DNA from: a bacterium
Lineage (GTDB): Bacteria; UBA8248; JACPRG01; G963555815
Reading direction: 5' to 3'
DNA: 64,000 bases
Assembly (NCBI GenBank): GCA_965218795.1
Contig: OZ244653.1
Location: 2,752,001 to 2,816,000, forward strand
In this document: piece after piece, positions 1 to 64,000 of the stretch
Layout: every line of letters begins with the position of its first letter
How positions within the stretch are numbered: the stretch's first letter is position 1
Notes under the pieces: model-generated
Told to the model about the DNA's origin: nothing
Databases searched by the model: none
What the model saw: only the letters and a program-made list of their open reading frames with translations
Program-made: the position numbers and the translations under genes

Positions 1-194
1 GCTCTGGAGGAGTCGACGTTCAGGATCTTCGCGTGGGCCATCGTGCTTCGATGGTACTTGCCGTACAGCATCCCCGGAAGGTTCAGGTCGGTCGCGAAGA
101 CGCCCCTGCCGGTCGCCTTCTGGGCTCCGTCCTCCCGCGGGATGCTCTTCCCAACCCAACTGAATCCGTCGACGTCCTCTTGCGGAGTGCTCAT
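1..194 (-). CDS. Xanthine dehydrogenase/CoxL-family molybdopterin-binding subunit, N-terminus (runs off left edge)
   Basis: Manual translation from ATG 194: MSTPQEDVDGFSWVGKSIPREDGAQKATGRGVFATDLNLPGMLYGKYHRSTMAHAKILNVD, the typical VGKSIPRxD..KATG..F..D..LPGMLY..RS..AHAKI start; GGAGG RBS upstream. Not in the ORF track. Confidence 0.85.
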   Translation of the reverse strand, partial: MSTPQEDVDGFSWVGKSIPREDGAQKATGRGVFATDLNLPGMLYGKYHRSTMAHAKILNVDSSR

Positions 195-298
195 GCTCCT
201 TCCTCCTCCGGAGATGCAGCGCCTTACCCTTGATCCATCAGGCCGACCCAAAGCCTTTCCGCCAGGTTGGACTCAGGGACCCGAAATTCCCTCCACCT

Positions 299-1708
299 TC
301 ACTGGAGATGGCCCGCCCCCACCCCGGAGGCCAGGTACTCCGCCAGGTCGATTCCTTCCCAGAGCTCCCGTTTGACGTCGCACCGCTCGGGAAAGCCGAC
401 GCCCAACGGTTTCGTGGCGTCGATACCCACCCGGGTGTTCAGCCCCCCATGCTCGGAACGGCTCCTCTCGGCATGGCCCGAGGGGTCGATGATGCTCACG
501 AATGTGCCCGGAATAAAAAAGAAATCCCTGTCCGGCTGGGTGCGGGTGCTGATGGCCCATAGCACCTCGCGGTCACTGAAAATGTCCACGTCTTCATCCA
601 CCGCCACGACGAGCTTCAAATAAGGGTCCGCGGCCAAGGCCGCCAGGGCGGCGTTTTTCCCCTGGCCCTCGTATTCCTTGTTCATCTGAACGTAGCCCAC
701 GAAACGACAGCCCCCGGATTCGGCGACAGCCACTCTGCGCAGGGTCGGGACCACCTCTTTGGTTCGGCGGTAGACGAATGATTCCCGTCCGAGCAGGCCC
801 AGGTAATTGTGGTCGAGATAGAGACTGTTCAGGTCGAGGAAGATGGCATCCTCCCGGTGGGTGATGGCAGTCACTTCCAGAACGGGGTTCTGCCCGACCG
901 GTCCGTAATGCCAGGAGAATTCACCGAATGGACCCTCGTCCTCCCGGACTCCCGCGAGAATCCGGCCCTCGATGACGATTTCGGCCCGGGCGGGCACCCC
1001 CAGGTCCACCGTCTCGGCTTTGGCCAGTTCCAGGGACTCCCCAAGAAGCCCGCCGATCACGGCGAATTCATCCATCTCCACGGGCCCCCGGGCTTGAGAG
1101 CCGTGACAAAAGGCGGGATGATGGCCCAAAGCCACGGCAAATTCCAGATCCTCCCCTCGACTCTCATGCACCCGCAGAATGTGCGCCAGGTGGGACTCGG
1201 GCCCCATGATGAGGCCCATCTTTTGCGGACCTTTGTACATCAGCCGGTAGATCCCGGCGTTATGGACTCCGGTCTTCGGATCCTTTGCGATACCCACTCC
1301 TGGCGTGATATAGGGTCCCGCATCCTTCTCGCCGTGGGTGACGATGGGGAGTTTGGACAGGTCCGCCTCCGGGGCGAGCCGCTTGACCTCCTTGACCGGC
1401 CCATCCTCCACCCATTTCGGCTCCAGGGGTCTGCCCTCCAATCGGATGTACTCATCCAGCATTTCATCGAGGGAGGTCTCCAGCGCGGCCGCCAATTTCG
1501 TCCTGGAAGCGAACAGGTTCGTCAGCACCGGCATCGAGAACCCCCCGGCATTCTCGAACAGGACGGCCGGGAATTTGTTTTCCGCCTGAAGCTTGCGAAC
1601 AACGGCTGAAATTTCCCAGCAAGGGTCTACGGACCGGCCAATGCTGACGATCTCTTCAGGATGATGGTGTCTCAGATATTCGAGAAACGTCCGCAGGTCC
1701 TTAGCCAT
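299..1708 (-). CDS. UbiD-family prFMN-dependent (de)carboxylase
   Basis: DLRTFLEYL start, DAGPYIT, NAGIYRL, AEIVIEG, EGPFGEF, VDEDVD, GIDATKP motifs. Confidence 0.93.
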   Translation of the reverse strand: MAKDLRTFLEYLRHHHPEEIVSIGRSVDPCWEISAVVRKLQAENKFPAVLFENAGGFSMPVLTNLFASRTKLAAALETSLDEMLDEYIRLEGRPLEPKWVEDGPVKEVKRLAPEADLSKLPIVTHGEKDAGPYITPGVGIAKDPKTGVHNAGIYRLMYKGPQKMGLIMGPESHLAHILRVHESRGEDLEFAVALGHHPAFCHGSQARGPVEMDEFAVIGGLLGESLELAKAETVDLGVPARAEIVIEGRILAGVREDEGPFGEFSWHYGPVGQNPVLEVTAITHREDAIFLDLNSLYLDHNYLGLLGRESFVYRRTKEVVPTLRRVAVAESGGCRFVGYVQMNKEYEGQGKNAALAALAADPYLKLVVAVDEDVDIFSDREVLWAISTRTQPDRDFFFIPGTFVSIIDPSGHAERSRSEHGGLNTRVGIDATKPLGVGFPERCDVKRELWEGIDLAEYLASGVGAGHLQ

Positions 1709-1896
1709 TCGCTCCCCCCCGTGGCTCCCGACTCCAAGCAGGGAACAGGACGACGGATTGCAGCCGATCTCTGTGAAAAATCCGGCCGAATATCGTCATG
1801 CCCGTCAACTTCGCCACTGGCACGGCTGTCGGGTTTTGCCAGCCCACCGTCGGGCGATCTAATCCACCCCCGAATTTTCGTTGACCATCCGGGGTT

Positions 1897-2451
1897 TCAG
1901 GATTCGGAAGGCTCCCACTTGCAAAGCCCGTTGGCCCCAACCCGGAAAAAGTGATTGAACTTGCTTCGGTAGTTCTCCAGGGAGATGGTGGCCGCCAGTT
2001 CCACCAACTCCTCGTCGGTGAACTCGGTCTGCAGCTTCCCGAAGAGGTCGTCGCTCACGTCCTTCTCCGCTATCGTCATGCCCTCGGCCGCCTCGAGAGC
2101 CAGTCGCTCTCGACGGCTGTAAAGAGGGCTCTCCCGCCACTGGTCCACCGAGAGGAACTTCTCCGCGTCTTCTCCGTTATTCATTCCACGGAATGAATTG
2201 GAGTCCACTCAGAACGGACAGCCGTTGATCTGCGCTATCCGGACGCACAGAAGGGTCCGCAGCCCCACCGAGAGCAGCCCCGATTCGTCAATGGCCCGGC
2301 CGAATGCCTGGTTGGCGAGAAAGATGGACGGTCTGTGACTGGAGATCAGGGAGGAGTTCAACACCTCCCCATACGTTTCCCTCTGCTCCTCGAAGACCTT
2401 TTGAATCTCCGGCGGAACGGACGATGGGTCTGCTTCTCGGATTCGAGGCAC
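1897..2451 (-). CDS. AhpD/carboxymuconolactone-decarboxylase-like selenoprotein (184 aa, U81 in CxxU)
   Basis: Track ORFs 2209..2451 and 1897..2208 abut in frame across TGA (2209-2211), giving AQINGCPF-U-VDSNS where the family has NGCxxC; hairpin follows. Confidence 0.88.
2172..2203 (-). promoter_or_regulatory. Candidate bacterial SECIS (AhpD-like gene)
   Basis: mRNA after UGA: GUGGA-CUCC-A-AUUCAUUC-CGUG-GAAUGAAU-AAC-GGAG; 8-bp perfect stem, loop starts 18 nt after UGA and contains GU. Confidence 0.75.
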
Positions 2452-2654
2452 TCTCTTTACTCCTTACTACGCGCTCACGGTGACTCCAAAGTTTCGTGGA
2501 AGCGGGTTTTGTCCCAAATCGAATTCGGTGACCGAACCTCGACAGTGGCCGGAGCAGGCGAAAGAAATCCTTGCGTCATCCATCCTTTACCCTGTCCAGG
2601 CAGGTTCTCAGGTCCTGCATGCCCGGACCTCTCTCTCGCATGTCATCGGATGGC

Positions 2655-3722
2655 CTACCAGACCTCCGCCAGCAGCTCGTCGGGGTCGCCGAACTTCGAG
2701 GCCGACTCCCGAATCTCCGGGTCATCGAGGATCAGAAGGCGGCCGTCGTCTATCAGGGTTTCGCCGCCGACGGTGAACGTGGGGTTGAGGCATCCGCCGT
2801 CCCAGTGAAGGAGGCTGTCGTGTTCGGGGATCCAGGCCCAGTTCCCGACCGCGGCGTGATATGTCCCGGACCGGCGAAAGAGGATGGTGTCGGGCGCGCG
2901 GACCTGGAGGGCGTCGGAGACCGGCGCCTTGGGGTGCACCCCGATGGCCACCTCGCAGAAGTACCGCCCCTTCTCGAAGCGGTCCATCAGGCTTTCGAGC
3001 CACTTCGCCTCCTCGCCCCCTTCGACGCGCGTCACCCAGTGGTCTTCGACTGTGAGGCGGACGGGTTCACGCAGGTAGCCCGCGAATCCCTCCATCTGAT
3101 CGAAGACGACCGTCCCGTTTACAGGAGATTCCGGATGCTCGGCCATGTCTCCGCTGGGGAAGAACATCCATCCCCGGGGAGGCTGGTCCTCCTTGAACCC
3201 CGAAGCGAACGGCAGCCGGCCCCGTAAGTCTGTGCCGTTCGGGGCGGTCAGGTGAAAGGCGTCATCCTTTCCGCTCTGGGCGCGCTCCGACGTCTTGCGG
3301 AAGAGGGTCCAGAGCAGTTCCGGTGGAAACGTGGCCCATGAGCTCGTGAGCAGGGCGGGCGTCGGACAAATCAGGGAGACACAGCGTTTGCCCGTTCGCT
3401 TGAGGAAATGGCCGAAGTGGAGGTTGTCGACAATGGCCGCGTTCTCGAGCGCCTGGGCCGTAATCAGGACATCGGCCGATTCCATGGCCGTAAAAACCAG
3501 GGGTGAGATCGATTCCCCCAAACGATTTTCGTTTGCGTGGGAAGAGAGGATGTGGGTCTCCGCGCCCGCCTCCTCACATGCGAGAGCGATGGCCTGCACG
3601 ACGAGGGGGTCCACTTGGCCCGCGCGGTCCAGCCAGAGAAGGACTTTTTGGCCTTTTTCAATGAAGGCGTAGCCCTGGACACAGTTTCGTGCGCCCGGCA
3701 TCAAATCCATCAACTCATACAT
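2655..3722 (-). CDS. M29/AmpS (leucyl aminopeptidase)-like protein; superfamily also contains NicX-type dioxygenases
   Basis: Probable start MYELMDL; T.PNGTDL, PSGD...P, NGTVVFD, VTRVEGGEEA, EVAIGVHP, HWDG motifs. Confidence 0.65.
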   Translation of the reverse strand: MYELMDLMPGARNCVQGYAFIEKGQKVLLWLDRAGQVDPLVVQAIALACEEAGAETHILSSHANENRLGESISPLVFTAMESADVLITAQALENAAIVDNLHFGHFLKRTGKRCVSLICPTPALLTSSWATFPPELLWTLFRKTSERAQSGKDDAFHLTAPNGTDLRGRLPFASGFKEDQPPRGWMFFPSGDMAEHPESPVNGTVVFDQMEGFAGYLREPVRLTVEDHWVTRVEGGEEAKWLESLMDRFEKGRYFCEVAIGVHPKAPVSDALQVRAPDTILFRRSGTYHAAVGNWAWIPEHDSLLHWDGGCLNPTFTVGGETLIDDGRLLILDDPEIRESASKFGDPDELLAEVW

Positions 3723-3843
3723 GGAAAGGATCCTCCTCACCGTTCCGAAGAAGGCCTGGCTCCATTCGGGTGGAAATGCCGGCCGCTCCCCGGGGGTACC
3801 GAATCGATCAATGGATGGACCGATGCCGGGAGCCGTGAGGCTT

Positions 3844-4614
3844 TCACCCGATAACGCCCCCCGGGTGGCGCTTGAAGACCTCCCAATCATGCCCCGGCAG
3901 AACGATACCTCCGCGTTGGCGGACCCACTGGATCGCCCGAAGGGCTTCCACCAGGTCGTAATTGTTCGTCGGCCAGTCTTTTTCCAGACTCTCGTAGGAG
4001 ATCGCCGCATCGCTGGCAAGGACGACTTCGCCTTCGGAGGTCTCGACGGTCACAGCAGTCAGGTCCGGACTGTGCCCGCCCAGGCGATAGCAGCGGACCC
4101 CCGAAACGATCTCCTCCCCGTCTTCCACGAGGCGAAAGCGCCGGCCGAGCTCGTTTCTCAGGATCTCCAGGATCTCCGGCGGATACGCACCCGGAGAGGC
4201 CAGCCTCGGATGCGCGGGGTTGGAGACTGCCTCCCAGGCGGTTCGCGCCATCACCAACTCGGGCCTGGGGTAATTCGGCAGGTTCAGGCTGTGGTCCACG
4301 TGAAGATGCGTAAAGATGATGAGATCGACCCTGTCGGGGGTAATCCCGAGCGACTCGAGCTGGCTGGCGGGCTCGTTCTCCGGAAGAATTGTCCAGCCGC
4401 AACCTTCCTGGAGCCAGTCGGGAGCGCGTCTTGTTTGTTCTTCAGCGTGGCTCGCGTTCGCGCCGACGTCGACGAGGATGGTCTTGCCCTCGCCCTGGAG
4501 AACCCAGAGACAGAGAGGGATTTCTATCATCTCGCCGAAGCGCCCAGCGTTGAACAGAAAGGGGCCGGGGAGGCGTGACTCACCGTAATGGATGACTCGC
4601 ACTTGATAGGTCAT
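3844..4614 (-). CDS. N-acyl-homoserine-lactonase-family metallo-beta-lactamase-fold hydrolase
   Basis: Start MTYQVRVIHYG; ILVDVG, THLHVDH (HxHxDH), GGHSP, LASDA, PGHD. Confidence 0.88.
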   Translation of the reverse strand: MTYQVRVIHYGESRLPGPFLFNAGRFGEMIEIPLCLWVLQGEGKTILVDVGANASHAEEQTRRAPDWLQEGCGWTILPENEPASQLESLGITPDRVDLIIFTHLHVDHSLNLPNYPRPELVMARTAWEAVSNPAHPRLASPGAYPPEILEILRNELGRRFRLVEDGEEIVSGVRCYRLGGHSPDLTAVTVETSEGEVVLASDAAISYESLEKDWPTNNYDLVEALRAIQWVRQRGGIVLPGHDWEVFKRHPGGVIG

Positions 4615-5013
4615 GGCAAGCGTCACCCGAGCGTTAGGTGATGTGGACTCGAATTTTTCGAGGCTAGCCCAGCCCTCCTCCGGCGTCAAGGGAAGAATGA
4701 TCTCGGCGATTCCCGGATTTGGGGTCAGCGCTCTGGGGCGGGCGGGGCCTGCACTGCTTTCACCGGGCATGAGGGCAAATGATTTTCGATTTCTCCTGAC
4801 AGCCCGGCTGCGGGGGCGCGTTGCCCCCGAGAAGCGCCCCCCGGAAAATCCCCTTTGATCCGGCGCCGCGAAATCGCAGAGGCGCGTTGCCTGCAATGAA
4901 AGCCCCTCCGGGATCGACCCAGCGGGCGCTTTGCATTCTGTCCTTCGCTTGACACCCGCTCGCAGGCGGCGGAAGTAGGGGAGGTTTTCCTTTCGGCTTG
5001 GAGGCCGTTTCCT

Positions 5014-6618
5014 TTGTCTCCTTCTCTATCGAATCTCCCCCCGATGGGGGGATTCACCGCGTTCCTCGCGGCCCTTCCAATCCTCACGCTGCTCGTCCTC
5101 ATGATCGGCTTTCGCTGGGGGGCCGCGAAGGCCGGGACCGTCGGATTGATCGCGGCTTTGCTGACGGGCTCTCTTTATTTCGGGGCCGGCCCTTCCGCCC
5201 TGCTTACTGCTCTGGGGCGCGGGGGCCTGCTGAGCCTGAAGGTTCTTTACATTATCTGGCCGGCGCTTTTGCTCTATCAGGTGGCGCAGGCCCCCGGCGC
5301 GATCCGGAACCTCGGATGGGCCGTCGCGTCAATGACCCGAAACCATATCCTTCAGCTTCTCATCCTGGCCTTTGCCTTCACGACCTTTCTCCAGGGGGTG
5401 GCGGGCTTCGGGGTGCCGGTCGCCGTGGTCACGCCTCTGCTGATCGGGATGGGATACCCGCCGATTCAGGCCGCAGCGGCTTCGCTCGTCGGCCATGCCT
5501 GGTCCGTCTCGATGGGCGACATGGCGTCTTCCTTCCAGGCCCTGCGGGCGGTCACCGACCTCCCGGCCCACTCGCTGGGTATCTGGATCGCCACCCTTTT
5601 GGGCGGAGCGGGGATCCTGACCGCCTTCTCGGTGTCTCACGTTCATGCCGGCTTCAGTGCCGTCTGGAGGTGGCCCGGGCCGCCGCTGATCCTCGGGGTC
5701 GCGACCATCGGGACGCAGTGGGTGCTGGCCTACTTCGACCTTTGGATCATAGCGACCTTCGGCGGCGGGATGGCGGGGTTGGCGGTCGGTCTTTTGTTAT
5801 CGCGGATTCCCCGCTATCAAGGACCTTCACGGGCCCCGAGTCTCGGTCCGAAGCTGGAGGAGGAGCGTGTCCGCGCCGCCCCTTTGCCCCCTGAAGAGGA
5901 GCGCATGAGCTTCTCCCTGGCGTTCGCGCCGTATTTCGCTCTCGTCGGGGTGGTCCTCCTGGCCACGGTTGTTCCACCCATCCATCATGCCCTCGAGGGC
6001 GTGCAACTGGAGCTCTCCCTGCCCGGCACGCAAACGGTTTACGGATGGAAGACGCCCGATTCCACTTGGTCGCTGAGCCTGTTCGGCCATCCGGGGGCTT
6101 TCCTGTTGTACGCCGCCGCCATCGGTTATCTCGTCTTCCGGCTTCGGGGGGCCTGGCCCAGGGACGCCGGTTTATGGGGACACACCGGCCGGGAGGGCTG
6201 GCCCGCCTCGATCGGTATCGTGACCATGACCTGTATGGCAACGATCATGACGGCGTCGGGAATGACGATGGTTCTGGCAAAGACCCTGTTCCGGGTTGCG
6301 GGCCAGCAGTATCCTTTCCTCTCTCCGTTCGTCGGCCTGCTCGGCTGCATCATAACGGGGAGCAATACGAATTCCAACATCCTGTTCGGAGCCCTGCAAA
6401 CGGATATCGCGCGGCTTTTGGATACGTACCCCGTCCTCCTCGGGGCGGTACAGAGCGCAGGGGGAGCCCTCGGGAGCATGGTGGCCCCCGCCAAGGTCCT
6501 GTTGGCCTGCGCCACGGCGGGATTGGCCGGTCAGGAAGGCCGGGTGATCGGCCGGACGCTGGGTTATTGTCTTCTCATGACGGCGCTGGTCGGACTCGTT
6601 GCGTGGTGGGTTTCGTAG
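5014..6618 (+). CDS. L-lactate/glycolate permease (LctP family)
   Basis: Polytopic membrane protein with FLQGVAGFGVPVAV, ITGSNTNSNILFG and GSMVAP motifs. Confidence 0.88.
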   Translation: MSPSLSNLPPMGGFTAFLAALPILTLLVLMIGFRWGAAKAGTVGLIAALLTGSLYFGAGPSALLTALGRGGLLSLKVLYIIWPALLLYQVAQAPGAIRNLGWAVASMTRNHILQLLILAFAFTTFLQGVAGFGVPVAVVTPLLIGMGYPPIQAAAASLVGHAWSVSMGDMASSFQALRAVTDLPAHSLGIWIATLLGGAGILTAFSVSHVHAGFSAVWRWPGPPLILGVATIGTQWVLAYFDLWIIATFGGGMAGLAVGLLLSRIPRYQGPSRAPSLGPKLEEERVRAAPLPPEEERMSFSLAFAPYFALVGVVLLATVVPPIHHALEGVQLELSLPGTQTVYGWKTPDSTWSLSLFGHPGAFLLYAAAIGYLVFRLRGAWPRDAGLWGHTGREGWPASIGIVTMTCMATIMTASGMTMVLAKTLFRVAGQQYPFLSPFVGLLGCIITGSNTNSNILFGALQTDIARLLDTYPVLLGAVQSAGGALGSMVAPAKVLLACATAGLAGQEGRVIGRTLGYCLLMTALVGLVAWWVS

Positions 6619-6746
6619 TTCGGGAAGGTGGGAGGAATCGTCGTCTTCGCGCCAATGATGGACGATGGGCCGGTGACTCGCAGGACGGAACTCGACTCAT
6701 CCGTATGAATCGATCTGAATCGGAATCATCGCGGAGGATGATGGAC

Positions 6747-7240
6747 ATGGCCGGAAACGAATTGGAGAATCTGAAGACGGGTCTGCCGCTCGACGCCGCC
6801 GGGAAGATTGTGGATGCCGCGCTGGCGGCGGGGCGAGCCGCGGGGATGCTGCCGCTGACGGTGGCCGTACTGGATGCTGGGGGGCACCTCGTTTCCTTCA
6901 AGCGGGAGGACGGCTCCGGCATCCTGCGGCCGGACATCGCCGTCGGCAAGGCGTGGGGCGCGTTGGGGATGGGGATGTCCACCCGGACGATCCGCGCGAC
7001 CGGCTGAAAGAACGAACCGCGTTTCAGGACGCCCTGGCTGCGGCCTCGGGGGGCCGCTTCGTCCCGGTTCCCGGCGGCGTTCTGATTCTGGATGCTTCGA
7101 ACGACGTGGTGGGCGCGGTGGGGATCAGCGGCGATTCGTCCGACAGGGACGAGTACTGCGCCATCGAGGGGATCCGCGCGGCCGGATACATTTCTTCCCC
7201 GGATGAGCCTTCGGCGGACTGGAAGGGATCGGGATTATGA
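6747..7240 (+). pseudogene. GlcG/HbpS-family heme-binding protein, frameshifted
   Basis: TVAVLDAGGHL..REDG...IAVGKAWGA in one frame and VPVPGGVLI..VGAVGISGDSSDRDE in another; an apparent extra GC in atccgcgcgacc at about 6990-7001. Confidence 0.8.
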
Positions 7241-8080
7241 GGGGGGCGGCGGGAGTGGACCGATGGGCCATTCCATCACCGCGACTCCGGTCAGCCAAAT
7301 GGGCTCCGGCTCATACAGCCAGGTCTGGCCCCGCGTGTTCCCGGCGAGGGTCGCGGCCGAGATCCAGTTGCGGATCTCGTTGGCGCCGTTTCCGCCGGCG
7401 TCAATCCGGTCCTGACTCCAACCGGCCAGCGCTTCGACCTTTCCCTCCTCCAGCAGGCCGAGGACGGCCCGGTCCCACTCCTGGTCAATCGTTCCCATCT
7501 CCGGCGTGCCGATCCAGTGAGACATGGCCCCGGTGGCCAGCACGCCCACCCGGTCCGTCTCGTCATAGGCTTCGAGCGCCCGCCTGACGGCCCGGCCCAA
7601 ATCGATGGCGCGCCCCGGCGGCGCCAGAGGCGCCGCGACGGTGTTCTGCAGAATCGGGACGAGGGGGATACCGAGCTCCCCCATCCTGTGGATGGGGGTG
7701 ATCACGGTATGGTCGATCACCGGATCGCGGCACAGGTGGGGATCGAATCCGGCATCCAGCAGATACTCGGTCAGATAGAAGCCCAGGGCCGCGTCGCCCT
7801 TTCGCCCGCCTTCCACGTCCGGCATCCGGCCCTCGCTGGCCACATTCCGAAAGACCGGGGCGGCTTGAACGGCCAGCGCCGGGAACTGATCGGGCGGAAA
7901 GACCTGGATGTGATCGTTGCCGAAAACGACCAGCACATCGACCTTGCGGTCGAGGAGGGTCTGCCCCATCCGCTCATAGACCGGAAAAACCCGGACCTGG
8001 ACCTCCGGCGGGGCGTCCGTCGCTTTCGTGACGAGGAGGGGGCTATGGCTGGCTCCGAATGCGGCGACGATATCAGCCAT
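7235..8080 (-). CDS. Extradiol ring-cleavage dioxygenase, LigB-type catalytic subunit
   Basis: ASHSP, GNDH, IDHT, ATGAMSHWIG, GANEIRNWI motifs. Confidence 0.9.
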   Translation of the reverse strand: MADIVAAFGASHSPLLVTKATDAPPEVQVRVFPVYERMGQTLLDRKVDVLVVFGNDHIQVFPPDQFPALAVQAAPVFRNVASEGRMPDVEGGRKGDAALGFYLTEYLLDAGFDPHLCRDPVIDHTVITPIHRMGELGIPLVPILQNTVAAPLAPPGRAIDLGRAVRRALEAYDETDRVGVLATGAMSHWIGTPEMGTIDQEWDRAVLGLLEEGKVEALAGWSQDRIDAGGNGANEIRNWISAATLAGNTRGQTWLYEPEPIWLTGVAVMEWPIGPLPPPPS

Positions 8081-8360
8081 CCCGGTTCGCCTCGAGAATG
8101 GAGCCGGGGAAAGAGAGGCCCGCCAGCGCCTCCAGAAAGGCTTCGTCGGAAATGTCGTTCCAGTACTGGGAAAACCGAAGGAGATACGGGTTCACGCCCA
8201 ACAGCCACAAGGCGCGGATGTCCGCTTTCTTGAGCGCCGCAATTTCTTCTTCTGTGAGGTCATATTCGCCGAGATACGCTTCGGGGTCGGCGCGATACCG
8301 GTCCCGCAGCCGGGGAAACTGAAGGTCGTAGACGATCCGGTTCAAGGCGGTCAGGGACAT
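8073..8360 (-). CDS. LigA-type small subunit of extradiol dioxygenase
   Basis: RYRADPEAYLGEYDLTEEEIAAL...GVNPYLL; overlaps the LigB start. Confidence 0.8.
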   Translation of the reverse strand: MSLTALNRIVYDLQFPRLRDRYRADPEAYLGEYDLTEEEIAALKKADIRALWLLGVNPYLLRFSQYWNDISDEAFLEALAGLSFPGSILEANRDG

Positions 8361-8551
8361 GGTCCATCCGCAAGGCGATTGAGATTCTTTCCTTTGCAGG
8401 GGTTGCATGGAGAATTCGGCCCGCGCCGGCCGCCGAATTCTCCTAATGCCATCCTACCACATTCCACCCGAGCCGCATCGAACGCCGGACGGAACGGAAG
8501 AGCGCCTTCGGCCGCCGCCGGCATCGAGCATGGCCGATGCACGCCCCTTGC

Positions 8552-8753
8552 TCTCCCTCCCCCCTGGAGGGGGAGGGTTTTTCGGGGGGCGTCTGTCTCA
8601 TCACCGACACGCCCACTGGCCTGCACTATGTTGGCTCGGCCTATGACGATTCAGGGGTCTTTTTCATGGGTGATTTTCGTGCCACTTCCCCCGGATTTTC
8701 CGGCCCATCCGCAACTGTTTTCGCTCGGCTGCACTGTGAATTCACGATCGAAA
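8552..8753. repeat. Dispersed repeat: CCCTCCCCCTGGAGGGGGAGGG-type palindrome plus GIY-YIG-nuclease-like fragment
   Basis: 8579-8660 is closely similar to 56680-56760 and reads GVCLITDTPTGLHYVGSAY; the tail resembles 57120-57160 and 63360-63420. Confidence 0.65.
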
Positions 8754-9002
8754 CGGACTGCTCCCCCTCCGGGCCCGGAAGCCTCTGTTCCATAGAGCCC
8801 TTTTCATAGGCGGTTCCGGTACCCGGACCCGGGTCGTGGAGTCCGTCTTGACGCCGGATGTCGAACCGCTTGGGTTGCGTTATAATCCAGAGTCGGTTTC
8901 CTGTCCGGGTTGATCGGTGTGAATCCCAACAGTCTCGGATCACGGAGTCCGAATTCGGACCGTGATGGTTCGGTCGATTTCGTTTGTTTCAGGGGGGAGC
9001 GC

Positions 9003-9209
9003 GTGAATCGCACAACGGAGCAGTTGGCCGGGGAGATTCTGGCCTTTCTGGAAGAGGGCCCGGCGCATTTTGAGGACATCCTGAATCGGTTTCAGGATGT
9101 GAAATATCGGGACATGTTGCGCGCCTGGGGAATCCTTCGAAGAGACGACCGGCTCGGCAGGGAGGTTGAGACGGGAAAGTATGTGCCGAAGGCGATGAAA
9201 TCCCAATAA
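9003..9209 (+). CDS. Small hypothetical protein (68 aa), possible winged helix
   Basis: GGGGGAG RBS before GTG 9003; TATAAT at 8881-8886; EILAFLEEGPAHFEDILNRF pattern; first gene of the SDR run. Confidence 0.6.
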   Translation: MNRTTEQLAGEILAFLEEGPAHFEDILNRFQDVKYRDMLRAWGILRRDDRLGREVETGKYVPKAMKSQ

Positions 9210-9290
9210 ATTTTTCGGGCCGATTTTCCTCGCCCCGTACTAGCCGTCCCGTGGGAAACGAGAGAGTCATCGAGAAGGCAGGAGGGAAAG

Positions 9291-10052
9291 GTGCTGCTCG
9301 AAAACAAAGTCATTGTCATCACCGGTTCCGCCAGGGGCATTGGCAAAGTGCTCGCCAGGGGAGTCGCCGCGCAAGGGGCCAAGGTCGTGGTGTCGGATGT
9401 CCTCGACGGCGAATCGGCTGCCGAGGAGATTCGAAATGCCGGGGGAGACGCAATGTTCGTCGGGGCGGATGTTTCCAACCGCCGGGAAACCGAGGCCCTT
9501 GCGAAGGCGACCCGCGACGCGTACGGCCGGATCGACGGATTGGTCAACAACGCCGCTGTTCATTCGGAGCTGAAATACATTCCCTTCGATCGGATTGAAG
9601 AGGAGGAATGGGACAGGGTCTTCGCCGTCAACGTCAAGGGCGCCTGGCTGATGACGAGGGCCGTCTATCCATTCATGAAGGAGCAGGGCGCCGGAAAGAT
9701 TGTGAACATCGGCTCGGGCACGCCGTTTAAGGGGATGCCCAAGATGTACCACTACGTCGTATCGAAAGGCGCGGTCATGACGTTGACCCGCGTCATGGCC
9801 CGGACGCTGGGTCAGGACGGCATCTGCGTGAACTGTGTCTCGCCGAGCCTGACGCGAAGCGACAGCGTAGTGGCCTTCCGCGGAGAAGAACGGATGCGGG
9901 AAGAGGAGGCGGCGCTCATCCCGACCCGTGCGATTCCACGCAGCGAGGTTCCCGAAGATCTGATCGGCGCCGTGGTCTTCTTTCTGTCCGACGGCGCCAG
10001 CTTCATCACCGGTCAGAACCTTCCGGTCAACGGCGGGGACCATATGCTCTGA
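9291..10052 (+). CDS. Classical SDR oxidoreductase (copy 1)
   Basis: TGSARGIG, NNAA, YVVSK, ITGQ. Confidence 0.95.
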   Translation: MLLENKVIVITGSARGIGKVLARGVAAQGAKVVVSDVLDGESAAEEIRNAGGDAMFVGADVSNRRETEALAKATRDAYGRIDGLVNNAAVHSELKYIPFDRIEEEEWDRVFAVNVKGAWLMTRAVYPFMKEQGAGKIVNIGSGTPFKGMPKMYHYVVSKGAVMTLTRVMARTLGQDGICVNCVSPSLTRSDSVVAFRGEERMREEEAALIPTRAIPRSEVPEDLIGAVVFFLSDGASFITGQNLPVNGGDHML

Positions 10053-10125
10053 TGCGCTGTTGCCGCAAGGGCGAGGTTCCGTGACCCTGCGCCCTCCCGC
10101 GAAGTCGGTATGAAGAGAGGATCCC

Positions 10126-10908
10126 ATGCTCTTGCAAGACAAGGTCGTCGTCGTGACGGGCGGCGCGCGGGGAATTGGCAAGGTCTACGCGGAAGGCATC
10201 GCGGCTGAAGGCGCCAAAGTCGTCGTTTCCGACATCCGCGATGGGGAGGAGACGGCCGAGGGGATCCGGGCCGCCGGCGGAGACGCCGTCTTTGTTCAGT
10301 GCGACGTCTCTCGCGGTGAAAGCTGCGATACCCTTGCCCGCGCCGCGCAGGATCGATACGGCCGCATCGATGGTCTGGTCAACAATGCGGCGCTGTACGC
10401 GGACCTGAAATACGTCCCATTCGACCAGATCGAGGAAGAGGAGTGGGACCGCGTCTTTGCCGTCAACGTCAAGGGGGTCTGGCTGATGACCAGGGCCGTA
10501 TACCCCTGTATGCGGGCCGAGGGATCGGGTGGAAACCTCGGAGGAGGCCCGAGGAAGATCGTCAACATTGCCTCGGGAACGCCTTTCAAGGGCACTCCCA
10601 AGACCCCCCATTATGTCGTCTCGAAGGGGGCGGTCGTGACCCTGACCCGCGTGATGGCCCGGACCTTGGGACCGGAGGGGATTAACGTCAATTGCGTTGC
10701 CCCGGGTCTGACGCTGAGCGAAAGCATCATGGAAACCCGGGCTGACATGATCGAGGAAGAAGATGCCAGGCAAATTCTGACCCGGGCTATTCCGCGAAGC
10801 CAGGTTCCTGAAGATCTCGTGGGAGCCATCGTCTTCTTTCTCTCGGAAGGGGCGGATTTCATCACCGGGCAGACGCTGCCCGTGGACGGCGGCTCCCATA
10901 TGAACTGA
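10126..10908 (+). CDS. Classical SDR oxidoreductase (copy 2)
   Basis: TGGARGIG, NNAA, YVVSK; short Gly-rich insert GSGGNLGGGP. Confidence 0.95.
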   Translation: MLLQDKVVVVTGGARGIGKVYAEGIAAEGAKVVVSDIRDGEETAEGIRAAGGDAVFVQCDVSRGESCDTLARAAQDRYGRIDGLVNNAALYADLKYVPFDQIEEEEWDRVFAVNVKGVWLMTRAVYPCMRAEGSGGNLGGGPRKIVNIASGTPFKGTPKTPHYVVSKGAVVTLTRVMARTLGPEGINVNCVAPGLTLSESIMETRADMIEEEDARQILTRAIPRSQVPEDLVGAIVFFLSEGADFITGQTLPVDGGSHMN

Positions 10909-10990
10909 GGGCGGCTCCGGGAAGGGTTTCCCCCCCCTCGGCGGGCGGCAAAAAAGCGTGCAGCCCCATGTTGCTGAAGAATAAGACCAT

Positions 10991-13333
10991 CTAGAACCGG
11001 ATTCCGAGATTGAGGAGGCCGGCGTATTCCTGATCATCCGAACCCGGGCCGCCCGCTGTCGCCTCGCCGCTGAGCGCGAAGCGGCCCCAGCGATAGACCC
11101 CGCCCAGACCCAGCAGAACCCGGGTTGTCCTTGGTTCCCGACCTGAGCCGCTCTCCCGATACCTCAACGGCCGTTACCCCGCCCCTGAGCGTCTGCTCGA
11201 CATCCACCGAACCCCGAAGGGAGAGCCTGCGCGCCCCGCCGTCCCAGACGCGAGCGGTCTCCGCCCTTGAGTTGCTTCGCATCGGTGAGCTTGACCCGCG
11301 AGTTCACCGCGTCGGTGAACTTGTCCATGGAAATCCCGGAGCGGCTCACCCACACCCGAGGCGTCAGGCTCATTCTCTCGCCCAGCGCGATGCGCCGACC
11401 CGTCTCCAGGCTCAGGGAGTGACCGACCGCGCTCGCGTCCCCCATCAGCCGGCCCCGCCTGTCCGTGGAGATATCCACCTTGTAGCCGGTCACCGAGAGG
11501 CGGCCATCGACATAATAGCCGCTCGCGCCGCCCCAGGACACGCCCAACCCCGCGCCGAAGCCCTTCGCGTCGATATCCCCGCCCCCGACCGGTGATTCGA
11601 CGTCCGCCGAAGCCTGAACATGCCGCACCGAGATCGAGCCGGTGATGTCCTTGTTCCAGGGAAACGCGACGTCCACCCCGGCTTCCGCCGTGAGGCGCTT
11701 GAAGTCGTACGCCGCGCCCACGGTCGAGCGGTCGGGATCATGCGTTCCCCCCCCGCCCGAAAGCCTCACCCACACCGGCGAGTCCGGAGACCGCAGACGC
11801 TCCCCAGACGCTCCCCGGCCGGACCCCGGCCGTTCAGCCGAAGCAGGAATCCGGGAAGCCCCTCGTAGACGGCCGCGCGCGGCGCATACGCCTCGATGAA
11901 CTGGAGGCGCCCCTCCCTGGCGAGCACGCTGACGTCCCGTGCCCCGTTCGGGGCCGTGAGGCCGGTGGCGCCCGTCGCGCCGTCGTGCAGCTTCACGTTG
12001 TTGACCACGATCGTGGTCTCGCCGGCGTCGTTGCGAATCTCGCCATCGATGACGCGCGCTATCCTGCGGGCGCCGAGATTCGCCGAGACGTGGAGTTTGG
12101 GCGGATTCCCCGCCGCGCGGATCGCCACCCCGGAAGGCGCGCCGACGCTCCCCTTCGGCCCGATGACGACCTTGCCGCCGCCCGCGAGCCAGACCCCCGC
12201 CCCCTCGCCGGAGCCGCCCATCACCCGGCCGTTCACCGTGACCGTCTGCCGGCGGTAGCCGTCCTCGCCCATCCCGGCGGCGCGCACCACTTCTCCTTGG
12301 GTGTTGAGGGCGCCTATCCGGACGCCGCTCGCGTTCTCCCCGTCGGCGCTGACCGTTCCCCCACCCACGACGATGCTGATTTCTCCCATACCAGAATCAT
12401 GCCCGGCGTAAATGCCGTGGGAACCATCGCCTTCGGTGCTGATCTCGCCGTCCATCATGACGATTGTGATGTCGCCTTTGCCTTTGATGACGTTGCCGTC
12501 AGGGTCGGTGAGGGGGTTGAAGTCAGCATCGGTAGGGTTGCTATGCCGACTATAGATGCCGTAGGAATTCACCCCCCTCGTCGTGATACGGACGCCCCGA
12601 ACGCCGATGTCGATATCGCCTTCGGAGCCTCGATGATCACCGTTGATGCCGTGGGAGAAGGTGCTGCCGTAGGTGGGATCGATGTCCGTGCTTTCCGTTG
12701 TGATGGTTCCGCCTCGAACGTCGATGGTGATGTCGCCGGAGTTTTGACGAAGGCCATCGACGCCGTGGGACAGGACGCCCTTCGTCGTGATGGAGCCGCC
12801 TTGAACGCCGATGTTGACGTCGCTGTTGTCTCTACTATGGAAGCCGACTCTGACTCTACTATGCCAGCCGAAGACGGCGCTGGTATTAGCGCCCGTTGAC
12901 GTGAGGTCGGCGTCTCGAACGGCGATGTCGATGTTGCCGCCGCCGTCATGCAAGGCATAGACGCTGCTGGAGCCATCCGTCGTGACGCTGCCGCCTTGAA
13001 TGTTGATGTTGACGTCGCCGTCGCCTTGACGCTGGGCAGAGACGCCAACGGCGCCATTGCCGTCCGTCGTGACCGTGACGTTTTGAACGTCGATGTTGAC
13101 TGATGCCGTCCATAGATGCCGTGGGCAGCACTGTCCGTCGTCGTGATGGTGAGATCCTGAACGTCGATGTCGATGTCAGCCGTGGAACCGGCGGACTCCT
13201 CGCACTCGATCCGCTGTCCGGTCTCGGGCGTGTTGCTGCATACGGCCGTCTGAGCCTGCGCCTCTCCGACACTGAGAGCGAACGCCGCGGCCAGCATCAG
13301 GGCGATGGCGCCCATCCGCGCCCGCGCGCTCAC
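10991..13333 (-). pseudogene. Autotransporter (beta-helical passenger plus beta-barrel), multiply frameshifted
   Basis: Signal peptide (ALMLAAAFALSVGEAQA), repeated GGxITTxGxxSHGI passenger units, YAPRAAVYEGLP linker, barrel ending EYAGLLNLGIRF-TAG at 10991; split across several frames. Confidence 0.85.
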
Positions 13334-13629
13334 GCCCCGCCTCTTACTCTAGGAGTCTGGAGTCTGGACCGTACCACATTCATGAAATGCAAACAAGACT
13401 GGGACGCAGGAGCAATCATTTGGAATCCTCACCCGTGAATTCTGCCTGAATTGTCATACCTAACCTTTACTCCTTTACTCCTTTACTGCCAGCACTCTAC
13501 CCTAAATATTCTCTCTAATATTCTACCCTCATTCCTGTCCAGTGGACTAAGGTACGCCTCATTGTCGGCGCGACAGCGATGAACCCTTCGGTTGAAACAC
13601 CTGAACATGTGGATTAGATTCTTCTATGA

Positions 13630-14007
<378 letters not shown>

Positions 14008-14064
14008 ATCGGACGGAATGAGGAGCATCCGTCCCGCGGTTTCAGGTGATCCGGAGGATGAGAC

Positions 14065-14826
14065 ATGCAGCTGAGAGACAAGGTCGTGATCGTTACGGGA
14101 TCGGCCCGCGGAATCGGGAAGGTGTACTCCAAAGCCATTGCCGCGGAAGGCGGCAAGGTCGTCGTATCCGATATCCTCGACGGTGAAGGCGCGGTCGAAG
14201 AAATCCGCGGTGCGGGCGGAGAGGCGATCTATGTTCAGGCGGATGTGACGGACGAGGCAAGCGTTGAGCATCTCGCGGGAGCCGCCAAAGCGGAGTTCGG
14301 ACGCATCGACGGGCTGGTCAACAACGCCGCCTTGTTCGCCGACATGCGCTATGCGACCTTCGATCAGGTCACGGTCGAGGAGTGGGACCGAATGATGGCG
14401 GTCAACGTCAAAGGCGTTTGGCTGACTTCCCGGGCCGTATACCCGCATATGAAAGGGCAGGGCTCCGGAAAAATCATCAACATCACGTCCGGCGTTCCGT
14501 TTAAGGGAACCCCGGTTTTCGCGCATTACACGGTGTCGAAAGGGGCCGTCATTACGCTGACCCGGGTGTTGGCGAGATCGATGGGGAAGGACGGCATCTG
14601 CGTCAACGCGGTCGGGCCGGGGTTGACCCGCAGCGAGAGCCTGGCCGCCGCCCGGGGCGACGAGCTCATGGATGCCGACGAAAAGCTCCAGGTCGCCAGC
14701 CGCGCCATTCCACGCGGTCAGGTGCCCGAGGATATCATCGGCGCCATCGTGTTTTTCCTCTCGGACGGAGCGGATTTCATTACCGGCCAGACCCTGGTGG
14801 TCGACGGCGGGTCACATATGAACTGA
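14065..14826 (+). CDS. Classical SDR oxidoreductase (copy 4)
   Basis: TGSARGIG, NNAA, YTVSK. Confidence 0.95.
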   Translation: MQLRDKVVIVTGSARGIGKVYSKAIAAEGGKVVVSDILDGEGAVEEIRGAGGEAIYVQADVTDEASVEHLAGAAKAEFGRIDGLVNNAALFADMRYATFDQVTVEEWDRMMAVNVKGVWLTSRAVYPHMKGQGSGKIINITSGVPFKGTPVFAHYTVSKGAVITLTRVLARSMGKDGICVNAVGPGLTRSESLAAARGDELMDADEKLQVASRAIPRGQVPEDIIGAIVFFLSDGADFITGQTLVVDGGSHMN

Positions 14827-14969
14827 TTCGGAAGGCCTGTTTCGAAAGCGGAAGAACCTTCGAATCGGCAGGTCCGAAGCTGAAGCTGAAACGTCATGTT
14901 CGCCGGTCGGGGCGCAAGACCTCGCGTCCCCGCGGGCAGTTCTCCTGTCGCGAACGGAGGAATGGATCG

Positions 14970-16370
14970 ATGAACTCAAATATCGGCTCGAATGGCGCGG
15001 GCGCGAACCTCAACGGTCGGATCCCCTACCGGGATATGCGGGGCCTCCTTGATCACCTGGAGGAAAACGGGGAGCTCCTTCGAATCTCCAAGCCCGTCCC
15101 GCCCAAGTATCTCCATACCCTTCTGGCCAAGTCGGATCAGGCCGTCCTGTTCGAAAACGTTCAGGACTATGACATCCCGGTCGTCGGAGGGCTGATCGGG
15201 TCCAGACGCCGCCTGGCTCTGGGTCTGGCGAGTGACGAGAAAGTGCTGGGGCGGAGCTTCATGGAAGCTCTGGAGAATCCGCTTCCGGCCGAGGTCACAT
15301 CCGACGGCCCGGTCAAAGAGGTCGTGAAGGTTGGGGATGAGGTGGATCTCACGGACATTCCCATCCCTTTCCAGCACCGCAAAGACGGCGGGCCTTATAT
15401 CTCGGCCGGAATCGCCGTATCCAAAGACGAGGAAGGCCGCCGGAACGTCGGATGCTACCGCCTGATGTACCGGACGCCGAACGAGACCGGGATTGACCTC
15501 GTGTCGCCGTCGGACATGCGGTTCACCTACCAGCGGGCCCTGGACCGGGGCGAATCGCTGCCCATCGCCATCGCCCTCGGAACCGGTATCCCGGAGATCC
15601 TCTCGGCAGCCTACAAGGCCCCCCCGGGTTTCGATGAATTCGCGGTGGCGGGCGCGCTCTACGGGGAGCCGATCCAGCTCACCAAGTGCGCCACGGTCGA
15701 TCTGGAGGTGCCGGCTTCAGCGGAGATCGTTCTGGAAGGGGAAATCTCGGCGGACGGCTGGACCATCGACGAGGGACGGTACGGGGACTTCACCGGTCAT
15801 CAGTGCTCGATCCGGTGGAACCCGGTGTTCAAGGTCAAGGCCGTTACCCACAGGAAGAACCCCATCTTCCAGACCGTGTTCATGCCCTGGGAGAACGACT
15901 GGCTGGAGGCCCCGCCCATGGAGGCCGCGGGCTGGCGGGCGCTCCGCGAGGCCAGCGTCCAAACCACGGCCGTCTATTCCACGCCGGCGAGCTGCTGTTA
16001 TTGGCACTTGTTCGCTTCCATCAAAAAGCGGCCGGGCGAGGGAAAAAACGCGCTGCTTGCGCTGATGTCTCTCCATTCGGTCAAGCTCGTGATCGTGACG
16101 GACGATGACGTGGACATCACGAACTGGATGGAGCTGGAGCGGGCGATGGCCTTCCGTGTCCAGCCGGACGAAGACGTGGTCATCGTCTCAGGGGCCCGGG
16201 GCAAGCATTTGGACCCGACGCTGCGGGCCTCTCAATTGCCGAAGGGCGCGCTGCCCACGACGTCGAAGATGGGAATCGACGCCACCATCCCGGAAGGGAT
16301 CGATCGCTCGGAGTACGAGCTCTTGGAATACCCCTTCCTGGACGAGGTGAAACTCGAGGAATACTTGTAG
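14970..16370 (+). CDS. UbiD-family prFMN-dependent (de)carboxylase
   Basis: DGGPYIS, NVGCYRL, AEIVLEG, variant EGRYGDF, DDDVD, KMGIDAT. Confidence 0.92.
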   Translation: MNSNIGSNGAGANLNGRIPYRDMRGLLDHLEENGELLRISKPVPPKYLHTLLAKSDQAVLFENVQDYDIPVVGGLIGSRRRLALGLASDEKVLGRSFMEALENPLPAEVTSDGPVKEVVKVGDEVDLTDIPIPFQHRKDGGPYISAGIAVSKDEEGRRNVGCYRLMYRTPNETGIDLVSPSDMRFTYQRALDRGESLPIAIALGTGIPEILSAAYKAPPGFDEFAVAGALYGEPIQLTKCATVDLEVPASAEIVLEGEISADGWTIDEGRYGDFTGHQCSIRWNPVFKVKAVTHRKNPIFQTVFMPWENDWLEAPPMEAAGWRALREASVQTTAVYSTPASCCYWHLFASIKKRPGEGKNALLALMSLHSVKLVIVTDDDVDITNWMELERAMAFRVQPDEDVVIVSGARGKHLDPTLRASQLPKGALPTTSKMGIDATIPEGIDRSEYELLEYPFLDEVKLEEYL

Positions 16371-16532
16371 GCAGGTTGCGCCGGCTTCGTTGGATCCCGA
16401 GGGGGATCCACGCGTCAGTCGAAAGAGATGTTGATCGAGCGCAAGAAGTTTGACGCAATCGACGCCATTAACGCGGCCACGGCTGCGGCATCCGTGGAGA
16501 CGGCCGTTTCAAACATCGCTTGGCCGACACGC

Positions 16533-16853
16533 CTACGGAGTGACCGATGTCCTGTCTGTCGCGACCGCCAGCGCGCGTTTGGCAGCTTCTGGTTCCCGGC
16601 AGATGATCTTCAACAGCGCTTGCGCCGGGCCAGTGGGCACGCGCCGTCCCTGCTCCCAATCCTGGAGCGTACGAACGTCGATACCGAAGGTTTTGGCAAA
16701 CAGCCCCTGGCTCATATTGAGGCGCGATCGGATCACACGGACGTTGATTTCTTCGGGAAGGTGAACGCGATAGCTCCCTGGGTTGGCCTCGCCGCGCGCG
16801 ATCTCAAGCGCCTCCGTCGCCGCTTTGATGAGCTCTTCTCCGGCTTTGGTCAT
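16533..16853 (-). CDS. XRE-HTH antitoxin (HigA-like)
   Basis: IRSRLNMSQGLFAKTFGIDVRTLQDWEQGRRVPTGPAQALL. Confidence 0.88.
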   Translation of the reverse strand: MTKAGEELIKAATEALEIARGEANPGSYRVHLPEEINVRVIRSRLNMSQGLFAKTFGIDVRTLQDWEQGRRVPTGPAQALLKIICREPEAAKRALAVATDRTSVTP

Positions 16854-17198
16854 GGGGCGTGGTCCTCCTTCGATATTCATCGGCCAGTGTGCCCAGCACG
16901 GTCCGCAAAACATGGACTTCCGATTTCGTCAGGTTTGCCTTGTCGCCCTTGGCGAAGCTCGACAGCAGAAACACGGGAATGTCCGTGCCGCCGTAAAATG
17001 TCATCACCCGGTAACCGCCGCTCTTGCCTTTCCCTGAAGCGGCGAACCGAACCTTGCGAGCACCGCCCGATCCCTGTATCAGACCACCGGCATCGGCGTG
17101 GGCGGCAACAAAGTGAATCATGGTCTTGCGCTCGTCATCGCTCACGCGGTATCGACGGCATTTACTGAGAAAATCGGTGTTTCGATGACTGTGTGCAT
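16804..17198 (-). pseudogene. RelE/HigB-family toxin, probable 1-nt deletion near the N-terminus
   Basis: IQGSGGARKVRF..GKGKSGGYRV..FAKGDKANLT; the natural start MHTVIETP (ATG 17198) is out of frame with the body. Confidence 0.75.
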
Positions 17199-17427
17199 GC
17201 CCTGAATATATACGGCAATGCCGTAGTCATGTCAAGTCGTTTGTGGGCTGTCGGGCGAAACTGTAAATTGACGATGTCAACTGAGCGTTGATATTGGCAA
17301 CGCAGCGTATTTTCCGAGTTTTCTTGATTTTCAGCAAAAGTTTTCGTGCACCCGACCAAGAAGTCATCCCGAGAGGGGACGACAGACCCCTCCGGGGGAT
17401 TCCGTTCAGGCAAAGGGAGCGGCCGAT

Positions 17428-18243
17428 TTACGGATTCTCAATCGGGAGATCTTCCCGCTCTCCCCACTCGGCCCAGGAAGAAACGTAATTCCGGACCTTT
17501 TCGTACCCCAAAAGGCGAAGGGCGAGGTAGGTATGCGCCGATCGGTAGCCGCCCTGGCAGTAGGCTGATACTTCCTTGTCGGGCGTGACGCCGCTTCCCG
17601 CATAGAGGGCCGTCAGGTCGTCGGCATTTTTGTAGGCGCCGTCCTCGACGCTGTTTTTCCACTCGATGTGAACGGCCCCGGGGACGGCCCCGCCGCGCTT
17701 GGCCCGGACTTCCTTTCCGTGATACTCCCCGTCGGTTCGCGTATCCACGATAACGCAGCCATCGTCTTCCAGCGTCTTCCGGATCGTCTCTGCCGTGGCG
17801 AGGCGTTCGGAGACGGGCCGGGCCTTGAAGCTCGCGCCTTCCGGCTTGACCGGGTCCCGGCTGACCGGATGGGCGGCCATCTCCCATGCGTCAAACCCGC
17901 CGTCCAGGACGTGGACGGCCTCATGCCCGAAATACTCGAGGAACCAGAACGCCCGCGCCGCCCGGACGCCCGTTTGCTCGTCGTAGACCACGACCGTCTT
18001 GTCGTGATCGACCCCTCGGTTCCCGAACAGCCCTTCCATCATCCAGAAGAATGAGTCCAGGGATTCGGGGCCGGTGTGGCGGACGCTGAGGCCGAACAAA
18101 TCGAGGTGCACGGCCCCCGGGATGTGCCCTGCGACGTAATCCTGGGTCGTCCGGGTGTCGATGACGAGAGGCGGACCGGCGTCCAGCGCCTGGCGTAATT
18201 TCTCGGGGGTCCAGAGCAGGTCGGGGTTCTTGTAGCCGCGCAT
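17428..18243 (-). CDS. Two-domain rhodanese/thiosulfate sulfurtransferase
   Basis: GHIPGAV, VLDGGF, active loop YCQGGYRS, YVSSWAEW. Confidence 0.93.
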   Translation of the reverse strand: MRGYKNPDLLWTPEKLRQALDAGPPLVIDTRTTQDYVAGHIPGAVHLDLFGLSVRHTGPESLDSFFWMMEGLFGNRGVDHDKTVVVYDEQTGVRAARAFWFLEYFGHEAVHVLDGGFDAWEMAAHPVSRDPVKPEGASFKARPVSERLATAETIRKTLEDDGCVIVDTRTDGEYHGKEVRAKRGGAVPGAVHIEWKNSVEDGAYKNADDLTALYAGSGVTPDKEVSAYCQGGYRSAHTYLALRLLGYEKVRNYVSSWAEWGEREDLPIENP

Positions 18244-18409
18244 GTTTTTCTCCCTTCACAGCCGGGTTGGCGATGCCCCCGGTCTTTCCTGGAAGGCCTG
18301 GAATATTTCGGGTGTGAAATTGTCGGGGCGCTGGATGCCGAGCCCCAACGGTCTTCGCTTGCGTCTCTCACCCGCGCTGAGGGACACCCGGAACAGAATC
18401 TCAAACCCA

Positions 18410-19036
18410 TTACGGCCGGTAGTGAATGACCCGCATGGGCTTCAGCGCGCCCGCGTTGCAGGGATTCCTTTCCTGGGGGCAATTGGACATGGCCGCCAGA
18501 ACGTCCATGTCCGCCAGGAAGTCGATGTAGTCGCCCGCTTTGGATTTGGGCTTCTGGATGCTGAACCTGCCGTCCGGTTCAACGGGGCAGTTCATGAAGA
18601 CGTTCATGTTGTAGGGGACGTCTTTCCAGCCGAGGCCCCAGGGCTTGACGGCCGCGGCAAAGTTGTCCCGGCAGTTCGGGGTATCCTTGACGCCGTAGCG
18701 GTATTCGTTGGTGAAGCGGGAGCAAGCCCCCGCAATCATGTCGTGAACGCCGCACGTGTCTTCGATGATGGTCATCAGCTTTCCGGCCTCATCAGAGAAC
18801 AGGGTATAGCCGACCGTTGGATAGATGTGTCCGTTGAGGTTGATCGTGTTTTCGGGCGAGAGCCTTTCCTCCAGCCGGTTCAGGTTGAAGGCGAGGAAAT
18901 CCGCAACCTGCTGGCCTTCGATGTCGATGAGGCGGAGGACTTCCCCGGCCCGAATCTCCCCGGCGTAATGCCCGCGGGGGTCGATGATCTTGTCTTCGAG
19001 GACTTCACCCGTCACTTTTTCCGCGTCCGTTGTCAT
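18410..19036 (-). CDS. DUF1989 / urea-carboxylase-associated family protein
   Basis: LRLIDIEGQQVADF, DTCGVHDMIAGAC, NCRDNF, SNCPQ..NPCN. Confidence 0.9.
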   Translation of the reverse strand: MTTDAEKVTGEVLEDKIIDPRGHYAGEIRAGEVLRLIDIEGQQVADFLAFNLNRLEERLSPENTINLNGHIYPTVGYTLFSDEAGKLMTIIEDTCGVHDMIAGACSRFTNEYRYGVKDTPNCRDNFAAAVKPWGLGWKDVPYNMNVFMNCPVEPDGRFSIQKPKSKAGDYIDFLADMDVLAAMSNCPQERNPCNAGALKPMRVIHYRP

Positions 19037-19231
19037 GGCGGATTTCTCCAATGGTTCGCCTGCATGGATATCGAATCGGGATACGTGGTCATTCTAGAGG
19101 GCGTTCCGGCCCGGATCAACCGCCGCTGTCTCCGTGGCCCTTGCCGGTTTGTGCTTGTATCCCTGCGAGGAGTTCACCTGGACTTGGGACGGCGGTTTCC
19201 CGAAAGAACAGTAATGATATATTCGATGAAG

Positions 19232-19855
19232 TCATACGGATGAAGAGACATCCCGGTGGCCGAGGTCCAGTTCGGCCGCGTCGCGTGGGGTTGCAAGCTC
19301 GAACCCGGGCCGCGACGGCTCCATGAAGGTAATCGCCTCGTAGAAGTCGTCCAGCGGCACGAATATGCCGTTCTCCTCCGCGCATTTGCGCATACGCTGG
19401 TTCGTGGAGTTCGCCCATGACAGGATCTCCACTCGCCAGCCGCGCTTGTGCATACGCTCCAGCGTACTGTGGAAGCCAGCGCCTTCGAGGTAGCCCGCGC
19501 CGTCACCGGTCAGCAACACCACAATGCCGGGGTCGCCGTTGTGATCCAGAGCGTCTTCCAGCATTCGCAGCTGCAACAGCTGATCGGGCATCTCCTGTTC
19601 GCCGCGGTCAAACAGGCGGACTTCCACTCCCTCGCTTTCCATGCGGTTCCACAGTTGACGCATTTCCGGCGGCGCCGAGCCAGCCGCAAGAGCTTTTTCC
19701 ACAGGGCGATCGGCGTGGGCCAAGCGCAGCATGTTCTCGAAGTGGATGCGCACGCGGTATCGGGCGTCCGGCCCCTCGCCTTGCTGATCGGCCAGGCGTT
19801 GCGCCTCGTGGAAGATGTTCGAGTTGTCCCAATAAATGAAGAGGCGTTCCATCAA
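19232..19855 (-). CDS. NYN (PIN-like) domain protein
   Basis: IYWDNSNI, EQEMPD, VLLTGDG, GWRVEILSW. Confidence 0.85.
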   Translation of the reverse strand: MMERLFIYWDNSNIFHEAQRLADQQGEGPDARYRVRIHFENMLRLAHADRPVEKALAAGSAPPEMRQLWNRMESEGVEVRLFDRGEQEMPDQLLQLRMLEDALDHNGDPGIVVLLTGDGAGYLEGAGFHSTLERMHKRGWRVEILSWANSTNQRMRKCAEENGIFVPLDDFYEAITFMEPSRPGFELATPRDAAELDLGHRDVSSSV

Positions 19856-19908
19856 CGTGATTCCTGACCTGAAAGACAGTTCATGATGCTATCACGGCTG
19901 CGTTTGCA

Positions 19909-19960
19909 ATGACAATTTGACTTTGTCAAGTCTATAATGACTATTTGTCAGGTCTATCAT
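19909..19960 (+). promoter_or_regulatory. Sigma70-like promoter with repeated operator-like boxes
   Basis: ATGACA (19909)-18 bp-TATAAT (19933); direct repeat TTTGTCARGTCTATMAT at 19922 and 19944; palindrome TTGACtttGTCAA. Confidence 0.55.
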
Positions 19961-20020
19961 TACTAAAAGGACAGTGGCTCCGAAGATTCGCCTTTCGTTT
20001 CCCGAGGGAAGGAGGCTTCG

Positions 20021-20674
20021 ATGAAGGACGTGACCAATCTGGCGGAATGGGTGGATCCCTCGAAGTCGGCGCTCATCGTGATCGACGTGCAGAACGACTT
20101 TTGCCACTCGGAAGGGGCTTTCGCAAAGCTCGGAACGGACATGGAGCCGATCCGGGAAATGATGCCGCGCTTGCGCAATCTCATGGACGATGCCCGCGAA
20201 GCGGGTTGCCAGGTCGTCATCTTCCGGGTGGCCCGATCTCCTCACGACGACTGGCCCGCGAAACGACGGCTGGATGAGCTGCTGTTCGGGGCCGATGCCA
20301 TCCCCATCGTGGATGAAGGGTCCTGGGGCGCGGAGCTCTGCGAGGGCTTCGAGCCGAAAGAGGGCGACATTCTCCTGACGAAAAATCGGTACGGCGGATT
20401 CACCGCGACCAACCTCGACCTGATTCTGCGCAACCTGAACGTCGATACCATCATCATGACCGGCGTGGCCACGAACGTGTGTGTCGAGAGCACCGCGCGG
20501 GAAGGCTTCATGCTGGATTACAACGTCGTCCTGGTCGAGGACTGCTGCGCGACGACGACCAAGGAATTTCACGAAGGCACCGTGGCCAATATCCGGAGGT
20601 GCTTTGGCCGGGTGGCGAAGGCGGATGAGGTTTCCGGGGTCTGGGCTGAAAAGGGAGCAGCGGTCAAGGGGTAG
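20021..20674 (+). CDS. Isochorismatase-family cysteine hydrolase (RutB/BiuH-like fold)
   Basis: ALIVIDVQNDF, KNRYGGF, GVATNVCVESTAR (D-K-C triad). Confidence 0.92.
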   Translation: MKDVTNLAEWVDPSKSALIVIDVQNDFCHSEGAFAKLGTDMEPIREMMPRLRNLMDDAREAGCQVVIFRVARSPHDDWPAKRRLDELLFGADAIPIVDEGSWGAELCEGFEPKEGDILLTKNRYGGFTATNLDLILRNLNVDTIIMTGVATNVCVESTAREGFMLDYNVVLVEDCCATTTKEFHEGTVANIRRCFGRVAKADEVSGVWAEKGAAVKG

Positions 20675-20799
20675 ATGAAGCCGAAGATTGAACCCCGAGC
20701 CTTCCGGGACGTGTGAAGTCTCCCGTATCGGGGCGGCCGGACACAGCGCCCTTTTCATTGAAATGGAACGGCCCTGACGGGTGGGAAATCCGGAGGCGG

Positions 20800-21516
20800 A
20801 TGATGATGAGCGGAGAGATATACCAGGATCCGAAGCTCCATCAGAAAGACGACGAGCTCTACCGGAGGCTGGCGGAGGCGGGAGACAAGCGGGAGCTTCT
20901 CCGGGAGTTCGCCGTCCCGAAAGAGAGCGGCAAGGCGTTTGTCGTCGAGAAAGGGCAGATCTTGCGGATCACGGAGATTGAAGGGCCCCAGGTTGCGGAT
21001 TTCAACGCCTTTTCGAAGGACAACCCCCGGGAGATGTTCTGGTCCGGGAGAACGAGAATCTTCCTGGGCGCCCATCTGACGGTCGGAGACCAGCTGTGGA
21101 GTACGCCGCCGAACATGCGGCCGATGTTCACCATCATCGCGGATACGGTCGATCACCAGCCCCTGCCGCACGGAGCCGCGTCGCACGATCTGGTGTTCTC
21201 CAGGTGCAACGAGCGTTATTTTGAAATGTTGACGGGCGAGACGGGCCGGCCGAACTGCCAGGACAACCTGGCCCGGGCCATCGCAGCGTTCGATCTGACC
21301 CCGGACTACGTCCATGACGCCTTCAACATCTTCATGACCACCGGCATCGACGATCAGGACCGCCTTTTCTTCCTCGAGCCGGACGCGAAGAAAGGGGATT
21401 ACATCGAGCTGTACGCGGAGATCGAAACCATCGTCGCGATATCTTCGTGTCCCGGGGGTTGCAGCGGCCCTCAGAACAAGCCGATCGGGATTGAACTCTA
21501 TCGCCCTTCAGACTGA
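20800..21516 (+). CDS. DUF1989 family protein
   Basis: EGPQVADFN, HDLVFSRC, NCQDNL, HDAFNIFM, SSCPGG; close paralog of 60787-61506. Confidence 0.9.
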   Translation: MMMSGEIYQDPKLHQKDDELYRRLAEAGDKRELLREFAVPKESGKAFVVEKGQILRITEIEGPQVADFNAFSKDNPREMFWSGRTRIFLGAHLTVGDQLWSTPPNMRPMFTIIADTVDHQPLPHGAASHDLVFSRCNERYFEMLTGETGRPNCQDNLARAIAAFDLTPDYVHDAFNIFMTTGIDDQDRLFFLEPDAKKGDYIELYAEIETIVAISSCPGGCSGPQNKPIGIELYRPSD

Positions 21517-21745
21517 AGCGGGGATGCCCAAACGTGGTTGGGCCGGAGCCTTTCCGCATGATCCGGATGCCCGGACTTTTCCCCGACGAGTCATCCTGAG
21601 CGCACCCAGAGTGCCCGAGGGAAAGTCCCACTTACCGTACTCGGAAAGGAAAAATCTCTTACTTTACAAGGCATTATCTGACTGGTTCCCTAGCCGCTCC
21701 GTCTCCCTACCAAACCTTGAACCGTTGCGCTTTCAGGACACGATC

Positions 21746-22213
21746 TTAGCTCAGGTTGTCTTTGATCGACAAACGTTCCATCAGGCAGGCCTTTGCCAGA
21801 AGACCGGATCCGTGGCGCTCCGATCCCGCGTCGTTTCTCACTGAAAATATGATCAATTGGAGACGGTCCAGCAGCCATTGGGTTTTCCAGCGCCGTCTCT
21901 CACCAGCATAAAGCATAAAGTGACGTAAGGTTTTTTCTGTATTCGCGTTCATCCCCACCCGAATCGATGAACCACACCCTCCTCTTAGTGTCCGGAACTA
22001 TCACAATCCAATGCGGTTCAGATTTTTTCAAACCGACGATTCCACAACGAACATTCCTATCCGGAGAACTGAGGGCCATCTCCGAGGAGCCAGCGCGTCA
22101 CAGGCGGCTTGAAAAAGTTCGGCGCAAATATCTCCGTATCCGCATATTTCATAGGCGTTCGCGATTGCATACATGCCGCAAAGGCCGTCGAACTCTCCTT
22201 GATAGTAGGGCAT
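21746..22213 (-). pseudogene. Papain-like (C39-type) cysteine peptidase remnant
   Basis: YQGEFDGLCGMYAIANA, then in other frames PHWIVI and WFIDS; internal deletion and a 7-nt TTTATGC duplication; lower GC. Confidence 0.5.
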
Positions 22214-22302
22214 CTATTCTTTACCCTTTATTTGTCAATGTCTGGCATCACACCTGAGAGCAGCGAAGGATCTGACCGAGGTGTCCGGCCGCAAACGTGA
22301 TT

Positions 22303-22555
22303 TGTATGACCAGGCTTCATTCCTCACGGGTTGGATAAACTTCTTGACCGTGTCGATCGGTCGCCTCCCCATGTTGCGACCGCCCCGGGCGAGAACGCTC
22401 GTTGCTGTAGAACTTGACGAGGCGTCTTCAGGTACGCGCTCAGGTCCTTCTCTCGCAGCCCGTCCTATGTTGCCTGGATTCCTGCTTGCGCAGGAATGAC
22501 CGGGTTGGAGGTCACGTAGTCCATGTTCGTCATTCCTGCGCAAGCAGGAATCCAG
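22303..22555 (-). mobile_element. IS481-like right-end remnant fused to an inverted pair of REP-like palindromes (copy 1)
   Basis: TGT terminus at 22303; degraded transposase tail GRRPIDTVKKFIQ; CTGGATTCCTGCTTGCGCAGGAATGAC (22474-22500) and its inverse (22529-22555). Confidence 0.6.
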
Positions 22556-22832
22556 GGAGGGGGTCAGCGGGCAGGTTGCCACAGGAAGCCGGGGGCAGGC
22601 TCCGATACGTTGCCCAGTTCGCGCGCCAACGCCAGAACGCTCAGTCGATGCTCGGCCGGCCGGCTCGCCGCCGCGCGCTTCCTATCACCACTCACCTTTG
22701 ACAGCCCCTTATCAGTATGAAATGGCACGGAAAGAAGGTTACGCGGCTGTTTTGCGCATATCCGCGATGTCTCAGGCCGGTTTCTTCAATACGGGATGCA
22801 GGGCTTGGCGGAGGTGTTCGCCCTGCCCGAGC

Positions 22833-24065
22833 CTATCGGGATGACTCAATCAGCAACGCCTCGCAATACGGTGCGCGGCTCATGTATTCGGGCCCGTCCT
22901 CCCGCACCCAGATCATGTCCTCGATGCGGACCCCGCCCCCGCCCCGGACGTCCGGCACCCAGATCAGCGGCTCGATGGCAAAGACCATGTTCGGCTCGAA
23001 CTCGACTTCCATCGCGCCGGTGGCCGCCTCGCCGACGTACGGCGGCTCGTTCGGACTGATTCCGCACCCGTGGCCGATATACAGGTTGATGAAGTTCTTC
23101 TCCAGGCCGTGCTCCGCTGCCTTGCCGATGAACGCCTCGGTCGCCTGAACGTTCGTGTGGCCCGGCTTCATCAGGGCCACCCCGGCGTGAAGGCATTCGT
23201 AGACGGCGGTGTAGATCTCCTGCTGTCGCCGTGAGGGCTTGCCGCAGATGACGGTCCTCCCCAGGTCTCCGAAGTATCCGCCCCACATCGCCCCGATGTC
23301 GATGAACACAATGTCGCCGTGACGGATGATCTTGTCCGTGGCGAAGCGGGTCGGGGGGGACATCCGCTCGCCGGAGGCCACGAACGGGCTGGCGACGTGG
23401 GCGAATTCCCCGCCGTACCGGAACAGCGTCCGCATGGCCTCTGCCGCGACCTCGCACTCCCTCACCCCGGCCCGGACGTGGTCGATGGCCGTCTGCGTGA
23501 CCGCATCCGCAATGGCCGTGGCCTCCTGAAGGGCCTTGATCTCGTCGGGCAGCTTCTGGACCCGGGACATGTACATGAAGTGCTCGCCGTCCACCCACTC
23601 CACGCCGGAAAGCTCCTGCTCGAAGATCCGGCGCATCGTGAACGTGGCCGCGTCGATGCCGACCTTGCCCTTGTCCACGCCGTATTCCTCCAGATAGGGA
23701 AGGATCTGGTTTCGCGTCACGTTCTCCACCAAACCGGGCTCGGTCATGTGCGGGATGGCCTCGGCGTGGGCGATCCAGGGCATGGACTCCCTGACCCGGG
23801 CGATCTCGCCGCCCGACGTCAACAGGACCGGGTCCGCCTCTTGTGAAAGAAGAACGCCGTAATGCGTGACCGAGCGGTACTGAAGCATGATCGCCCGCTG
23901 GCTGGTCAGGTATCGGACGTTCTCGTCCTGCCAGAGGAGAAGGGCGTCGATCCCTTCTTCTTTCAGGTGACGCTGGGTCTTTTCGACGCGTTCCCGCCGG
24001 AGGCGGTCCCAATCGATCCGGGCTTCGTAATCGACGTTGAAGTGTCCGCGGGCGAATGTCTCCAT
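22833..24065 (-). CDS. M24 Xaa-Pro peptidase-family amidohydrolase
   Basis: Creatinase-like N-domain; metal ligands DIG, GDLGRT, GHG, IEP, RIED. Confidence 0.9.
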   Translation of the reverse strand: METFARGHFNVDYEARIDWDRLRRERVEKTQRHLKEEGIDALLLWQDENVRYLTSQRAIMLQYRSVTHYGVLLSQEADPVLLTSGGEIARVRESMPWIAHAEAIPHMTEPGLVENVTRNQILPYLEEYGVDKGKVGIDAATFTMRRIFEQELSGVEWVDGEHFMYMSRVQKLPDEIKALQEATAIADAVTQTAIDHVRAGVRECEVAAEAMRTLFRYGGEFAHVASPFVASGERMSPPTRFATDKIIRHGDIVFIDIGAMWGGYFGDLGRTVICGKPSRRQQEIYTAVYECLHAGVALMKPGHTNVQATEAFIGKAAEHGLEKNFINLYIGHGCGISPNEPPYVGEAATGAMEVEFEPNMVFAIEPLIWVPDVRGGGGVRIEDMIWVREDGPEYMSRAPYCEALLIESSR

Positions 24066-24114
24066 GAGAATTCTCCAAGAGGTGAGGCGGGGATGTTCCC
24101 GATCGTTCCGGGCG

Positions 24115-25089
24115 TTATGCGGAGAGGCGCTTCCTGAGGCGGTCGATAAAGAGGTCTTGCGATTGATGAATTCGAACCGGCGATCGGAGGCGGGCCAGAC
24201 GGCGCTTCAGCGTGGAGGTCGAAGACGAGGGCCCTCTCTCCTGCAGGATACCCTCCATCCGCCCGGCCTGCTTCAGTTCCGCCCGGATCTGGGGGTCCGT
24301 CCAAAGCGCCCGCAGGAAGGGCAATGCGCCCTCCGTATGTTCCCAAAGGTCTCCGCACCGATCGGCATAGGCGGCGCTGCCGTTGGCTCCTTCGCTGCCC
24401 GAAGCGGTTTCGTCCTGTCCGGCCTCTTCCGCCCTGTCCTCACCCGCGCGGTCCGTCCCGCCTTCCGCGGGTTCGCCCAACAGCGCCGTCACCTCACCCG
24501 GGGTCAGGAAAAAGGCGCGGCGCATTGTGGAGACCGCGCTCCCCACGTCTCCGCTGGCGAAGAACGCCAGGCCATAATTCATCAGCCCGTCTTCGTACCA
24601 GGGAATTTTTTCATACTCCTCGATCGCTTCCTTGAAGCGGCCGAGACGCAGTTCGCATTCGCCCATGAGATGACGAATGAATTCGGAAGGCTCATAACCC
24701 TCCGCGACGGCCTGGTGGAACTCCGTTCTGGCGATCTCCCACGAACCGGATTGCCAGGAGGCGATTCCTCTGAGGGCGTGGGCTCCCATCACCACCTCGC
24801 GGATGCCCTGAATGCCCTTCCGTCCCGGGGCCTCCGCGGCCTGGAGCGCGCGATCGTACCACTTGGCGGCAGCCGAGAGGTTGCCCAGCCTCTGCTGAAC
24901 CCGTCCTTTTTCGAAGTAGGCTTCCGGACAGTGGGGATCGGTTTCGGCCGCCTTCGTGAACTGAATCCACGCTTTTCTTCGAGCCCCGACGGCCCAGAAG
25001 TCGACGCCCCGCTTGACGTACTCCAAAGCCCGGCGTCTTTTGTCCGCGGGCGCCTTGGATTGCGCGGCTGCCGTTCGTGCCGAAGACAT
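24115..25089 (-). CDS. Tetratricopeptide-repeat protein
   Basis: Helical repeats PEAYFEKGRV..LGNL..A..WYDRAL and LGRFKEAIEEYEK. Confidence 0.7.
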   Translation of the reverse strand: MSSARTAAAQSKAPADKRRRALEYVKRGVDFWAVGARRKAWIQFTKAAETDPHCPEAYFEKGRVQQRLGNLSAAAKWYDRALQAAEAPGRKGIQGIREVVMGAHALRGIASWQSGSWEIARTEFHQAVAEGYEPSEFIRHLMGECELRLGRFKEAIEEYEKIPWYEDGLMNYGLAFFASGDVGSAVSTMRRAFFLTPGEVTALLGEPAEGGTDRAGEDRAEEAGQDETASGSEGANGSAAYADRCGDLWEHTEGALPFLRALWTDPQIRAELKQAGRMEGILQERGPSSSTSTLKRRLARLRSPVRIHQSQDLFIDRLRKRLSA

Positions 25090-25295
25090 GATGACGGGCT
25101 CGACGCGAGGAGTTCAGAGCACACGATGAGGACCCTTCCGGAACCCAGGCCGGCGGCGTTCCAAACGAGCCCTTCATGGCGCATCAACTTACAGGATGGC
25201 ATGATTATAACACGGAGGGGAGAGGGGTGCCCATGCCTGCGATCGGGTCCGGGAAAAATTCCGGACCCGGCTCTGAACGGCTGAATCTGGAGGTT

Positions 25296-26285
25296 CTAGC
25301 CCCGAAACTTCGGGATGACCTCATTGGCAAACCGGCGGAAAGAGGCGAAATCCCAGTGAGGGACCATCCCGAAAAAAATGTGTGAGACGCCTGCTTCGTG
25401 ATACTGGCGAACCCGCTCAGAGACGGCATCCGCATCGCCGGCGATCAAGCTCCGGCGAAGATCGTCGGCCGACCCGTTGATTCTCTTCGCGGTGCTCTCG
25501 ACCACCCGGTTCGCTTCCTTCGGATCGTCACTTACGTGAATCATGGCCAGGACGGATTTTTCGATCTCGTCGGGGTCGCGTCCCTCCGCCTCGCAGTGCC
25601 CGCGCAGCACTTCGATCTTCTGTCGGAATACGTCGGGCGTGCCGAAGGTGTTCCAAAGGTTCGCATGACGGGCAACCGTTCGAAGCGTACGCTTCTCTCC
25701 GCCCCCGCCCACCATGATCGGCGGATGCGGCTTCTGGACGTTGGCGGGATTGCAGAGCGCATCGCGCAGTTGATAATACGTCCCCTCGTAACTCACCTTG
25801 CCCTCCTGACCCTTTGTCCAGAACAGTCGGATGAGCTGGAGGGCCTCCTCCAGCCGCTCCAGGCGTTCCTTCACGGGAGGGAAGGAGATGCCCAGGGCAG
25901 CGTGTTCCAATTCGAACCAGGCCCCGCCCAGCCCGAATTCCAGTCGCCCTCCGCTGATAATGTCCACCGTCGTCGCCATCTTGGCCAAAACCGAAGGGTG
26001 ACGATACGTGTTGCCCGACACAAGGATGCCCAGCCGGACGCGCTTCGTCATGGCGGCGATGGCGGAAAGGGCCGTCCAGCCCTCCAGACAGGGGCCCTCC
26101 GGACTGCCGACGATTGGAAAGAGGTGATCGTACACCCAGACCGCATCGTATCCGATTTCTTCCGCTTCCAGGGCGGTGTCCAATATTTGCTGATAGGTAA
26201 CGTCCTGCTGAGGGATCTGGACGCTGAAGCGGGGGGCTCGGCTCGCCGGCCAACCGGGTGTCGGTTCCGGTGCGGGGACGTTCAT
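25296..26285 (-). CDS. LLM-class (probably F420-dependent) oxidoreductase
   Basis: WVYDHL, LEGWTAL, YRHPSVLAKMATTVD, SGGRLEFGLG, PPIMVGGGGEKRTL. Confidence 0.9.
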   Translation of the reverse strand: MNVPAPEPTPGWPASRAPRFSVQIPQQDVTYQQILDTALEAEEIGYDAVWVYDHLFPIVGSPEGPCLEGWTALSAIAAMTKRVRLGILVSGNTYRHPSVLAKMATTVDIISGGRLEFGLGGAWFELEHAALGISFPPVKERLERLEEALQLIRLFWTKGQEGKVSYEGTYYQLRDALCNPANVQKPHPPIMVGGGGEKRTLRTVARHANLWNTFGTPDVFRQKIEVLRGHCEAEGRDPDEIEKSVLAMIHVSDDPKEANRVVESTAKRINGSADDLRRSLIAGDADAVSERVRQYHEAGVSHIFFGMVPHWDFASFRRFANEVIPKFRG

Positions 26286-26361
26286 CTCATGACTCCTTAC
26301 GAGGGTCGTTTTGTTTCCCGCCGCTCCCGTCTTCTTCGCAAATGTGAAGCAGGGAGGGAGA

Positions 26362-27072
26362 TCAGATCAGATTGATGCGCCTGAAGTAATTGATGAAGAT
26401 TTGCCGGGCCTTCTCATGAAGAGGGCCGATTCGCTCCCGGCATCCAGCCTCGATCGGGGGGTCGTCAATCGAGTCGTTCGTGGTTTCCACGTCGCCGGGA
26501 TAGGCGGCGCACCATTCCCGGATCATGGGCTCGGTCACCTCGACGTGAAACTGAAAGGCGTAGGCGTTCCGGTTCAGGCAATAAGCCTGATGGCCATACA
26601 TCTCCGAGCCGGCGAGAAGAACGGCCCCCTCCGGCAGGTCGAAGGTGTCGCCGTGCCAATGGAAGACGGGGAATTCCTCTTCCATCCCGGCAAAAACGGG
26701 GTCTGCCCGCGACTCGGGCGTCAACCGGATCGGCCGCCAGCCGATCTCCTTGGCGTGCCCGGTCTTCACCTCGGAGCCCGCCGCCTTGGCCAGGAGCTGG
26801 GAGCCCAGGCAGATGCCCAGGATGGGCACTTTCTCCTCCAGGCAGTTTCGAATCAGGATGTCTTCATCCAGAAGCCAGGGATAGGCGGTGTGCTCATAGA
26901 CATTCATCGGACCGCCCATGAGGATGAGGCAATCGATTCCGGAATGCGTCTGGGGGATGGGATCTCCCAGATATGGGTGAAGGTAGCGATACTTCAGCCC
27001 GTATTCCTTCAGTATGTCCTCGAGCAGGCCCATCGGTTCGCAGCCCACGTGCTGGATGGTCAGGATGCTCAT
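26362..27072 (-). CDS. Type 1 glutamine amidotransferase
   Basis: MGGPMN, LGICLGSQ, WHGDTF, QFHVE triad. Confidence 0.92.
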   Translation of the reverse strand: MSILTIQHVGCEPMGLLEDILKEYGLKYRYLHPYLGDPIPQTHSGIDCLILMGGPMNVYEHTAYPWLLDEDILIRNCLEEKVPILGICLGSQLLAKAAGSEVKTGHAKEIGWRPIRLTPESRADPVFAGMEEEFPVFHWHGDTFDLPEGAVLLAGSEMYGHQAYCLNRNAYAFQFHVEVTEPMIREWCAAYPGDVETTNDSIDDPPIEAGCRERIGPLHEKARQIFINYFRRINLI

Positions 27073-27423
27073 GGTCGAATCTCCGTTTTTCGCCTTGGGC
27101 CGAAGGGAATCGAGTCGGTGCCCGGCTTGTATCCCAGACCGGTTGGCTTGACTGATCGCCTTGGCCGGATGTTAGCAAAAGGGGTATTTTCCTTCAACCG
27201 GAGCCGCAGGAGGGCAGGCGGGTCGGACGGGAAAAAAGGCCGGAACCGGCTTGACCTGCACCCCTATGGACTCCGAACGTGGTCCTTTACATTTGACGAA
27301 CGCCTGAAAGAAGATGCACCCTTCAGGTTCTGCCGAGTGGTTTCTCGGGCCGGGGCTGTTCCCTGGTCCGTGATTTGGGATAAAGTGCGCATGGGTGACA
27401 AAGAGAATTCGAAGGAGGAGGAG

Positions 27424-28077
27424 ATGAAGCCGAGAGGCGAATTCGGCAGAAATCCGCCGAGCAAGTTCTATTCGTTCCTGTTCTTGAACTGGTGGAAGCT
27501 CATCAGGATCAAGTTCAACAAGAAGGTCTCCGCCGTCTATGACAATTTCCCGAAAGTGTCGGAGTTGGGCTCCATGATCCCGACGGTGGAGCTTGAAACC
27601 ACGGACGGACGCCGAATCAACACGGCCGACTTCATTGGGAAGAAGCTCCAGATATTCGAGTTCGGCGCTATCACGTGACCGCCCTATCGGCGGCAGGTGC
27701 CGCACATGGAAAAACTGGCGGAAAAATATGGGGACGACCTCGAGATCTTCAACATTTACGTCCGGGAGCCGCATGCCAATGAGGGGATTTTCGGAAAGTA
27801 TGACGCGCACGGCTCTTATGAACAGAAGATGGGTTACGCCAAAGAGCTGGTTCAGCAGAAGGCCATCAAGAACGTGACTGTCCTCGTCGACGGAATGGAG
27901 CAGAAGACCCACGAAACCTTCGGCTGGCTGCCGAACATGGTGTACGTCGCGGACCGGGAGGGGACCATCGTCTACAAGGCGTCCTGGACGAAACCCGAGG
28001 TCCTGGAGGGTGTGATTCAGGAGGTTCTGGCCGAGGAGGAGGAAGAAGAAAAGGACAAGGAAGCCGTCCCCGCGTGA
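27424..28077 (+). CDS. Deiodinase-like (thioredoxin-fold) selenoprotein (217 aa, U85)
   Basis: Strong RBS before ATG 27424; in-frame TGA 27676-27678 in FEFGAIT-U-PPYRRQ; downstream IYVREPH matches the deiodinase FGSCTUPP and IYxxEAH motifs. Confidence 0.88.
27690..27703 (+). promoter_or_regulatory. Candidate SECIS (deiodinase-like gene)
   Basis: GCGGC-AGGU-GCCGC hairpin, loop starts 16 nt after UGA. Confidence 0.65.
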
Positions 28078-28124
28078 GGTGAGCGGCTCCGTCTCTCGGG
28101 TCCACCATGACAAGGCGATCGGAG

Positions 28125-28439
28125 TCATTCGACCGCCTTTTTCAATTTCGCCAGGACGCGCCGGAACCGGGGGAGCACGACGACGCGGGCAATGGCCTTC
28201 CGGACTTCTTCCAGGTCCAGCGCGGCGCCTGCCCGAAGGCGCACATCCGCCCGGTCAGCGGCGAGTTGAACGTCTGCCGATTCGACTTCCGGGAGCCCTT
28301 CCAGGGCTCGCTTCACCCGATCTGCTCAGAGACCACAGAGCATTCCCGAGACCTGAACCGTCTCTCCGTCCGGAGTGGGGGCGGGCTCGCCCGGATCCGC
28401 CGCCGGCTCTACAAAAAAGTTTTTGAGCTTGAGTTCCAT
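28125..28439 (-). CDS. Heavy-metal-associated (HMA) domain selenoprotein (104 aa, U38)
   Basis: Open frame from ATG 28439: ETVQVSGMLCGL-U-ADRVKRALEGLPEVESADV, i.e. GMxCxxC with TGA (28326-28328) at the second Cys; GAGCCCU-GGA-AGGGCUC hairpin follows. Confidence 0.8.
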
Positions 28440-28443
28440 AACC

Positions 28444-28853
28444 CGTATGACCAGGCTTCTTTCCTCGCAGATTGGATAAACGTCCTGACCGTGTCGATGG
28501 GTTGACTGCCCATGCCGCGCCAGCCCTGATGAGGGCGCTCGTTGCTGTAGAATTTCAGGTACACGTCAAGGTTCTTCCCTCGCAGCCCGCCCTGTGTTGC
28601 CTGGATTCCTGCCTGCGAAGGAATGACAGACAGAGAACCCGCGGAATGGATTCCTGCTGCATGTCCCTGCATGTCTTCGTCGCGCGGGGTCTGCCCTGCG
28701 TGTATTCGGCAGGGGGGCAGGTCTTCGAGGCCCTCCGCCCCGTGGGTCTGAAAACGGCGCTTGTACTCCTTGTCATTCCCGCGGAGGCGGGAATCCAGCG
28801 TTGCCCGGGCCATTCGTTCTTCACGCCCCTGAGCCGGTCGCGGCAGGAATGAC
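28444..28853 (-). mobile_element. IS481-like right-end remnant plus REP-like palindromes (copy 2)
   Basis: Translates LDVYLKFYSNERPHQGWRGMGSQPIDTVRTF; same junction into CTGGATTCCTGC as copy 1; palindromes at 28601-28627 and 28772-28798. Confidence 0.65.
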
Positions 28854-29133
28854 AGCGGAAGACCCTGGTCGCAATCTTCGTCTCCGCTCCACAATGATTC
28901 AATATCCAGCTTAGTGCCGGACGGTGAGTTTGCCAAATACGGATGGGAGAGACCGGGCCATCGCGAAAGGGACGATCTATCGGGACCCGCAGGCGGATGG
29001 AGGCTTTGCCCGGACGGTTGAACCTTCAAGGGCGCCCGGTTATCCTGAGAGCGGGAATGAGAAGTCTATGATTCTCGCCGGCAAGAATCTCGCTGAACGC
29101 CGGCCGTGAAACACTTGAGGAGGAGAGGTCAAT

Positions 29134-29373
29134 ATGGAACAACCCAATGTTGCGCAAAAAGGTCCCTTTCAACATGCGCCGGAAGAGGACGGGCAGGTCT
29201 GGTGGTGTGCGTGCGGACTCAGTCAAAACCAGCCCTTTTGCGACGGTTCTCACAAGCCCACATCCTTTCGCCCGGTGATGACCGAAGTCAAGGCGGGCGA
29301 ATCGCACTGGTTTTGCGGCTGCAAGCAATCGGGTAACAAGCCCATGTGCGACGGAACCCATTCCTCGCTGTAA
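29134..29373 (+). CDS. CDGSH iron-sulfur domain protein (two motifs)
   Basis: WCACGLSQNQPFCDGSH and FCGCKQSGNKPMCDGTH. Confidence 0.95.
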   Translation: MEQPNVAQKGPFQHAPEEDGQVWWCACGLSQNQPFCDGSHKPTSFRPVMTEVKAGESHWFCGCKQSGNKPMCDGTHSSL

Positions 29374-29395
29374 CGGTCGTTCTTTCCTGGGGGAG

Positions 29396-29438
29396 AGCGG
29401 TCGGTCATGCGCTTTGGTGCAAGGCCGGCCGCTTTTTT
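29396..29438 (+). terminator. Rho-independent terminator
   Basis: AGCGGTCGGTC...GGCCGGCCGCT stem followed by a T-run, just after the CDGSH stop. Confidence 0.7.
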
Positions 29439-29667
29439 ACGGAATGAGTAGTTATGGGCTTGAAGGGGAAGTTGATTTCTCAGATGAAGCCGGTAGAAGA
29501 AATGTCGAAAGATACCTCAAGGAGAGTGGTCTTGAAAACGATGAGGAGGCAAGACGAGAAGTTCTCGCTGTCGACAAGCACTTGAGAGAGATATGTGAGC
29601 GATTGCACAAAAGATTAATAGTCAAACTGATACCTGAATGCTTTCTCTATCTCATCCTTTTCTCCTA

Positions 29668-30181
29668 CTATCGAGCAAGCGAACTTTCACTGACCCAGGC
29701 CGGCAACTGCTCAATATCCTTCATGTCATCGAGTTTCTTCGTGAGCTTGTATGTGACGGATTGGCCTTCGGCCATGCGAACGAGTCTGCCAGCTCGCCCT
29801 TCAGCGATGTCTCCTTTCCGCCAGACGTTGAACACAATCTCATGCGCGACAAATTCCGAGACACAACAGATATCCGTAATCCCTGTCCAATCGAACGTGG
29901 TTGAACTGGAACGTCCCATTCGCTCCCAGAGAGGCCGTCTTGATCTCGAACCGATGCCTGCCAATGCGCATATCGGTTTCCGACGTCCGATCACCATTCC
30001 CGATGTCGATACCCGATTGTGTGAGGTAGCGTCGGACGAACTCTTCTCCGATTTCGCCCCGGTTGGTATTGCCAAGGCCCCTATAACCCTGGAACGGAGA
30101 ATCATCCCATATGGATTTTGGAGCGTGTTCCCGAATGCTCTCTACGAGAAGAGTGATTGGAGTCACGCTGGCGGTTCCCAA
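29668..30181 (-). pseudogene. PD-(D/E)XK restriction-endonuclease-like gene, frameshifted near 29846
   Basis: RGEIGEEFV, TDMRI..FEIKTAS, FQFNHVRLDRDY; C-terminus continues in another frame (HEIVFNVWRKGD); adjacent to a methylase. Confidence 0.65.
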
Positions 30182-30861
30182 ATGCCGCCCATCTCTCCTC
30201 GTTTCCAGAAGACGAGAAAGAATGAATGATTCTTGCGGGCATGCACTTGACGAACGACGCGGCTGACACCTGGACGGTTGTTCCTGACGACCACGAAAAG
30301 GTCCTCCGCGACGAAGCCCATGTCTTGATATGCCTGCATGATTTCGACGTGGGTGAACCTCTGACGATTAGAGCATACCTCGTCTTGACATTTCACAATC
30401 AGGACACCGCGTTCGCGCAACACGCGGCAAGGTTCCTTCCCCGCCTCGTAATAGAGCGATAAAACCGCTTCATGATATTTTCCGTTCGTCCGGTTCCCCG
30501 ATCCGTTGTTGCGGTAATGGTCCTCGAATGGTTGCTGGGTGGAATGTGCCGTCCCGCCGGGCGAATGCATATAGGGCGGGTCAAGCACGACGCAATCAAT
30601 CTCTCCATCTTCGTAGGGAAGATCACGACAATCTGTTCCGTGTTGAATGTCGGATGCTCGAAGCTGGTATCTGTCTTGGGAGATGTTCCGCCAGAAAACG
30701 CCTTTGCCGCAGGTGACATCCGCAACGACGCTGCCAGGGGCAACATACAGGTCGAGAATTCGCGGGAACACCTGATCGTTCCCATCCATGTAGGCACTTG
30801 GTACGAGGTCTCTGGTTGGCTCTCCGTTTCGCACCATACGGTGCATAGTTGATTGGTTCAT
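30163..30861 (-). CDS. DNA N4/N6 amino-methyltransferase
   Basis: ADVTCGKGVF SAM-binding motif, LDPPY, RVLRERGVLIVK. Confidence 0.85.
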   Translation of the reverse strand: MNQSTMHRMVRNGEPTRDLVPSAYMDGNDQVFPRILDLYVAPGSVVADVTCGKGVFWRNISQDRYQLRASDIQHGTDCRDLPYEDGEIDCVVLDPPYMHSPGGTAHSTQQPFEDHYRNNGSGNRTNGKYHEAVLSLYYEAGKEPCRVLRERGVLIVKCQDEVCSNRQRFTHVEIMQAYQDMGFVAEDLFVVVRNNRPGVSRVVRQVHARKNHSFFLVFWKRGEMGGIWEPPA

Positions 30862-30963
30862 GCCAGCCCCTCCTTGAGAGTCAAGTATTACGAGGCGATG
30901 CGATTTGTCGAGAGCCTTTCATACCAGGGCCGCCCGCTGGATGAACGCCCCGAACGGATCATC

Positions 30964-31365
30964 CTAGTTTCGCACATTGTACTTGTAGCAGGCTTCATCG
31001 CTATAGGCATCCGCGTGCTTTCGAGTGTAGTTGTGGTGGGAGCCGAACCATGCACATTTCAGAAGTGCCCAAAATCCCTCGATGGTGTTGATGTGGGTTT
31101 CGCCGTCTGCATACTGAACGCTATGGTTGATGACGGCGTGATTCAATGACCTTGGAAGCGGTTGTATCCAGAGTATTCATCCGTGATCAACAGGGTTTCG
31201 TCAGGCTGAATCTTGTCCCTGATGAATCCTCTAAGACTGTTGAACGTGAGCTTGTCGGCGGCCTGTGCGGTCACCTTTCCGCCCCGCTCAATGGCGCCGA
31301 TAACCGGCATCTTGTCCGTTCCGTGGCCGCGCTTGTGGGGCTTGTCGTCCTTCCGGTTGTCCGCT
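30964..31365 (-). mobile_element. IS1595-family transposase 3' remnant (frameshifted)
   Basis: KRGHGTDKMPVIGAIERGG, LITDEYSGY, VINHS..Y, HINTIEGFWALLK, YKYN. Confidence 0.85.
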
Positions 31366-31369
31366 GGAT

Positions 31370-32185
31370 TCAAAAAATTCCGGAGGTCCGTAAAAAAAGA
31401 TATGCCGCCGTGATGGAAAGAATGCAGTTCAGGAGCGTTTTCAGCGAGCGGTCCATCAACCGGGGAACGAAGACTGCACCCAGTTGAGCTCCGATGATTC
31501 CCGCCGCGGTCGTTGTCCAGACAACGGCGGGGTCGATGTTCCCCTGCCCCCAGTGAGAGAAGGTTCCGACAACGGCGGAAATCAAGATGGTCATGAGTGA
31601 TGTCCCGATTGCGACACGGAGCGGGATCTGCATGAAACCTACAAAGGCCGGGACTTTCAGGAATCCGCCCCCCACCCCGAGCAGCCCGGTCAGGAATCCC
31701 ACCCCGCCGCCGACCAGCACCGCCTTTGAAACGTTTACTTGATAGGTAACGGGCCGGTTCCCGATCCGGACCGTCTTGGTGTAAGCCCAACGACTTGGTT
31801 TCTTCATGTCCGGCGGGTTCGCTGCAACGGTCGATTTCCGATTGATGAGGTAAATCCCTGCGACGACGCAAAACCCAAGCAGGATTTGAAGAATCCTTCC
31901 AGGCACTCGAGCCGTCAAAAGGGACCCCAAGACAGTCGTTACGATGGTTGACAGGGTGACGATAACCCCCAGCCGCCAATCGACGGTCCCCTGAAATCCA
32001 TGCCGTAGGGCGCCGGATCCGGCGCTGAAAAAGATGAAAACCAGGCTGGCGCCGACCGCCGCCTCCAGTGGAACGTGAACCAGCAGCAGCAGCGGGATCA
32101 GGATGAATCCTCCGCCCACGCCGATGAGGCCTGACAGAAAACCCGTCGTGAAACCAATCAGGAGATAGAGCCAGAGCATCATCAC
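31370..32185 (-). CDS. TauE/SafE (TSUP) sulfite-exporter-family protein
   Basis: Two GLxGVGGG repeats, AVGASL and AIGTSL, about 8 TM segments. Confidence 0.92.
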   Translation of the reverse strand: MMMLWLYLLIGFTTGFLSGLIGVGGGFILIPLLLLVHVPLEAAVGASLVFIFFSAGSGALRHGFQGTVDWRLGVIVTLSTIVTTVLGSLLTARVPGRILQILLGFCVVAGIYLINRKSTVAANPPDMKKPSRWAYTKTVRIGNRPVTYQVNVSKAVLVGGGVGFLTGLLGVGGGFLKVPAFVGFMQIPLRVAIGTSLMTILISAVVGTFSHWGQGNIDPAVVWTTTAAGIIGAQLGAVFVPRLMDRSLKTLLNCILSITAAYLFLRTSGIF

Positions 32186-32279
32186 ATCGGGAGACTGTCG
32201 GCGAGCCCGTTATCCTGTTCGACGTTCAAGCGGGGTGGGGATGACCGGGGTCGCCTTCCGAGTCGCAGAGGGAACCCAT

Positions 32280-35147
32280 TCATTCCGACCCCTCTTGGGG
32301 AACGCTGTAAGCCCTCGGTTCCACCGGGAGAGGACGGTTCAGCCATAGTGGGCGTCTCAACCCCTGGGGCCCGGGCGCCGGGCGGGTTTTCTTGAGCCAT
32401 TCCTTGTAAACCGCGAAGGATTTCTCGGTGTCCGCAAAAATGTCTCCATACTGGTCATCGGGTCCGGCGCGTTCGACGCGTACCTTCTGGTGCCAGCAGT
32501 GCATGCCGCTGACAGGGTCGGGATGAACCGGGAACGCCGCGTTCTGGTGAACCCCGGGATCCTGCCACCAAATCCGGCTGGTGTCCGGGTCTTCGCTTTC
32601 AAAGGGCTGGACCCCATGGACCTGCCGGAGGAACCATCCGTTTTCCCCTTTCTTCTCCATTCGGACGAGCGCAGACCCCAGGCGGCCTCCTTCGCTTTCA
32701 TCCAGCCGCCACCGGCCGGCATGGTGTGAGCAGGCGAGCACGCCGGGCCGGATTCCGGCGGTCACCCAGACCCGATTCACGAAATATCCAATCTCCGTAT
32801 GGACCTTGACGAGATCCCCGGTTTTCACCTCGAGCATCTCCGCGTCCCGGGGATGAATCCAAACCGGGTTTCGGTGAGAAATCTCCATGAGCCATTTTGC
32901 GTTCGCCGACCGGGTATGGATCAGGGTGGGAAGCCTGAAAGTGGGCAGAAGGACGAACGCGCCGGGCTCCATGTCTTCCTGCTGGATGTGGCTGGCGATG
33001 TAGCCCGGCAATACGTGCTCGGGCCATCCCCACGTCTTCAGGGTCGAGGAGAAGAGTTCGAGCTTGCGGGAAGGTGTCGGAAATCCTTCGAGCAGACGCC
33101 CGCCCACCTCCACGCCGACGGCCTTTTCGTCTTTCCGAGCGACGCGAGATACCGGATCCACGGACACCCCTTCGGCCTCGTCCGGTGAAAACTCCCGGTT
33201 GTATTTTTCGAATATGTTCGATTGGATTTCGAACGCTCCATACTTCTGCATGTACTCCAGCGCCGAGAGCCCTTCGGTCGCGGCTTTATCCGGGAGTCCC
33301 GGAACGCTGTGATCGAACATCCATTGGTAGTATTCCCGGACTGTGACTTTCTCCCCCGCCCGATAGGGGGATTCGAAGTGCTTCCGGATACCCAGTTGCC
33401 CGTCGGGGTCGATTCGCCAGGAGAGCTCGATCCAGAATTCATCCTCTTCCCATACCTCGCCCGGATTGGCCTCATACGTATGCAGGACGGTCTTCCCCAT
33501 TTTCTCCATCGCAGCCCGAACAACGGGTTGCCGGAAGGAGACCCAGACGCCGGAGTGGGTCTCCTGACTCTGAACGTCATGGCGCTCTCCCGCCAGCCCC
33601 ATCGGAAGGACGTAGTCGGCGTAGAGGGCCGATTCATTCCACGTGGGAGTGAGCGCGGCGTGAAGTCCGACCTTCGCCTCGTCCTGGAGCGCCTCGATCC
33701 AGGTGAAGCCGTCCGGGTTGGTCCAGATCGGGTTGTAGACCCGGGTGAAGTAGACGTCGAGTTTTCCGCGTTCTTCCTTGAGAAAATGGGGAAGAAGAAA
33801 ACTCATCTCGTAGGTCGAGAGCGGATACTCCCGCGGGTAGATCAGCTCGTTCCAGAACTTGACGGCCGGAGGCGAATCGAAAGGCGCCGGCTTGATCTTG
33901 TTCCAGGAGGCAGGTGACGTTCCGCCCCGGGTTCCCACGCTGCCCGTCAAGACGGAAAGGAGGTACAGGGCGCGGGTGATCTGCCAACCGCCCAGATGGG
34001 CTGATGCGGCCCCCCGCCAGATATGGGCGCAGAAGGCCGAGCCCGCATTGGCGATGTCCCGGGCAACCTTCCGGATGTACGGGGCCGGAACGCCCGTTTC
34101 CGTTTCCGCGAATTCGGGCGTGAATCTTTCGTAGACCCGCTTGATTCGGTCGATAAAATCTTCGAAAGAGCCTCCCCGCATTCCCGCCTCTTCCCGAAGA
34201 TATTCCTCCCAGTTGACCCAGGTCTCCACAAACCTCCGGTCGAAGATGTCTTCCTTCAGAAGGACCTGAGCCAGGGCGAGGAGGAGGGCGCTTTCGGTCC
34301 CCGGGTAGGGGGCCATCCAGTAATCCGCCCGGGCGGCGGAGTTCGACAACCGGGGGTCGATGACGGCCAGTTTGGCGCCGTTCAGTTTGGCCTCGATGAT
34401 CCGTTGCGCGTGAGGATTGAAGTAATGCCCCGATTCCAGGTGCGCGCTCATCAAGAGGATAAACCGGGCGTCCCTGTGGTCCGGCGAGGGACGGTCCGAT
34501 CCCTGCCAGAGATAGTACCCGAGGCGCGCGGAGGCTGAGCAGACGTTGGTGTGACTGTTATGGCCGTCGATCCCCCATGCCTTCAGAACGCGCTCGACCG
34601 ATCCCTCGTAGCCCGGTCTGCCCACGTGATACATTACTTCGTCGGGTCGGCCGTCCTGGAGGCATTGCCGAATTCGCTGAGCAAGATCGTTCAGGGCGGT
34701 ATCCCAGCTTACGCGTTCCCACTTCCCGCTCCCGCGCGGGCCCACGCGCTTCTGGGGATAGAGGATACGGTCCGGGTCGCGAATCTGGTTGATGGTGGCG
34801 GGACCCTTCGCGCAGTTTCGTCCCCGGCTTCCCGGATGCATGGGATTGCCTTCAAACTTCCGGATCTCCATGCGATCCTTGTTCACATAGGCGAGAAGCC
34901 CGCAGGCCGCCTCACAGTTGAAGCAGATTGTCGGGACCAAAGCGTACCGGCTGGAGCTCTCCAGGCCTGCCGATGGAGGATCGGGGTCCGGCCAATCGTC
35001 CCAGCGGTCAGCGGGCGGATATTCAACAAATTGTCCTTCCGGAGCCAACCGTTCCACGGGACCCGGGGCGGGCTGTGGCAGACTTTCAATCAGCCCCATA
35101 CGCTCTGCGATGCGTTCAATCCAGCCGGGGTTCGGACGGTACGTCAT
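32280..35147 (-). CDS. DMSO-reductase-family molybdopterin oxidoreductase catalytic subunit (Psr/Ttr-like clade)
   Basis: CFNCEAAC...RNCAKG Fe-S motif, HTNVCS, ADYVLP, FPTPSRKLE, IHTRS, VWIHPRDA; no evident Tat signal. Confidence 0.9.
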   Translation of the reverse strand: MTYRPNPGWIERIAERMGLIESLPQPAPGPVERLAPEGQFVEYPPADRWDDWPDPDPPSAGLESSSRYALVPTICFNCEAACGLLAYVNKDRMEIRKFEGNPMHPGSRGRNCAKGPATINQIRDPDRILYPQKRVGPRGSGKWERVSWDTALNDLAQRIRQCLQDGRPDEVMYHVGRPGYEGSVERVLKAWGIDGHNSHTNVCSASARLGYYLWQGSDRPSPDHRDARFILLMSAHLESGHYFNPHAQRIIEAKLNGAKLAVIDPRLSNSAARADYWMAPYPGTESALLLALAQVLLKEDIFDRRFVETWVNWEEYLREEAGMRGGSFEDFIDRIKRVYERFTPEFAETETGVPAPYIRKVARDIANAGSAFCAHIWRGAASAHLGGWQITRALYLLSVLTGSVGTRGGTSPASWNKIKPAPFDSPPAVKFWNELIYPREYPLSTYEMSFLLPHFLKEERGKLDVYFTRVYNPIWTNPDGFTWIEALQDEAKVGLHAALTPTWNESALYADYVLPMGLAGERHDVQSQETHSGVWVSFRQPVVRAAMEKMGKTVLHTYEANPGEVWEEDEFWIELSWRIDPDGQLGIRKHFESPYRAGEKVTVREYYQWMFDHSVPGLPDKAATEGLSALEYMQKYGAFEIQSNIFEKYNREFSPDEAEGVSVDPVSRVARKDEKAVGVEVGGRLLEGFPTPSRKLELFSSTLKTWGWPEHVLPGYIASHIQQEDMEPGAFVLLPTFRLPTLIHTRSANAKWLMEISHRNPVWIHPRDAEMLEVKTGDLVKVHTEIGYFVNRVWVTAGIRPGVLACSHHAGRWRLDESEGGRLGSALVRMEKKGENGWFLRQVHGVQPFESEDPDTSRIWWQDPGVHQNAAFPVHPDPVSGMHCWHQKVRVERAGPDDQYGDIFADTEKSFAVYKEWLKKTRPAPGPQGLRRPLWLNRPLPVEPRAYSVPQEGSE

Positions 35148-35157
35148 TCTCGGCTCC

Positions 35158-36711
35158 TCAACTCTGCGGGATCCGCTGCGGTATGGTGACCCACAGATGC
35201 GCGCCAATCAAGACACCGCCCAGCATCAGGAAAGCCGACAGGAAATCCGGCCAGCCCGGCCCCCACAGCAGGAGAACCCCTGGAGCGGCGTGTCCGAGGA
35301 CCAGGACGCCTATCCAGAATGGAAGCGCTCCTCTACCCCGCAGAATCTCCTGGGCGGCGCTCTTTGCGTCATTCGTCGCGTGGGGGAAGTACAGTTCGCC
35401 GAAAAACGCCAAAACGCTCAGAACGATACTGACGCGGAGAACCATTCTGAGCCGGTCGGCCGCCGCATCGTCAAAAACAGAATGGAACAGCAGAAGAACG
35501 GCGCCGCCTGCAAGGACGGCGTGCAAGAGCATATGGACCGAGAGCAGAGGGCTCTGCCAGAAATCCCGCCCTTTGGCCTGGGCGAACAGAAAGGCCGTAT
35601 AGACCGCCGTCAAGAAGGACAGAATGGTCCCGGGCCAGGTGAGATGTTTCTGGAATCCAGGTCCCCCGATGAGTCCTCCAATCAACCACAGCCCCAGCAC
35701 GCATCCGAAAAGGAGCAGGATGTATCCGCCCTTGACCAGCCAGGACTTCCATTGGGGGCGAAGGAAGATGTACAGGAACCGGTCGACCCGTCGGAGATCG
35801 TTCACCAGCAGTATGCAAGTGAGCAGCAGGAAGAGGAGGCCCATGATCGCACCGATCCATCCCATTGCGACCGCGGATTCTCCCGATCCCTGGATCATCA
35901 GCGGGATGCTGAAAGCGCCCGCCGCAATCGCCTTGGTCAGGATGTAAGAGGAGACCTTCCATCCCCAGACGACGCGCTCGCGCGGCGCGTCGTAGACTCG
36001 CCGGGCCAACTGGCCGAGCCATCCCCTCGTCTGGCGGGGCCCATTGGGCAAAGAATCCCGGCTGGACGGGGGCGGCCAGGGAAATTCCCCGGGCTCTCGG
36101 GTGGCTTCTCCCTGGCTCCACATGTAGGTGTCCGCAGTCGAAGCCGCCATAGGATCGAGGGACACCGTGTCCCCATCGATGTAGAAGAGTTTGGGCAGGG
36201 TCCCTTTTTCGGGTTTTCGAACTTGAACCGATTCCCGGATCGCGAGGCGTCCAATCTCGCTGTGCGGGTCTTCCAGATCACCGCAGATGATGGCGTGGGT
36301 CGGGCAAACCGTCACGCAGGGGGGCGCAAGGCCTACGTCGGTCCGGTGCGTGCAGTAGTTGCATTTGGCAGCCGTTTGCTCATATGGGTCGATGTAGATT
36401 GCGTCATACGGGCAGGCTTGGATACATGCCTTGCATCCGATGCATCTGCGGCTGTCGAAATCGACGATTCCGTCCGGGCGGGTAAACAGCGCCGTGACCG
36501 GGCAGATGTCGACGCAGGGCGCGTCCGCGCAGTGATTGCAGCGCATGACCGAGAAACTGCGCTTCGTGAAAGGGAATTCACCCTTCTCGATGTATTTCAC
36601 CCAGGTTCGATTGACCCCGATCGGAACGTCATGCTCTGCCTTGCAGGCGACCGTGCAGGCATGACAACCGATGCACTTCCGGTTATCGATGATGAAACCG
36701 TGCGTAACCAC
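35158..36711 (-). CDS. NrfC-like 4x[4Fe-4S] domain fused to an NrfD/PsrC membrane anchor
   Basis: CIGCHACTVAC, CNHCADAPCVDICP, CIGCKACIQACP, CNYC..PPCVTVCP; then WGWKVSSY, DLRRVDRF..SWL and TM helices. Confidence 0.92.
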   Translation of the reverse strand: MVTHGFIIDNRKCIGCHACTVACKAEHDVPIGVNRTWVKYIEKGEFPFTKRSFSVMRCNHCADAPCVDICPVTALFTRPDGIVDFDSRRCIGCKACIQACPYDAIYIDPYEQTAAKCNYCTHRTDVGLAPPCVTVCPTHAIICGDLEDPHSEIGRLAIRESVQVRKPEKGTLPKLFYIDGDTVSLDPMAASTADTYMWSQGEATREPGEFPWPPPSSRDSLPNGPRQTRGWLGQLARRVYDAPRERVVWGWKVSSYILTKAIAAGAFSIPLMIQGSGESAVAMGWIGAIMGLLFLLLTCILLVNDLRRVDRFLYIFLRPQWKSWLVKGGYILLLFGCVLGLWLIGGLIGGPGFQKHLTWPGTILSFLTAVYTAFLFAQAKGRDFWQSPLLSVHMLLHAVLAGGAVLLLFHSVFDDAAADRLRMVLRVSIVLSVLAFFGELYFPHATNDAKSAAQEILRGRGALPFWIGVLVLGHAAPGVLLLWGPGWPDFLSAFLMLGGVLIGAHLWVTIPQRIPQS

Positions 36712-36859
36712 GAATCACTCCCTGCTGGATCAGGACGGGCATCCCCCATCCAATCATCCTGTTGGAACGCTGAAAATCCCCGCGCCGGCCGGTTGCAGGC
36801 AGACTTCAGCCCGCCCCCGGAGTGGCAAGGCGCTGTGGAGGAGCGGTTTCAGGAAAGTC

Positions 36860-38263
36860 TCAATCCGGAACGGTCTTGAATCCGGCAGCGCGCCAGGCAT
36901 TCATGCCGCCTGCGACGTTCTTGACTTCTTGATAGCCGTGTCGGAGCAGCAGGCTGGCACCGGTGCTGCTTCGGATCCCTCCGCCACAGATGATGGCCAG
37001 GGTATCATTTTTTGAAAACGGCAGTTCCAGGTCATTCTTCCACATTTTTTTGAAATTCATGTGGAATGCGCCCTCGATATGGCCGTTGTCCCACTCTTCG
37101 TCTTCGCGCACGTCGACCACCTGGAAGCCGTTGATTCCGTTTTCCGAAATGTATCGGTGTAGATCCTCGACGGAAATCTGGGGCAACTCCTTCCCGGCAA
37201 GGCCCGCTTCCTTCCATGCCTCCAGACCCCCTGCGACGAACCCCCGGACGTGACGGTCCAGTCCCAGGAATCCCATTTTGTGAATCGCCTCCTGAGCATC
37301 CCGGTCCTGTTCGCCAAGAAGAATGAGCGGCGTTTCAGGTTCAAGGACCCAGCCGATTCGCTGCTCGAATTCACCGGCCGAGAGCGGGATGTTCACAGCC
37401 CCGGCAACATGACCACGCCCGAAGTCTTCCGGCTCGCGCATATCGAGAAGTCGGACTTTCGGGTCCGAAACCATCAAGTCCCGGACCTCTGTAGACTGGA
37501 GCGGCTGGGCTTCAGGTTCTTCCATGGTCAAGGGGAGGCGGCCTTGGTTGATGGCGACGATTGGGTGAATATTCGCGGGCCGGTCCGGGAGGCCCTCGGT
37601 CATGTAGCGGACGAATGATCCCTGATCCGGCTGCCGGAAGGCCTGATTATGGCGCCGCTCAAAACCCAATGTTGTGGCAAACTTGCCACTCAGCGACCGT
37701 CCTCACGTGGAGCCGCCGACATGGCCGGGCCAGACTTCCGTGTAATCGGGAAGGTCCGCAATGCGGGGCAAAGCGCGGTCGAAGAGTTCGGCTGCGCCTT
37801 CCTCCGAGCGCTGCGCCAGATCGGGCCGCGCGATATCATCCACCAGGATGAAATCTCCGGTGCACAACATCCAGGGCTCCTCCGCCCGGCTCAAATCCGA
37901 AATGGCCACGGTGATGTGTTCCGGCCGGTGTCCCGGTGTGTGCATCATCTCCAGCCGTACGGATCCCATCTGGAGGGTATCGCCGTCTTTGACGCGCGTA
38001 GCGGGGTATTGGATATCTGCTAGATCATGGAGGATCAACTCGGCTCCGGCGAGATCGGCGAGGCGTCGGGCGCCGGAGACATGGTCGGCATGCAAATGTG
38101 TGTCAATCACGTATCGGATCTTGACACCTTGCTTCCGGGCGATGGCTGCAAAGGGTCCAGGATCCCACAGGGGATCGATGACCGCGCATTCACCGCCCCC
38201 GAGACAGCCGCATACATAAGAGACGCACCCGGTCTCCTTGCGGACGACCTGCTCGAAGAACAT
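36860..38263 (-). CDS. Persulfide-dioxygenase (ETHE1-like MBL) plus two rhodanese domains; selenoprotein (467 aa, U187)
   Basis: THLHADHVSG, TPGH, TGDF, PGHVGGST-U-GRSLSGKFATTLGFERRHN (family GHxxGSxCG..TIGxE) across TGA 37703-37705, in frame with the rhodanese part (CGGGIRS); GUGGCA-AGUU-UGCCAC hairpin after UGA. Confidence 0.88.
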
Positions 38264-38832
38264 CGTGAATTCCTCCATGCTGGATATCGCTGCCGGATAG
38301 CGCTCGGGATCCCGCCGACGCTTTTGCGGGACACAGAGACGAATTTTTCGACATCGGGAATCATATCGCCAGGGGACGGAAGCATTGAAACCATCCAGGA
38401 ATATCGACGGCTGGTCTTCAACGGTACAGAATGTGGGGCGGAGTTTACTTCAATTTGGGCGAAAGATGAAGCACTTTTTCTTTTCTCCGCAATCCGTTGC
38501 AATCCGGTTGGAGGGCGATCTGGACGGCCGGCCGCGATCGATGAATCCTACTGATTCACATTGCCTCGATTGTGGGTGCCTACAAGAACCTGTCGAATTC
38601 AGACATCTATCACGAGGCGAAGCGCATTGAGCTGGATCGGAGCAGAGAGGCGAATTCAGAAGAGGAAGAGGCGGTGGATGAGGGGCGGAGACATTGTAGC
38701 CGCATTTATGAACCTCCGAAGGAAAAAGTGAAACCTCCGCTTACCAGCCGGCCCTAAAAGCGTGCTATGATTTGTCAGGTGCACGTGCAGATTTTGCCCG
38801 AACGAAGGTTGCACCCCTGGAGGACAAGAACC

Positions 38833-39156
38833 ATGACGGATGAGCAATTGAACGCCTTTGAGAAACGCATGGATGAGCGGTTCGATAAAATGGATGAGCG
38901 GCTGCTCAAGATGGATGAGCGGTTGCTCAAGATGGGTGAGCGGTTCGATAAAATGGATGAGCGGCTGCTCAAGATGGGTGAGCGGTTCGATAAAATGGAT
39001 GAGCGGCTGCTCAAGATGGATGAGCGGTTCGATAAAATGGATGAAAGACTGAATGCCATCACGAAATGGTCGGCTACCTTCACCGAGTGGTCCGTTTCGA
39101 TTGACGAAAGGCTGGATAATCTCACGAAGAAAGTGGACAACTTCATATCCGCTTAG
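38833..39156 (+). CDS. Coiled-coil heptad-repeat protein
   Basis: GGAGG RBS; repeats of MDERFDK / MDERLLK. Confidence 0.7.
   Translation: MTDEQLNAFEKRMDERFDKMDERLLKMDERLLKMGERFDKMDERLLKMGERFDKMDERLLKMDERFDKMDERLNAITKWSATFTEWSVSIDERLDNLTKKVDNFISA
38869..39057 (+). repeat. 21-bp tandem repeat (8 full units plus one degenerate)
   Basis: ATGGRTGAGCGG(TTCGATAAA or YTGCTCAAG) units. Confidence 0.95.
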
Positions 39157-39181
39157 GGTTCGAATCCTTTCACCAGTTCCT
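39154..39181 (+). other. Degenerate tRNA 3'-end fragment (possible att remnant)
   Basis: TAGGGTTCGAATCCTTTCACCAGTTCC resembles a tRNA-Gly T-arm/acceptor end; no 5' half is present. Confidence 0.35.
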
Positions 39182-39460
39182 ATCTTGCCACGCCCGTAAG
39201 CCTTTCCGCGCTCCATTAAGTCGCTGAATTCGTCATTTCTGCACCGTTTTTCACCGTCGCAAATTACGACCTGTTTTCAATCTATTCTTGATTTCAAAAA
39301 ATTCCATTCATGCACCTCTACAGAATCCTTCGTTTTCCGGTTGTGTTTCCGGATCGGGTAACATGGTTTCGTTACAAGACCGGCAGCTGAATCGTCGTTC
39401 ATTCCTATGCCGGCATCGAACGCCGCCGCGGATGACTTTGTGCAAGGAGGGTCACAACCG

Positions 39461-39862
39461 ATGGAGTCCACCATCAGATTGTTCGAAGCCTTGGATTGGA
39501 TGCCCTTGCCCGGAAACCCGAATGTCAACGTAAAGGAGTTGCTGACGCGGGATGAGTGCGGATCCCTCGATCTGAAATTGTGGCGGATCTTGTTCGAGAA
39601 AATCGAGCCGGGCGCCGCCGTACTGCCTCATTTTCATGATACGGCCGAAGTGATCCACTTCATCAGCGGCGAGGTCCATGTCCTCGTCGGTGAGCAGAGG
39701 AGGGGTTGCCGGCCGGGAGACACCCTCATTGTCAAAAGCGGGACCATTCACAGTGTGGCCAACAAAGGCGAGTCGCCCACGACGCAGATCAGTTACTTCG
39801 TCCCAGCGGTCGGTCAGGATGAATTCGGGTTGACGGAGCAGGTTCCCGGAATTGAAGTTTGA
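39461..39862 (+). CDS. Cupin-domain protein
   Basis: PGAAVLPHFHDTAEVIHFISG and PGDTLIV..GTIHSVAN; AGGAGG before ATG 39461. Confidence 0.88.
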   Translation: MESTIRLFEALDWMPLPGNPNVNVKELLTRDECGSLDLKLWRILFEKIEPGAAVLPHFHDTAEVIHFISGEVHVLVGEQRRGCRPGDTLIVKSGTIHSVANKGESPTTQISYFVPAVGQDEFGLTEQVPGIEV

Positions 39863-39927
39863 GATGAAACCGCATTTGCGCTGAATCATTCCATCGGAGA
39901 TTTCCTGAAAACAAGGAGAACCTGACA

Positions 39928-41028
39928 ATGCAGGCAAAGGTATTCCGTGTGCCCATGGGGTCACCGGACGATATCTCCGGCGTCGTCGATTTGATTGAGA
40001 GCGGAGCGTGTCAACCGGAGGAAGTGGTTGCGGTCCTGGGGAAAACAGAGGGGAACGGCTGCGTGAATGATTTCGCCCGCGGTTTCAGCAACTTCGTTCT
40101 GGCGGATTATTTCGGGACGAAGATCGGGATCCCGCGGGACGATGTGACTCATCGGATTGCCCTGGTGATGTCGGGCGGCACGGAAGGCGCAATGAGCCCT
40201 CACTTCACGCTTTTCGCGAAGACGGAGGACGGCGAGGCCAATGGCGACAAACGACTGGCCATGGCGTCCGGGCGCACCCGGGATTTTCTGCCCGAGGAAA
40301 TCGGCCGCATGCCTCAGCTCCTGGAAACCGCCGATGAGGTCCGCCGCTTGATGGCGGAGGCACAGATTGAAAGTGTCGAAGACCTCCATTTCGTCCAGAT
40401 GAAGACGCCGTTGGTCACGACGGACCAGGCGGAAGACGCCTTGAGGCGGGGAAAAACGGTATGTGCCGACAATACGTACAAGTCGATGGGTGATTCGCGG
40501 GCGGCATCCGCCCTGGGGATTGCGCTCGTCACGGGTGAGGTCACGGAAGACAGGCTGAGCGATGAGGTCATCGGGCATGACGGGTCGCTGTACTCAGGCG
40601 TCGCGTCCACTTCTTCGGGTATCGAACTTCAGTGCAATGAGATTGTGGTTATGGGGAACAGCGCAGCGTGGGGGGGCGACCTTGTCATTGGACACAGCGT
40701 GATGAAGGATGCCCTGGACCGGGACGCCGTCAAGGAAGCGCTGGCGAGCGCGGGGCTTCTTTTTGATTGGAGCCTGTCGCCCGATCAGCGGGGGCGGGTG
40801 GTCAATATCCTGGCCAAGTGTGAGGCCAGTCCGGACGGCCGGATTCGCAGGCGCCGCCATACCATGCTGGACGATTCGGACATCAACAGCACGCGGCACG
40901 CGCGAGCCGTCGTGAACGCCGTCATCGCATCCATCGTGGGCGACCCGATGGTTTATGTTTCCGGTGGGGCGGAGCACCAGGGCCCTCCGGGTGGAGGGCC
41001 CGTGGCAGCCATCGTGCGGGTGGAATGA
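39928..41028 (+). CDS. Cyanuric acid hydrolase/barbiturase-family ring-opening amidohydrolase
   Basis: GKTEGNGCVNDF, VMSGGTEG, SMGDSRAASALG, STSSG, VSGGAEHQGPPGGGP. Confidence 0.93.
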   Translation: MQAKVFRVPMGSPDDISGVVDLIESGACQPEEVVAVLGKTEGNGCVNDFARGFSNFVLADYFGTKIGIPRDDVTHRIALVMSGGTEGAMSPHFTLFAKTEDGEANGDKRLAMASGRTRDFLPEEIGRMPQLLETADEVRRLMAEAQIESVEDLHFVQMKTPLVTTDQAEDALRRGKTVCADNTYKSMGDSRAASALGIALVTGEVTEDRLSDEVIGHDGSLYSGVASTSSGIELQCNEIVVMGNSAAWGGDLVIGHSVMKDALDRDAVKEALASAGLLFDWSLSPDQRGRVVNILAKCEASPDGRIRRRRHTMLDDSDINSTRHARAVVNAVIASIVGDPMVYVSGGAEHQGPPGGGPVAAIVRVE

Positions 41029-41148
41029 AGGGTGTCACCGCGCGTTGCGTCTGTATGGACCGGTCGGCGGAAAGCTCCGGTTCGTCGCCATCGCGGCCTC
41101 GCTGTCATGCCCCAGCCCGATCACGATGCCGGTTTCCCGTTCGCGCCG

Positions 41149-41544
41149 TTATTCCACAACCGCAATCGCTTCAATCTCGACCAGGAACTTCGTGGTTGCG
41201 AGACCCTGAAGGACACAGAGCGTGTTGGCGGGCGGCTGGTCCTTGAAGTGACGGCCCACAAGGTCCCTCGCTTTCTGGGCGTCTTCCTGCTTGACGACGA
41301 AGGTGGTCAGCTTGACGACGTCTGCGAAAGAGGCGCCCGCTTCGGCCAGGACGTCCCGGAGGTTCGACATCACCTGTTCCCCCTGGGCGTCAAAATCGCC
41401 TTCTCCAACGATGTTCCCCTCGGCATCCCCCGCCACCTGGCCGGCGCAGAAGACCAGCCGGTTCGCGCCTTTTACTTCAATCCCGTGTGAATATGCGCTG
41501 AACGGCTTGTGGAGCGTTTCCGGTTGCAGGATTCTTTTTTCCAT
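41149..41544 (-). CDS. RidA/YjgF-family protein
   Basis: YSHG, AGQVA, DVVKLTTF, VEIEAIA. Confidence 0.92.
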   Translation of the reverse strand: MEKRILQPETLHKPFSAYSHGIEVKGANRLVFCAGQVAGDAEGNIVGEGDFDAQGEQVMSNLRDVLAEAGASFADVVKLTTFVVKQEDAQKARDLVGRHFKDQPPANTLCVLQGLATTKFLVEIEAIAVVE

Positions 41545-41754
41545 TCATTCATCTCCTTGAAGTCTGCGCGGCGCGGAAGAATTTCCACTCGCAATGGACC
41601 CTTTGAAGCCCGCTCCCGGATTTGTCGAACCCCGGTGGTTCGTTGAGACGGCCTTCCGAAAATAACAGATGGTTCGAGGAAGTGTCACGAACTTGCTTTT
41701 CAAAGGCCGGGTGGAGGGCCTTCCGGGCTTGGATCGGTTCGCCCTCCCAGTCGC

Positions 41755-42972
41755 TCAAGGCTTCTCCGTCGTCGAGGGAAGGAGCCAGGCGGCAGCCGCG
41801 GCGGGTATCCAGGCCAGAAAGAGAAGGGCGATGGCGGTCGGCAATCCGACGCGATCGGCCAGAAAGCCGATGTAAAGAATGCCTGCGCTCCCCACCGTCC
41901 ACGTGACCCCCATCATCAGGCTCGACGCGGTGCTCGCGCTTTCGGGAACCAGTTCCTGAGCCAATGCGATTGTGACCCCCAAGGTTGCGATCGCCACCAT
42001 GCCGAGCGCAGCGAGAAAGATCCACAGAAGCGGTCCCCGGGTCCAGAGGAATCCGTAGGAGAGCGGGATCGAAGAGACCATTGTGACCAGGAGGATTCGC
42101 CGGCGTCCCACACGGTCCGCCAATCGCCCTCCAATCAGACTGCCCACCGCCCCCGCTCCGATGAATGTCGAAACCGAGGCGCCCGCGGGCACCAGCCCAT
42201 AGCCCTTTTGTATCATGAGCAGGGGCAGGAAGCTGCTCAAACCGACCATCACGCACGTTCGCAGGGCCTCCATAATCCAGAGCAAGGCCAGCGGACGGAA
42301 GTTTCTCCGAAACGGTTTCAGGAATTCCTCGAATCCGGTCCAGGGCTGATGGGCTTGAACCGGTTCCCAACGGCTCCGGACGGCGAGGGCGATCGCCAGC
42401 GCCGGCAGAGCCGTCAGGAGAAGGTAATCGGGTCCGAAGTACGCGGCGACGGGAGCGGCCATGAGCGGGCCGACCGCGTAGCCCGTCCGCCCCGCGGTCA
42501 TGAAGACGGCCATGCTGAAAGCGCGGGACCGGCCCGCGGCCTCGCCTGCGATGGCGGCCGATTGGGGGTGAAAGGCGGCCGTCGAGAGGCCCGCCACGCA
42601 CAAGAGGAGGAGCGCCACCCAGTAGGCCGGCGCCCACGCTATCGCGCTGATCAGGACGCCGGTCACCAGAAGGCCCCAGACCGGAAACTTGAACCTGGGG
42701 AAGCGGTCTGACAGAAACCCGAAGGGCAGTTGTCCCAAAGATGCAAGTAAAGAATACGCCATCAGCAATGCGGCCCCAAGCGTCATCGACAATTGAAACT
42801 TGGGCAGAAGGATCGGCAGATAAACCGAAAGAGAGCCTGTATATGAATCCAGCATGAGATGGCCGGCCGCGACCCAGTACACCTGTGCGTGAACCGCTCT
42901 CGGCCCGGAAACCGGTGGAGCGCTCTGTTGAACGGGCGCTGAGATCTCCAGATCGGTTTCGGTTGCGCTCAT
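41755..42972 (-). CDS. MFS transporter (Fsr-like)
   Basis: GHLMLD, QLPFGFLSDR, AFHP, GGRLADRVGRR; about 12 TM. Confidence 0.9.
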   Translation of the reverse strand: MSATETDLEISAPVQQSAPPVSGPRAVHAQVYWVAAGHLMLDSYTGSLSVYLPILLPKFQLSMTLGAALLMAYSLLASLGQLPFGFLSDRFPRFKFPVWGLLVTGVLISAIAWAPAYWVALLLLCVAGLSTAAFHPQSAAIAGEAAGRSRAFSMAVFMTAGRTGYAVGPLMAAPVAAYFGPDYLLLTALPALAIALAVRSRWEPVQAHQPWTGFEEFLKPFRRNFRPLALLWIMEALRTCVMVGLSSFLPLLMIQKGYGLVPAGASVSTFIGAGAVGSLIGGRLADRVGRRRILLVTMVSSIPLSYGFLWTRGPLLWIFLAALGMVAIATLGVTIALAQELVPESASTASSLMMGVTWTVGSAGILYIGFLADRVGLPTAIALLFLAWIPAAAAAWLLPSTTEKP

Positions 42973-43124
42973 GTCGCTTGGTCACTAGAGTCTGGAATGG
43001 GGCGCTCGCCAAGGAATCCGGAGCATCATACAACGAATGGGTTCACCCTGGGGATATGCCGAGGAAGCACGACGCAATGGAGGAATGTCCGCGATCATCC
43101 GTTCAAGAGGATTGGACGGCAAAG

Positions 43125-43817
43125 TCATCCTGATTCAACCGCTTGCAGCAAAATCTCCCGATATCCCTCCAATGCGGCCTCACCCGTTTTCCCCGCCGGC
43201 TTGACGACTCGCAGGATCCCGTTTTCGTCGAAGGCTTTTTCCGCGCCGAAAGGGTTGTGGTAGACCTCGCCGTTTGGCAGCACAAACGTCGGACTGGTCA
43301 TGGGCCGCCCTTCTTCATCCCGCATACGAAGAGCTTCCCGGCAATCCTCCATGATCCGTCTCTTATAGGTTCCATTGTCGAAGTCTTTCGTGAATCGATC
43401 CACATCCAGACCCGCTTCGCCGGCGATCTCGATCAGGGTGTTCCGCAGGTGAATCCACCGGCTTTCATGATACAAGGCTCGTCGCACGCGGTAGTCATAG
43501 TCGAAGGCGCGGAGCGGATCCTGGGCGAAGGCGCATTCATACGCTTCGGACGCGAGGGAAACGGCATCCGGATATCCCTCGTTGTCCCATGGGCGGAAGT
43601 CGCAGAGCGGCTCTTCTTGGGCCGCGAGCGGGATTTCCTGGTCGATGACGTGCCTGGGCGCTGGGGTGCCGTCGATGATGTCCAGCGGGAAAGCCCGCCA
43701 GTGGATGATGAGTGGGTCCTGAAATTCGGAGAGAACGGCTTTCAGCCTCGCCGAGGCGACGTACGCCCAGGGTCACTGGTACTCAGCATAAACGTCGATA
43801 GTGGGAGGGTTCGTCAT
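43125..43817 (-). CDS. DsbA/FrnE-family thioredoxin-fold selenoprotein (230 aa, U15)
   Basis: ATG 43817: MTNPPTIDVYAEYQ-U-PWAYVAS..IHWRAFPL, open through to the 43125..43487 ORF with cis-Pro motif SPTF; TGA at 43773-43775; GCCUC-GGC-GAGGC hairpin. Confidence 0.82.
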
Positions 43818-44062
43818 CTGTTGAATCTCCGGGAGGGTGTCTGGAAGGAAAAGTATACCATGGACGCCGAAGCGGAACGGGCGCAGATCCAATCCCGTCC
43901 CGGCGTGCGCGGGAACCCGTTCAGGCGGCCTTCTGAAATTCGTATCGAAGTTTGTTCGCTTCGTGGCTTCCCCGTCAGACCTTGCAACGCGAACGCCCCG
44001 AGACCGTTCAAGCCGAATGCCGGCACCGCAATCAGAAGGGTAAGCGAAAACTCATCACCGTA

Positions 44063-44093
44063 TTGACATTTGGCCAAATGATGCGAAAATAAT
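44063..44093 (+). promoter_or_regulatory. Promoter with palindromic operator
   Basis: TTGACA at 44063; perfect 14-bp palindrome CATTTGGCCAAATG at 44067-44080; AT-rich -10 region. Confidence 0.5.
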
Positions 44094-44129
44094 ACGAAAT
44101 AATATTCCAGCTTTCAGGAGGTCAAAGAA

Positions 44130-45215
44130 ATGGCGAACATCAATCCATCCATTCGGGGCAGGGGGGCCGCGGGAAATCCGCACAACCGATTCGAGAGACT
44201 GGAGTACGTCCAGGACGATGACCTGGCCCCCGGAAGCCTCTCATCCAGCGAGACGCGCGCCCCCGAAAGCCTGTTTTTCAAGGATCCATCGCGCTCGATC
44301 GTCGCCTTCAACCAAAGTCCGGATATCGGATTCGACGCGAGCGTGAATCCCTACCGCGGATGCGAGCACGGCTGCATCTATTGTTACGCCCGCCCCACGC
44401 ATGAATACCTGGGGTTCTCCCTCGGTCTCGATTTTGAAACGAGGATCATGGTGAAAGAGGGAGCGCATCTCCTGTTGCGAAAGAACCTGTCCTCTCCCCG
44501 GTGGAAACCCCAGGTGGTAGTCCTCAGCGGCGTCACGGATTCCTACCAGCCGGCGGAGCGCCGCCTTGCGCTCACGCGCCGTTGCCTTGAGGTCTTCCTT
44601 GAGTTTCGGAACCCGGTCGCCGTGGTCACAAAAAGCCGGCTTGTCGTTCGGGATGTGGATCTCCTTGCCGGGTTGGCGAAATTCGATGCATCCGCAGTGT
44701 TTCTGTCGATCACCACACTGGATGACCGTTTGAGCCGACTGATGGAGCCGCGCGCCTCCCTCCCCGAAAGGCGGCTGGAGGCGATCCGGCAACTTCGTCA
44801 GGGGGGGGTCCCCGTCGGCGTTCTCGTCGCGCCCGTCATACCGGGCCTGACCGATCACGAGCTTCCGTCCATCATCAAAGCCGCCGCTGAGGCCGGGGCC
44901 GGGTTTGCGGGGTACACGACACTGCGCCTTCCTCACGGCCTTTCCTCGCTTTTCGAGGATTGGCTGATTCGGCACTTCCCGGATGCAGCTCACAAAGTCT
45001 TGAACCGGCTGAGGGCCATCAGGGGGGGACGGTTGAACGACCCGCGTTTTCATCAGCGGATGAGAGGTGAGGGGCCGTTCGCTGAGCAGATCGAGAATCT
45101 TTTTACCGTTGCCTGCCGGAAAGCCGGATTGCTCGGCCATCAGCCGAAGCTTTCGACAGCGTCATTCCGTCCATCGGGGAATTCGCAGTTGGCGCTGTTC
45201 GCAGACACATCGTAG
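44130..45215 (+). CDS. PA0069-family (SPL-like) radical SAM protein
   Basis: RGRGA..NP.NRF, NPYRGCEHGCIYCYARPTHEYLG, QLALF C-terminal motif. Confidence 0.92.
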   Translation: MANINPSIRGRGAAGNPHNRFERLEYVQDDDLAPGSLSSSETRAPESLFFKDPSRSIVAFNQSPDIGFDASVNPYRGCEHGCIYCYARPTHEYLGFSLGLDFETRIMVKEGAHLLLRKNLSSPRWKPQVVVLSGVTDSYQPAERRLALTRRCLEVFLEFRNPVAVVTKSRLVVRDVDLLAGLAKFDASAVFLSITTLDDRLSRLMEPRASLPERRLEAIRQLRQGGVPVGVLVAPVIPGLTDHELPSIIKAAAEAGAGFAGYTTLRLPHGLSSLFEDWLIRHFPDAAHKVLNRLRAIRGGRLNDPRFHQRMRGEGPFAEQIENLFTVACRKAGLLGHQPKLSTASFRPSGNSQLALFADTS

Positions 45216-45259
45216 TGAACGCGGCGCTCTCCGCGACTTGCATGCCTTCGGTTCGATGG

Positions 45260-46102
45260 TCATCGGTGAAGGCGGACCGCTTTGAATGCCTGAGTGACCT
45301 CCGGGACAGCCTTCTCGATAGGGAACCGCTCGGCCGAGGAACCGCCTACATATCCGTCCAGGCGGCCTTCCCGCTTCAGCAATGCCTCGAAATTTTCGGG
45401 CGACTCGAGAAACCCGCCGTGACAGGTCAGGATACAGTCACCGTATGAACCGGCCAGAGCGTCGCAGATGGCGGCCGCGCGCCCGGCGGCTTCATCCAAC
45501 TCGACGACGGACTTCGAGCCGACAGTCCCCCCCGAAGAGTTGCCGATGTGAATGATTACGTTGTCCACGCCGGCCTCGGCCATGGCCAGCGCTTCTTCGG
45601 GTGACGTGCAAAAGGCCTTGGTGAAGAACCCCATTCGGCAGGCCTCTCCGAGCATCGCCACTTCTTTTGAAAACCCCATGCCCGTCTCTTCCAACGCTCG
45701 GCGGAAGCTGCCGTCAATCAGAGCGATGGTCGGGCAGTTCATCACACCGTCGAAACCCGCTGCCTGCACCCTGGCAAGGAAACGGGGCATATCGCGCGTA
45801 GGGTCCGTGCCGAGAAGGCCGGCGACGACCGGACAATCCGTCACAACGTTCAGAATAGACCGCTCGCCCAGCTCCAGTGTCATTTCGTTGGCGTCCCCGA
45901 TGGGCAGGTATCCGGCCATGGAACTGAGACCCTGCATGCGGAAGTGGGCGAGGTTGAAGGTGGTGATCAGATCGGCGCCGCCCCGGGCCGCGAACTTGGC
46001 CGTGATTCCGCTCCCGCAGAGCGCGTCGTAAATGGCGCGTCCTTTGTCGCGCTCGGCCCGGAGGCGAGACACCGCCTCGTCTTTTGTGAATCGACCGGCC
46101 AT
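45260..46102 (-). CDS. Phosphoenolpyruvate-hydrolase-like TIM-barrel protein
   Basis: GSGITAKF..GGADLI, GDAN, GTDP, PTIALIDG.FR..LEETGMG, CHGG, GGSSAERFP. Confidence 0.85.
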   Translation of the reverse strand: MAGRFTKDEAVSRLRAERDKGRAIYDALCGSGITAKFAARGGADLITTFNLAHFRMQGLSSMAGYLPIGDANEMTLELGERSILNVVTDCPVVAGLLGTDPTRDMPRFLARVQAAGFDGVMNCPTIALIDGSFRRALEETGMGFSKEVAMLGEACRMGFFTKAFCTSPEEALAMAEAGVDNVIIHIGNSSGGTVGSKSVVELDEAAGRAAAICDALAGSYGDCILTCHGGFLESPENFEALLKREGRLDGYVGGSSAERFPIEKAVPEVTQAFKAVRLHR

Positions 46103-46461
46103 TCGTTGGCTCCTCCTCCCCAAGACAGCAACTGCACCCATCGTCAATTTGGGTTCCTGAGTTCGATCTTTCCAATCAAGTTACGAATTGAAATCAACCG
46201 CGTCATTCAATGACATGGAAACATTCGGGTTTGACTCGTAAAGCGGAGCCGTGATAGAGATTCTCATCGACATGGAATCTGAAAGAGTCCGTTCGGCGGT
46301 GAGGCGCTCACACGCGATCTTTGTGGCTTGAGCCGATCATCGTGCAGGGCAATCGCGCCTCCCCCAGTGGAGGCATGGATACGCCAGTTTCCCACAAAAG
46401 CGTAAGTGTCAATCGACCGATTTCGCCGGATCACGGGAGTTTCAACCCCGGGAGGTAACTG

Positions 46462-47823
46462 ATGAACAGGGAGCAAGCGAAAAGACGACTGAAACAGGAC
46501 AAGGTGGAGTTCATTCTCGCCCAGTTTGTGGATGTCTACGGCTCGGCGAAGGTGAAGCTGGTGCCGGTCGAACATTTCGACGACTTGTGCGCGGACGGCG
46601 CCGGGTTTGCCGGGGCGGCGGTCTGGGGTCTGGGGCAGGGTCCCCACAGCCATGACATGATGGCGAAGCCCGACCTCGCTTCCTACACGTCGATTCCCTG
46701 GAAACCCGGTCTGGCCCGCTTCGCCTGCAACATCTTCGTGGACGACGAGCCGCATCCCTATTGCAGCCGAACCCGGCTTCAGCAAGTCCTCCAGGAGCTT
46801 CGGAAGGAGGGTTACGTTTTCAACGTGGGGATGGAGCCCGAGCACTTCCTGGTCCGGCGGGACGAGCTCGGACGGATTGTCGTGGACGACCCGGACGGCG
46901 TCGACACCTTGGACAAGCCTTGTTACGACTTCAAGGGAATGTCGGGCCAGCTCGATTATCTCCAGACCCTGACCCGCTACATGAATCAGCTTGGGTGGGA
47001 CGTTTATCAGGTGGACCACGAGGACGCCAACGGCCAGTACGAGATTAACTTCATGTTCGCGGACGCGATGACGACCGCGGACCGGTACATCCTGTTCAAG
47101 ATGATGACCAGTCAGGTGGCCAAATCCTTCGGCTGTATCGCCACCCACATGGGCAAGCCCTTCGCCGATCGCACCGGAAGCGGGGCCCATTTCCATTTCT
47201 CCATCGCAAGCGCCAAGACGGGCAAGAACTTGTTCATCGACAAGAAGGATCCCAAGGGGCTGGGCAAGTCGGAGTTCGCCTATCACTTTCTTGGGGGATT
47301 GATTCACCACGCGCGCCCCCTGGCGGCTCTGACTTCGCCCACGGTCAATTGCTACAAGCGGCTTCAGATGGGGGACGCCCTGTACGGCAGCCGGTCCGGC
47401 TTCACCTGGACTCCCGCATTCATCTCATACGGGGATAATAACCGGACCCAGATGTTTCGAACCCCGGACGAGGCCCGTTTCGAGGACCGGTCGGTTTCGG
47501 CGGCCTGCAACCCCTATCTTGCGATGGCGGCCTACGTCAAGGCCGGCATGGACGGTGTCCACAAGAAACTCGATCCCGGCGAGCCCAACATCGGCCAGAA
47601 CATGTATGAGCTCACCGCCGGCGACCTCAAGCAACGGCATGTCCAGATCCTTCCTCAGAGTCTTGGGGAGGCCCTGGATGCCCTGGGAGGCGACAAGGTC
47701 GTGCAATCCGCGCTGGGGCAGCCGCTGTATGACGAGTTTCTGGCGGTGAAGCGGCGGGAATGGGTCCAGTACAGCCGGTGCGTCACGCAATGGGAAGTGG
47801 ACCGCTTCCTGACGGCCATTTGA
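46462..47823 (+). CDS. gmaS: Type III glutamine-synthetase-like gamma-glutamylmethylamide synthetase
   Basis: AQFVD..G..K.KLVP, GAGFAG, KPCYD, DHEDANGQYEINF, YGDNNRT; context with mgs and sox genes. Confidence 0.85.
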   Translation: MNREQAKRRLKQDKVEFILAQFVDVYGSAKVKLVPVEHFDDLCADGAGFAGAAVWGLGQGPHSHDMMAKPDLASYTSIPWKPGLARFACNIFVDDEPHPYCSRTRLQQVLQELRKEGYVFNVGMEPEHFLVRRDELGRIVVDDPDGVDTLDKPCYDFKGMSGQLDYLQTLTRYMNQLGWDVYQVDHEDANGQYEINFMFADAMTTADRYILFKMMTSQVAKSFGCIATHMGKPFADRTGSGAHFHFSIASAKTGKNLFIDKKDPKGLGKSEFAYHFLGGLIHHARPLAALTSPTVNCYKRLQMGDALYGSRSGFTWTPAFISYGDNNRTQMFRTPDEARFEDRSVSAACNPYLAMAAYVKAGMDGVHKKLDPGEPNIGQNMYELTAGDLKQRHVQILPQSLGEALDALGGDKVVQSALGQPLYDEFLAVKRREWVQYSRCVTQWEVDRFLTAI

Positions 47824-47950
47824 ATTCATGTCCGCCCACAACCATGTCCGAGGCGTCCCCTGGGAGGATTCGTTGAAGTCCATGGGGTTCCATGCTAAAT
47901 AGTCTCCTGAAGAACAGAGCCGGTTTCTCTCTCTAGGGTTTCCCGAGAAC

Positions 47951-48892
47951 ATGTGCGGAATCGCTGGAATCCTGTACAAAGGCAGTGCGTCCGACCCCAA
48001 CCGTTCGGTGGGACGGGACATGATTGGGATGCTCGAATCCATGCGGCATCGGGGGGCGGATTCCACCGGTGTCACGATCCTTGGAGAGAGCATTTCGGGA
48101 AATCTCCTCCTGCGCCTCCACGCTCCGAAGAGCAGCCTCAACGGCGGGAATGGGCGCGACCCGCAGCGGGACGAATGGATTCAGCAGTCCCTCCACGCCA
48201 TCGAGGGTTCGGGGGCGAAGATCCTCGACCGGTCGGGTGAGAACCGCTTTCTGCGCCTGACGCTGGACTATGATGGAGATGTGCGGGACCTGGCGGAGGC
48301 CCTCTATGGACTCCCGGACGTTCAGATTCACAGCATCGGACGCTGCTCGGAAGTGATCAAGGACGTGGGGGATGCCGATGAGCTGGAAACCCGCCATCAC
48401 ATTGCCGCCTTGAACGGTACCCACGCCCTCGGCCATGTCCGGCTGGCCACTGAGAGCCAGGTGGACATCACGCATTCCCATCCGTTTTGGGCCTTCCCGT
48501 TTTGTGACATCACCGTGGTCCACAATGGCCAATTGACCAATTACCACAAGATGAAGAGGCTGTTCGAACAGGCGGGCTATCGTTTCCAGACTCAGAACGA
48601 CTCCGAGCTCATCGCCGTCTACCTCGCGCACCACCTGGAACGGGATGAAGACCTGGAGCGGACCCTTCATCGCGCACTGGGCGATCTGGACGGAACCTTT
48701 ACCTTCCTGGTTTCGACGCCGACTGGACTCGGTTGCGCGAAGGACCAATGGTCCGCCAAGCCGCTGGTCATCATGGAGCGTCATGACGTCGTGGCCGTCG
48801 CCTCCGAGGAGGTGGCGCTCCGCCAGGTGTTTCCGGAAGAGATCGAGCGGTTCGAACCGCAGGAAAATGAGGTCATGACGTGGTCGATCTAG
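47951..48892 (+). CDS. mgsA: N-methylglutamate synthase subunit A (class II amidotransferase)
   Basis: MCGIAG, HRGADSTG, GHVRLATES, VHNGQLTN. Confidence 0.85.
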   Translation: MCGIAGILYKGSASDPNRSVGRDMIGMLESMRHRGADSTGVTILGESISGNLLLRLHAPKSSLNGGNGRDPQRDEWIQQSLHAIEGSGAKILDRSGENRFLRLTLDYDGDVRDLAEALYGLPDVQIHSIGRCSEVIKDVGDADELETRHHIAALNGTHALGHVRLATESQVDITHSHPFWAFPFCDITVVHNGQLTNYHKMKRLFEQAGYRFQTQNDSELIAVYLAHHLERDEDLERTLHRALGDLDGTFTFLVSTPTGLGCAKDQWSAKPLVIMERHDVVAVASEEVALRQVFPEEIERFEPQENEVMTWSI

Positions 48893-49563
48893 ACGCCCAA
48901 GGAAAATCGACCCGCGAAATCAATCAATCCCTCAAAAAGTTCGCGGCCCGGGGGGAGGAGGTGCATCTTCTCAACCCGCAGGCGAGGCATAACCTGGCAG
49001 TTGCGGTCTTCCATCCATTTCAATTGGTGATCGAAGGAAGCGTCGGTTATTTTGCCGCGAGCTTGTGCGATGGTCCGGATGTCTCCATTCGGGGAAACGC
49101 GGGCTGGGCGGCGGGGGATAACTTGATGAGGGGCCGCGTCCGCGTGGCGAAGAACGCCGGGGCCTCATGCGGTTGTACCATTCACGGCGGCGAGATCATC
49201 GTCGGCGGAAACGTGGGCGCCCGGTGCGGAATCTCCATGAAGGGAGGGACCATCCTGGTCGGCGGGAACGCCGGCTACCTGACTGGCTACATGATGCAGC
49301 GCGGCCGGATCATCGTCTGCGGTGACGTGGGCGACGGGGTCGGTGATTCCATGTATGAAGGCGCAATCTATGTCGGGGGAAGGATCGGCGCCCTGGGAAA
49401 CGACGCCAGGCTCGAGGATTTGGAGGCCGGCGAAGCGGAGTCTTTGATGGACATGTTGGGCCGGCACGAAATCTCCGCCAGGCCCGCGTTCAAGAAGATC
49501 GTGTGCGAGGGCAGGCTCTATCACTTCGATAAGCTGGAGCTCCTTGAACGGCAGGTCGTCTGA
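48880..49563 (+). CDS. mgsB: N-methylglutamate synthase subunit B (GXGXG domain)
   Basis: GSVGYFA, GNAG, GARCGISMKGG repeats. Confidence 0.85.
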   Translation: MVDLDAQGKSTREINQSLKKFAARGEEVHLLNPQARHNLAVAVFHPFQLVIEGSVGYFAASLCDGPDVSIRGNAGWAAGDNLMRGRVRVAKNAGASCGCTIHGGEIIVGGNVGARCGISMKGGTILVGGNAGYLTGYMMQRGRIIVCGDVGDGVGDSMYEGAIYVGGRIGALGNDARLEDLEAGEAESLMDMLGRHEISARPAFKKIVCEGRLYHFDKLELLERQVV

Positions 49564-49577
49564 GGAACCCCCGATCG

Positions 49578-50879
49578 ATGATTGAAACCACAAATCCGAC
49601 CTGGAGTCCCGACGTCATCCGGGACATTCACGCCAAGGCCGACCTCGGAAGGTACCGTCTCAGCAGCTATTGCACCTTTCAACGTGTCCCTCACTTTGAC
49701 GATCTCGTTTTTCTCTCCACAGGACTGACGCGCTTTCCCCTGGAAGGCTATCGGGAAAAGTGCGAGACCAAGACCGTTCTTGGGCGCCGGTTCGCCCAGG
49801 AACCCCTTGAGCTTGACATCCCGATCTACGTCAGCGGTATGAGCTACGGGGCCTTATCGCGGAACGCGAAGACCGCCTTGGGATTGGGCGCGACGAAGGT
49901 CGGTACGGCGACCTGCACCGGTGATGGGGGCATGCTCAAGGAAGAGCGCGAGGCGTCGAAAAAACTGATCTACCAGGTGTTGCCCAGCCGCTACGGTTTC
50001 GATCCCCATCACCTGGTCGGGGCCGAGGCCGTTGAGGTCGTCGTCGGCCAGGGGGCTAAACCCGGCACGGGCGGAATGCTCATGGGCATGAAGGTGCGGG
50101 ACGACGTGGCCGAGCAGCGGGTCCTCCCGGCGGGAATCGATCAACGCAGCCCGGCCCGGCATCCCGACTGGCTGGGACCGGACGATCTGGCCATCAAGGT
50201 GGAACAAATCAGGGAAGCCACGGACGGTCGGATACCGGTCCACATCAAGCTGCCGGCCTGTCGCGTCAGAGATGACGTGAAGCTGGCGGCCAAGTGCGGC
50301 GCCGATGCGATCGTCCTTGACGGCATGCAGGCAGGGACCGGGACCTCGGGAAAGATCCTCTTGGATCACAGCGGGATTCCCACGATGGCGGCCATCCCTG
50401 CCGCACGCGAGGCCCTTCAGGAGATCGGGCTCTACGGCGAGATCTCCCTGATCGTCTCGGGCGGGATCCGGAGTGGGGCGGACGTCGCCAAGGCCTTGGC
50501 GCTGGGCGCCGACGCCTGCGCCGTCGGGGTCGCCGCGCTCATCGCCCTGAACTGCAATCGGGAGATCCCGGAATCCGATTTTGAAAAGGAAGTCGGCGTG
50601 CCCGCCGGTTCTTGCAACAAGTGCCATACGGGACGGTGCCCGGTGGGCGTTGCCACTCAGGATCCGGAGTTGGAAAAGCGCCTCCATCCCGAGGAGGCGG
50701 GCGAGCGTGTCGCCAACTTCCTCAACGCCTGCACCATGGAGGCCGCGCTCTTGGCGCGGTCCCTTGGAAAAGGCAACATCCACAGCCTGGAGCCCGAGGA
50801 CCTGGCCGCACTGACTATCGAGGCCTCAGCGATGGCCCGGGTTCCGCTGGCCGGCACCGAACGGGTTTTTGGTTCATAA
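49578..50879 (+). CDS. mgsC: N-methylglutamate synthase subunit C (FMN glutamate-synthase domain)
   Basis: GMSYGALS, TGDGGM, GQGAKPGTGG, CNKCHTGRCPVGVATQD. Confidence 0.88.
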   Translation: MIETTNPTWSPDVIRDIHAKADLGRYRLSSYCTFQRVPHFDDLVFLSTGLTRFPLEGYREKCETKTVLGRRFAQEPLELDIPIYVSGMSYGALSRNAKTALGLGATKVGTATCTGDGGMLKEEREASKKLIYQVLPSRYGFDPHHLVGAEAVEVVVGQGAKPGTGGMLMGMKVRDDVAEQRVLPAGIDQRSPARHPDWLGPDDLAIKVEQIREATDGRIPVHIKLPACRVRDDVKLAAKCGADAIVLDGMQAGTGTSGKILLDHSGIPTMAAIPAAREALQEIGLYGEISLIVSGGIRSGADVAKALALGADACAVGVAALIALNCNREIPESDFEKEVGVPAGSCNKCHTGRCPVGVATQDPELEKRLHPEEAGERVANFLNACTMEAALLARSLGKGNIHSLEPEDLAALTIEASAMARVPLAGTERVFGS

Positions 50880-50903
50880 AGTCAACGCAATGACGCGAAT
50901 ATC

Positions 50904-51188
50904 ATGTCCTTTTTGATTCCGTGTCCGCATTGTGGTCCGCGCAGCGTCTATGAATTCCGTTACGGTGGTGAAGTCAAGAAGCGGCCCGCGCCCGATGCCT
51001 CCCATAAAGAATGGACCCGGTACAATTACCTCCAGGCCAATGTTGCCGGGGAACAAGAAGAATGGTGGTTCCACCGGGACGGCTGCAGGGCCTGGTTCCT
51101 GGCGGAGCGGAACACGAAAACCAATCGAGTCATCCGGACGTGGTGGCCGGAGGCTGATCCGGCCGTGGAGGTGCCGGATTCCCCATGA
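50904..51188 (+). CDS. soxD: Sarcosine-oxidase delta-like subunit (N-methylglutamate dehydrogenase)
   Basis: IPCPHCGPR..EF.YGGE, EWWFH..GC..WF..ERNT. Confidence 0.9.
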   Translation: MSFLIPCPHCGPRSVYEFRYGGEVKKRPAPDASHKEWTRYNYLQANVAGEQEEWWFHRDGCRAWFLAERNTKTNRVIRTWWPEADPAVEVPDSP

Positions 51189-54163
51189 GCCGGAACCCGA
51201 CATCGGCCCGTCGTCCGCCCTCACCCGCGGAAGACCTCCAGCGGGACGAAGCCCTCACCTTTCATTTTGACGGCAGGACCATCCAGGCCCACCCGGGCGA
51301 TACGATTGGCTCGGCCCTGCATGCGGCGGGAATCCGGACCCTCAGTCGAAGCTTCAAGTACCATCGCCCGCGGGGGCTGTTTTGCGTCTCGGGCAACTGC
51401 CCGAATTGTCTGGTCGAAGTGGACGGCGAGCCGACGGTCCGCTCCTGCATGACCCCCGTCCGCCACGGGATGGAGGTGCGCGGGCAAAACGCCTGGCCTT
51501 CCGTCGAGCGCGATGTCCTGTCGATGGCGGACCGCTTCAGCGGTTTTCTTCCCCCCGGCTTCTATTACAAACGCTTTCATCAGCCGCGATGGGCGTGGCC
51601 GTTTTACGAAAAGATCCTGCGCCGCATGGCCGGTCTGGGGAGGATCCAACCGCAAAAAGTCGATCGGGATTCCCATGTTCCGAATGGAGATGTGTGGGAG
51701 AAGGAATATCATGCGGCCGACTTGACCATTGTCGGGGCCGGTCCGGCGGGACTCGCCGCCGCCCTGGAGGCAGCCCGGCTCGGTGTCTCCGTCATCCTGG
51801 TTGACGAGGGGGCCAGGCCGGGGGGGCACCTGCGGACGATCACCCGGCCGCTCGGAGAGCCGCCGGAATGGTCGGGACTCCCCGGCTGCGAAGCCGCCGC
51901 GCGGCTGACGGCGGAGCTGGAGGAACGTTCCAATGTTTCCATCTGGTCGCCGGCCTCCGCATTTGGCGTGTATGAAGACAATCTGGTCGGCGTTCTCATA
52001 GGCCGTCGGTTCGTTCAGGTGAGGACGGGGCATCTGCTGGTGGCGTCCGGAACCCTCGATCAGCCCCATCTCTTCCACAACAATGACCTTCCGGGCATTT
52101 TCCTCGGACGGGGATTGCGAAAACTTCTGAACCTTCAGGGCGTTTTCCCGGGGCGCAGGGTGCTCGTGTATGGCTCCCACGAAGAGGGCCTGTCCATCGC
52201 CTGTGAGCTGTTGGACGCCGGGGCCCGGGTTGCGGGTGTCGTCGGGGCGGCGTGTGACGGTCTTTCGGATCATCCGGATCTCCGACGATTGGAAGCGGAT
52301 CACGTTCCGCTGTTTCCGGACTGGACGCTGGCCGAGGCCATGGGGAAAAAGTGTGTTGAAGCGGCCAGGATCGTCAGAAGGTCCTCGGTTCGCGTGCAGG
52401 GGCCGGAAGAACAGGTTCTTCCCTGTGATGCCATATCGGTCTCGGCCGGATTCGCGCCGGTCTCCGACCTCCTTTTGATGGCCGGAGGGAAGGCCCGTTT
52501 CGATCATCCCTCCGGAGAGCCGGTTCCCGTGGATTTGCCCCCAGGGATTTCGGCCGCCGGAGAAGTCAGCGGTATTCACGGTCTGAGGGCCGTTCTGTTG
52601 CAGGGGAGAATCGCCGGGCTGGAGGCGGGCCTGGGGCTCGGAGCGGGGGACGCATCGACCCGAGAAAGGCTGGAAGGTCTTCGACAGGAAATGGATGCCA
52701 TCGATTCCAACCCAACGCCGGCGACCTTTGGCGAAGCCCCGGCATCACCCGATCTGAAAAAGCGTTTCGTTTGTCTCTGCGAGGACGTCACGGAGAAGGA
52801 TGTCTCCGCCTGCATCGAAGAAGGGTACGACAACATCGAGACCTTGAAACGGTACAGCACCGTAGGGATGGGTCCGTGCCAGGGCAAGATCTGCAACGTC
52901 ACCGCATCCCGAATCTGCGCGCGCGAGACCGGTCTGACGCTCCAGCAGACCCGCCTGACGACTTCCCGTCCGCCCTTTCGGCCGGTCCCTCTCGGCGCGT
53001 TGGCGGGGCGGATGTATCAGCCGATCCGTCGAACGCCGATGCACGCCTGCCATGAAGAAGCAGGCGCCAAGTGGATGGATGCAGGAGATTGGAAGCGCCC
53101 GGAGTGGTATACCTCCCCCGCCGATGAATGCCGGGCCGTCCACGAGGGGATAGGACTCATCGATGTCAGTACGCTGGGCAAGCTCGATATCCAAGGCCGG
53201 GACGCCGTCTGGCTCCTCGAAAAGGTCTACAACAATCAGTACCGGAAGCTGAACGTCGGGCGGGTTCGTTACGGTGTGATGTGCGATGACGCGGGGATCA
53301 TTTTCGACGACGGTACGGTCAGTCGGCTCGCGGAGGATCGGTTCTTCGTCACAACGACAACGAGCGGGATCGATACCGTCGAGCAGTGGATGGAATGGTG
53401 GATCCTCGGGACGGACCGGGAGGTCTTTGTGACGAACGTCACGGCGGGCTATGCCGCCATGAACGTGGCGGGGCCGAAGGTCCGCGAGCTCTTGTCTCAG
53501 CTGAGCGATATCGATCTCTCGACCGGGAATCTTCCTTATATGGCTTTTGCGGAAGGGGAGGTGGCCGGAGTTCCGTCGCGTCTTCTTCGAATCGGATTTG
53601 TCGGCGAGCTCGGTTACGAAATCCATTTTCCGGCCGAGTATGGCGAGTTTCTCTGGAATGTGCTGATGGAGGCCGGCCAACCTTACGGAATCCAGGCTTT
53701 CGGCGTGGAAGCGCAGCGCATCCTTCGCCTCCAGAAAGGGCACATCATCGTCGGACAGGATACCGACGCCCTGTCCAACTCCCTGGAGGCCGATATGCCC
53801 TGGATCGTGAAGCTCGACAAACCCGATTTCATCGGCCGCCACGCCCTGGAGCGGGTTCAGAACCGCGGTCTTCAGTGGAAGCTCATCGGTTTCGAGATGG
53901 CCAATCCGGCCGTTGTGGCGGAGGAGGGCGATCAGATCGTTGCGGTCGACGGAGCGGGCAGCCCGAACGGGCGCCTTCTGGGCCGGGTGACCAGCTCCAG
54001 GCGGAGCGAATTTCTGAAGAAATCAATCGGGCTGGGTTGGGTCCCGAAGGAATCGAGCGAACCGGGGTCTGAAGTCTGGATCCGGGTCGGGGGCCGGCCC
54101 CGGAAGGCCTTGGTGACGCGCCCGCCTTTCTATGACAAGGACGGAGAGCGGCTCAAGGCCTGA
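51185..54163 (+). CDS. soxA: Sarcosine-oxidase alpha-like subunit (Fe-S, NAD, GcvT domains)
   Basis: SRSFKYHRPRG, GAGPAGL, NNDLPG, DVSTLGK, GFVGELGYE, PFYD. Confidence 0.9.
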   Translation: MSRNPTSARRPPSPAEDLQRDEALTFHFDGRTIQAHPGDTIGSALHAAGIRTLSRSFKYHRPRGLFCVSGNCPNCLVEVDGEPTVRSCMTPVRHGMEVRGQNAWPSVERDVLSMADRFSGFLPPGFYYKRFHQPRWAWPFYEKILRRMAGLGRIQPQKVDRDSHVPNGDVWEKEYHAADLTIVGAGPAGLAAALEAARLGVSVILVDEGARPGGHLRTITRPLGEPPEWSGLPGCEAAARLTAELEERSNVSIWSPASAFGVYEDNLVGVLIGRRFVQVRTGHLLVASGTLDQPHLFHNNDLPGIFLGRGLRKLLNLQGVFPGRRVLVYGSHEEGLSIACELLDAGARVAGVVGAACDGLSDHPDLRRLEADHVPLFPDWTLAEAMGKKCVEAARIVRRSSVRVQGPEEQVLPCDAISVSAGFAPVSDLLLMAGGKARFDHPSGEPVPVDLPPGISAAGEVSGIHGLRAVLLQGRIAGLEAGLGLGAGDASTRERLEGLRQEMDAIDSNPTPATFGEAPASPDLKKRFVCLCEDVTEKDVSACIEEGYDNIETLKRYSTVGMGPCQGKICNVTASRICARETGLTLQQTRLTTSRPPFRPVPLGALAGRMYQPIRRTPMHACHEEAGAKWMDAGDWKRPEWYTSPADECRAVHEGIGLIDVSTLGKLDIQGRDAVWLLEKVYNNQYRKLNVGRVRYGVMCDDAGIIFDDGTVSRLAEDRFFVTTTTSGIDTVEQWMEWWILGTDREVFVTNVTAGYAAMNVAGPKVRELLSQLSDIDLSTGNLPYMAFAEGEVAGVPSRLLRIGFVGELGYEIHFPAEYGEFLWNVLMEAGQPYGIQAFGVEAQRILRLQKGHIIVGQDTDALSNSLEADMPWIVKLDKPDFIGRHALERVQNRGLQWKLIGFEMANPAVVAEEGDQIVAVDGAGSPNGRLLGRVTSSRRSEFLKKSIGLGWVPKESSEPGSEVWIRVGGRPRKALVTRPPFYDKDGERLKA

Positions 54164-54201
54164 GTTCCACTTCACCTACTGAAGGGAATGACGGGATCCG
54201 C

Positions 54202-54957
54202 ATGGTCAATCCAATGACTCATACGCCCCGGCGGAAGTCGGTTGTCGAGCCAAGGCTCGTTGAACTGGGCGGAAAACTCGCGGAACAGGACGGTTGGCAT
54301 CAGGCTGAATCCTTTGCTTCGGCCGAGACCGAAGCCCAGGCCGTACGGGAGGGCGTCGGCCTGTTCGACCTCAGCCCGTTGACGAAGATCGATCTCCGGC
54401 TGAAAGATCCCGCTGCGGCTTGGCCGCTTCTGTTTCCCGGAGAGAAGGCCCCGCCGGATTCCGGGTCGCTTGGCTGCGAACGGATTCAGAGGAATTCCAT
54501 TCAAGGCCGGCCCGTTCTGATCGCCCGGACAAGCCGGGAGCATTTCTTCCTGACGGGTTTGCCTTGCACCGCATCGGATATGGAACGGGCAATCCGGGAG
54601 GCGGCTTCCGGCCTTGCGGTGAGCGTCACGGACGTGACCTCCTGCTATTCCGCGTTCGAGTTGAGCGGACCGGCAGCGGGATCCGTTCTTCAAAAGCTCA
54701 CAAGAGTCGCGTCGCCGGCGAAAGACGCCATTGCAGTACAAGCCCGGGTGGCGGGGGTCCATACGCGAATCTTGCGAGTCGATGGCATGATCGCACCGGA
54801 CAAGCCGTCTTCATTCCCTGCGTTCAGGCTTTATGTTTCACGCGATCTGGGGCTTTCATTCTGGGAAGTCCTGGAAGATGCAGGACGTGAGTTCAGGATT
54901 CAGCCGTACGGGACGCTTGCGCGCGCGCAATTATTTCCGGATGTGTTTCCCGGTTAG
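54202..54957 (+). CDS. soxG: Sarcosine-oxidase gamma-like / GcvT N-domain subunit
   Basis: AVREGVGLFDLS, TDVTS.Y..FELSGP; position in the cluster. Confidence 0.7.
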   Translation: MVNPMTHTPRRKSVVEPRLVELGGKLAEQDGWHQAESFASAETEAQAVREGVGLFDLSPLTKIDLRLKDPAAAWPLLFPGEKAPPDSGSLGCERIQRNSIQGRPVLIARTSREHFFLTGLPCTASDMERAIREAASGLAVSVTDVTSCYSAFELSGPAAGSVLQKLTRVASPAKDAIAVQARVAGVHTRILRVDGMIAPDKPSSFPAFRLYVSRDLGLSFWEVLEDAGREFRIQPYGTLARAQLFPDVFPG

Positions 54958-54969
54958 GGAGATGTTGCC

Positions 54970-56187
54970 TTGACGGCCAACGGTTTGAACGTCAACGGAC
55001 GCATGTGGACCTGGACTGATCTCAAGGACCGGTATGACGTGGTGATCATCGGCGCGGGCGCTCACGGTCTTGCGACGGCGTACTACCTGGCCCGGCACGG
55101 GATCACGGACGTCGCTCTGGTGGACAAGGGATACCTCGGGTCCGGCGCGAGCGGCCGAAATACGGCCATCGTCCGGTCGAATTACCGCACGGCCGAGGGT
55201 GTTCCCTTCTACAACGAAGGCCTGAAGCTGTACATGGAGATGTCCGAGGAGCTCGACTTCAATGTCATGCTCTCCCAGCAGGGCCACCTGACGCTGGCCC
55301 ACACCGACAGGGCGGTCGCGGGCCTCCGGGAGCGGGCGGAAGTCAACCAGATCCTGGGCGTGAACAGCCGGCTGATCTTCCTGGATGAGATTGCGAGGCT
55401 GGTTCCGGGACTCGACGTAAGCGATCATCCGCGATTTCCCATCATGGCGGGTCTTTATCACCCCCCGGGCGGAATCATCCGGCATGACGCCGTGGTTTGG
55501 GGCTATGCCCGCGCGGTCGACCGGGCGGGCGTGGAGATCCATCCCTTCACGGAGGTGACCGACATTCAGGTGGAAAATGGAGCCGTCACGGGCGTCATGA
55601 CGAATCGGGGACCCATCAAAACGGGAACCGTCGTCAACGCGACGGCGGGGTGGGCCTCGACGATCTCCAACATGGCGGGCGTCCCCCTCCCCATCGTCAC
55701 CCATCCCCTCCAGGCCTTCGTGACCGAACCTCTGAAGCCCTGGCTCAACACCGTCATTGTTTCCGGAACGCTGCACGTCTACATCAACCAGACGGGCCGG
55801 GGGGAACTCGTCATCGGGGCGGAGTTCGATCACTATTCCTCTTACAGTATGCGATCGACCCTTGATTTCATGGAGCAGTCGGCGACGCATTCCATCGAAC
55901 TCTTCCCCTTCCTTCGCGAGGTTCGGGTGCTCCGCCAATGGGCCGGGATCTGCGACATGACGCCCGACTTCAGCCCGATCATCGGACCCGTGGACGAACT
56001 GGAGGGATACTATCTGGACGTGGGGTGGGGGACCTACGGCTTCAAGGTGGCGCCGATTGCCGGAAAAACCACTGCGGAATGTATCGCGACCGGAAGGGTG
56101 CCGGATCTCATCACCCCCTTCGCCTATTCCCGCTTTGAGGACGACGTTCTCGTCGGCGAGCGCGCCGCCGCGGCGACATCTCACTAG
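54970..56187 (+). CDS. soxB: Sarcosine-oxidase beta-like FAD subunit
   Basis: IIGAGAHGLATAYYLA, SGRNTAIVRSNY, RHDAVVWGYA, GWGTYGFK. Confidence 0.92.
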   Translation: MTANGLNVNGRMWTWTDLKDRYDVVIIGAGAHGLATAYYLARHGITDVALVDKGYLGSGASGRNTAIVRSNYRTAEGVPFYNEGLKLYMEMSEELDFNVMLSQQGHLTLAHTDRAVAGLRERAEVNQILGVNSRLIFLDEIARLVPGLDVSDHPRFPIMAGLYHPPGGIIRHDAVVWGYARAVDRAGVEIHPFTEVTDIQVENGAVTGVMTNRGPIKTGTVVNATAGWASTISNMAGVPLPIVTHPLQAFVTEPLKPWLNTVIVSGTLHVYINQTGRGELVIGAEFDHYSSYSMRSTLDFMEQSATHSIELFPFLREVRVLRQWAGICDMTPDFSPIIGPVDELEGYYLDVGWGTYGFKVAPIAGKTTAECIATGRVPDLITPFAYSRFEDDVLVGERAAAATSH

Positions 56188-56654
56188 TTTCAGAATCTTT
56201 TCATCAATTTTTCGAAAGTCCGGTGGGTCTTCGTGGTTTACGTCCGTTGGTCCACAATATCCTGACCCCTCATTCCAGCTTCAGGAATTTTCGATTCGGA
56301 TCCGGTGTCCGGGATTGGAAATAACTGTAAATGGCGAAAATAGCGGGATTTGCTGGGATGGTGGAGGGGGTTGTTCATGTCCCGGCGCGCGCAAAAGATG
56401 AGTTTGAAATCGCTGATTTGCGTTAAAAAGGCGGACCGGAACTTTTTGGCTTAGATCGCCAAATCAAGTCGTAACAAGCGGCTTTTCCGGGACTTTTGTA
56501 AAGAAAAAGGGGGGGCGGAAGGGCCGCGGGTTTATGATGGGCAGACAGCGCGCCGCGGCCGCAACAGAAGCGTGATGGCCGGCGGGGACTTGGCCCGAAA
56601 AGAACTAACTGTAAATTTGTTGACAGGATTCGGATGAAAAAGGCCCCGGAAACG

Positions 56655-57161
56655 CTTTTTCATGGGCGCTTCAGGGGTCTTTTTCGGGGGGCGTCCATCT
56701 CATCACCGACAAGCCCACTGGCATGCGCCATGTTGGATCGGCCTATGGCGATTCAGAGATTTTTTCGGGGGGATATTCCACTTTGCATTCCCGTGGAAGC
56801 CCGCCCCTGGTCCTTGAATCACTCCCCCCTGGAGGGGGAGTCGGGGGAGTCGGCAAGACAAGGGCGCAGCCCGCGGATTTTGCCGGTGGGGGGGAGACGG
56901 CTGTTCGGCTTGACGCGGCGGAGGGAGCGGATCGGCCTTGTTGCCGGACGGGGACGGGAACCCATGCGGCATGGCCTCCAACGGGAGCATTCGGGGACTC
57001 GCCTCCACCCCGTCATTCCCGCGCAACATGCCCTCGAAAGCTTCAATCGGGGGCGGGAATCCAGTCATGGTCTCCTGGTTTCAGCCCCTTTTCCAGGTCG
57101 TTTCGCCCCGGAATTTCCCGGAATCCCAGGCCATTCGCAATGATTTTTGATCCGCTGCAAC
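56655..57161. repeat. Mosaic of dispersed repeats (GIY-YIG fragment copy, CTCCCCCCTGGAGGGGGAG palindrome, GTCATTCCCGC..GCGGGAATCCAG element)
   Basis: 56680-56760 matches 8579-8660; palindrome at 56821-56840; REP-like element at 57012-57064. Confidence 0.65.
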
Positions 57162-57228
57162 CGGGCGGAGCGTGCCCCCTCCGTCCGGTTTGTTCTTGCG
57201 TTCATCGACCGCGTCACCGCTGGATAGC

Positions 57229-57996
57229 TTACGTTTTCCAATAAATGAAACGCTTTTCCGCAAGCGCGATGAGCCCAAAAAGAACCGCTCCCAAGATTGC
57301 CAAGACAAACAGAATGGCGAGGGAGAAGCCGATATTCATCCGGCTGGAGGCGAACAGAAGCAGATAACCCAGCCCATTCCGACCCGCGACGATTTCCGCC
57401 ACGACCACACCGATGACCGAAAGCGTGATAGAGATCTTCATCCCGGCGAAGATGTAGGGCAGCGACCATGGCAATTCCACCTTGAAAAACATCTGCCACC
57501 AGTTGCACGAAAGAGAGTTTGCAAATTGGTGGACGTTCGGCGGGATGCTCCGGATTGCGAGGATGGTGTTGATCACCATGGGGAAGAAAGCGGTCAGAAA
57601 GGCCAGCGTGAGGCGGGAAAACACGCCCGCACCGAACCAGATGATCAGAAGGGGCGCCAAGGCCTCTTTGGGCAGAACCTGGAAGAGAACGACAATCGGA
57701 TAAACGGCCCGGTAAATGAGTTCCGATTTCCCGATCAGCCAGCCCGTCGCAACTCCAATCATGACGGAGAGCCCAAATCCCAGGAGGGCCTGATAAAAGG
57801 TCGGCCACGCGTGCTGCCCGAAAAGCGGGGCTTGTTCGATTAGGCTGGCGACGATCCGGCTCGGTCCGGGAACCATCGTGGGCGGAATTTGACCCAGTCT
57901 CGTCACCGTCTCCCAGAAAACGAGAACGAGGACGCCGAAGAGCACCGGAGGCAAGAGCTCTCTCGCTGCTGTCATGACCCTGTGCATCGGTGACAC
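57229..57996 (-). CDS. ABC transporter permease (NitT/TauT class)
   Basis: QVLPKEALAPLLIIWFG, FFPMVINT, KVELPWSLPYIFAGMK. Confidence 0.92.
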   Translation of the reverse strand: MSPMHRVMTAARELLPPVLFGVLVLVFWETVTRLGQIPPTMVPGPSRIVASLIEQAPLFGQHAWPTFYQALLGFGLSVMIGVATGWLIGKSELIYRAVYPIVVLFQVLPKEALAPLLIIWFGAGVFSRLTLAFLTAFFPMVINTILAIRSIPPNVHQFANSLSCNWWQMFFKVELPWSLPYIFAGMKISITLSVIGVVVAEIVAGRNGLGYLLLFASSRMNIGFSLAILFVLAILGAVLFGLIALAEKRFIYWKT

Positions 57997-58005
57997 CCTT
58001 CCGGG

Positions 58006-58767
58006 CTACTCAGCCGGGTTCCAGTAAATCAACCACCTGTCGAAGGCCTCGATAAGAGCGAGCAACCCGAGGCCGATCACCCCTACGAGAAGGATCGCCG
58101 CAATCGTCAAGGACGTTTCTAACAATGCGGCCGATTCTACGATTACCTTTCCCAGCCCCCCGCCCGAGGCCACGAATTCTCCGACAATGATCCCGATGAC
58201 CGAGACGGCAACCGTAATTTTGATTCCGCCCACGATGGAGGGGAGTGCGTTCGGCAGCCGGACCTTGAAGAAGATCTGCCACTCCGTCGCGGAAAGGGAG
58301 CGTGCATAGGTGAGCATGGTCCCGCTCGCGCTCGACAGACCGGTCACCGTATTAATCACCATCGGGAAGTAGGCGATCAAAAAGGCCAGCACGAGGCGTG
58401 ACATGCCCCCGACGCCGAACCAGACAATCAACACCGGGGCCAGCGCCACCTTGGGCATCGTCTGGGTCAGGAGAATATAGGGGAAGATGGCGCGCCGGAT
58501 CAGAGGGACCTGAAACACAAGGAGTGCGGAAAGGAAACCGCCTGCAATCGCGCACGCGGCCGCCGTTAGGATTTCTGAGAGCGTTTGACCGGCTGCTTTG
58601 AGGAGTTTCGCAGATTCCAGCACCAGCGTGTCGTAAACCTCGATAGGCGCCGGGAGAAGGAAAGCGGGGACTTGAAAGACCCGGATGGCCGCATCCCAGA
58701 ACAAGACGGACAGGGCGAGAACGATAAATGGGATGGCCATGCGCGTCTTTTTCACCAGCAGGTTCAT
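58006..58767 (-). CDS. ABC transporter permease (NitT/TauT class)
   Basis: PKVALAPVLIVWFG, KVRLPNALP, IVGEFV. Confidence 0.92.
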   Translation of the reverse strand: MNLLVKKTRMAIPFIVLALSVLFWDAAIRVFQVPAFLLPAPIEVYDTLVLESAKLLKAAGQTLSEILTAAACAIAGGFLSALLVFQVPLIRRAIFPYILLTQTMPKVALAPVLIVWFGVGGMSRLVLAFLIAYFPMVINTVTGLSSASGTMLTYARSLSATEWQIFFKVRLPNALPSIVGGIKITVAVSVIGIIVGEFVASGGGLGKVIVESAALLETSLTIAAILLVGVIGLGLLALIEAFDRWLIYWNPAE

Positions 58768-58782
58768 CGATTCTCCAGGGAC

Positions 58783-59586
58783 TCAGCGCCCCATCACCTG
58801 ACGAATTTCAGCGCAAACTCGATTGAATTCCGGTGTCTCCTGCATCTCAAGCGTCCGGGGTCGAGGCAAATCGATTTGAAACTCGCGTAACAGACGCCCG
58901 GGCCGGGGCGTCAACAGCAGGACCCGGTCCGAAAGGAACACCGACTCCCGGATGCTGTGGGTGACGAACAGGACGCACTTCTTGAACTTTTCCCAGATGC
59001 GCAGCAGTTCCAGATTCATGTCCTCCCGGGTCAGGATGTCCAATGCGCTGAAGGGCTCATCCATCAGAAGCAACTCGGGATCTGATATCAAGGCCCGGCA
59101 CAGCGTGACCCGCTGCTTCATTCCGCCGGAGAGCTGTTCCGGCAATCGGTCCTTGAAATCCTCCAGATCCGTCATTCTCAGAAGCGTGAGGGCCTTCGGA
59201 AGGAATTCGTCCGTTTTCAATCGAAGCACTTCGATGGGAAAGAGGACATTCTTGAGGACGGTCCTCCAAGGGAAGAGAACCGGTGTCTGAAAAACCATGA
59301 CGGTCTCGCGGCGTGGACGCCGCACGGTTTGACCGTCGATGTAGACCTGCCCCTGGGTCGGCTGAAGAATCCCCGCGATCAGGCTCAAGAGGGTGCTTTT
59401 GCCGCACCCGCTCGGACCGAGTATGCTGACAAACTCCCCCTGCGCGACTTCGAAGGAAATCTCCTGTATCGCGACCACGGAGTCGGGCGGATTGCCGAAA
59501 ACCACACGCACCTGATCGGCAACCACGTAGGCATGTCCGGCCATATCAAAGCAAGCTTCTCCCCCCGACTTCCGTTGGGCCGCCAA
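58783..59586 (-). CDS. ABC transporter ATP-binding protein
   Basis: GPSGCGKS, LSGGMKQR, LLMDEPF, VTHS. Confidence 0.95.
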   Translation of the reverse strand: MAAQRKSGGEACFDMAGHAYVVADQVRVVFGNPPDSVVAIQEISFEVAQGEFVSILGPSGCGKSTLLSLIAGILQPTQGQVYIDGQTVRRPRRETVMVFQTPVLFPWRTVLKNVLFPIEVLRLKTDEFLPKALTLLRMTDLEDFKDRLPEQLSGGMKQRVTLCRALISDPELLLMDEPFSALDILTREDMNLELLRIWEKFKKCVLFVTHSIRESVFLSDRVLLLTPRPGRLLREFQIDLPRPRTLEMQETPEFNRVCAEIRQVMGR

Positions 59587-59609
59587 AGGGGCGAGTCACA
59601 TCAGGGGAA

Positions 59610-60710
59610 TTACCGGGTCAGATATTTCCCCACGGATTGACGGACCTTGTCCCACTCGTCCGCGGCTAGATTGACGCCTCCCACAAACTTGTTCGTATAG
59701 GTCGAATCGGCGGTCAGTTTTTTCTTCAGTCCCATGTACTTGTTGACCACGTCCAGGGTCGCCCCGACCTTGGCGGGATGATGCCAGCCGAGGCCGTTTT
59801 TCTTGGCATCTTCCACGAATCCCAAGGCCGTATTGATCATCAGGGAATGACGGGTGATTTCCCTGTCGCGGTCGGATTTTCCGGACTCCGGGACCGCCTT
59901 GACGAAGACTTCCAGGGTCTCGTCAGGATCGAGGTACGAAAACTTCAACCCCTCCATCACCCCGCCTACAAAGTTCCGGACCTGATCCGGCGAGTTCTTC
60001 AAACGCTTCTCCTGGGTGATGAACGTCAGGCTGTAGATGTCCAGCCCGTTGTTTGCGTAGAAGAGGAGATCGAAGGGGACTTTGTCCGCCCAGAGATAGG
60101 GAGCGCTGGACTGATAGAAGGAGCCGATGGCCTGAACGTCCCTGTTCCGCAAAGCCTGGACCGTAATCCCCGGAGACAGCATGACACGCGTGACGGAACC
60201 GGCGTTGATGCCGTTCGCCTTGACAAAGGCCGGCCAGAGAACGTTCGAGCCGGAGTGGGCCGAATCTCCGACTTTTTTTCCTTCCAGATCCTTCGGCCGA
60301 CCGATGCCCGAGCCCTTCAGGGAGACGATGGTGATGGGCGATCGCTGGTTGACCATCGCAATCGAAACAATGGGTAATCCCTGGCCCATGGATTTGATGG
60401 AAACGCCGAAGTCGGCCTGTCCGAAATCGTACCGGCCCAGCCCGACCGTCTTCGCGGCCTCTCCGGACCCGTATCCGCGGGTGATCGATACGTCCAGGCC
60501 GCGTTTCTTCCAAATGCCCTTGTCCCGAGCCACGTACATGAAGGCGACTTCGCCTTCGGGAATCCAGGGCAGGGTCAGCTTGATTTCATCAGCGGCCTGA
60601 ACGATGCCTCCGCCGCCGAAAGTCAGGCCCAGAAACGCAATCAGGAAGAACCCGATCGACTTGCGAAAGACACGCGATCCTCGACTGAGAACATGGGTTT
60701 TCACCTTCAT
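59610..60710 (-). CDS. NMT1/Thi5-like ABC substrate-binding protein
   Basis: Signal peptide; YVARDKG..KRGLDVSI.RGYGS, PKDLEGKKVG. Confidence 0.88.
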   Translation of the reverse strand: MKVKTHVLSRGSRVFRKSIGFFLIAFLGLTFGGGGIVQAADEIKLTLPWIPEGEVAFMYVARDKGIWKKRGLDVSITRGYGSGEAAKTVGLGRYDFGQADFGVSIKSMGQGLPIVSIAMVNQRSPITIVSLKGSGIGRPKDLEGKKVGDSAHSGSNVLWPAFVKANGINAGSVTRVMLSPGITVQALRNRDVQAIGSFYQSSAPYLWADKVPFDLLFYANNGLDIYSLTFITQEKRLKNSPDQVRNFVGGVMEGLKFSYLDPDETLEVFVKAVPESGKSDRDREITRHSLMINTALGFVEDAKKNGLGWHHPAKVGATLDVVNKYMGLKKKLTADSTYTNKFVGGVNLAADEWDKVRQSVGKYLTR

Positions 60711-60786
60711 GCTCCTTCCTCCTTTCCTTTGACCTTTGCAGGTCAATCGGGTCTCTGTTCAGGTTCCTGAAAGAATGCGGGGAGCT

Positions 60787-61506
60787 TCACCCATTCAGGG
60801 AATGCCGGTAAATCTGGACTCCGATAGCCTTGTTTTGCGGACCGCTGCAACCGCCTGGACAGGCGGAAATCGTCACAATCGAGTCGATCTCCGCGATCAG
60901 CTCCACGTAGTCGCCCTCCTTTGCATCCGGATCTTGGAAAAACAGGCGATCATTCCCGTCAACCCCGGTCATCATGAACAGGTTGAACGCGTCATGAATG
61001 TAGTCGAGGCTCAGCCCGAACTTCTCCACCGCGCCAGCCATGTTGTTCTGGCAGTTCGGCTGACCTGTCTCGCCCTGCAACACCTCAAAATAGCGCTCAT
61101 TGCACCTGGACCAGAGCAGGTCGTGGGAGGCAGCGCCATCCGGCATGGGCTGGTGGTCCACGGTGTCCGCTATCAGGGTAAACATGGGCCTCATCTCGGG
61201 CGGCGTGCTCCACAACCGATTGCCCACTGTCAGATGGGCCCCTTCGAGGATGCGGGTCCTGCCCGACCAGAACCGCTCCGTGGGGTTATCCTTGCAGAAC
61301 GCATTGAAGTCGGCCACCTGGGGGCCCTCGATCTCAATCACGCGCAGAATCTGGCCGGCCTCAACAATAAAGGCCTCTCCGGTTTCCTTGGGGATCGTGA
61401 TTTCCTCGACGAGCTCGCGGACCGAATCGTTCTCAGCCAGCTCTTGATAGCGCCTCTTTCGAGACTCGTCCATGGCAGGGGTTTCGTGAACGACGCGGTG
61501 GGTCAT
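60787..61506 (-). CDS. DUF1989 family protein
   Basis: EGPQVADFN, HDLLWSRC, NCQNNM, SACPGG; first gene of the ABC operon. Confidence 0.9.
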   Translation of the reverse strand: MTHRVVHETPAMDESRKRRYQELAENDSVRELVEEITIPKETGEAFIVEAGQILRVIEIEGPQVADFNAFCKDNPTERFWSGRTRILEGAHLTVGNRLWSTPPEMRPMFTLIADTVDHQPMPDGAASHDLLWSRCNERYFEVLQGETGQPNCQNNMAGAVEKFGLSLDYIHDAFNLFMMTGVDGNDRLFFQDPDAKEGDYVELIAEIDSIVTISACPGGCSGPQNKAIGVQIYRHSLNG

Positions 61507-61635
61507 GAAATAGGCCCTCATATGGGGGTGATGGTGACGATTCCACCTTGCCGACCGCTCTTCCATCGAAGCCCCGCAGCGGGCTTCGAGGCTTCACCAG
61601 AAGGCCTAAAACTATGGGGATTGCATATTGTTCAC

Positions 61636-61665
61636 AGTGTAACTTTGCCTTCGAGTTCGTGTCAA
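61636..61665 (-). promoter_or_regulatory. Sigma70-like promoter of the DUF1989-ABC operon
   Basis: Minus strand TTGACA-18 bp-TACACT. Confidence 0.6.
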
Positions 61666-61895
61666 CACGGAAGATTGGATCCGATGGGAACCAAGTCTTC
61701 GTTTGGATTCAGAGGCCAGCGATTCTGCATCGGAATTAGAGTTCACATCTCCTCGCATGCCGGGTTTCGGATATCGGGAACTAAAGCGGGCGGTTTCACC
61801 GCAACCAGCCTGGCGAGATCTCGGACGGGCGCGGTTGCAACCCGACTCTCTCCAAACCCTTGTTTCCCTCCGGTTCTGAATATATCGTTGCCGGT

Positions 61896-62185
61896 ATGAG
61901 TTCTGCGCCGAAATCTCCATCAGCCGTTTACGCCGACGCCGCAGGGCCAGATCCTGGACCTGCCCGACCTGGAGATGGCAGGATTGTTGGAGGATGTCCT
62001 GGTCCGGCCCGAGGAGACCGAGCTCTCCCCTCTTCCGGAAGGAAGCAAGTTTTTCTTACTGCCCAGCGGACGATCTCTGGGGTGGAATCCCGTCTCCGAC
62101 GAATTCGTCGGGACTGACGAGGGGCTGACGGCAGTCTCGGCCTTTCCCGCGCCGAGCTATACCCGCACGCTTCTGCCCGCCGTCC
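61896..62185 (+). pseudogene. 5' fragment resembling the N-terminus of an uncharacterised radical-SAM family, frameshifted and truncated
   Basis: VYADAAG(Q)ILDLPDL, PLPEGSKFFLLP, AVSAFPAPSYTRTLLPA; one extra G near 61945; no CxxxCxxC present. Confidence 0.4.
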
Positions 62186-62336
62186 GGATTCTAGTGGACC
62201 CCATCCTGACATCTATGCTGATGCGCTTTTTTCGTCCTGGTTTCCGCCTTTGCAGGATACGGCCCCATGCCTCTTCAAACCTTCCACCGATTCCGGAACC
62301 CCGATCTGATGAACGGGGTGCGGCATCGGTCATAAG

Positions 62337-62627
62337 TCAGGCCGCATCCCCGGTGGTCTCGAAGCTGATCTTGAGCCGGGTGCCGGTGGCTCGCGCGATC
62401 CTCTCCAGCGTCCTGGTGGACGGGTGGACGCGCCCGCTCTCAAACCGGGCCACGACCGATTGCGTCGTCTTCATGCGCCTGGCGAGCTGCGTCTGGGTGA
62501 GCCCGGCGCCGATGCGGGCCTCGATCAGCGAGCGGGCCAGCTCGAACTCCGGCCCCAACTCCTCATAGGCCACCCGGTAGTCCGGGTTCTGGCTCCATTT
62601 CTTATGCAAGTCGCTTGCTTTGCTCAT
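62337..62627 (-). CDS. XRE-HTH antitoxin
   Basis: AYEELGPEFELARSLIEAR..GLTQTQLARRMKTTQSVVARFESG..PSTRTL. Confidence 0.9.
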   Translation of the reverse strand: MSKASDLHKKWSQNPDYRVAYEELGPEFELARSLIEARIGAGLTQTQLARRMKTTQSVVARFESGRVHPSTRTLERIARATGTRLKISFETTGDAA

Positions 62628-62949
62628 TTCAGCACCTCCCTGGCGCGTTGCAGCGCCAAGTCGACTCCCGGCGGGGCGTCTTCCGCGTTTTCTTGATAAA
62701 GACCCGCGCCACCACAACCCGTTCGTCCCGGACGGCGACATAGAGCGCACGCGCTATCCCGACCCGGCCCTTGATGCGCATTTCCCAAAGCGGACCGGTC
62801 AAGCGCCTGACATGCGGTGCGCCGACGCGCTCCAGCCCGACCGCCTCGATCAACTCGCAGATGCGCAAGAACCGCGCGCGCGTATCAACGGGCAGAGCGT
62901 CAAGCTCTTTGTCTACGGTCGCATTCAGGGTCTCCACGGTCCAGTTCAT
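62624..62949 (-). CDS. RelE/Gp49-like toxin; C-terminal 1-nt frameshift likely
   Basis: MNWTVETL, PHVRRL.GPLWEMR, FIKKTRKTPRRE; the expected DLALQRAREVLK tail is in another frame. Confidence 0.8.
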
Positions 62950-63214
62950 GGACACCAGAATATAGCACATTTGATATATTCATGCAACGAGAGCTTACCG
63001 GACCGGCGCGGTGCGAGGCGGCGGCACGGGAAAAGGCAATGAACTGGATTCTCGCCCTTGATTGAAGCATTCGTGGGCATGCTTGAGCGAGAATGACGGA
63101 CTAAGGCTGCGGAGGGAATTCTGCGGGACGCAAGACGCCTTCCTGCTCTCCCGATATGCCCAGGGCCGGGGGCGCATACATCCTCACGACATGCTGGCGT
63201 GCGGTCTGCGAGGA

Positions 63215-63332
63215 CGCGAAGCTCGGCAAGTTGCGCGTCCACGATTTGCGGCACACCACGGCGAGTCACGTGGTCATGTCCGGTGAGAACCTGCCCCTGG
63301 TCGGCAGACTGCTTGGCCACAGCCGGCATCGA
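63215..63332 (+). mobile_element. Tyrosine integrase C-terminal remnant
   Basis: LRVHDLRHTTASH..MSGENLPLVGRLLGH. Confidence 0.8.
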
Positions 63333-63455
63333 GCGCGGTCGATGCGCCCCCTTCAACCCCCTTTCAGGGGCTTTTCATGGCGATTTCCAGGCCATTTGCA
63401 ATGATTTTCGCTCCGCTGCGTCCGGCGCGCGCGGGCCATCATCGAAGATCCGACG

Positions 63456-64000
63456 TTACACGACCCGGGCGGCCTCGTGGTGGGTCTGTTCTACGTCACG
63501 GGCGAAAGCGCGCGGAATGGGGGGGCTCCCCAACGCGGCCAACACCTTGTCCGGCAATAGCGGAATGGATTGTACCTGTACGCCGATGGCGTCATAGACC
63601 GCGTTGGCGATACAGGCGGCCGTGGGCGCGAGGCCCGGCTCACCGATGCCTTTGGCTCCCCACGGTCCCTCCGGATGAGGCTCCTCCACAACCATCGGGA
63701 CCATCTCGTCGGGGATGTCCAGCGTCGTGAGCATCTTGTAATCGCCGAGGTTGCCGTTCTCGAACTGCCCGTTGCTTTCGACGATCTCTTCGCTGGTCGC
63801 TGTTCCCAGCCCCTGGATCAGAGCGCCCTCGATCTGTCCCTCGCAGCCTGCCGGGTTGATGGCTTTCCCCACGTCGTGCGCGGCGGTCAGCCGGATGACG
63901 GTGACGCGCCCGGTCTCGATATCGACTTCGACCTCGGCGCCCTGGGCGGCGAACATCCAGAAGACCGACGGCTTCGCTCCCTGACCCGTGTCGAGGTCGA
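63456..64000 (-). CDS. Xanthine dehydrogenase-family Mo-binding subunit, C-terminus (enters from right edge)
   Basis: EVEVDIETG, AHDVGKAINP..EGQIEG, GPWGAKGIGE, IANAVYDA. Confidence 0.92.
   Translation of the reverse strand, partial: DLDTGQGAKPSVFWMFAAQGAEVEVDIETGRVTVIRLTAAHDVGKAINPAGCEGQIEGALIQGLGTATSEEIVESNGQFENGNLGDYKMLTTLDIPDEMVPMVVEEPHPEGPWGAKGIGEPGLAPTAACIANAVYDAIGVQVQSIPLLPDKVLAALGSPPIPRAFARDVEQTHHEAARVV

Follow-up and report, generated by a model that had tools for sequence, protein, structure and literature searches.

Five genes with an in-frame TGA were located in the window, i.e., the whole stretch of 64,000 nucleotides (64 kb) that was analysed. The TGAs lie at 2209-2211 (-), 27676-27678 (+), 28326-28328 (-), 37703-37705 (-) and 43773-43775 (-), and both these positions and the translated contexts CPFU, ITUPP, CGLU, GSTUG and EYQUPW match those proposed in the initial annotation. 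Beyond the TGA, the frames remained open up to the next stop for 103, 132, 66, 280 and 215 codons (in order of position). A Pfam domain scoring above its gathering threshold spanned each of the five TGAs. ORF calling with translation table 11 cut each gene at the TGA, which is the fragmentation that had been expected of standard callers. A sixth Sec candidate was sought within the 64 kb window, and none was found.

Orthologs were compared across 51 genomes of the phylum. Hairpins were evaluated with our own implementation of rules requiring a loop 16-37 nt past the UGA and a G among the first two loop nucleotides; these rules are our own reading of the published bSECISearch model of the bacterial SECIS.

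The first gene (1897..2451, - strand) belongs to the AhpD/CMD family. It encodes 184 aa, starts with GTG preceded by an AAGGAG ribosome-binding site, and ends with a TGA at 1897-1899. The Pfam domain CMD (PF02627) was detected at residues 44-123 with 39.1 bits (gathering score 23) and contains the CxxC-type motif as CPFU (CxxU). The putative Sec81 aligned to the second Cys of the CxxC motif, CAFC in 2gmy and CAYC in 7xw1. A SECIS-like hairpin of 8 bp follows at 2179..2198 (-), with the loop CGUG 18 nt past the UGA. The gene was found in 48 of the 51 genomes, and the Sec column read TGA at all 20 loci compared, over identities of 29-86%. The loop CGUG at 18 nt was retained at 14 of these 20 loci, two-sided changes were observed in 4 pairs, and 87.5% of cells in the comparison were paired, as opposed to at most 58% when the hairpin was slid.

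A deiodinase-like thioredoxin-fold gene (27424..28077, + strand) encodes 217 aa with a hydrophobic N-terminus, from an ATG behind GGAGGAGGAG. Its product scored 59.3 bits against Pfam T4_deiodinase (PF00837; threshold 27) and carries the predicted Sec85 in GAITUPPY, a motif of the FGSxTUPPF type that places it in this family. The U aligned to the Sec site of Dio3 (4tr3) and Dio2 (9h48), which is Cys in the crystallised construct. The hairpin at 27690..27703 (+) consists of 5 bp with the loop AGGU, 16 nt past the UGA. This gene, too, was present in 48 of 51 genomes, with TGA in 22/22 HSPs across the column (20 loci). The hairpin register was kept in 18 of 21 distinct sequences, two pairs showed a two-sided change, and 88.9% of cells were paired.

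Convergent with the deiodinase-like gene lies a small, free-standing gene for a metal-binding HMA domain (28125..28439, - strand; 104 aa). Pfam HMA (PF00403) covered residues 27-84 with 52.1 bits (threshold 24.8), including the metal site, where the putative Sec38 in GMLCGLU occupies the second Cys of GMxCxxC. The hairpin at 28293..28309 (-) has 7 bp and the loop GGA, 23 nt past the UGA. Orthologs with TGA were found in three genomes (G003, G004 and G005), and the whole set comprised four CxxU forms and one UxxU form. At five loci, six HSPs to HMA domains had TGC at the Sec column, with the motif GMTCxxC; two of these loci sit within open frames 807 and 854 aa long, which would suit P-type ATPases. 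The hairpin was present in 4/4 CxxU forms versus 1/6 Cys forms.

The last gene, a DsbA/FrnE-like one (43125..43817, - strand; 230 aa), carries the candidate Sec15 in EYQUPWAY. Pfam DSBA (PF01323) was recognised at residues 6-164 with 45.8 bits (threshold 25.6), and the U aligned to the nucleophilic Cys of FrnE (5cnw), the first one in its CPWC motif. The position of the second Cys is Ala (UPWA), both here and in all 19 orthologs, and the protein would thus be a single-selenol variant. The gene occurred in 49 of 51 genomes; TGA was read in 19/19 HSPs covering the column, and one further locus (L086) stops short of it. The hairpin (43745..43757, -; 5 bp, loop GGC, 20 nt past the UGA) was found in 17 of 18 sequences, with a stem of 7-8 bp in orthologs. 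One pair changed from G-C to U-A in 4 sequences, and 91% of cells were paired compared to at most 51% when slid.

The remaining gene (36860..38263, - strand) encodes a protein of 467 aa, composed of a CstB-type persulfide dioxygenase (MBL fold), a pseudo-rhodanese and a rhodanese. It starts at the ATG at 38263 behind a GGAGG ribosome-binding site; an alternative ATG at 38278 would yield 472 aa. Pfam recognised Lactamase_B and two rhodanese stretches, i.e., the three-domain layout, with the rhodanese Cys in IICGGGIRS. Alignments to 3tp9 and 3r2u were full-length and included the C-x-G-I-R-S loop. The predicted Sec187 (Sec192 in P0004 numbering) in GGSTUG fell on chain residue 225 of 3r2u, which is CstB Cys201 after a 24-residue tag, and 3tp9 also has Cys there. 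The mobile-loop dipeptide, Cys-Gly (C201-G202) in CstB, is therefore U-G in this protein. Since database homologs had Cys at this column in 120/120 cases, the protein was regarded as a Sec variant of the CstB type and not as a non-member.

The Sec form of the CstB-like gene occurred in 6 of the 51 genomes and in one metagenome contig. Orthologs read TGA in genomes G002, G041, G039, G036 and G001, and TGC in G007. The hairpin (37674..37689, -; 6 bp, loop AGUU, 19 nt past the UGA) was present in 5/5 Sec forms, one of them with 4 bp, and was missing from the Cys form L029. The only RNA-library contig on this gene is located 3' of the UGA and is no proof of transcription. Downstream on the same strand, the gene at 36711-35158 encodes a fusion of 4Fe-4S and NrfD, and that at 35207-32280 a molybdopterin oxidoreductase most similar to PhsA/DmsA models. 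A member of the TauE/SafE sulfite-exporter family is encoded at 32185-31370. G002, G001 and the metagenome contig (L109) share the gene order cupin, CstB-like, FeS/NrfD.

Interruption of every gene by table 11 calling would also be seen if the TGAs had arisen by nonsense mutation or faulty sequencing, in what would then be pseudogenes or split genes. It also fits this explanation that the protein database holds no full-length Sec-form orthologs, the best match of the CstB-like protein being 52% identical, versus 64-70% for genomic orthologs. However, the TGA was kept at one column across genomes, at identities of 29-86% and with both flanks conserved, and this conservation contradicts such decay. 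For 37703-37705, contigs from three other studies, all independent assemblies, likewise read TGA. In addition, the hairpins co-vary, and a functional Cys position was struck in five cases out of five. The probability of decay or error is accordingly close to negligible, in agreement with the earlier argument that random nonsense mutations would not repeatedly produce this pattern. The TGA thus passed the check in relatives, being retained in phylum orthologs with identity as low as about 30%. The assertion that it marks a family-conserved Cys also held, as the aligned residue was Cys or Sec in all five genes and never another residue.

All five hairpins agreed with their earlier description, with loops 16-23 nt past the UGA and G in the first two positions. 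The qualification concerns the DsbA-like hairpin, which is not the minimum-free-energy fold of its stretch, yet is the fold that the orthologs conserve. No Rfam family was matched. As a chance background, 4322 random in-frame codons from long ORFs of the same genome were examined, and 18.3% were followed by some hairpin meeting the rules. The share with a hairpin at least as stable was 0.064 for the AhpD-like, 0.020 for the deiodinase-like, 0.008 for the HMA, 0.025 for the MBL-rhodanese and 0.064 for the DsbA-like gene. A single hairpin is therefore weak evidence, whereas all five jointly, together with their conservation, are not. The register was kept in orthologs, and compensatory pairs occurred in three families (AhpD-like, deiodinase-like and DsbA-like).

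Bacterial Sec decoding requires SelA, SelB, SelD and tRNA-Sec, as well as a SECIS hairpin just 3' of the UGA, with E. coli fdhF as the paradigm. The genome, a single contig rated 98.9% complete, was searched for these components, and all four were present. Genes selA (565.8 bits) and selB (386.7 bits) adjoin each other, selD scored 319.1 bits and carries one TGA of its own, and all three exceeded their cut-offs; tRNA-SeC with the anticodon tca was detected by ARAGORN. In the expected scheme, SelD would supply selenophosphate, SelA would convert Ser-tRNA(Sec) to Sec-tRNA(Sec), and SelB would bring the latter to a UGA accompanied by a SECIS hairpin inside the coding sequence. When Sec-type FdhA was sought with TIGR01553, all 20 matches stayed below the cut-off and lacked an internal stop. 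The Sec trait of this organism therefore rests on SelD and proteins of the thiol-oxidoreductase type. The genome scan revealed at least about 28 Sec genes, chiefly of such types, which substantiates the view of an organism rich in selenoproteins.

Frames that open upon reading through TGA would equally be obtained if UGA had acquired, generally or by context, a standard meaning without selenium (Trp, Gly or Cys). Cys insertion at Sec sites under selenium shortage has been reported in other systems. Nevertheless, TGA is the main stop codon, ending 1387 of 2161 ORFs of at least 400 aa, which contradicts genome-wide recoding. Furthermore, 19 of 40 genome-wide candidates tested were ordinary stops, situated between genes or past a domain. 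A complete Sec machinery and an aligned residue that is Cys or Sec every time also speak against reassignment, and we regard it as very improbable. We are thus highly confident that all five are working selenoprotein genes using standard bacterial Sec decoding. Selenium insertion itself, as well as what each of the five proteins does, we infer from sequence. Judging from the alignments, Sec is predicted to substitute for a catalytic or ligand Cys in all five genes.

The five Sec genes within 42 kb form the densest cluster found. The clustering was modestly beyond chance, with p of about 0.002-0.02 when 28-45 Sec genes were placed at random. This result, together with the distance of 6-7 kb between the deiodinase-like and CstB-like genes in G001 and G002 as well, would be compatible with a dedicated island of selenoprotein genes that is co-regulated or was acquired horizontally, as opposed to a chance local excess. 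Against it, the p value rises to 0.06-0.24 with 60-80 Sec genes, GC content is flat (0.56-0.65), and a second cluster of four Sec genes lies near 3.99-4.03 Mb. The genes also occupy both strands, with unrelated genes between them (UbiD, SDR, LigAB, peptidases, cyanuric acid hydrolase and an MFS transporter), and they are not one operon. A dedicated island is consequently unlikely.

With regard to known selenoproteins, the locus represents mostly ordinary selenoprotein biology, the exception being the MBL-rhodanese (CstB-type) gene. Four of the five genes fall in listed selenoprotein groups; the fifth is a Sec form of the CstB-type enzyme, which detoxifies sulfur. The CstB-type family does not appear in the table of 119 prokaryotic selenoprotein families in a 2026 review (PMC13188914), and further full-text literature searches did not reveal a Sec-containing CstB-type family either. 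The encoded protein probably acts with the adjoining Psr/Phs-like molybdoenzyme and TauE exporter in sulfur-compound metabolism.

CstB converts thiol persulfides to thiosulfate with Fe(II), in a chemistry that needs O2, and we infer that the present enzyme follows this route with selenium at the Cys201 shuttle position. Its U-G dipeptide in the mobile loop would accept sulfane sulfur as a selenenyl-sulfide, following the CstB mechanism given in the preprint PMC12934615. The selenenyl-sulfide would then undergo oxidation at the Fe site, and the oxidised group would pass to the persulfidated rhodanese Cys, with release of thiosulfate. We tentatively propose, at slightly less than even confidence, that this gene founds an uncatalogued selenoprotein family with a Sec-Gly "glutathione mimic", an intermediate on Se (Se-S-SO3-like) and, in family f1, coupling to a Psr/Phs-like molybdoenzyme and a TauE exporter. 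If this is true, the shuttled intermediate would be carried by selenium and not by sulfur.

As a whole, the system resembles the bacterial (E. coli fdhF) one in its in-frame UGAs, hairpins about 16-23 nt further on, G at the loop start and four machinery genes; nothing unusual was seen, although TIGR01553 gave no Sec-type FdhA. All five proteins scored below the curated cut-offs of the NCBIfam selenoprotein models. The best score, 148.5 versus 310 bits, was that of the AhpD-like protein against NF053654 (YciW-related); this protein also stayed below the cut-off of TIGR01926 (40.2 versus 81.8 bits), so it was placed at family and not at subfamily level. It resembles the AhpD-like/CMD-like CxxU selenoproteins (PMC13188914, Table 1) in its PF02627 domain and CxxU motif, and also the CMD-family debrominase Bmp8 (6ohi, E = 8.8e-7). 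The deiodinase-like protein resembles vertebrate iodothyronine deiodinases, with PF00837 and FGAITUPPY aligned to FGSCTCPPF of crystallised Dio3. The bacterial deiodinase-like family is listed as UxxC (PMC13188914), whereas UPPY here lacks Cys at +3; the score against NF038285 (deiodinase family protein) remained below the cut-off (78.9 versus 250 bits). Both this protein and the Bmp8-like (AhpD-fold) one occur in nearly all genomes of the phylum and, more speculatively, could be reductive dehalogenases.

The HMA protein is similar to HMA-type selenoproteins (NF041115, UxxU, and a Sec-containing P-type ATPase, UxxC) in having Sec in the metal-binding motif of the HMA domain. It differs from NF041115, with its two Sec residues, in a single Sec (CxxU), a score of 35.6 versus 95 bits and its free-standing 104 aa. 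The DsbA-like protein shares PF01323 and Sec at the first CPWC Cys with DsbA-like selenoproteins of form 1 (UxxC) and form 2 (DxxUP, crotonase-fused) and with FrnE. Unlike forms 1 and 2, its motif is ExxUPWA, without a resolving Cys, and since Pfam detected nothing other than DSBA and thioredoxin-like domains over its 230 aa, it has no crotonase domain.

The CstB-like protein shares the three-domain layout of Staphylococcus aureus CstB (3r2u), a persulfide dioxygenase-rhodanese fusion (E = 5e-69, residues 5-458). Aligned parts include the GDF and RPDL segments as well as the C-x-G-I-R-S loop of the rhodanese. The "glutathione mimic" C201-G202 of CstB, as presented in PMC12934615, aligns to U-G. 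In contrast to S. aureus CstB, Sec takes the place of Cys201, HxHxDH stands as the metal motif instead of HxHxDF, and the gene has a Psr/Phs-like molybdoenzyme and TauE as neighbours. SelTryp, a selenoprotein of Kinetoplastida, is likewise described (PMC1557815) as having an MBL fold at the N-terminus and two rhodanese domains after it. According to that description, on which the comparison is based, SelTryp is eukaryotic and carries its Sec in a CxxU tail at the C-terminus rather than in the active-site loop of the MBL fold.

Each of the five genes carrying an in-frame TGA was modelled with the codon read through as selenocysteine (U). The AhpD/CMD-like gene (2451..1897, −) encodes 184 aa with U81, and the deiodinase-like gene (27424..28077, +) encodes 217 aa with U85, its start at 27424 being chosen because of the GGAGGAGGAG ribosome-binding site. 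The HMA gene (28439..28125, −) encodes 104 aa with U38, the CstB-like gene (38263..36860, −), which combines an MBL domain with two rhodanese domains, 467 aa with U187 (U192 in P0004, its 472-aa reading), and the DsbA-like gene (43817..43125, −) 230 aa with U15. In all cases, a Pfam domain above the gathering score extended across the TGA (CMD, T4_deiodinase, HMA, Lactamase_B with Rhodanese, and DSBA, respectively); none of the five proteins reached the cut-off of an NCBIfam selenoprotein model. The positions and peptide contexts of the five TGAs proposed in the initial annotation were both borne out, and its reading of the genes as selenocysteine genes was upheld by the aligned residues, the conservation of TGA, the hairpins and the machinery described below. 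No sixth candidate was found within the 64-kb window.

All five TGAs aligned with Cys or Sec. The AhpD-like U corresponded to the second Cys of CxxC in structures 2gmy and 7xw1, the deiodinase-like U to the Sec site of mouse Dio3 (occupied by Cys in the construct that was crystallised) and to that of Dio2, and the DsbA-like U to the first Cys of FrnE CPWC. Six HMA-domain HSPs, drawn from five related loci, have GMTCxxC, and the HMA U matched its second Cys; two of these loci lie inside open frames of 807 and 854 aa, lengths that would fit a P-type ATPase. The CstB-like U fell on a Cys of PDB 3tp9 and on chain residue 225 of 3r2u, which after subtraction of a 24-residue tag is Cys201 of S. aureus CstB; in a MAFFT alignment of the best 120 database homologs, this column held Cys in 120 of 120.

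Conservation was determined among 51 genomes of the host phylum in the collection. Relatives of the AhpD-like, deiodinase-like and DsbA-like proteins occurred in 48, 48 and 49 genomes, respectively, those of HMA in 10 (E ≤ 1e-6) and those of the CstB-like protein in 7 (E ≤ 1e-40). The expectation that TGA would be kept in related genomes held at the same column down to 29% identity: TGA was present in 20/20 AhpD loci (29–86% identity), in 22/22 deiodinase HSPs from 20 loci and in 19/19 DsbA HSPs, one further locus (L086) stopping short of the column. It was also present in the HMA orthologs of three genomes (G003, G004, G005) and in the CstB-like orthologs of five (G002, G041, G039, G036, G001), while a CstB homolog in G007, 39% identical, had TGC there. 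Contigs from three other studies covering 36800–38400 showed 0, 3 and 11 differences, with the TGA untouched in all; a low-depth A>C at 37696 was rejected as a variant of the CstB-like gene, its source being a diverged contig from another organism.

Two genomes, G039 (G039:C1:2279058-2280396(−)) and G038, carry tandem pairs of deiodinase-like Sec genes (L057, L065), and one copy of each pair was without the conserved hairpin under the rules applied. An HMA-domain gene of the same phylum, L081 (G037:C26:1922-2110), contains two in-frame TGAs in the motif GMIUPIU (UxxU), with no qualifying hairpin 3′ of the second TGA under these rules.

A hairpin qualified when its loop began 16–23 nt after the UGA, with G in the first two loop positions and a stem of at least 5 bp. 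The stems and loops named in the initial annotation were reproduced on folding, the DsbA-like hairpin alone differing from the MFE structure. Some qualifying hairpin was present at 18.3% of 4322 random in-frame codons, against which the observed hairpins ranked at 0.064 (AhpD), 0.020 (deiodinase), 0.008 (HMA), 0.025 (CstB-like) and 0.064 (DsbA); ranks were similar with 1387 true TGA stops as reference. No Rfam match was obtained for the window.

The comparative evidence was stronger than these single-hairpin ranks. The AhpD loop CGUG recurred at 18 nt in 14/20 loci, the deiodinase loop (AGGU, AGUU or CGGU) at 16 nt in 18/21 sequences, and the DsbA-like loop GGC at 20 nt in 17/18 genes. For HMA, the loop GGA at 23 nt was found in 4/4 CxxU genes versus 1/6 Cys forms, and for the CstB-like gene, the loop AGUU at 19 nt was found in 5/5 Sec-form genes and was lacking in the Cys form. 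Paired cells in the DsbA-like, deiodinase and AhpD stems amounted to 91.0%, 88.9% and 87.5%, against maxima of 51%, 79% and 58% when the partners were slid, and one, two and four pairs, respectively, had changed on both sides. Shuffle counts for these stems are not probabilities, because the sequences are kin and also coding.

The expected Sec machinery was complete: selB and selA lie side by side at 4.76 Mb, selD was found with an in-frame TGA of its own, and ARAGORN identified one tRNA-SeC (tca) in the genome. Genome-wide recoding of TGA, the alternative named in the initial annotation, was ruled out by stop-codon usage, since TGA ends 1387 of 2161 ORFs of at least 400 aa.

For the genome-wide scan, codon-usage and dicodon log-odds alone gave poor frame separation, as the training set was contaminated by long antisense ORFs, and a best-of-six-frames coding test was used instead. 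Open frames on both sides were found for 42,854 TGAs, best-of-six coding scores on both flanks for 293, and a hairpin in addition for 49; four of the five window sites were recovered, the DsbA-like site being missed. With the window sites, the two shortest candidates and three identical copies of a repeat set aside, 40 candidates were submitted to Pfam. A domain covered the TGA in 21 (8 CMD, 5 OsmC, 4 AhpC/TSA, 3 DSBA and 1 GrdB, the GrdB profile stopping 2 residues short of the UxxCxxC motif). This GrdB-like locus, L117 (G000:C1:760975-762276(−), on the host contig), scored 405.9 bits with PF07355 and has the motif SAUGTCTRCG. The remaining 19 were rejected as stops between same-frame neighbours, stops beyond the domain or candidates with no Pfam match, among the last L119, which has a CxxU motif. 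The repeat copies, near 217377(−), 2872094(+) and 2927269(−) of G000:C1, share an identical 29-residue context around a TGA at the end of open frames of 1856–4519 codons, followed by 91–121 open codons; they belong to repeated giant genes or to mobile elements, and were left out of the count.

Together with the five window genes, selD and one further DsbA-like match (one TGA, counted without a column check), the 21 give about 28 Sec genes, a lower bound given a scan sensitivity of roughly 80%. The largest bacterial selenoproteomes cited in a 2026 review hold 57–63 genes (PMC13188914). The organism is thus selenoprotein-rich, as had been proposed; no Sec-type FdhA (TIGR01553) was found in the genome, and the set is made up of AhpD-, OsmC-, Prx- and DsbA-like proteins. 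Fragmentation by standard callers was likewise confirmed, the five window genes and the approximately 28 of the genome being cut in two. The same splitting affects all of the 51-genome phylum, so that its redox proteome is misread systematically.

The five Sec genes in 42 kb form the densest cluster found in the genome, with simulated p values of 0.002, 0.005 and 0.019 for totals of 28, 35 and 45 genes, and 0.023, 0.063 and 0.235 for 47, 60 and 80. They are not one operon: both strands are used, and unrelated genes lie between them (UbiD decarboxylases, SDRs, LigAB, peptidases, an F420-type LLM oxidoreductase, cyanuric acid hydrolase and an MFS transporter).

Other neighbourhoods were also noted in the window. 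Two UbiD-family decarboxylases lie close to LigAB ring-opening dioxygenase subunits and to three short-chain dehydrogenases (299-1708(−), 14970-16370(+), 7235-8408(−), 9291-10908(+), 14065-14826(+)), an arrangement suggestive of a neighbourhood for the degradation of aromatic compounds. The loci 39928-41028(+), 41149-41544(−), 18410-19051(−) and 20713-21516(+) encode a cyanuric acid amidohydrolase (AtzD/TrzD, 519 bits), a RidA-like protein and two DUF1989 urea-amidolyase-associated proteins. At 11164-12953(−), a 395-aa ORF with no match in Pfam or NCBIfam shares its last 10 bases with an autotransporter beta-domain ORF of 203 aa; the two may be one frameshifted gene or two genes. At 46462-56187(+), glutamine-synthetase-like, GATase class II, GXGXG and glutamate-synthase-domain genes are followed by sarcosine-oxidase-like subunits (2Fe-2S/FAD/GCV_T of 992 aa, GCV_T, DAO), a run that we take to resemble the N-methylglutamate pathway for methylamine use (gmaS, mgsABC, mgdABCD).

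The CstB-like gene is the most interesting of the five. According to a 2026 preprint on CstB, the mobile-loop C201-G202 serves as a glutathione mimic at the Fe(II) site; C201 becomes persulfidated, undergoes self-S-sulfonation with O2 and then moves the sulfonate about 27 Å to the rhodanese Cys408, itself persulfidated, with release of thiosulfate, and C201A is inactive (PMC12934615). In the window protein, C201-G202 is replaced by a U-G dipeptide, while the F in GDF, the R in RPDL and the L after the dipeptide, all named in that text, are matched and the rhodanese Cys loop is also present. Judged from sequence, the predicted selenoprotein would act as CstB does, via a selenenyl-sulfide intermediate, and would have a role within sulfur-compound metabolism. 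The CstB-like Sec form provides a natural Sec/Cys pair at the self-sulfonated shuttle residue described in the preprint, and this pair could directly test the proposed mechanism (PMC12934615).

Three genes are located downstream of the CstB-like gene on its strand, encoding a 4Fe-4S/NrfD fusion, a molybdopterin oxidoreductase whose scores, best with PhsA/DmsA models, fall far short of their cut-offs, and a TauE/SafE protein. The gene order of cupin, CstB-like and FeS/NrfD was also found in G002, G001 and one metagenome contig, and was not seen within the 1.5-kb flanks in family f4. A metagenome pattern scan yielded one contig, and a related-locus search of genome contigs only 7 distant loci (35–40% identity). 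A single RNA-library contig, 274 nt long (37378-37651) and derived from a run labelled sponge metatranscriptome, proves neither transcription nor habitat. A two-domain rhodanese with an ordinary Cys, 3-mercaptopyruvate sulfurtransferase-like (146 bits against a 250-bit cut-off), is located between Sec genes at 17428-18243(−).

As the mechanism is textbook, novelty is low to moderate overall; what the analysis adds is a corrected annotation, a pattern that holds phylum-wide and a probable new Sec form of CstB. Table 1 of the review comprises 119 families or subfamilies, among them AhpD-like and CMD-like (CxxU), deiodinase-like (UxxC), DsbA-like form 1 (UxxC) and form 2 (DxxUP, crotonase-fused), a UxxU metal-binding protein, a Sec-containing P-type ATPase and five rhodanese forms (PMC13188914). 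The main text of the review contains none of the terms lactamase, hydrolase, MBL, dioxygenase, persulfide or glyoxalase (PMC13188914). No Sec-containing CstB or bacterial MBL-fold selenoprotein was found in the literature searched, although the supplementary tables of the review and of the BSepDB paper could list an MBL-fold family. Set against Table 1, the four remaining genes are variants of families already listed: the window deiodinase-like protein has UPPY instead of UxxC, HMA has CxxU instead of UxxU, and the DsbA-like protein has UPWA with no resolving Cys. For the CstB-like protein, the nearest listed case is the eukaryotic SelTryp, which likewise combines an MBL fold with two rhodanese domains and carries its Sec in a C-terminal CxxU tail (PMC1557815).

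Follow-up and report, generated by a model that had tools for sequence, protein, structure and literature searches.

A putative CstB-type selenoprotein encoded with a molybdoenzyme and a TauE-family exporter in a UBA8248 bacterium

Do four neighbouring genes, in which a persulfide dioxygenase interrupted by an in-frame TGA stands beside a molybdenum oxidoreductase, make up a new sulfur or selenium redox module, and what would selenium do in it? The window analysed here is a stretch of 64,000 nucleotides from the genome of a bacterium of the UBA8248 lineage (GCA_965218795.1, contig OZ244653.1, positions 2,752,001 to 2,816,000), and all positions below are counted within it. A first-pass annotation, made from the letters alone, had pointed to four co-oriented genes; sequence and Pfam matches confirm that all four are present on the minus strand, closely packed, from 38263 to 31370. 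The genes and the elements within them are as follows.

36860..38263, minus strand: probable CstB-type persulfide dioxygenase-sulfurtransferase (MBL and two rhodanese domains), from Pfam, alignment to PDB entries and translation with TGA read as U
38081..38101, minus strand: MBL metal-binding motif THLHADH, residues 55-61, aligned to 3TP9 and 3R2U
37928..37942 (HTPGH), 37850..37864 (TGD) and 37721..37732 (PGH), minus strand: further putative MBL ligands, aligned to 3TP9 and 3R2U
37703..37705, minus strand: in-frame TGA, predicted Sec187 in the motif PGHVGGST-U-GRSL, from alignment to Cys-type homologues
37674..37689, minus strand: SECIS-like hairpin GUGGCA-AGUU-UGCCAC, 6 bp with a G/U-containing tetraloop, 13 nt past the UGA
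36968..36994, minus strand: active rhodanese loop IICGGGIRS (Cys426, Arg431), aligned with CstB C408 and R413
35158..36711, minus strand: four-[4Fe-4S] ferredoxin/NrfD fusion, 517 aa, from Pfam
32280..35147, minus strand: Mo-bisPGD catalytic subunit, 955 aa, from Pfam, NCBIfam and the length of a homologue
31370..32185, minus strand: TauE/SafE (TSUP) family anion exporter, 271 aa, from Pfam PF01925 (172.4 bits, cut-off 32.6)

The dioxygenase and FeS-NrfD genes are separated by 148 nt, the FeS-NrfD and Mo genes by 10 nt, within which lies a GGAG, and the Mo and TauE genes by 94 nt. The dioxygenase frame has 467 codons including the one TGA, with an alternative ATG at 38278. The Mo gene was first listed from a TTG at 35207; the true start is most likely the ATG 60 nt further in, at 35147, because a 95%-identical homologue is 955 aa long. 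Consensus scans for promoters and terminators at the locus gave results at the level of shuffled sequence. In one sequencing run, presumed to be of RNA, three short contigs matched stretches of the Mo, FeS-NrfD and MBL genes exactly; we do not count them as evidence of expression.

Selenocysteine and the identity of the dioxygenase

There is little doubt that selenocysteine is inserted at the TGA. The first-pass annotation had placed a U at the cysteine of a GSxCG motif, and Sec187 does align with the Cys of GS.CGK in 3TP9 and 3R2U, as well as in 21 of 22 Cys-type copies, with homology to both structures continuing straight across the codon. The same TGA is found in five related genomes (G004, G006, G014, G015 and G049). 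TGA-type copies occur in 6 of the 51 genomes of the window's phylum and, in a second phylum (that of G052), in 12 of the 401 genomes sampled; the codon is TGA in every one of the 18 genomic Sec-type copies examined, the 12 of the second phylum included. In both genome surveys the matches of at least 48% identity all carry TGA and those of 40% or less all carry Cys. Across the 12 codons from the TGA to the next possible start, four relatives (two of them near-copies of each other) show 17 synonymous differences against a single nonsynonymous one. The genome also encodes the Sec machinery, with SelA (565.8 bits), SelB (386.7), SelD (319.1) and tRNA-Sec (72.1) all above their cut-offs.

The opposite reading, in which the TGA is a true stop and the MBL part (186 aa) and the double rhodanese (269 aa) are made as separate proteins, is scarcely credible. 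It can call on the public gene calls, which are 186-aa proteins, on a TTG lying 12 codons past the TGA, and on a SECIS-like hairpin that has neither covariation support nor an Rfam match. This hairpin is kept in 17 sequences (13 perfect, two with a G.U pair and two with one C.A mismatch) with no compensatory change, the 71-nt fold is no better than that of shuffled sequences (z -0.73), and an Rfam scan of positions 30000..40000 at E values up to 1 returned one chance microRNA match and no SECIS family. A true stop would, however, fall exactly on the position of the catalytic Cys201 of CstB and delete it, would do so in all 18 copies, would leave the purifying selection on the 12 codons behind it to be accounted for, and would occur in a genome with full Sec machinery.

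The dioxygenase had been taken for an ETHE1-type, sulfite-producing enzyme. Its best PDB matches, over the full length, are instead 3TP9 (E 6.5e-72) and 3R2U (E 5.6e-69), and on this alignment the CstB type is very likely. Pfam recognises Lactamase_B (51.3 bits) and Rhodanese (104.5 bits), and the order of domains, MBL, inactive rhodanese and active rhodanese, is the three-domain build of Staphylococcus aureus CstB (3R2U). The HxHxDH motif and the other putative His/Asp ligands of one Fe(II) match the alignment of both structures; the middle rhodanese reads LILLGEQ and lacks a catalytic Cys, and the CGGGIR of the C-terminal rhodanese provides C426 and R431, with R386 flanking it. U187, C426, R386 and R431 align with CstB C201, C408, R370 and R413 (3R2U chain positions with a 24-residue offset subtracted), while Gly188 and Leu191 correspond to G202 and L205, and the CstB-specific Cys-Gly loop is present at the aligned positions as Sec-Gly. 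Identity to S. aureus CstB, estimated from the alignment rather than computed, is about 30-35%, and the window protein differs from it in that Cys201 is replaced by Sec, Lys203 by Arg and Gln13 by Cys.

For what these residues do we rely on the consulted parts of a 2026 preprint (PMC12934615), which describe the C201-G202 dipeptide as a glutathione mimic and report that S. aureus CstB oxidises a persulfide on its own loop Cys201, which becomes self-S-sulfonated. According to the same parts, CstB-type enzymes release thiosulfate and no free sulfite, which is at odds with the product first assumed, and the cst operon of S. aureus has CstB and TauE at its core (PMC12934615). A TauE gene accompanies the window enzyme as well, but cstR, cstA and sqr are absent from the cluster, which has the Mo enzyme instead.

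The molybdenum enzyme and its relatives

That the Fe-S subunit is fused to its membrane anchor, as first described, is borne out by a 517-aa protein matching both Fer4_11 (78.6 bits) and NrfD (70.6 bits), with 16 Cys in four groups. Its ferredoxin part spans residues 1 to about 200, with the first cluster motif from residue 13, and its NrfD/PsrC-type membrane quinone part residues 245 (approximately) to 517, where a crude hydropathy scan, from which no topology was derived, picked up six of the expected eight helices. Against the TtrB model the fusion scores 184.4 bits (cut-off 416). In the Mo subunit, C75, C78, C82 and C112 are the FS0 cysteines, and Cys203, in the motif HTNVCS, lines up with a Cys of Thermus thermophilus PsrA (2VPW, chain position 173); we take it to be a candidate Mo ligand. 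Judged by eye, neither the Mo subunit nor the FeS domain is preceded by a twin-arginine motif or a hydrophobic leader, in agreement with the missing Tat leader noted earlier for the former. The lack of export signals on both subunits suggests that the enzyme faces the cytoplasm and, together with the NrfD-type anchor, upholds the cytoplasm-facing, quinone-linked arrangement that the first-pass annotation had proposed.

Among solved structures PsrA (2VPW) matches the Mo subunit best, at 144.5 bits, with ArrA next. Every NCBIfam equivalog stays below its cut-off: the DmsA/YnfE subfamily scores 211.5 bits against 777.7, PhsA 209.2 against 694, ArrA 121.7 against 1600, TtrA 95.4 against 1750, and YnfE and YnfF about 151 against 1675 and 1650. 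Proteins with 58-95% identity to the subunit number in the thousands and are spread across phyla, and relatives were counted in at least 588 species genomes. Of 80 loci, 64 have the FeS-NrfD fusion immediately upstream of the Mo gene, each time as a single open frame. Within the DMSO-reductase family the two-gene complex ranks with the most conserved and most widespread enzymes, and it turns up often in lineages of aerobic heterotrophs (Saprospiraceae, Pyrinomonadaceae, Cyclobacteriaceae). The make-up of the locus, at first described as unlike any recognised system, is in this sense composed of familiar parts, the Mo and FeS-NrfD pair being that of a huge conserved two-gene family, and CstB with TauE being the cst core (PMC12934615, as far as consulted).

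In a tree of Mo subunits that included no SoeA of Allochromatium vinosum or Aquifex, no TtrA and no SreA, the family formed a clade of 22 rows (SH-aLRT 100) containing a protein of Chlorobium sp. N1, separate from a clade of Azoarcus and JGI-named Psr/Phs proteins, from E. coli PhsA and from a DmsA-family protein. Chlorobium sp. N1 (locus L065), whose genome has only two PF00384 genes, carries a Mo gene of 61% identity with a fused FeS-NrfD gene upstream and a TauE gene downstream. From these sequence comparisons it is highly probable that the window pair is a member of this green-sulfur-bacterial two-gene family, and the Chlorobium pair would itself be PSRLC3. In the parts of the sources seen here, PSRLC3 is described as two genes (PMC5473276) and inferred to be a cytoplasmic sulfite oxidase akin to SoeABC (PMC9324843, PMC6338057); the genes of SoeABC are called 'universally present' in purple and green sulfur bacteria (PMC8232776, citing Dahl 2013), and bacterial SreA, a sulfur reductase, is grouped with SoeA in one lineage (PMC10100899).

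Protein names were less specific. The JGI-named relatives among the matches listed bear a generic COG name and none is called SoeA, a hint that the family is perhaps no more than a sister group to it. Cluster look-ups for ten distant Mo representatives likewise gave generic names or 'thiosulfate/polysulfide reductase chain A' and never SoeA, a search of a protein atlas returned generic names only, and a 41%-identical representative (P0125) used as query brought in further unnamed proteins belonging to this broad family. A Caballeronia plasmid match of 26% identity was dropped, as it is a 732-aa protein in a different arrangement. We know of no member of the two-gene family that has been assayed.

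SoeABC, the sulfite:quinone oxidoreductase of A. vinosum, is encoded by three separate genes in the order A-B-C, whereas the window has a BC fusion followed by A; the likeness is one of features and not of identity to a proven SoeA. The features shared with both PSRLC3 and SoeABC are a Mo-bisPGD subunit with FS0 and a putative Cys ligand, a four-cluster FeS subunit, an NrfD anchor, and a cytoplasm-facing position without export signals (for the window, by eye); with PSRLC3 the two-gene encoding is shared too. PsrABC (2VPW) and the PhsABC of Salmonella and E. coli have the same three-module architecture, and the Mo Cys aligns with position 173 of PsrA, but they are Tat-exported, face the periplasm and consist of separate subunits. 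E. coli PhsA in particular is only about 26% identical to the window Mo subunit and falls into a separate clade of the tree, and the NCBIfam PhsA model stays below its cut-off.

A proposed persulfide pathway and its alternatives

The neighbours of the Mo pair elsewhere are informative about its role. In 24 of the 80 loci, all in other phyla, a CstB-like gene of the Cys type lies near the same pair, a finding that speaks against reading the window locus as a new module; in 15 of the 80 this Cys-type CstB, independently evolved, is upstream and on the same strand. Other neighbours are SulP (20 loci), the YeeE/YedE halves (8 and 8), type-III-SQR-like genes (6) and TauE (5-6), the last of which follows the Mo gene in the Chlorobi loci L059, L065 and L075. 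The Mo locus of Rhodococcus pRHL3 has DsrE, TusA, three MBL genes and an ArsR/BigR-like regulator, and that of T. roseum a CsoR-family regulator. The recurrence of persulfide dioxygenases, SQR, YeeE/YedE, SulP and TauE points to a testable role of the enzyme in heterotrophs, the cytoplasmic oxidation of sulfite to sulfate. Of the sulfur and selenium theme under which the locus was first presented, the sulfur part stands, and nothing points to a selenium oxyanion as substrate.

The Sec-type enzyme keeps such company less often. G004 and G006 preserve the order CstB, FeS-NrfD, Mo, TauE, with protein identities of 62-87%. Of the 51 genomes surveyed in the phylum, 41 have the Mo family and 6 the Sec enzyme; G014 has the Sec enzyme alone, no Mo family member being found there with this Mo query, and G001 has the Mo gene and no CstB-like gene at 1e-60. 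In the second phylum, none of the 12 loci of the Sec-type dioxygenase has the Mo pair nearby. Conservation of the four genes together, on which the first interpretation depended, thus holds for these two related genomes and not for the second phylum, and the link between the Sec-type dioxygenase and the Mo enzyme is lineage-specific.

We propose that the four genes, presumably co-transcribed, form a cytoplasmic module oxidising sulfane sulfur, and consider it slightly better than an even call that they act as one pathway. If the mechanism of S. aureus CstB carries over, Sec187 would take the sulfane sulfur from a low-molecular-weight persulfide and swing to the Fe(II) site, where the sulfur would be oxidised to a selenium-bound sulfonate and then handed to a persulfidated Cys426 of the C-terminal rhodanese; selenium would be both the better nucleophile and the better leaving group in the two transfers. 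The product of the dioxygenase would be thiosulfate, or sulfite after cleavage by a sulfurtransferase. The Mo-bisPGD subunit and FeS-NrfD fusion would act as a cytoplasm-facing quinone reducer, most likely turning sulfite into sulfate, although that sulfite is the substrate of the pair is an evenly balanced proposition, and TauE would export a sulfur oxyanion. The most likely overall course would run from persulfide through thiosulfate or sulfite to sulfate, with electrons passing to quinone and the anion exported. As CstB is reported to release thiosulfate (PMC12934615, in the parts consulted), a sulfite-oxidising partner would need a thiosulfate-cleaving step, and the cluster holds no enzyme for it besides the fused rhodanese.

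One might instead suppose that the Mo enzyme is a cytoplasm-facing reductase of sulfur, polysulfide, thiosulfate or tetrathionate, or a Psr that operates backwards as a Mo-type sulfide:quinone oxidoreductase and, standing in for SQR, provides the Sec enzyme with sulfane sulfur. This is unlikely, even though PsrA and then ArrA are the closest solved relatives, the DmsA/YnfE subfamily and PhsA give the top NCBIfam scores, the sulfur reductase SreA shares a lineage with SoeA (PMC10100899, as consulted), a type III SQR was not found in the window genome with two queries, and thiosulfate rather than sulfite is the reported product of CstB (PMC12934615, likewise in part). All the NCBIfam scores lie far under their cut-offs, whether for PhsA, TtrA or ArrA, and the tree splits the family from E. 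coli PhsA and the JGI-named Psr/Phs clade. The aerobic heterotrophs that carry it, with an O2-dependent dioxygenase and a SulP sulfate permease as neighbours, fit oxidation to sulfate, and the presence of SQR-like genes at six Mo loci argues that the enzyme is not a general replacement for SQR.

It is less probable still that there is no common pathway, the Sec dioxygenase and TauE being a cst-like detoxification pair with an independent housekeeping Mo enzyme set between them. The far wider distribution of the Mo family in the phylum, the solitary Sec enzyme in G014 and in all 12 loci of the second phylum, and the 56 of 80 Mo loci whose examined flanks lack a CstB-like gene would all agree with such a separation; they must be set against the four-gene order kept in G004 and G006, the Cys-type CstB that came independently to lie upstream of the pair on the same strand in other phyla, and the TauE gene after the Mo gene in Chlorobi; the other recurrent neighbours are sulfur genes. 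A module for selenium itself, detoxifying selenide or perselenide or reducing a selenium oxyanion, is very unlikely. A selenoprotein is indeed present, and the DMSO-reductase family includes selenate and selenite reductases (YnfE and YnfF scoring as given above), but the cluster has no selenium-specific gene, the recurrent neighbours of both enzymes elsewhere are all sulfur genes, Cys-type orthologues occupy the same place in other phyla, and the known selenate and selenite reductases are periplasmic (PMC10100899, Table 1, in the part consulted).

Breadth of the selenocysteine-type family

The Sec enzyme merits more weight than the first-pass annotation gave it. Sec-type CstB is a broad selenoprotein family that annotation has truncated, present in at least two phyla and many metagenomes. 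Among the best 120 database matches to the N-terminal 186 aa, 115 are 184-186 aa long and 119 stop at ...ST, right before the codon. In public annotation the gene becomes two, one for a 186-aa 'MBL fold metallo-hydrolase' and one for a rhodanese protein, so that the family is missed in selenoproteome counts and in surveys of the sulfur cycle. In the portions of the four selenoprotein surveys consulted, supplementary tables aside, it does not appear under any MBL name.

The sole selenoprotein combining an MBL fold with two rhodanese domains that our literature search returned is SelTryp of Kinetoplastida, which the source seen in part (PMC1557815) describes as a eukaryotic protein of some 89 kDa that has a eukaryotic SECIS and carries its Sec in a C-terminal CxxU tail, not in the loop of an MBL active site. 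Another enzyme of the sulfide-oxidation route has a catalogued Sec form, of a different fold and acting at a different step, and was not found in this genome. We know of no characterised selenoenzyme that uses selenium to carry a sulfur substrate covalently, through persulfide transfer and sulfonate hand-off. It is a tentative and rather doubtful possibility that Sec-type CstB is a large, uncatalogued family of non-heme iron dioxygenases whose sulfur substrate is borne covalently by selenium, entering as a Se-S persulfide and leaving as a Se-sulfonate, coupled here to a quinone-reducing molybdoenzyme that would take persulfide on to sulfate and conserve energy, as against the export of sulfite. 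By replacing Cys201 with Sec, nature has set up an experiment on why selenium should be preferred to sulfur. Some variation exists next to the codon, the motif being U-G-R-S in the window and U-G-R-V or U-G-R-A in the second-phylum copies, and a metagenome scan with the Sec protein yielded one usable relative, on a 2-kb contig.

The four-gene cluster and its in-frame TGA

The cluster lies at 38263-31370 on the minus strand and comprises four co-oriented genes, separated by intergenic gaps of 148, 10 and 94 nt:

begins 38263, minus strand: gene 1, metallo-beta-lactamase (MBL) plus two rhodanese domains (Pfam), 467 residues given TGA readthrough
37705..37703, minus strand: in-frame TGA of gene 1, the full 467-residue translation being obtained only with readthrough
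minus strand: gene 2, four-cluster ferredoxin fused to an NrfD membrane domain, 517 residues
start taken as ATG 35147, minus strand: gene 3, Mo-bisPGD catalytic subunit
ends 31370, minus strand: gene 4, TauE/SafE protein

The Mo open reading frame is listed from a TTG at 35207; we preferred the ATG because a 95%-identical homologue is 955 aa long, a GGAG precedes this codon and it lies 10 nt past the upstream stop. Inspection by eye found no twin-arginine leader on the Mo subunit or the ferredoxin domain. The first-pass annotation had described these four genes in the same way (co-oriented layout, Sec in the MBL-rhodanese fusion, Fe-S subunit fused to its membrane anchor, no evident Tat leader on the Mo subunit), and its description is borne out.

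The TGA of gene 1 is very probably a selenocysteine (Sec) codon. SelA, SelB, SelD and tRNA-Sec are all encoded in the source genome, each above its family cut-off. The gene 1 protein aligns over its full length with the solved MBL-rhodanese proteins 3TP9 (E 6.5e-72) and 3R2U (E 5.6e-69), in both of which the TGA position corresponds to the Cys of the GS.CGK motif, and 21 of 22 homologues adjoining related Mo genes in other phyla have Cys (GSACGK) there, the 22nd being without the motif. The codon position is identical in G004, G006, G014, G015 and G049, so that the Sec form is found in 6 of the 51 genomes of the window's phylum; one further genome has a Cys form (40% identity). Over the 12 codons from the TGA to the next possible start, comparison with four relatives, two being near-copies, gave 17 synonymous against 1 non-synonymous differences, so this stretch is translated. 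A 6-bp hairpin (GUGGCA-AGUU-UGCCAC) starts 13 nt past the UGA and is kept in all relatives; it shows no compensatory changes among the relatives compared and no Rfam match, and its support for a SECIS element is suggestive only. The SelD gene of the source genome (G000:C1:5147448-5148413, outside the window) has an in-frame TGA of its own inside the profile match, and probably encodes a Sec-containing selenophosphate synthetase.

With 24 subtracted from the 3R2U chain numbering to give that of S. aureus CstB, residues U187, C426, R386 and R431 of the window protein align with CstB C201, C408, R370 and R413, and G188 and L191 with G202 and L205. In the mechanism that a 2026 preprint (PMC12934615) reports for CstB, the dipeptide C201-G202, on a mobile loop specific to CstB, stands in for glutathione at Fe(II); C201 first becomes persulfidated, S-sulfonation follows and depends on O2 and Fe, the sulfonate then travels ~27 Å to C408, itself persulfidated, with R370 and R413 guiding it, and the product is thiosulfate, free sulfite not being released. 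Selenium does not figure in this preprint. By extension from CstB, the selenium of the window enzyme would accept the sulfane sulfur, retain it through dioxygenation and then give up the sulfonate. Sec is the better nucleophile and the better leaving group, which by analogy is a plausible reason for its presence at this site.

Spread and annotation of the Sec-type family

The main interest of the locus lies in this clade of CstB proteins with Sec for Cys201, a selenoprotein family that is widespread, mis-annotated and open to a clear hypothesis on its mechanism. Searching with the 186-residue N-terminal piece as query gave 1118 proteins at E <= 1e-20. Among the best 120 of these 1118, 115 are 184-186 aa long, 119 end in ...ST and 117 in PGHxxGST, exactly one residue short of the Sec position; all 120 are labelled 'MBL fold metallo-hydrolase' or similar, their source names including Acidobacteriota, Chloroflexota and Gemmatimonadota, with one source a marine survey. 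From a sample of 401 genomes of a second phylum, that containing an Aridibacter MAG, 12 have an orthologue (48-55% identity) with exactly one TGA each, and 5 have a 38-40%-identical protein without a stop. In all 12 orthologues the TGA occupies this codon (PGHVAGST-U-GRV) and the hairpin recurs, with a G-C pair changed to G.U in two of them. Close relatives in both genome surveys are all Sec-type, distant ones all Cys-type. As judged from these sequences, the Sec form is a family rather than a single curiosity.

The gene 1 protein stays below the cut-off of every NCBIfam model. The main texts of two recent prokaryotic selenoprotein reviews (PMC13188914, PMC9312934) hold nothing relevant under MBL- or dioxygenase-type names, and those of two older surveys (PMC2398784, PMC1976440) nothing relevant under MBL-type names. 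A full-text literature search for selenoprotein, metallo-beta-lactamase and rhodanese together returned only SelTryp of trypanosomes, which differs in carrying its Sec in a C-terminal CxxU tail (PMC1557815).

Family and placement of the Mo pair

Relatives of the Mo subunit run to thousands in many phyla (58-95% identity), and a search by two conserved heptapeptides found at least 588 in species genomes. Ferredoxin and NrfD parts lie directly upstream of the Mo gene in 64 of the 80 best loci, as a single open frame in all 64; of the remainder, 6 are cut by a contig end, 2 have the fused gene ~2.3 kb further upstream and 8 are without it, 3 of these 8 having less than 1.6 kb of upstream sequence. 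The pair also occurs on the Thermomicrobium roseum megaplasmid, Rhodococcus jostii pRHL3 and haloarchaeal plasmids. It reaches none of the NCBIfam equivalogs.

A quick tree built from 33 hand-picked rows (LG+G4, SH-aLRT supports only) puts the window Mo protein together with proteins of Chlorobium sp. N1, Natrinema, Rhodococcus and Thermomicrobium in a clade of 22 rows (support 100). A long branch parts this clade from one that holds an Azoarcus plasmid protein and proteins with the JGI name 'thiosulfate/polysulfide reductase chain A', as well as from PhsA of E. coli and a member of the DmsA family. At the Chlorobium locus the fused gene and the Mo gene are accompanied by one for TauE, in a genome with two PF00384 genes only. 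PSRLC3, a Psr-like complex of green sulfur bacteria, is encoded by two genes (PMC5473276) and is an inferred sulfite oxidase (PMC9324843, PMC6338057). Genes for SoeABC, a sulfite:quinone oxidoreductase, are given as universal in purple and green sulfur bacteria (PMC8232776, quoting Dahl 2013), and a superfamily survey describes a 'bSreA/SoeA' lineage as cytoplasmic, Cys-ligated, large and unusually conserved (PMC10100899). The JGI-named relatives of the Mo subunit bear a generic COG name, not SoeA. On the strength of the clade, the Chlorobium locus and this literature, we file the pair as a putative PSRLC3 form of a Soe-like enzyme. The Mo module adds a member to a known kind of enzyme that, to our knowledge, was never assayed.

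The window Mo protein (32280..35147) is closer to proteins named Acidobacteriota (66-67% identity) than to the copies that a comparison with genomes G007-G050 gave for 37 genomes of the sister family within its own class (57-58%). Its partner in the tree is likewise an Acidobacteriota protein, though weakly supported (SH-aLRT 80). Two old lineages, or a horizontal transfer of the cluster, could account for this.

In the clade next closest to this one (33-40% identity), on plasmids of Azoarcus sp. KH32C (L105, 4245..12558) and Sulfurovum mangrovi (L106), the FeS and NrfD parts are not fused; downstream of their two genes come those for the Mo subunit, a TorD-type chaperone and a 4Fe-4S protein of 370 aa, then small unknown genes. 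Upstream of the set, Azoarcus has a two-component system of the sigma-54 kind together with a binding protein of PhnD/SsuA type; the Mo gene is absent from the Sulfurovum gene table. In an actinobacterium (R. jostii pRHL3, L107, 9715..10884) and a haloarchaeon (Natrinema halophilum plasmid, L122, 9017..10177), a gene for an Mrp/NBP35-family ATPase overlaps the end of the Mo gene; its product may serve the Mo enzyme as an Fe-S cluster carrier of its own.

Sulfur context, linkage and flanks

All ORFs up to 6 kb from the Mo pair were clustered without bias over the best 80 loci. Those that recur encode a CstB-like MBL-rhodanese (24 loci), a sulfate permease of SulP/STAS type (20), a YeeE/YedE-type sulfur transporter in two halves (8 loci for each half), TauE (5) and a flavoprotein resembling type III SQR (6), which scores 231 bits on the NCBIfam model against a cut-off of 525. 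On pRHL3, DsrE and TusA genes precede the pair, with three MBL genes around and an ArsR-family regulator of weak likeness to BigR nearby; in T. roseum a CsoR-family regulator lies upstream. These neighbours make up the gene set by which sulfide and persulfide are oxidised. The S. aureus route runs from SQR through CstB (thiosulfate) and CstA (sulfite and persulfide) to TauE, a putative sulfite efflux protein (PMC12934615), and a cytoplasmic sulfite:quinone oxidoreductase fits the step where sulfite would otherwise need export. Another enzyme of the sulfide/persulfide pathway, one with a catalogued Sec form, is found at L025 (13857..15047) and five other Bacteroidota loci.

The first-pass annotation had read the four genes as a candidate new redox module, a quinone-linked pathway fed by the selenoenzyme. 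This reading is partly right. The gene order is conserved in G004 and G006, along with a divergent cupin gene and an AtzD/TrzD-family gene. The linkage has its limits. The Sec enzyme gene of G014 lies beside a double rhodanese and an MFS transporter, and a search of that genome with the window Mo query found no family member. The Mo pair, TauE, SulP, YeeE and SQR-like genes are all missing from the 12 second-phylum Sec loci (5-19.5 kb examined per locus), whose recurrent neighbours are unrelated to sulfur. Thus the Sec enzyme is mostly found on its own, and its link with the Mo pair is particular to the window's lineage. The Mo family itself is present in 41 of the 51 genomes of the window's phylum, including G001 (83% identity), where no CstB-like gene was found at 1e-60. 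A parallel to the window's arrangement exists in Bacteroidota and KSB1, where a Cys-type CstB is joined to the same Mo pair. In G014 (L102, 7716..8669) the rhodanese, a 317-aa two-domain protein, and the transporter precede the Sec-type CstB in place of the Mo pair; the rhodanese could supply the thiosulfate-cleaving step.

The divergent cupin and ring-opening amidohydrolase genes (39407..41028, plus strand; AtzD/TrzD family, 493 bits) are similarly placed in G004 and G006 (74-78% identity), with no evident sulfur link. Between the cupin gene and gene 1, the window has ~750 nt of extra sequence that the syntenic G004 and G006 loci lack. A tandem repeat in it at 38869..39044, with a period of 21/42 nt and 8.4 copies of the 21-nt unit, gives a heptad-like protein repeat, MDERxxK, in an ORF (38767..39156, plus strand, 129 aa) that matches nothing in Pfam or NCBIfam. 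At the other end, ~2 kb (29400..31370) separate TauE from the next syntenic gene (29026..29361); the absence of this stretch from G004 and G006, together with a short DNA-methylase-like ORF in it (30163..30861; PF01555, 30.3 bits), suggests an insertion.
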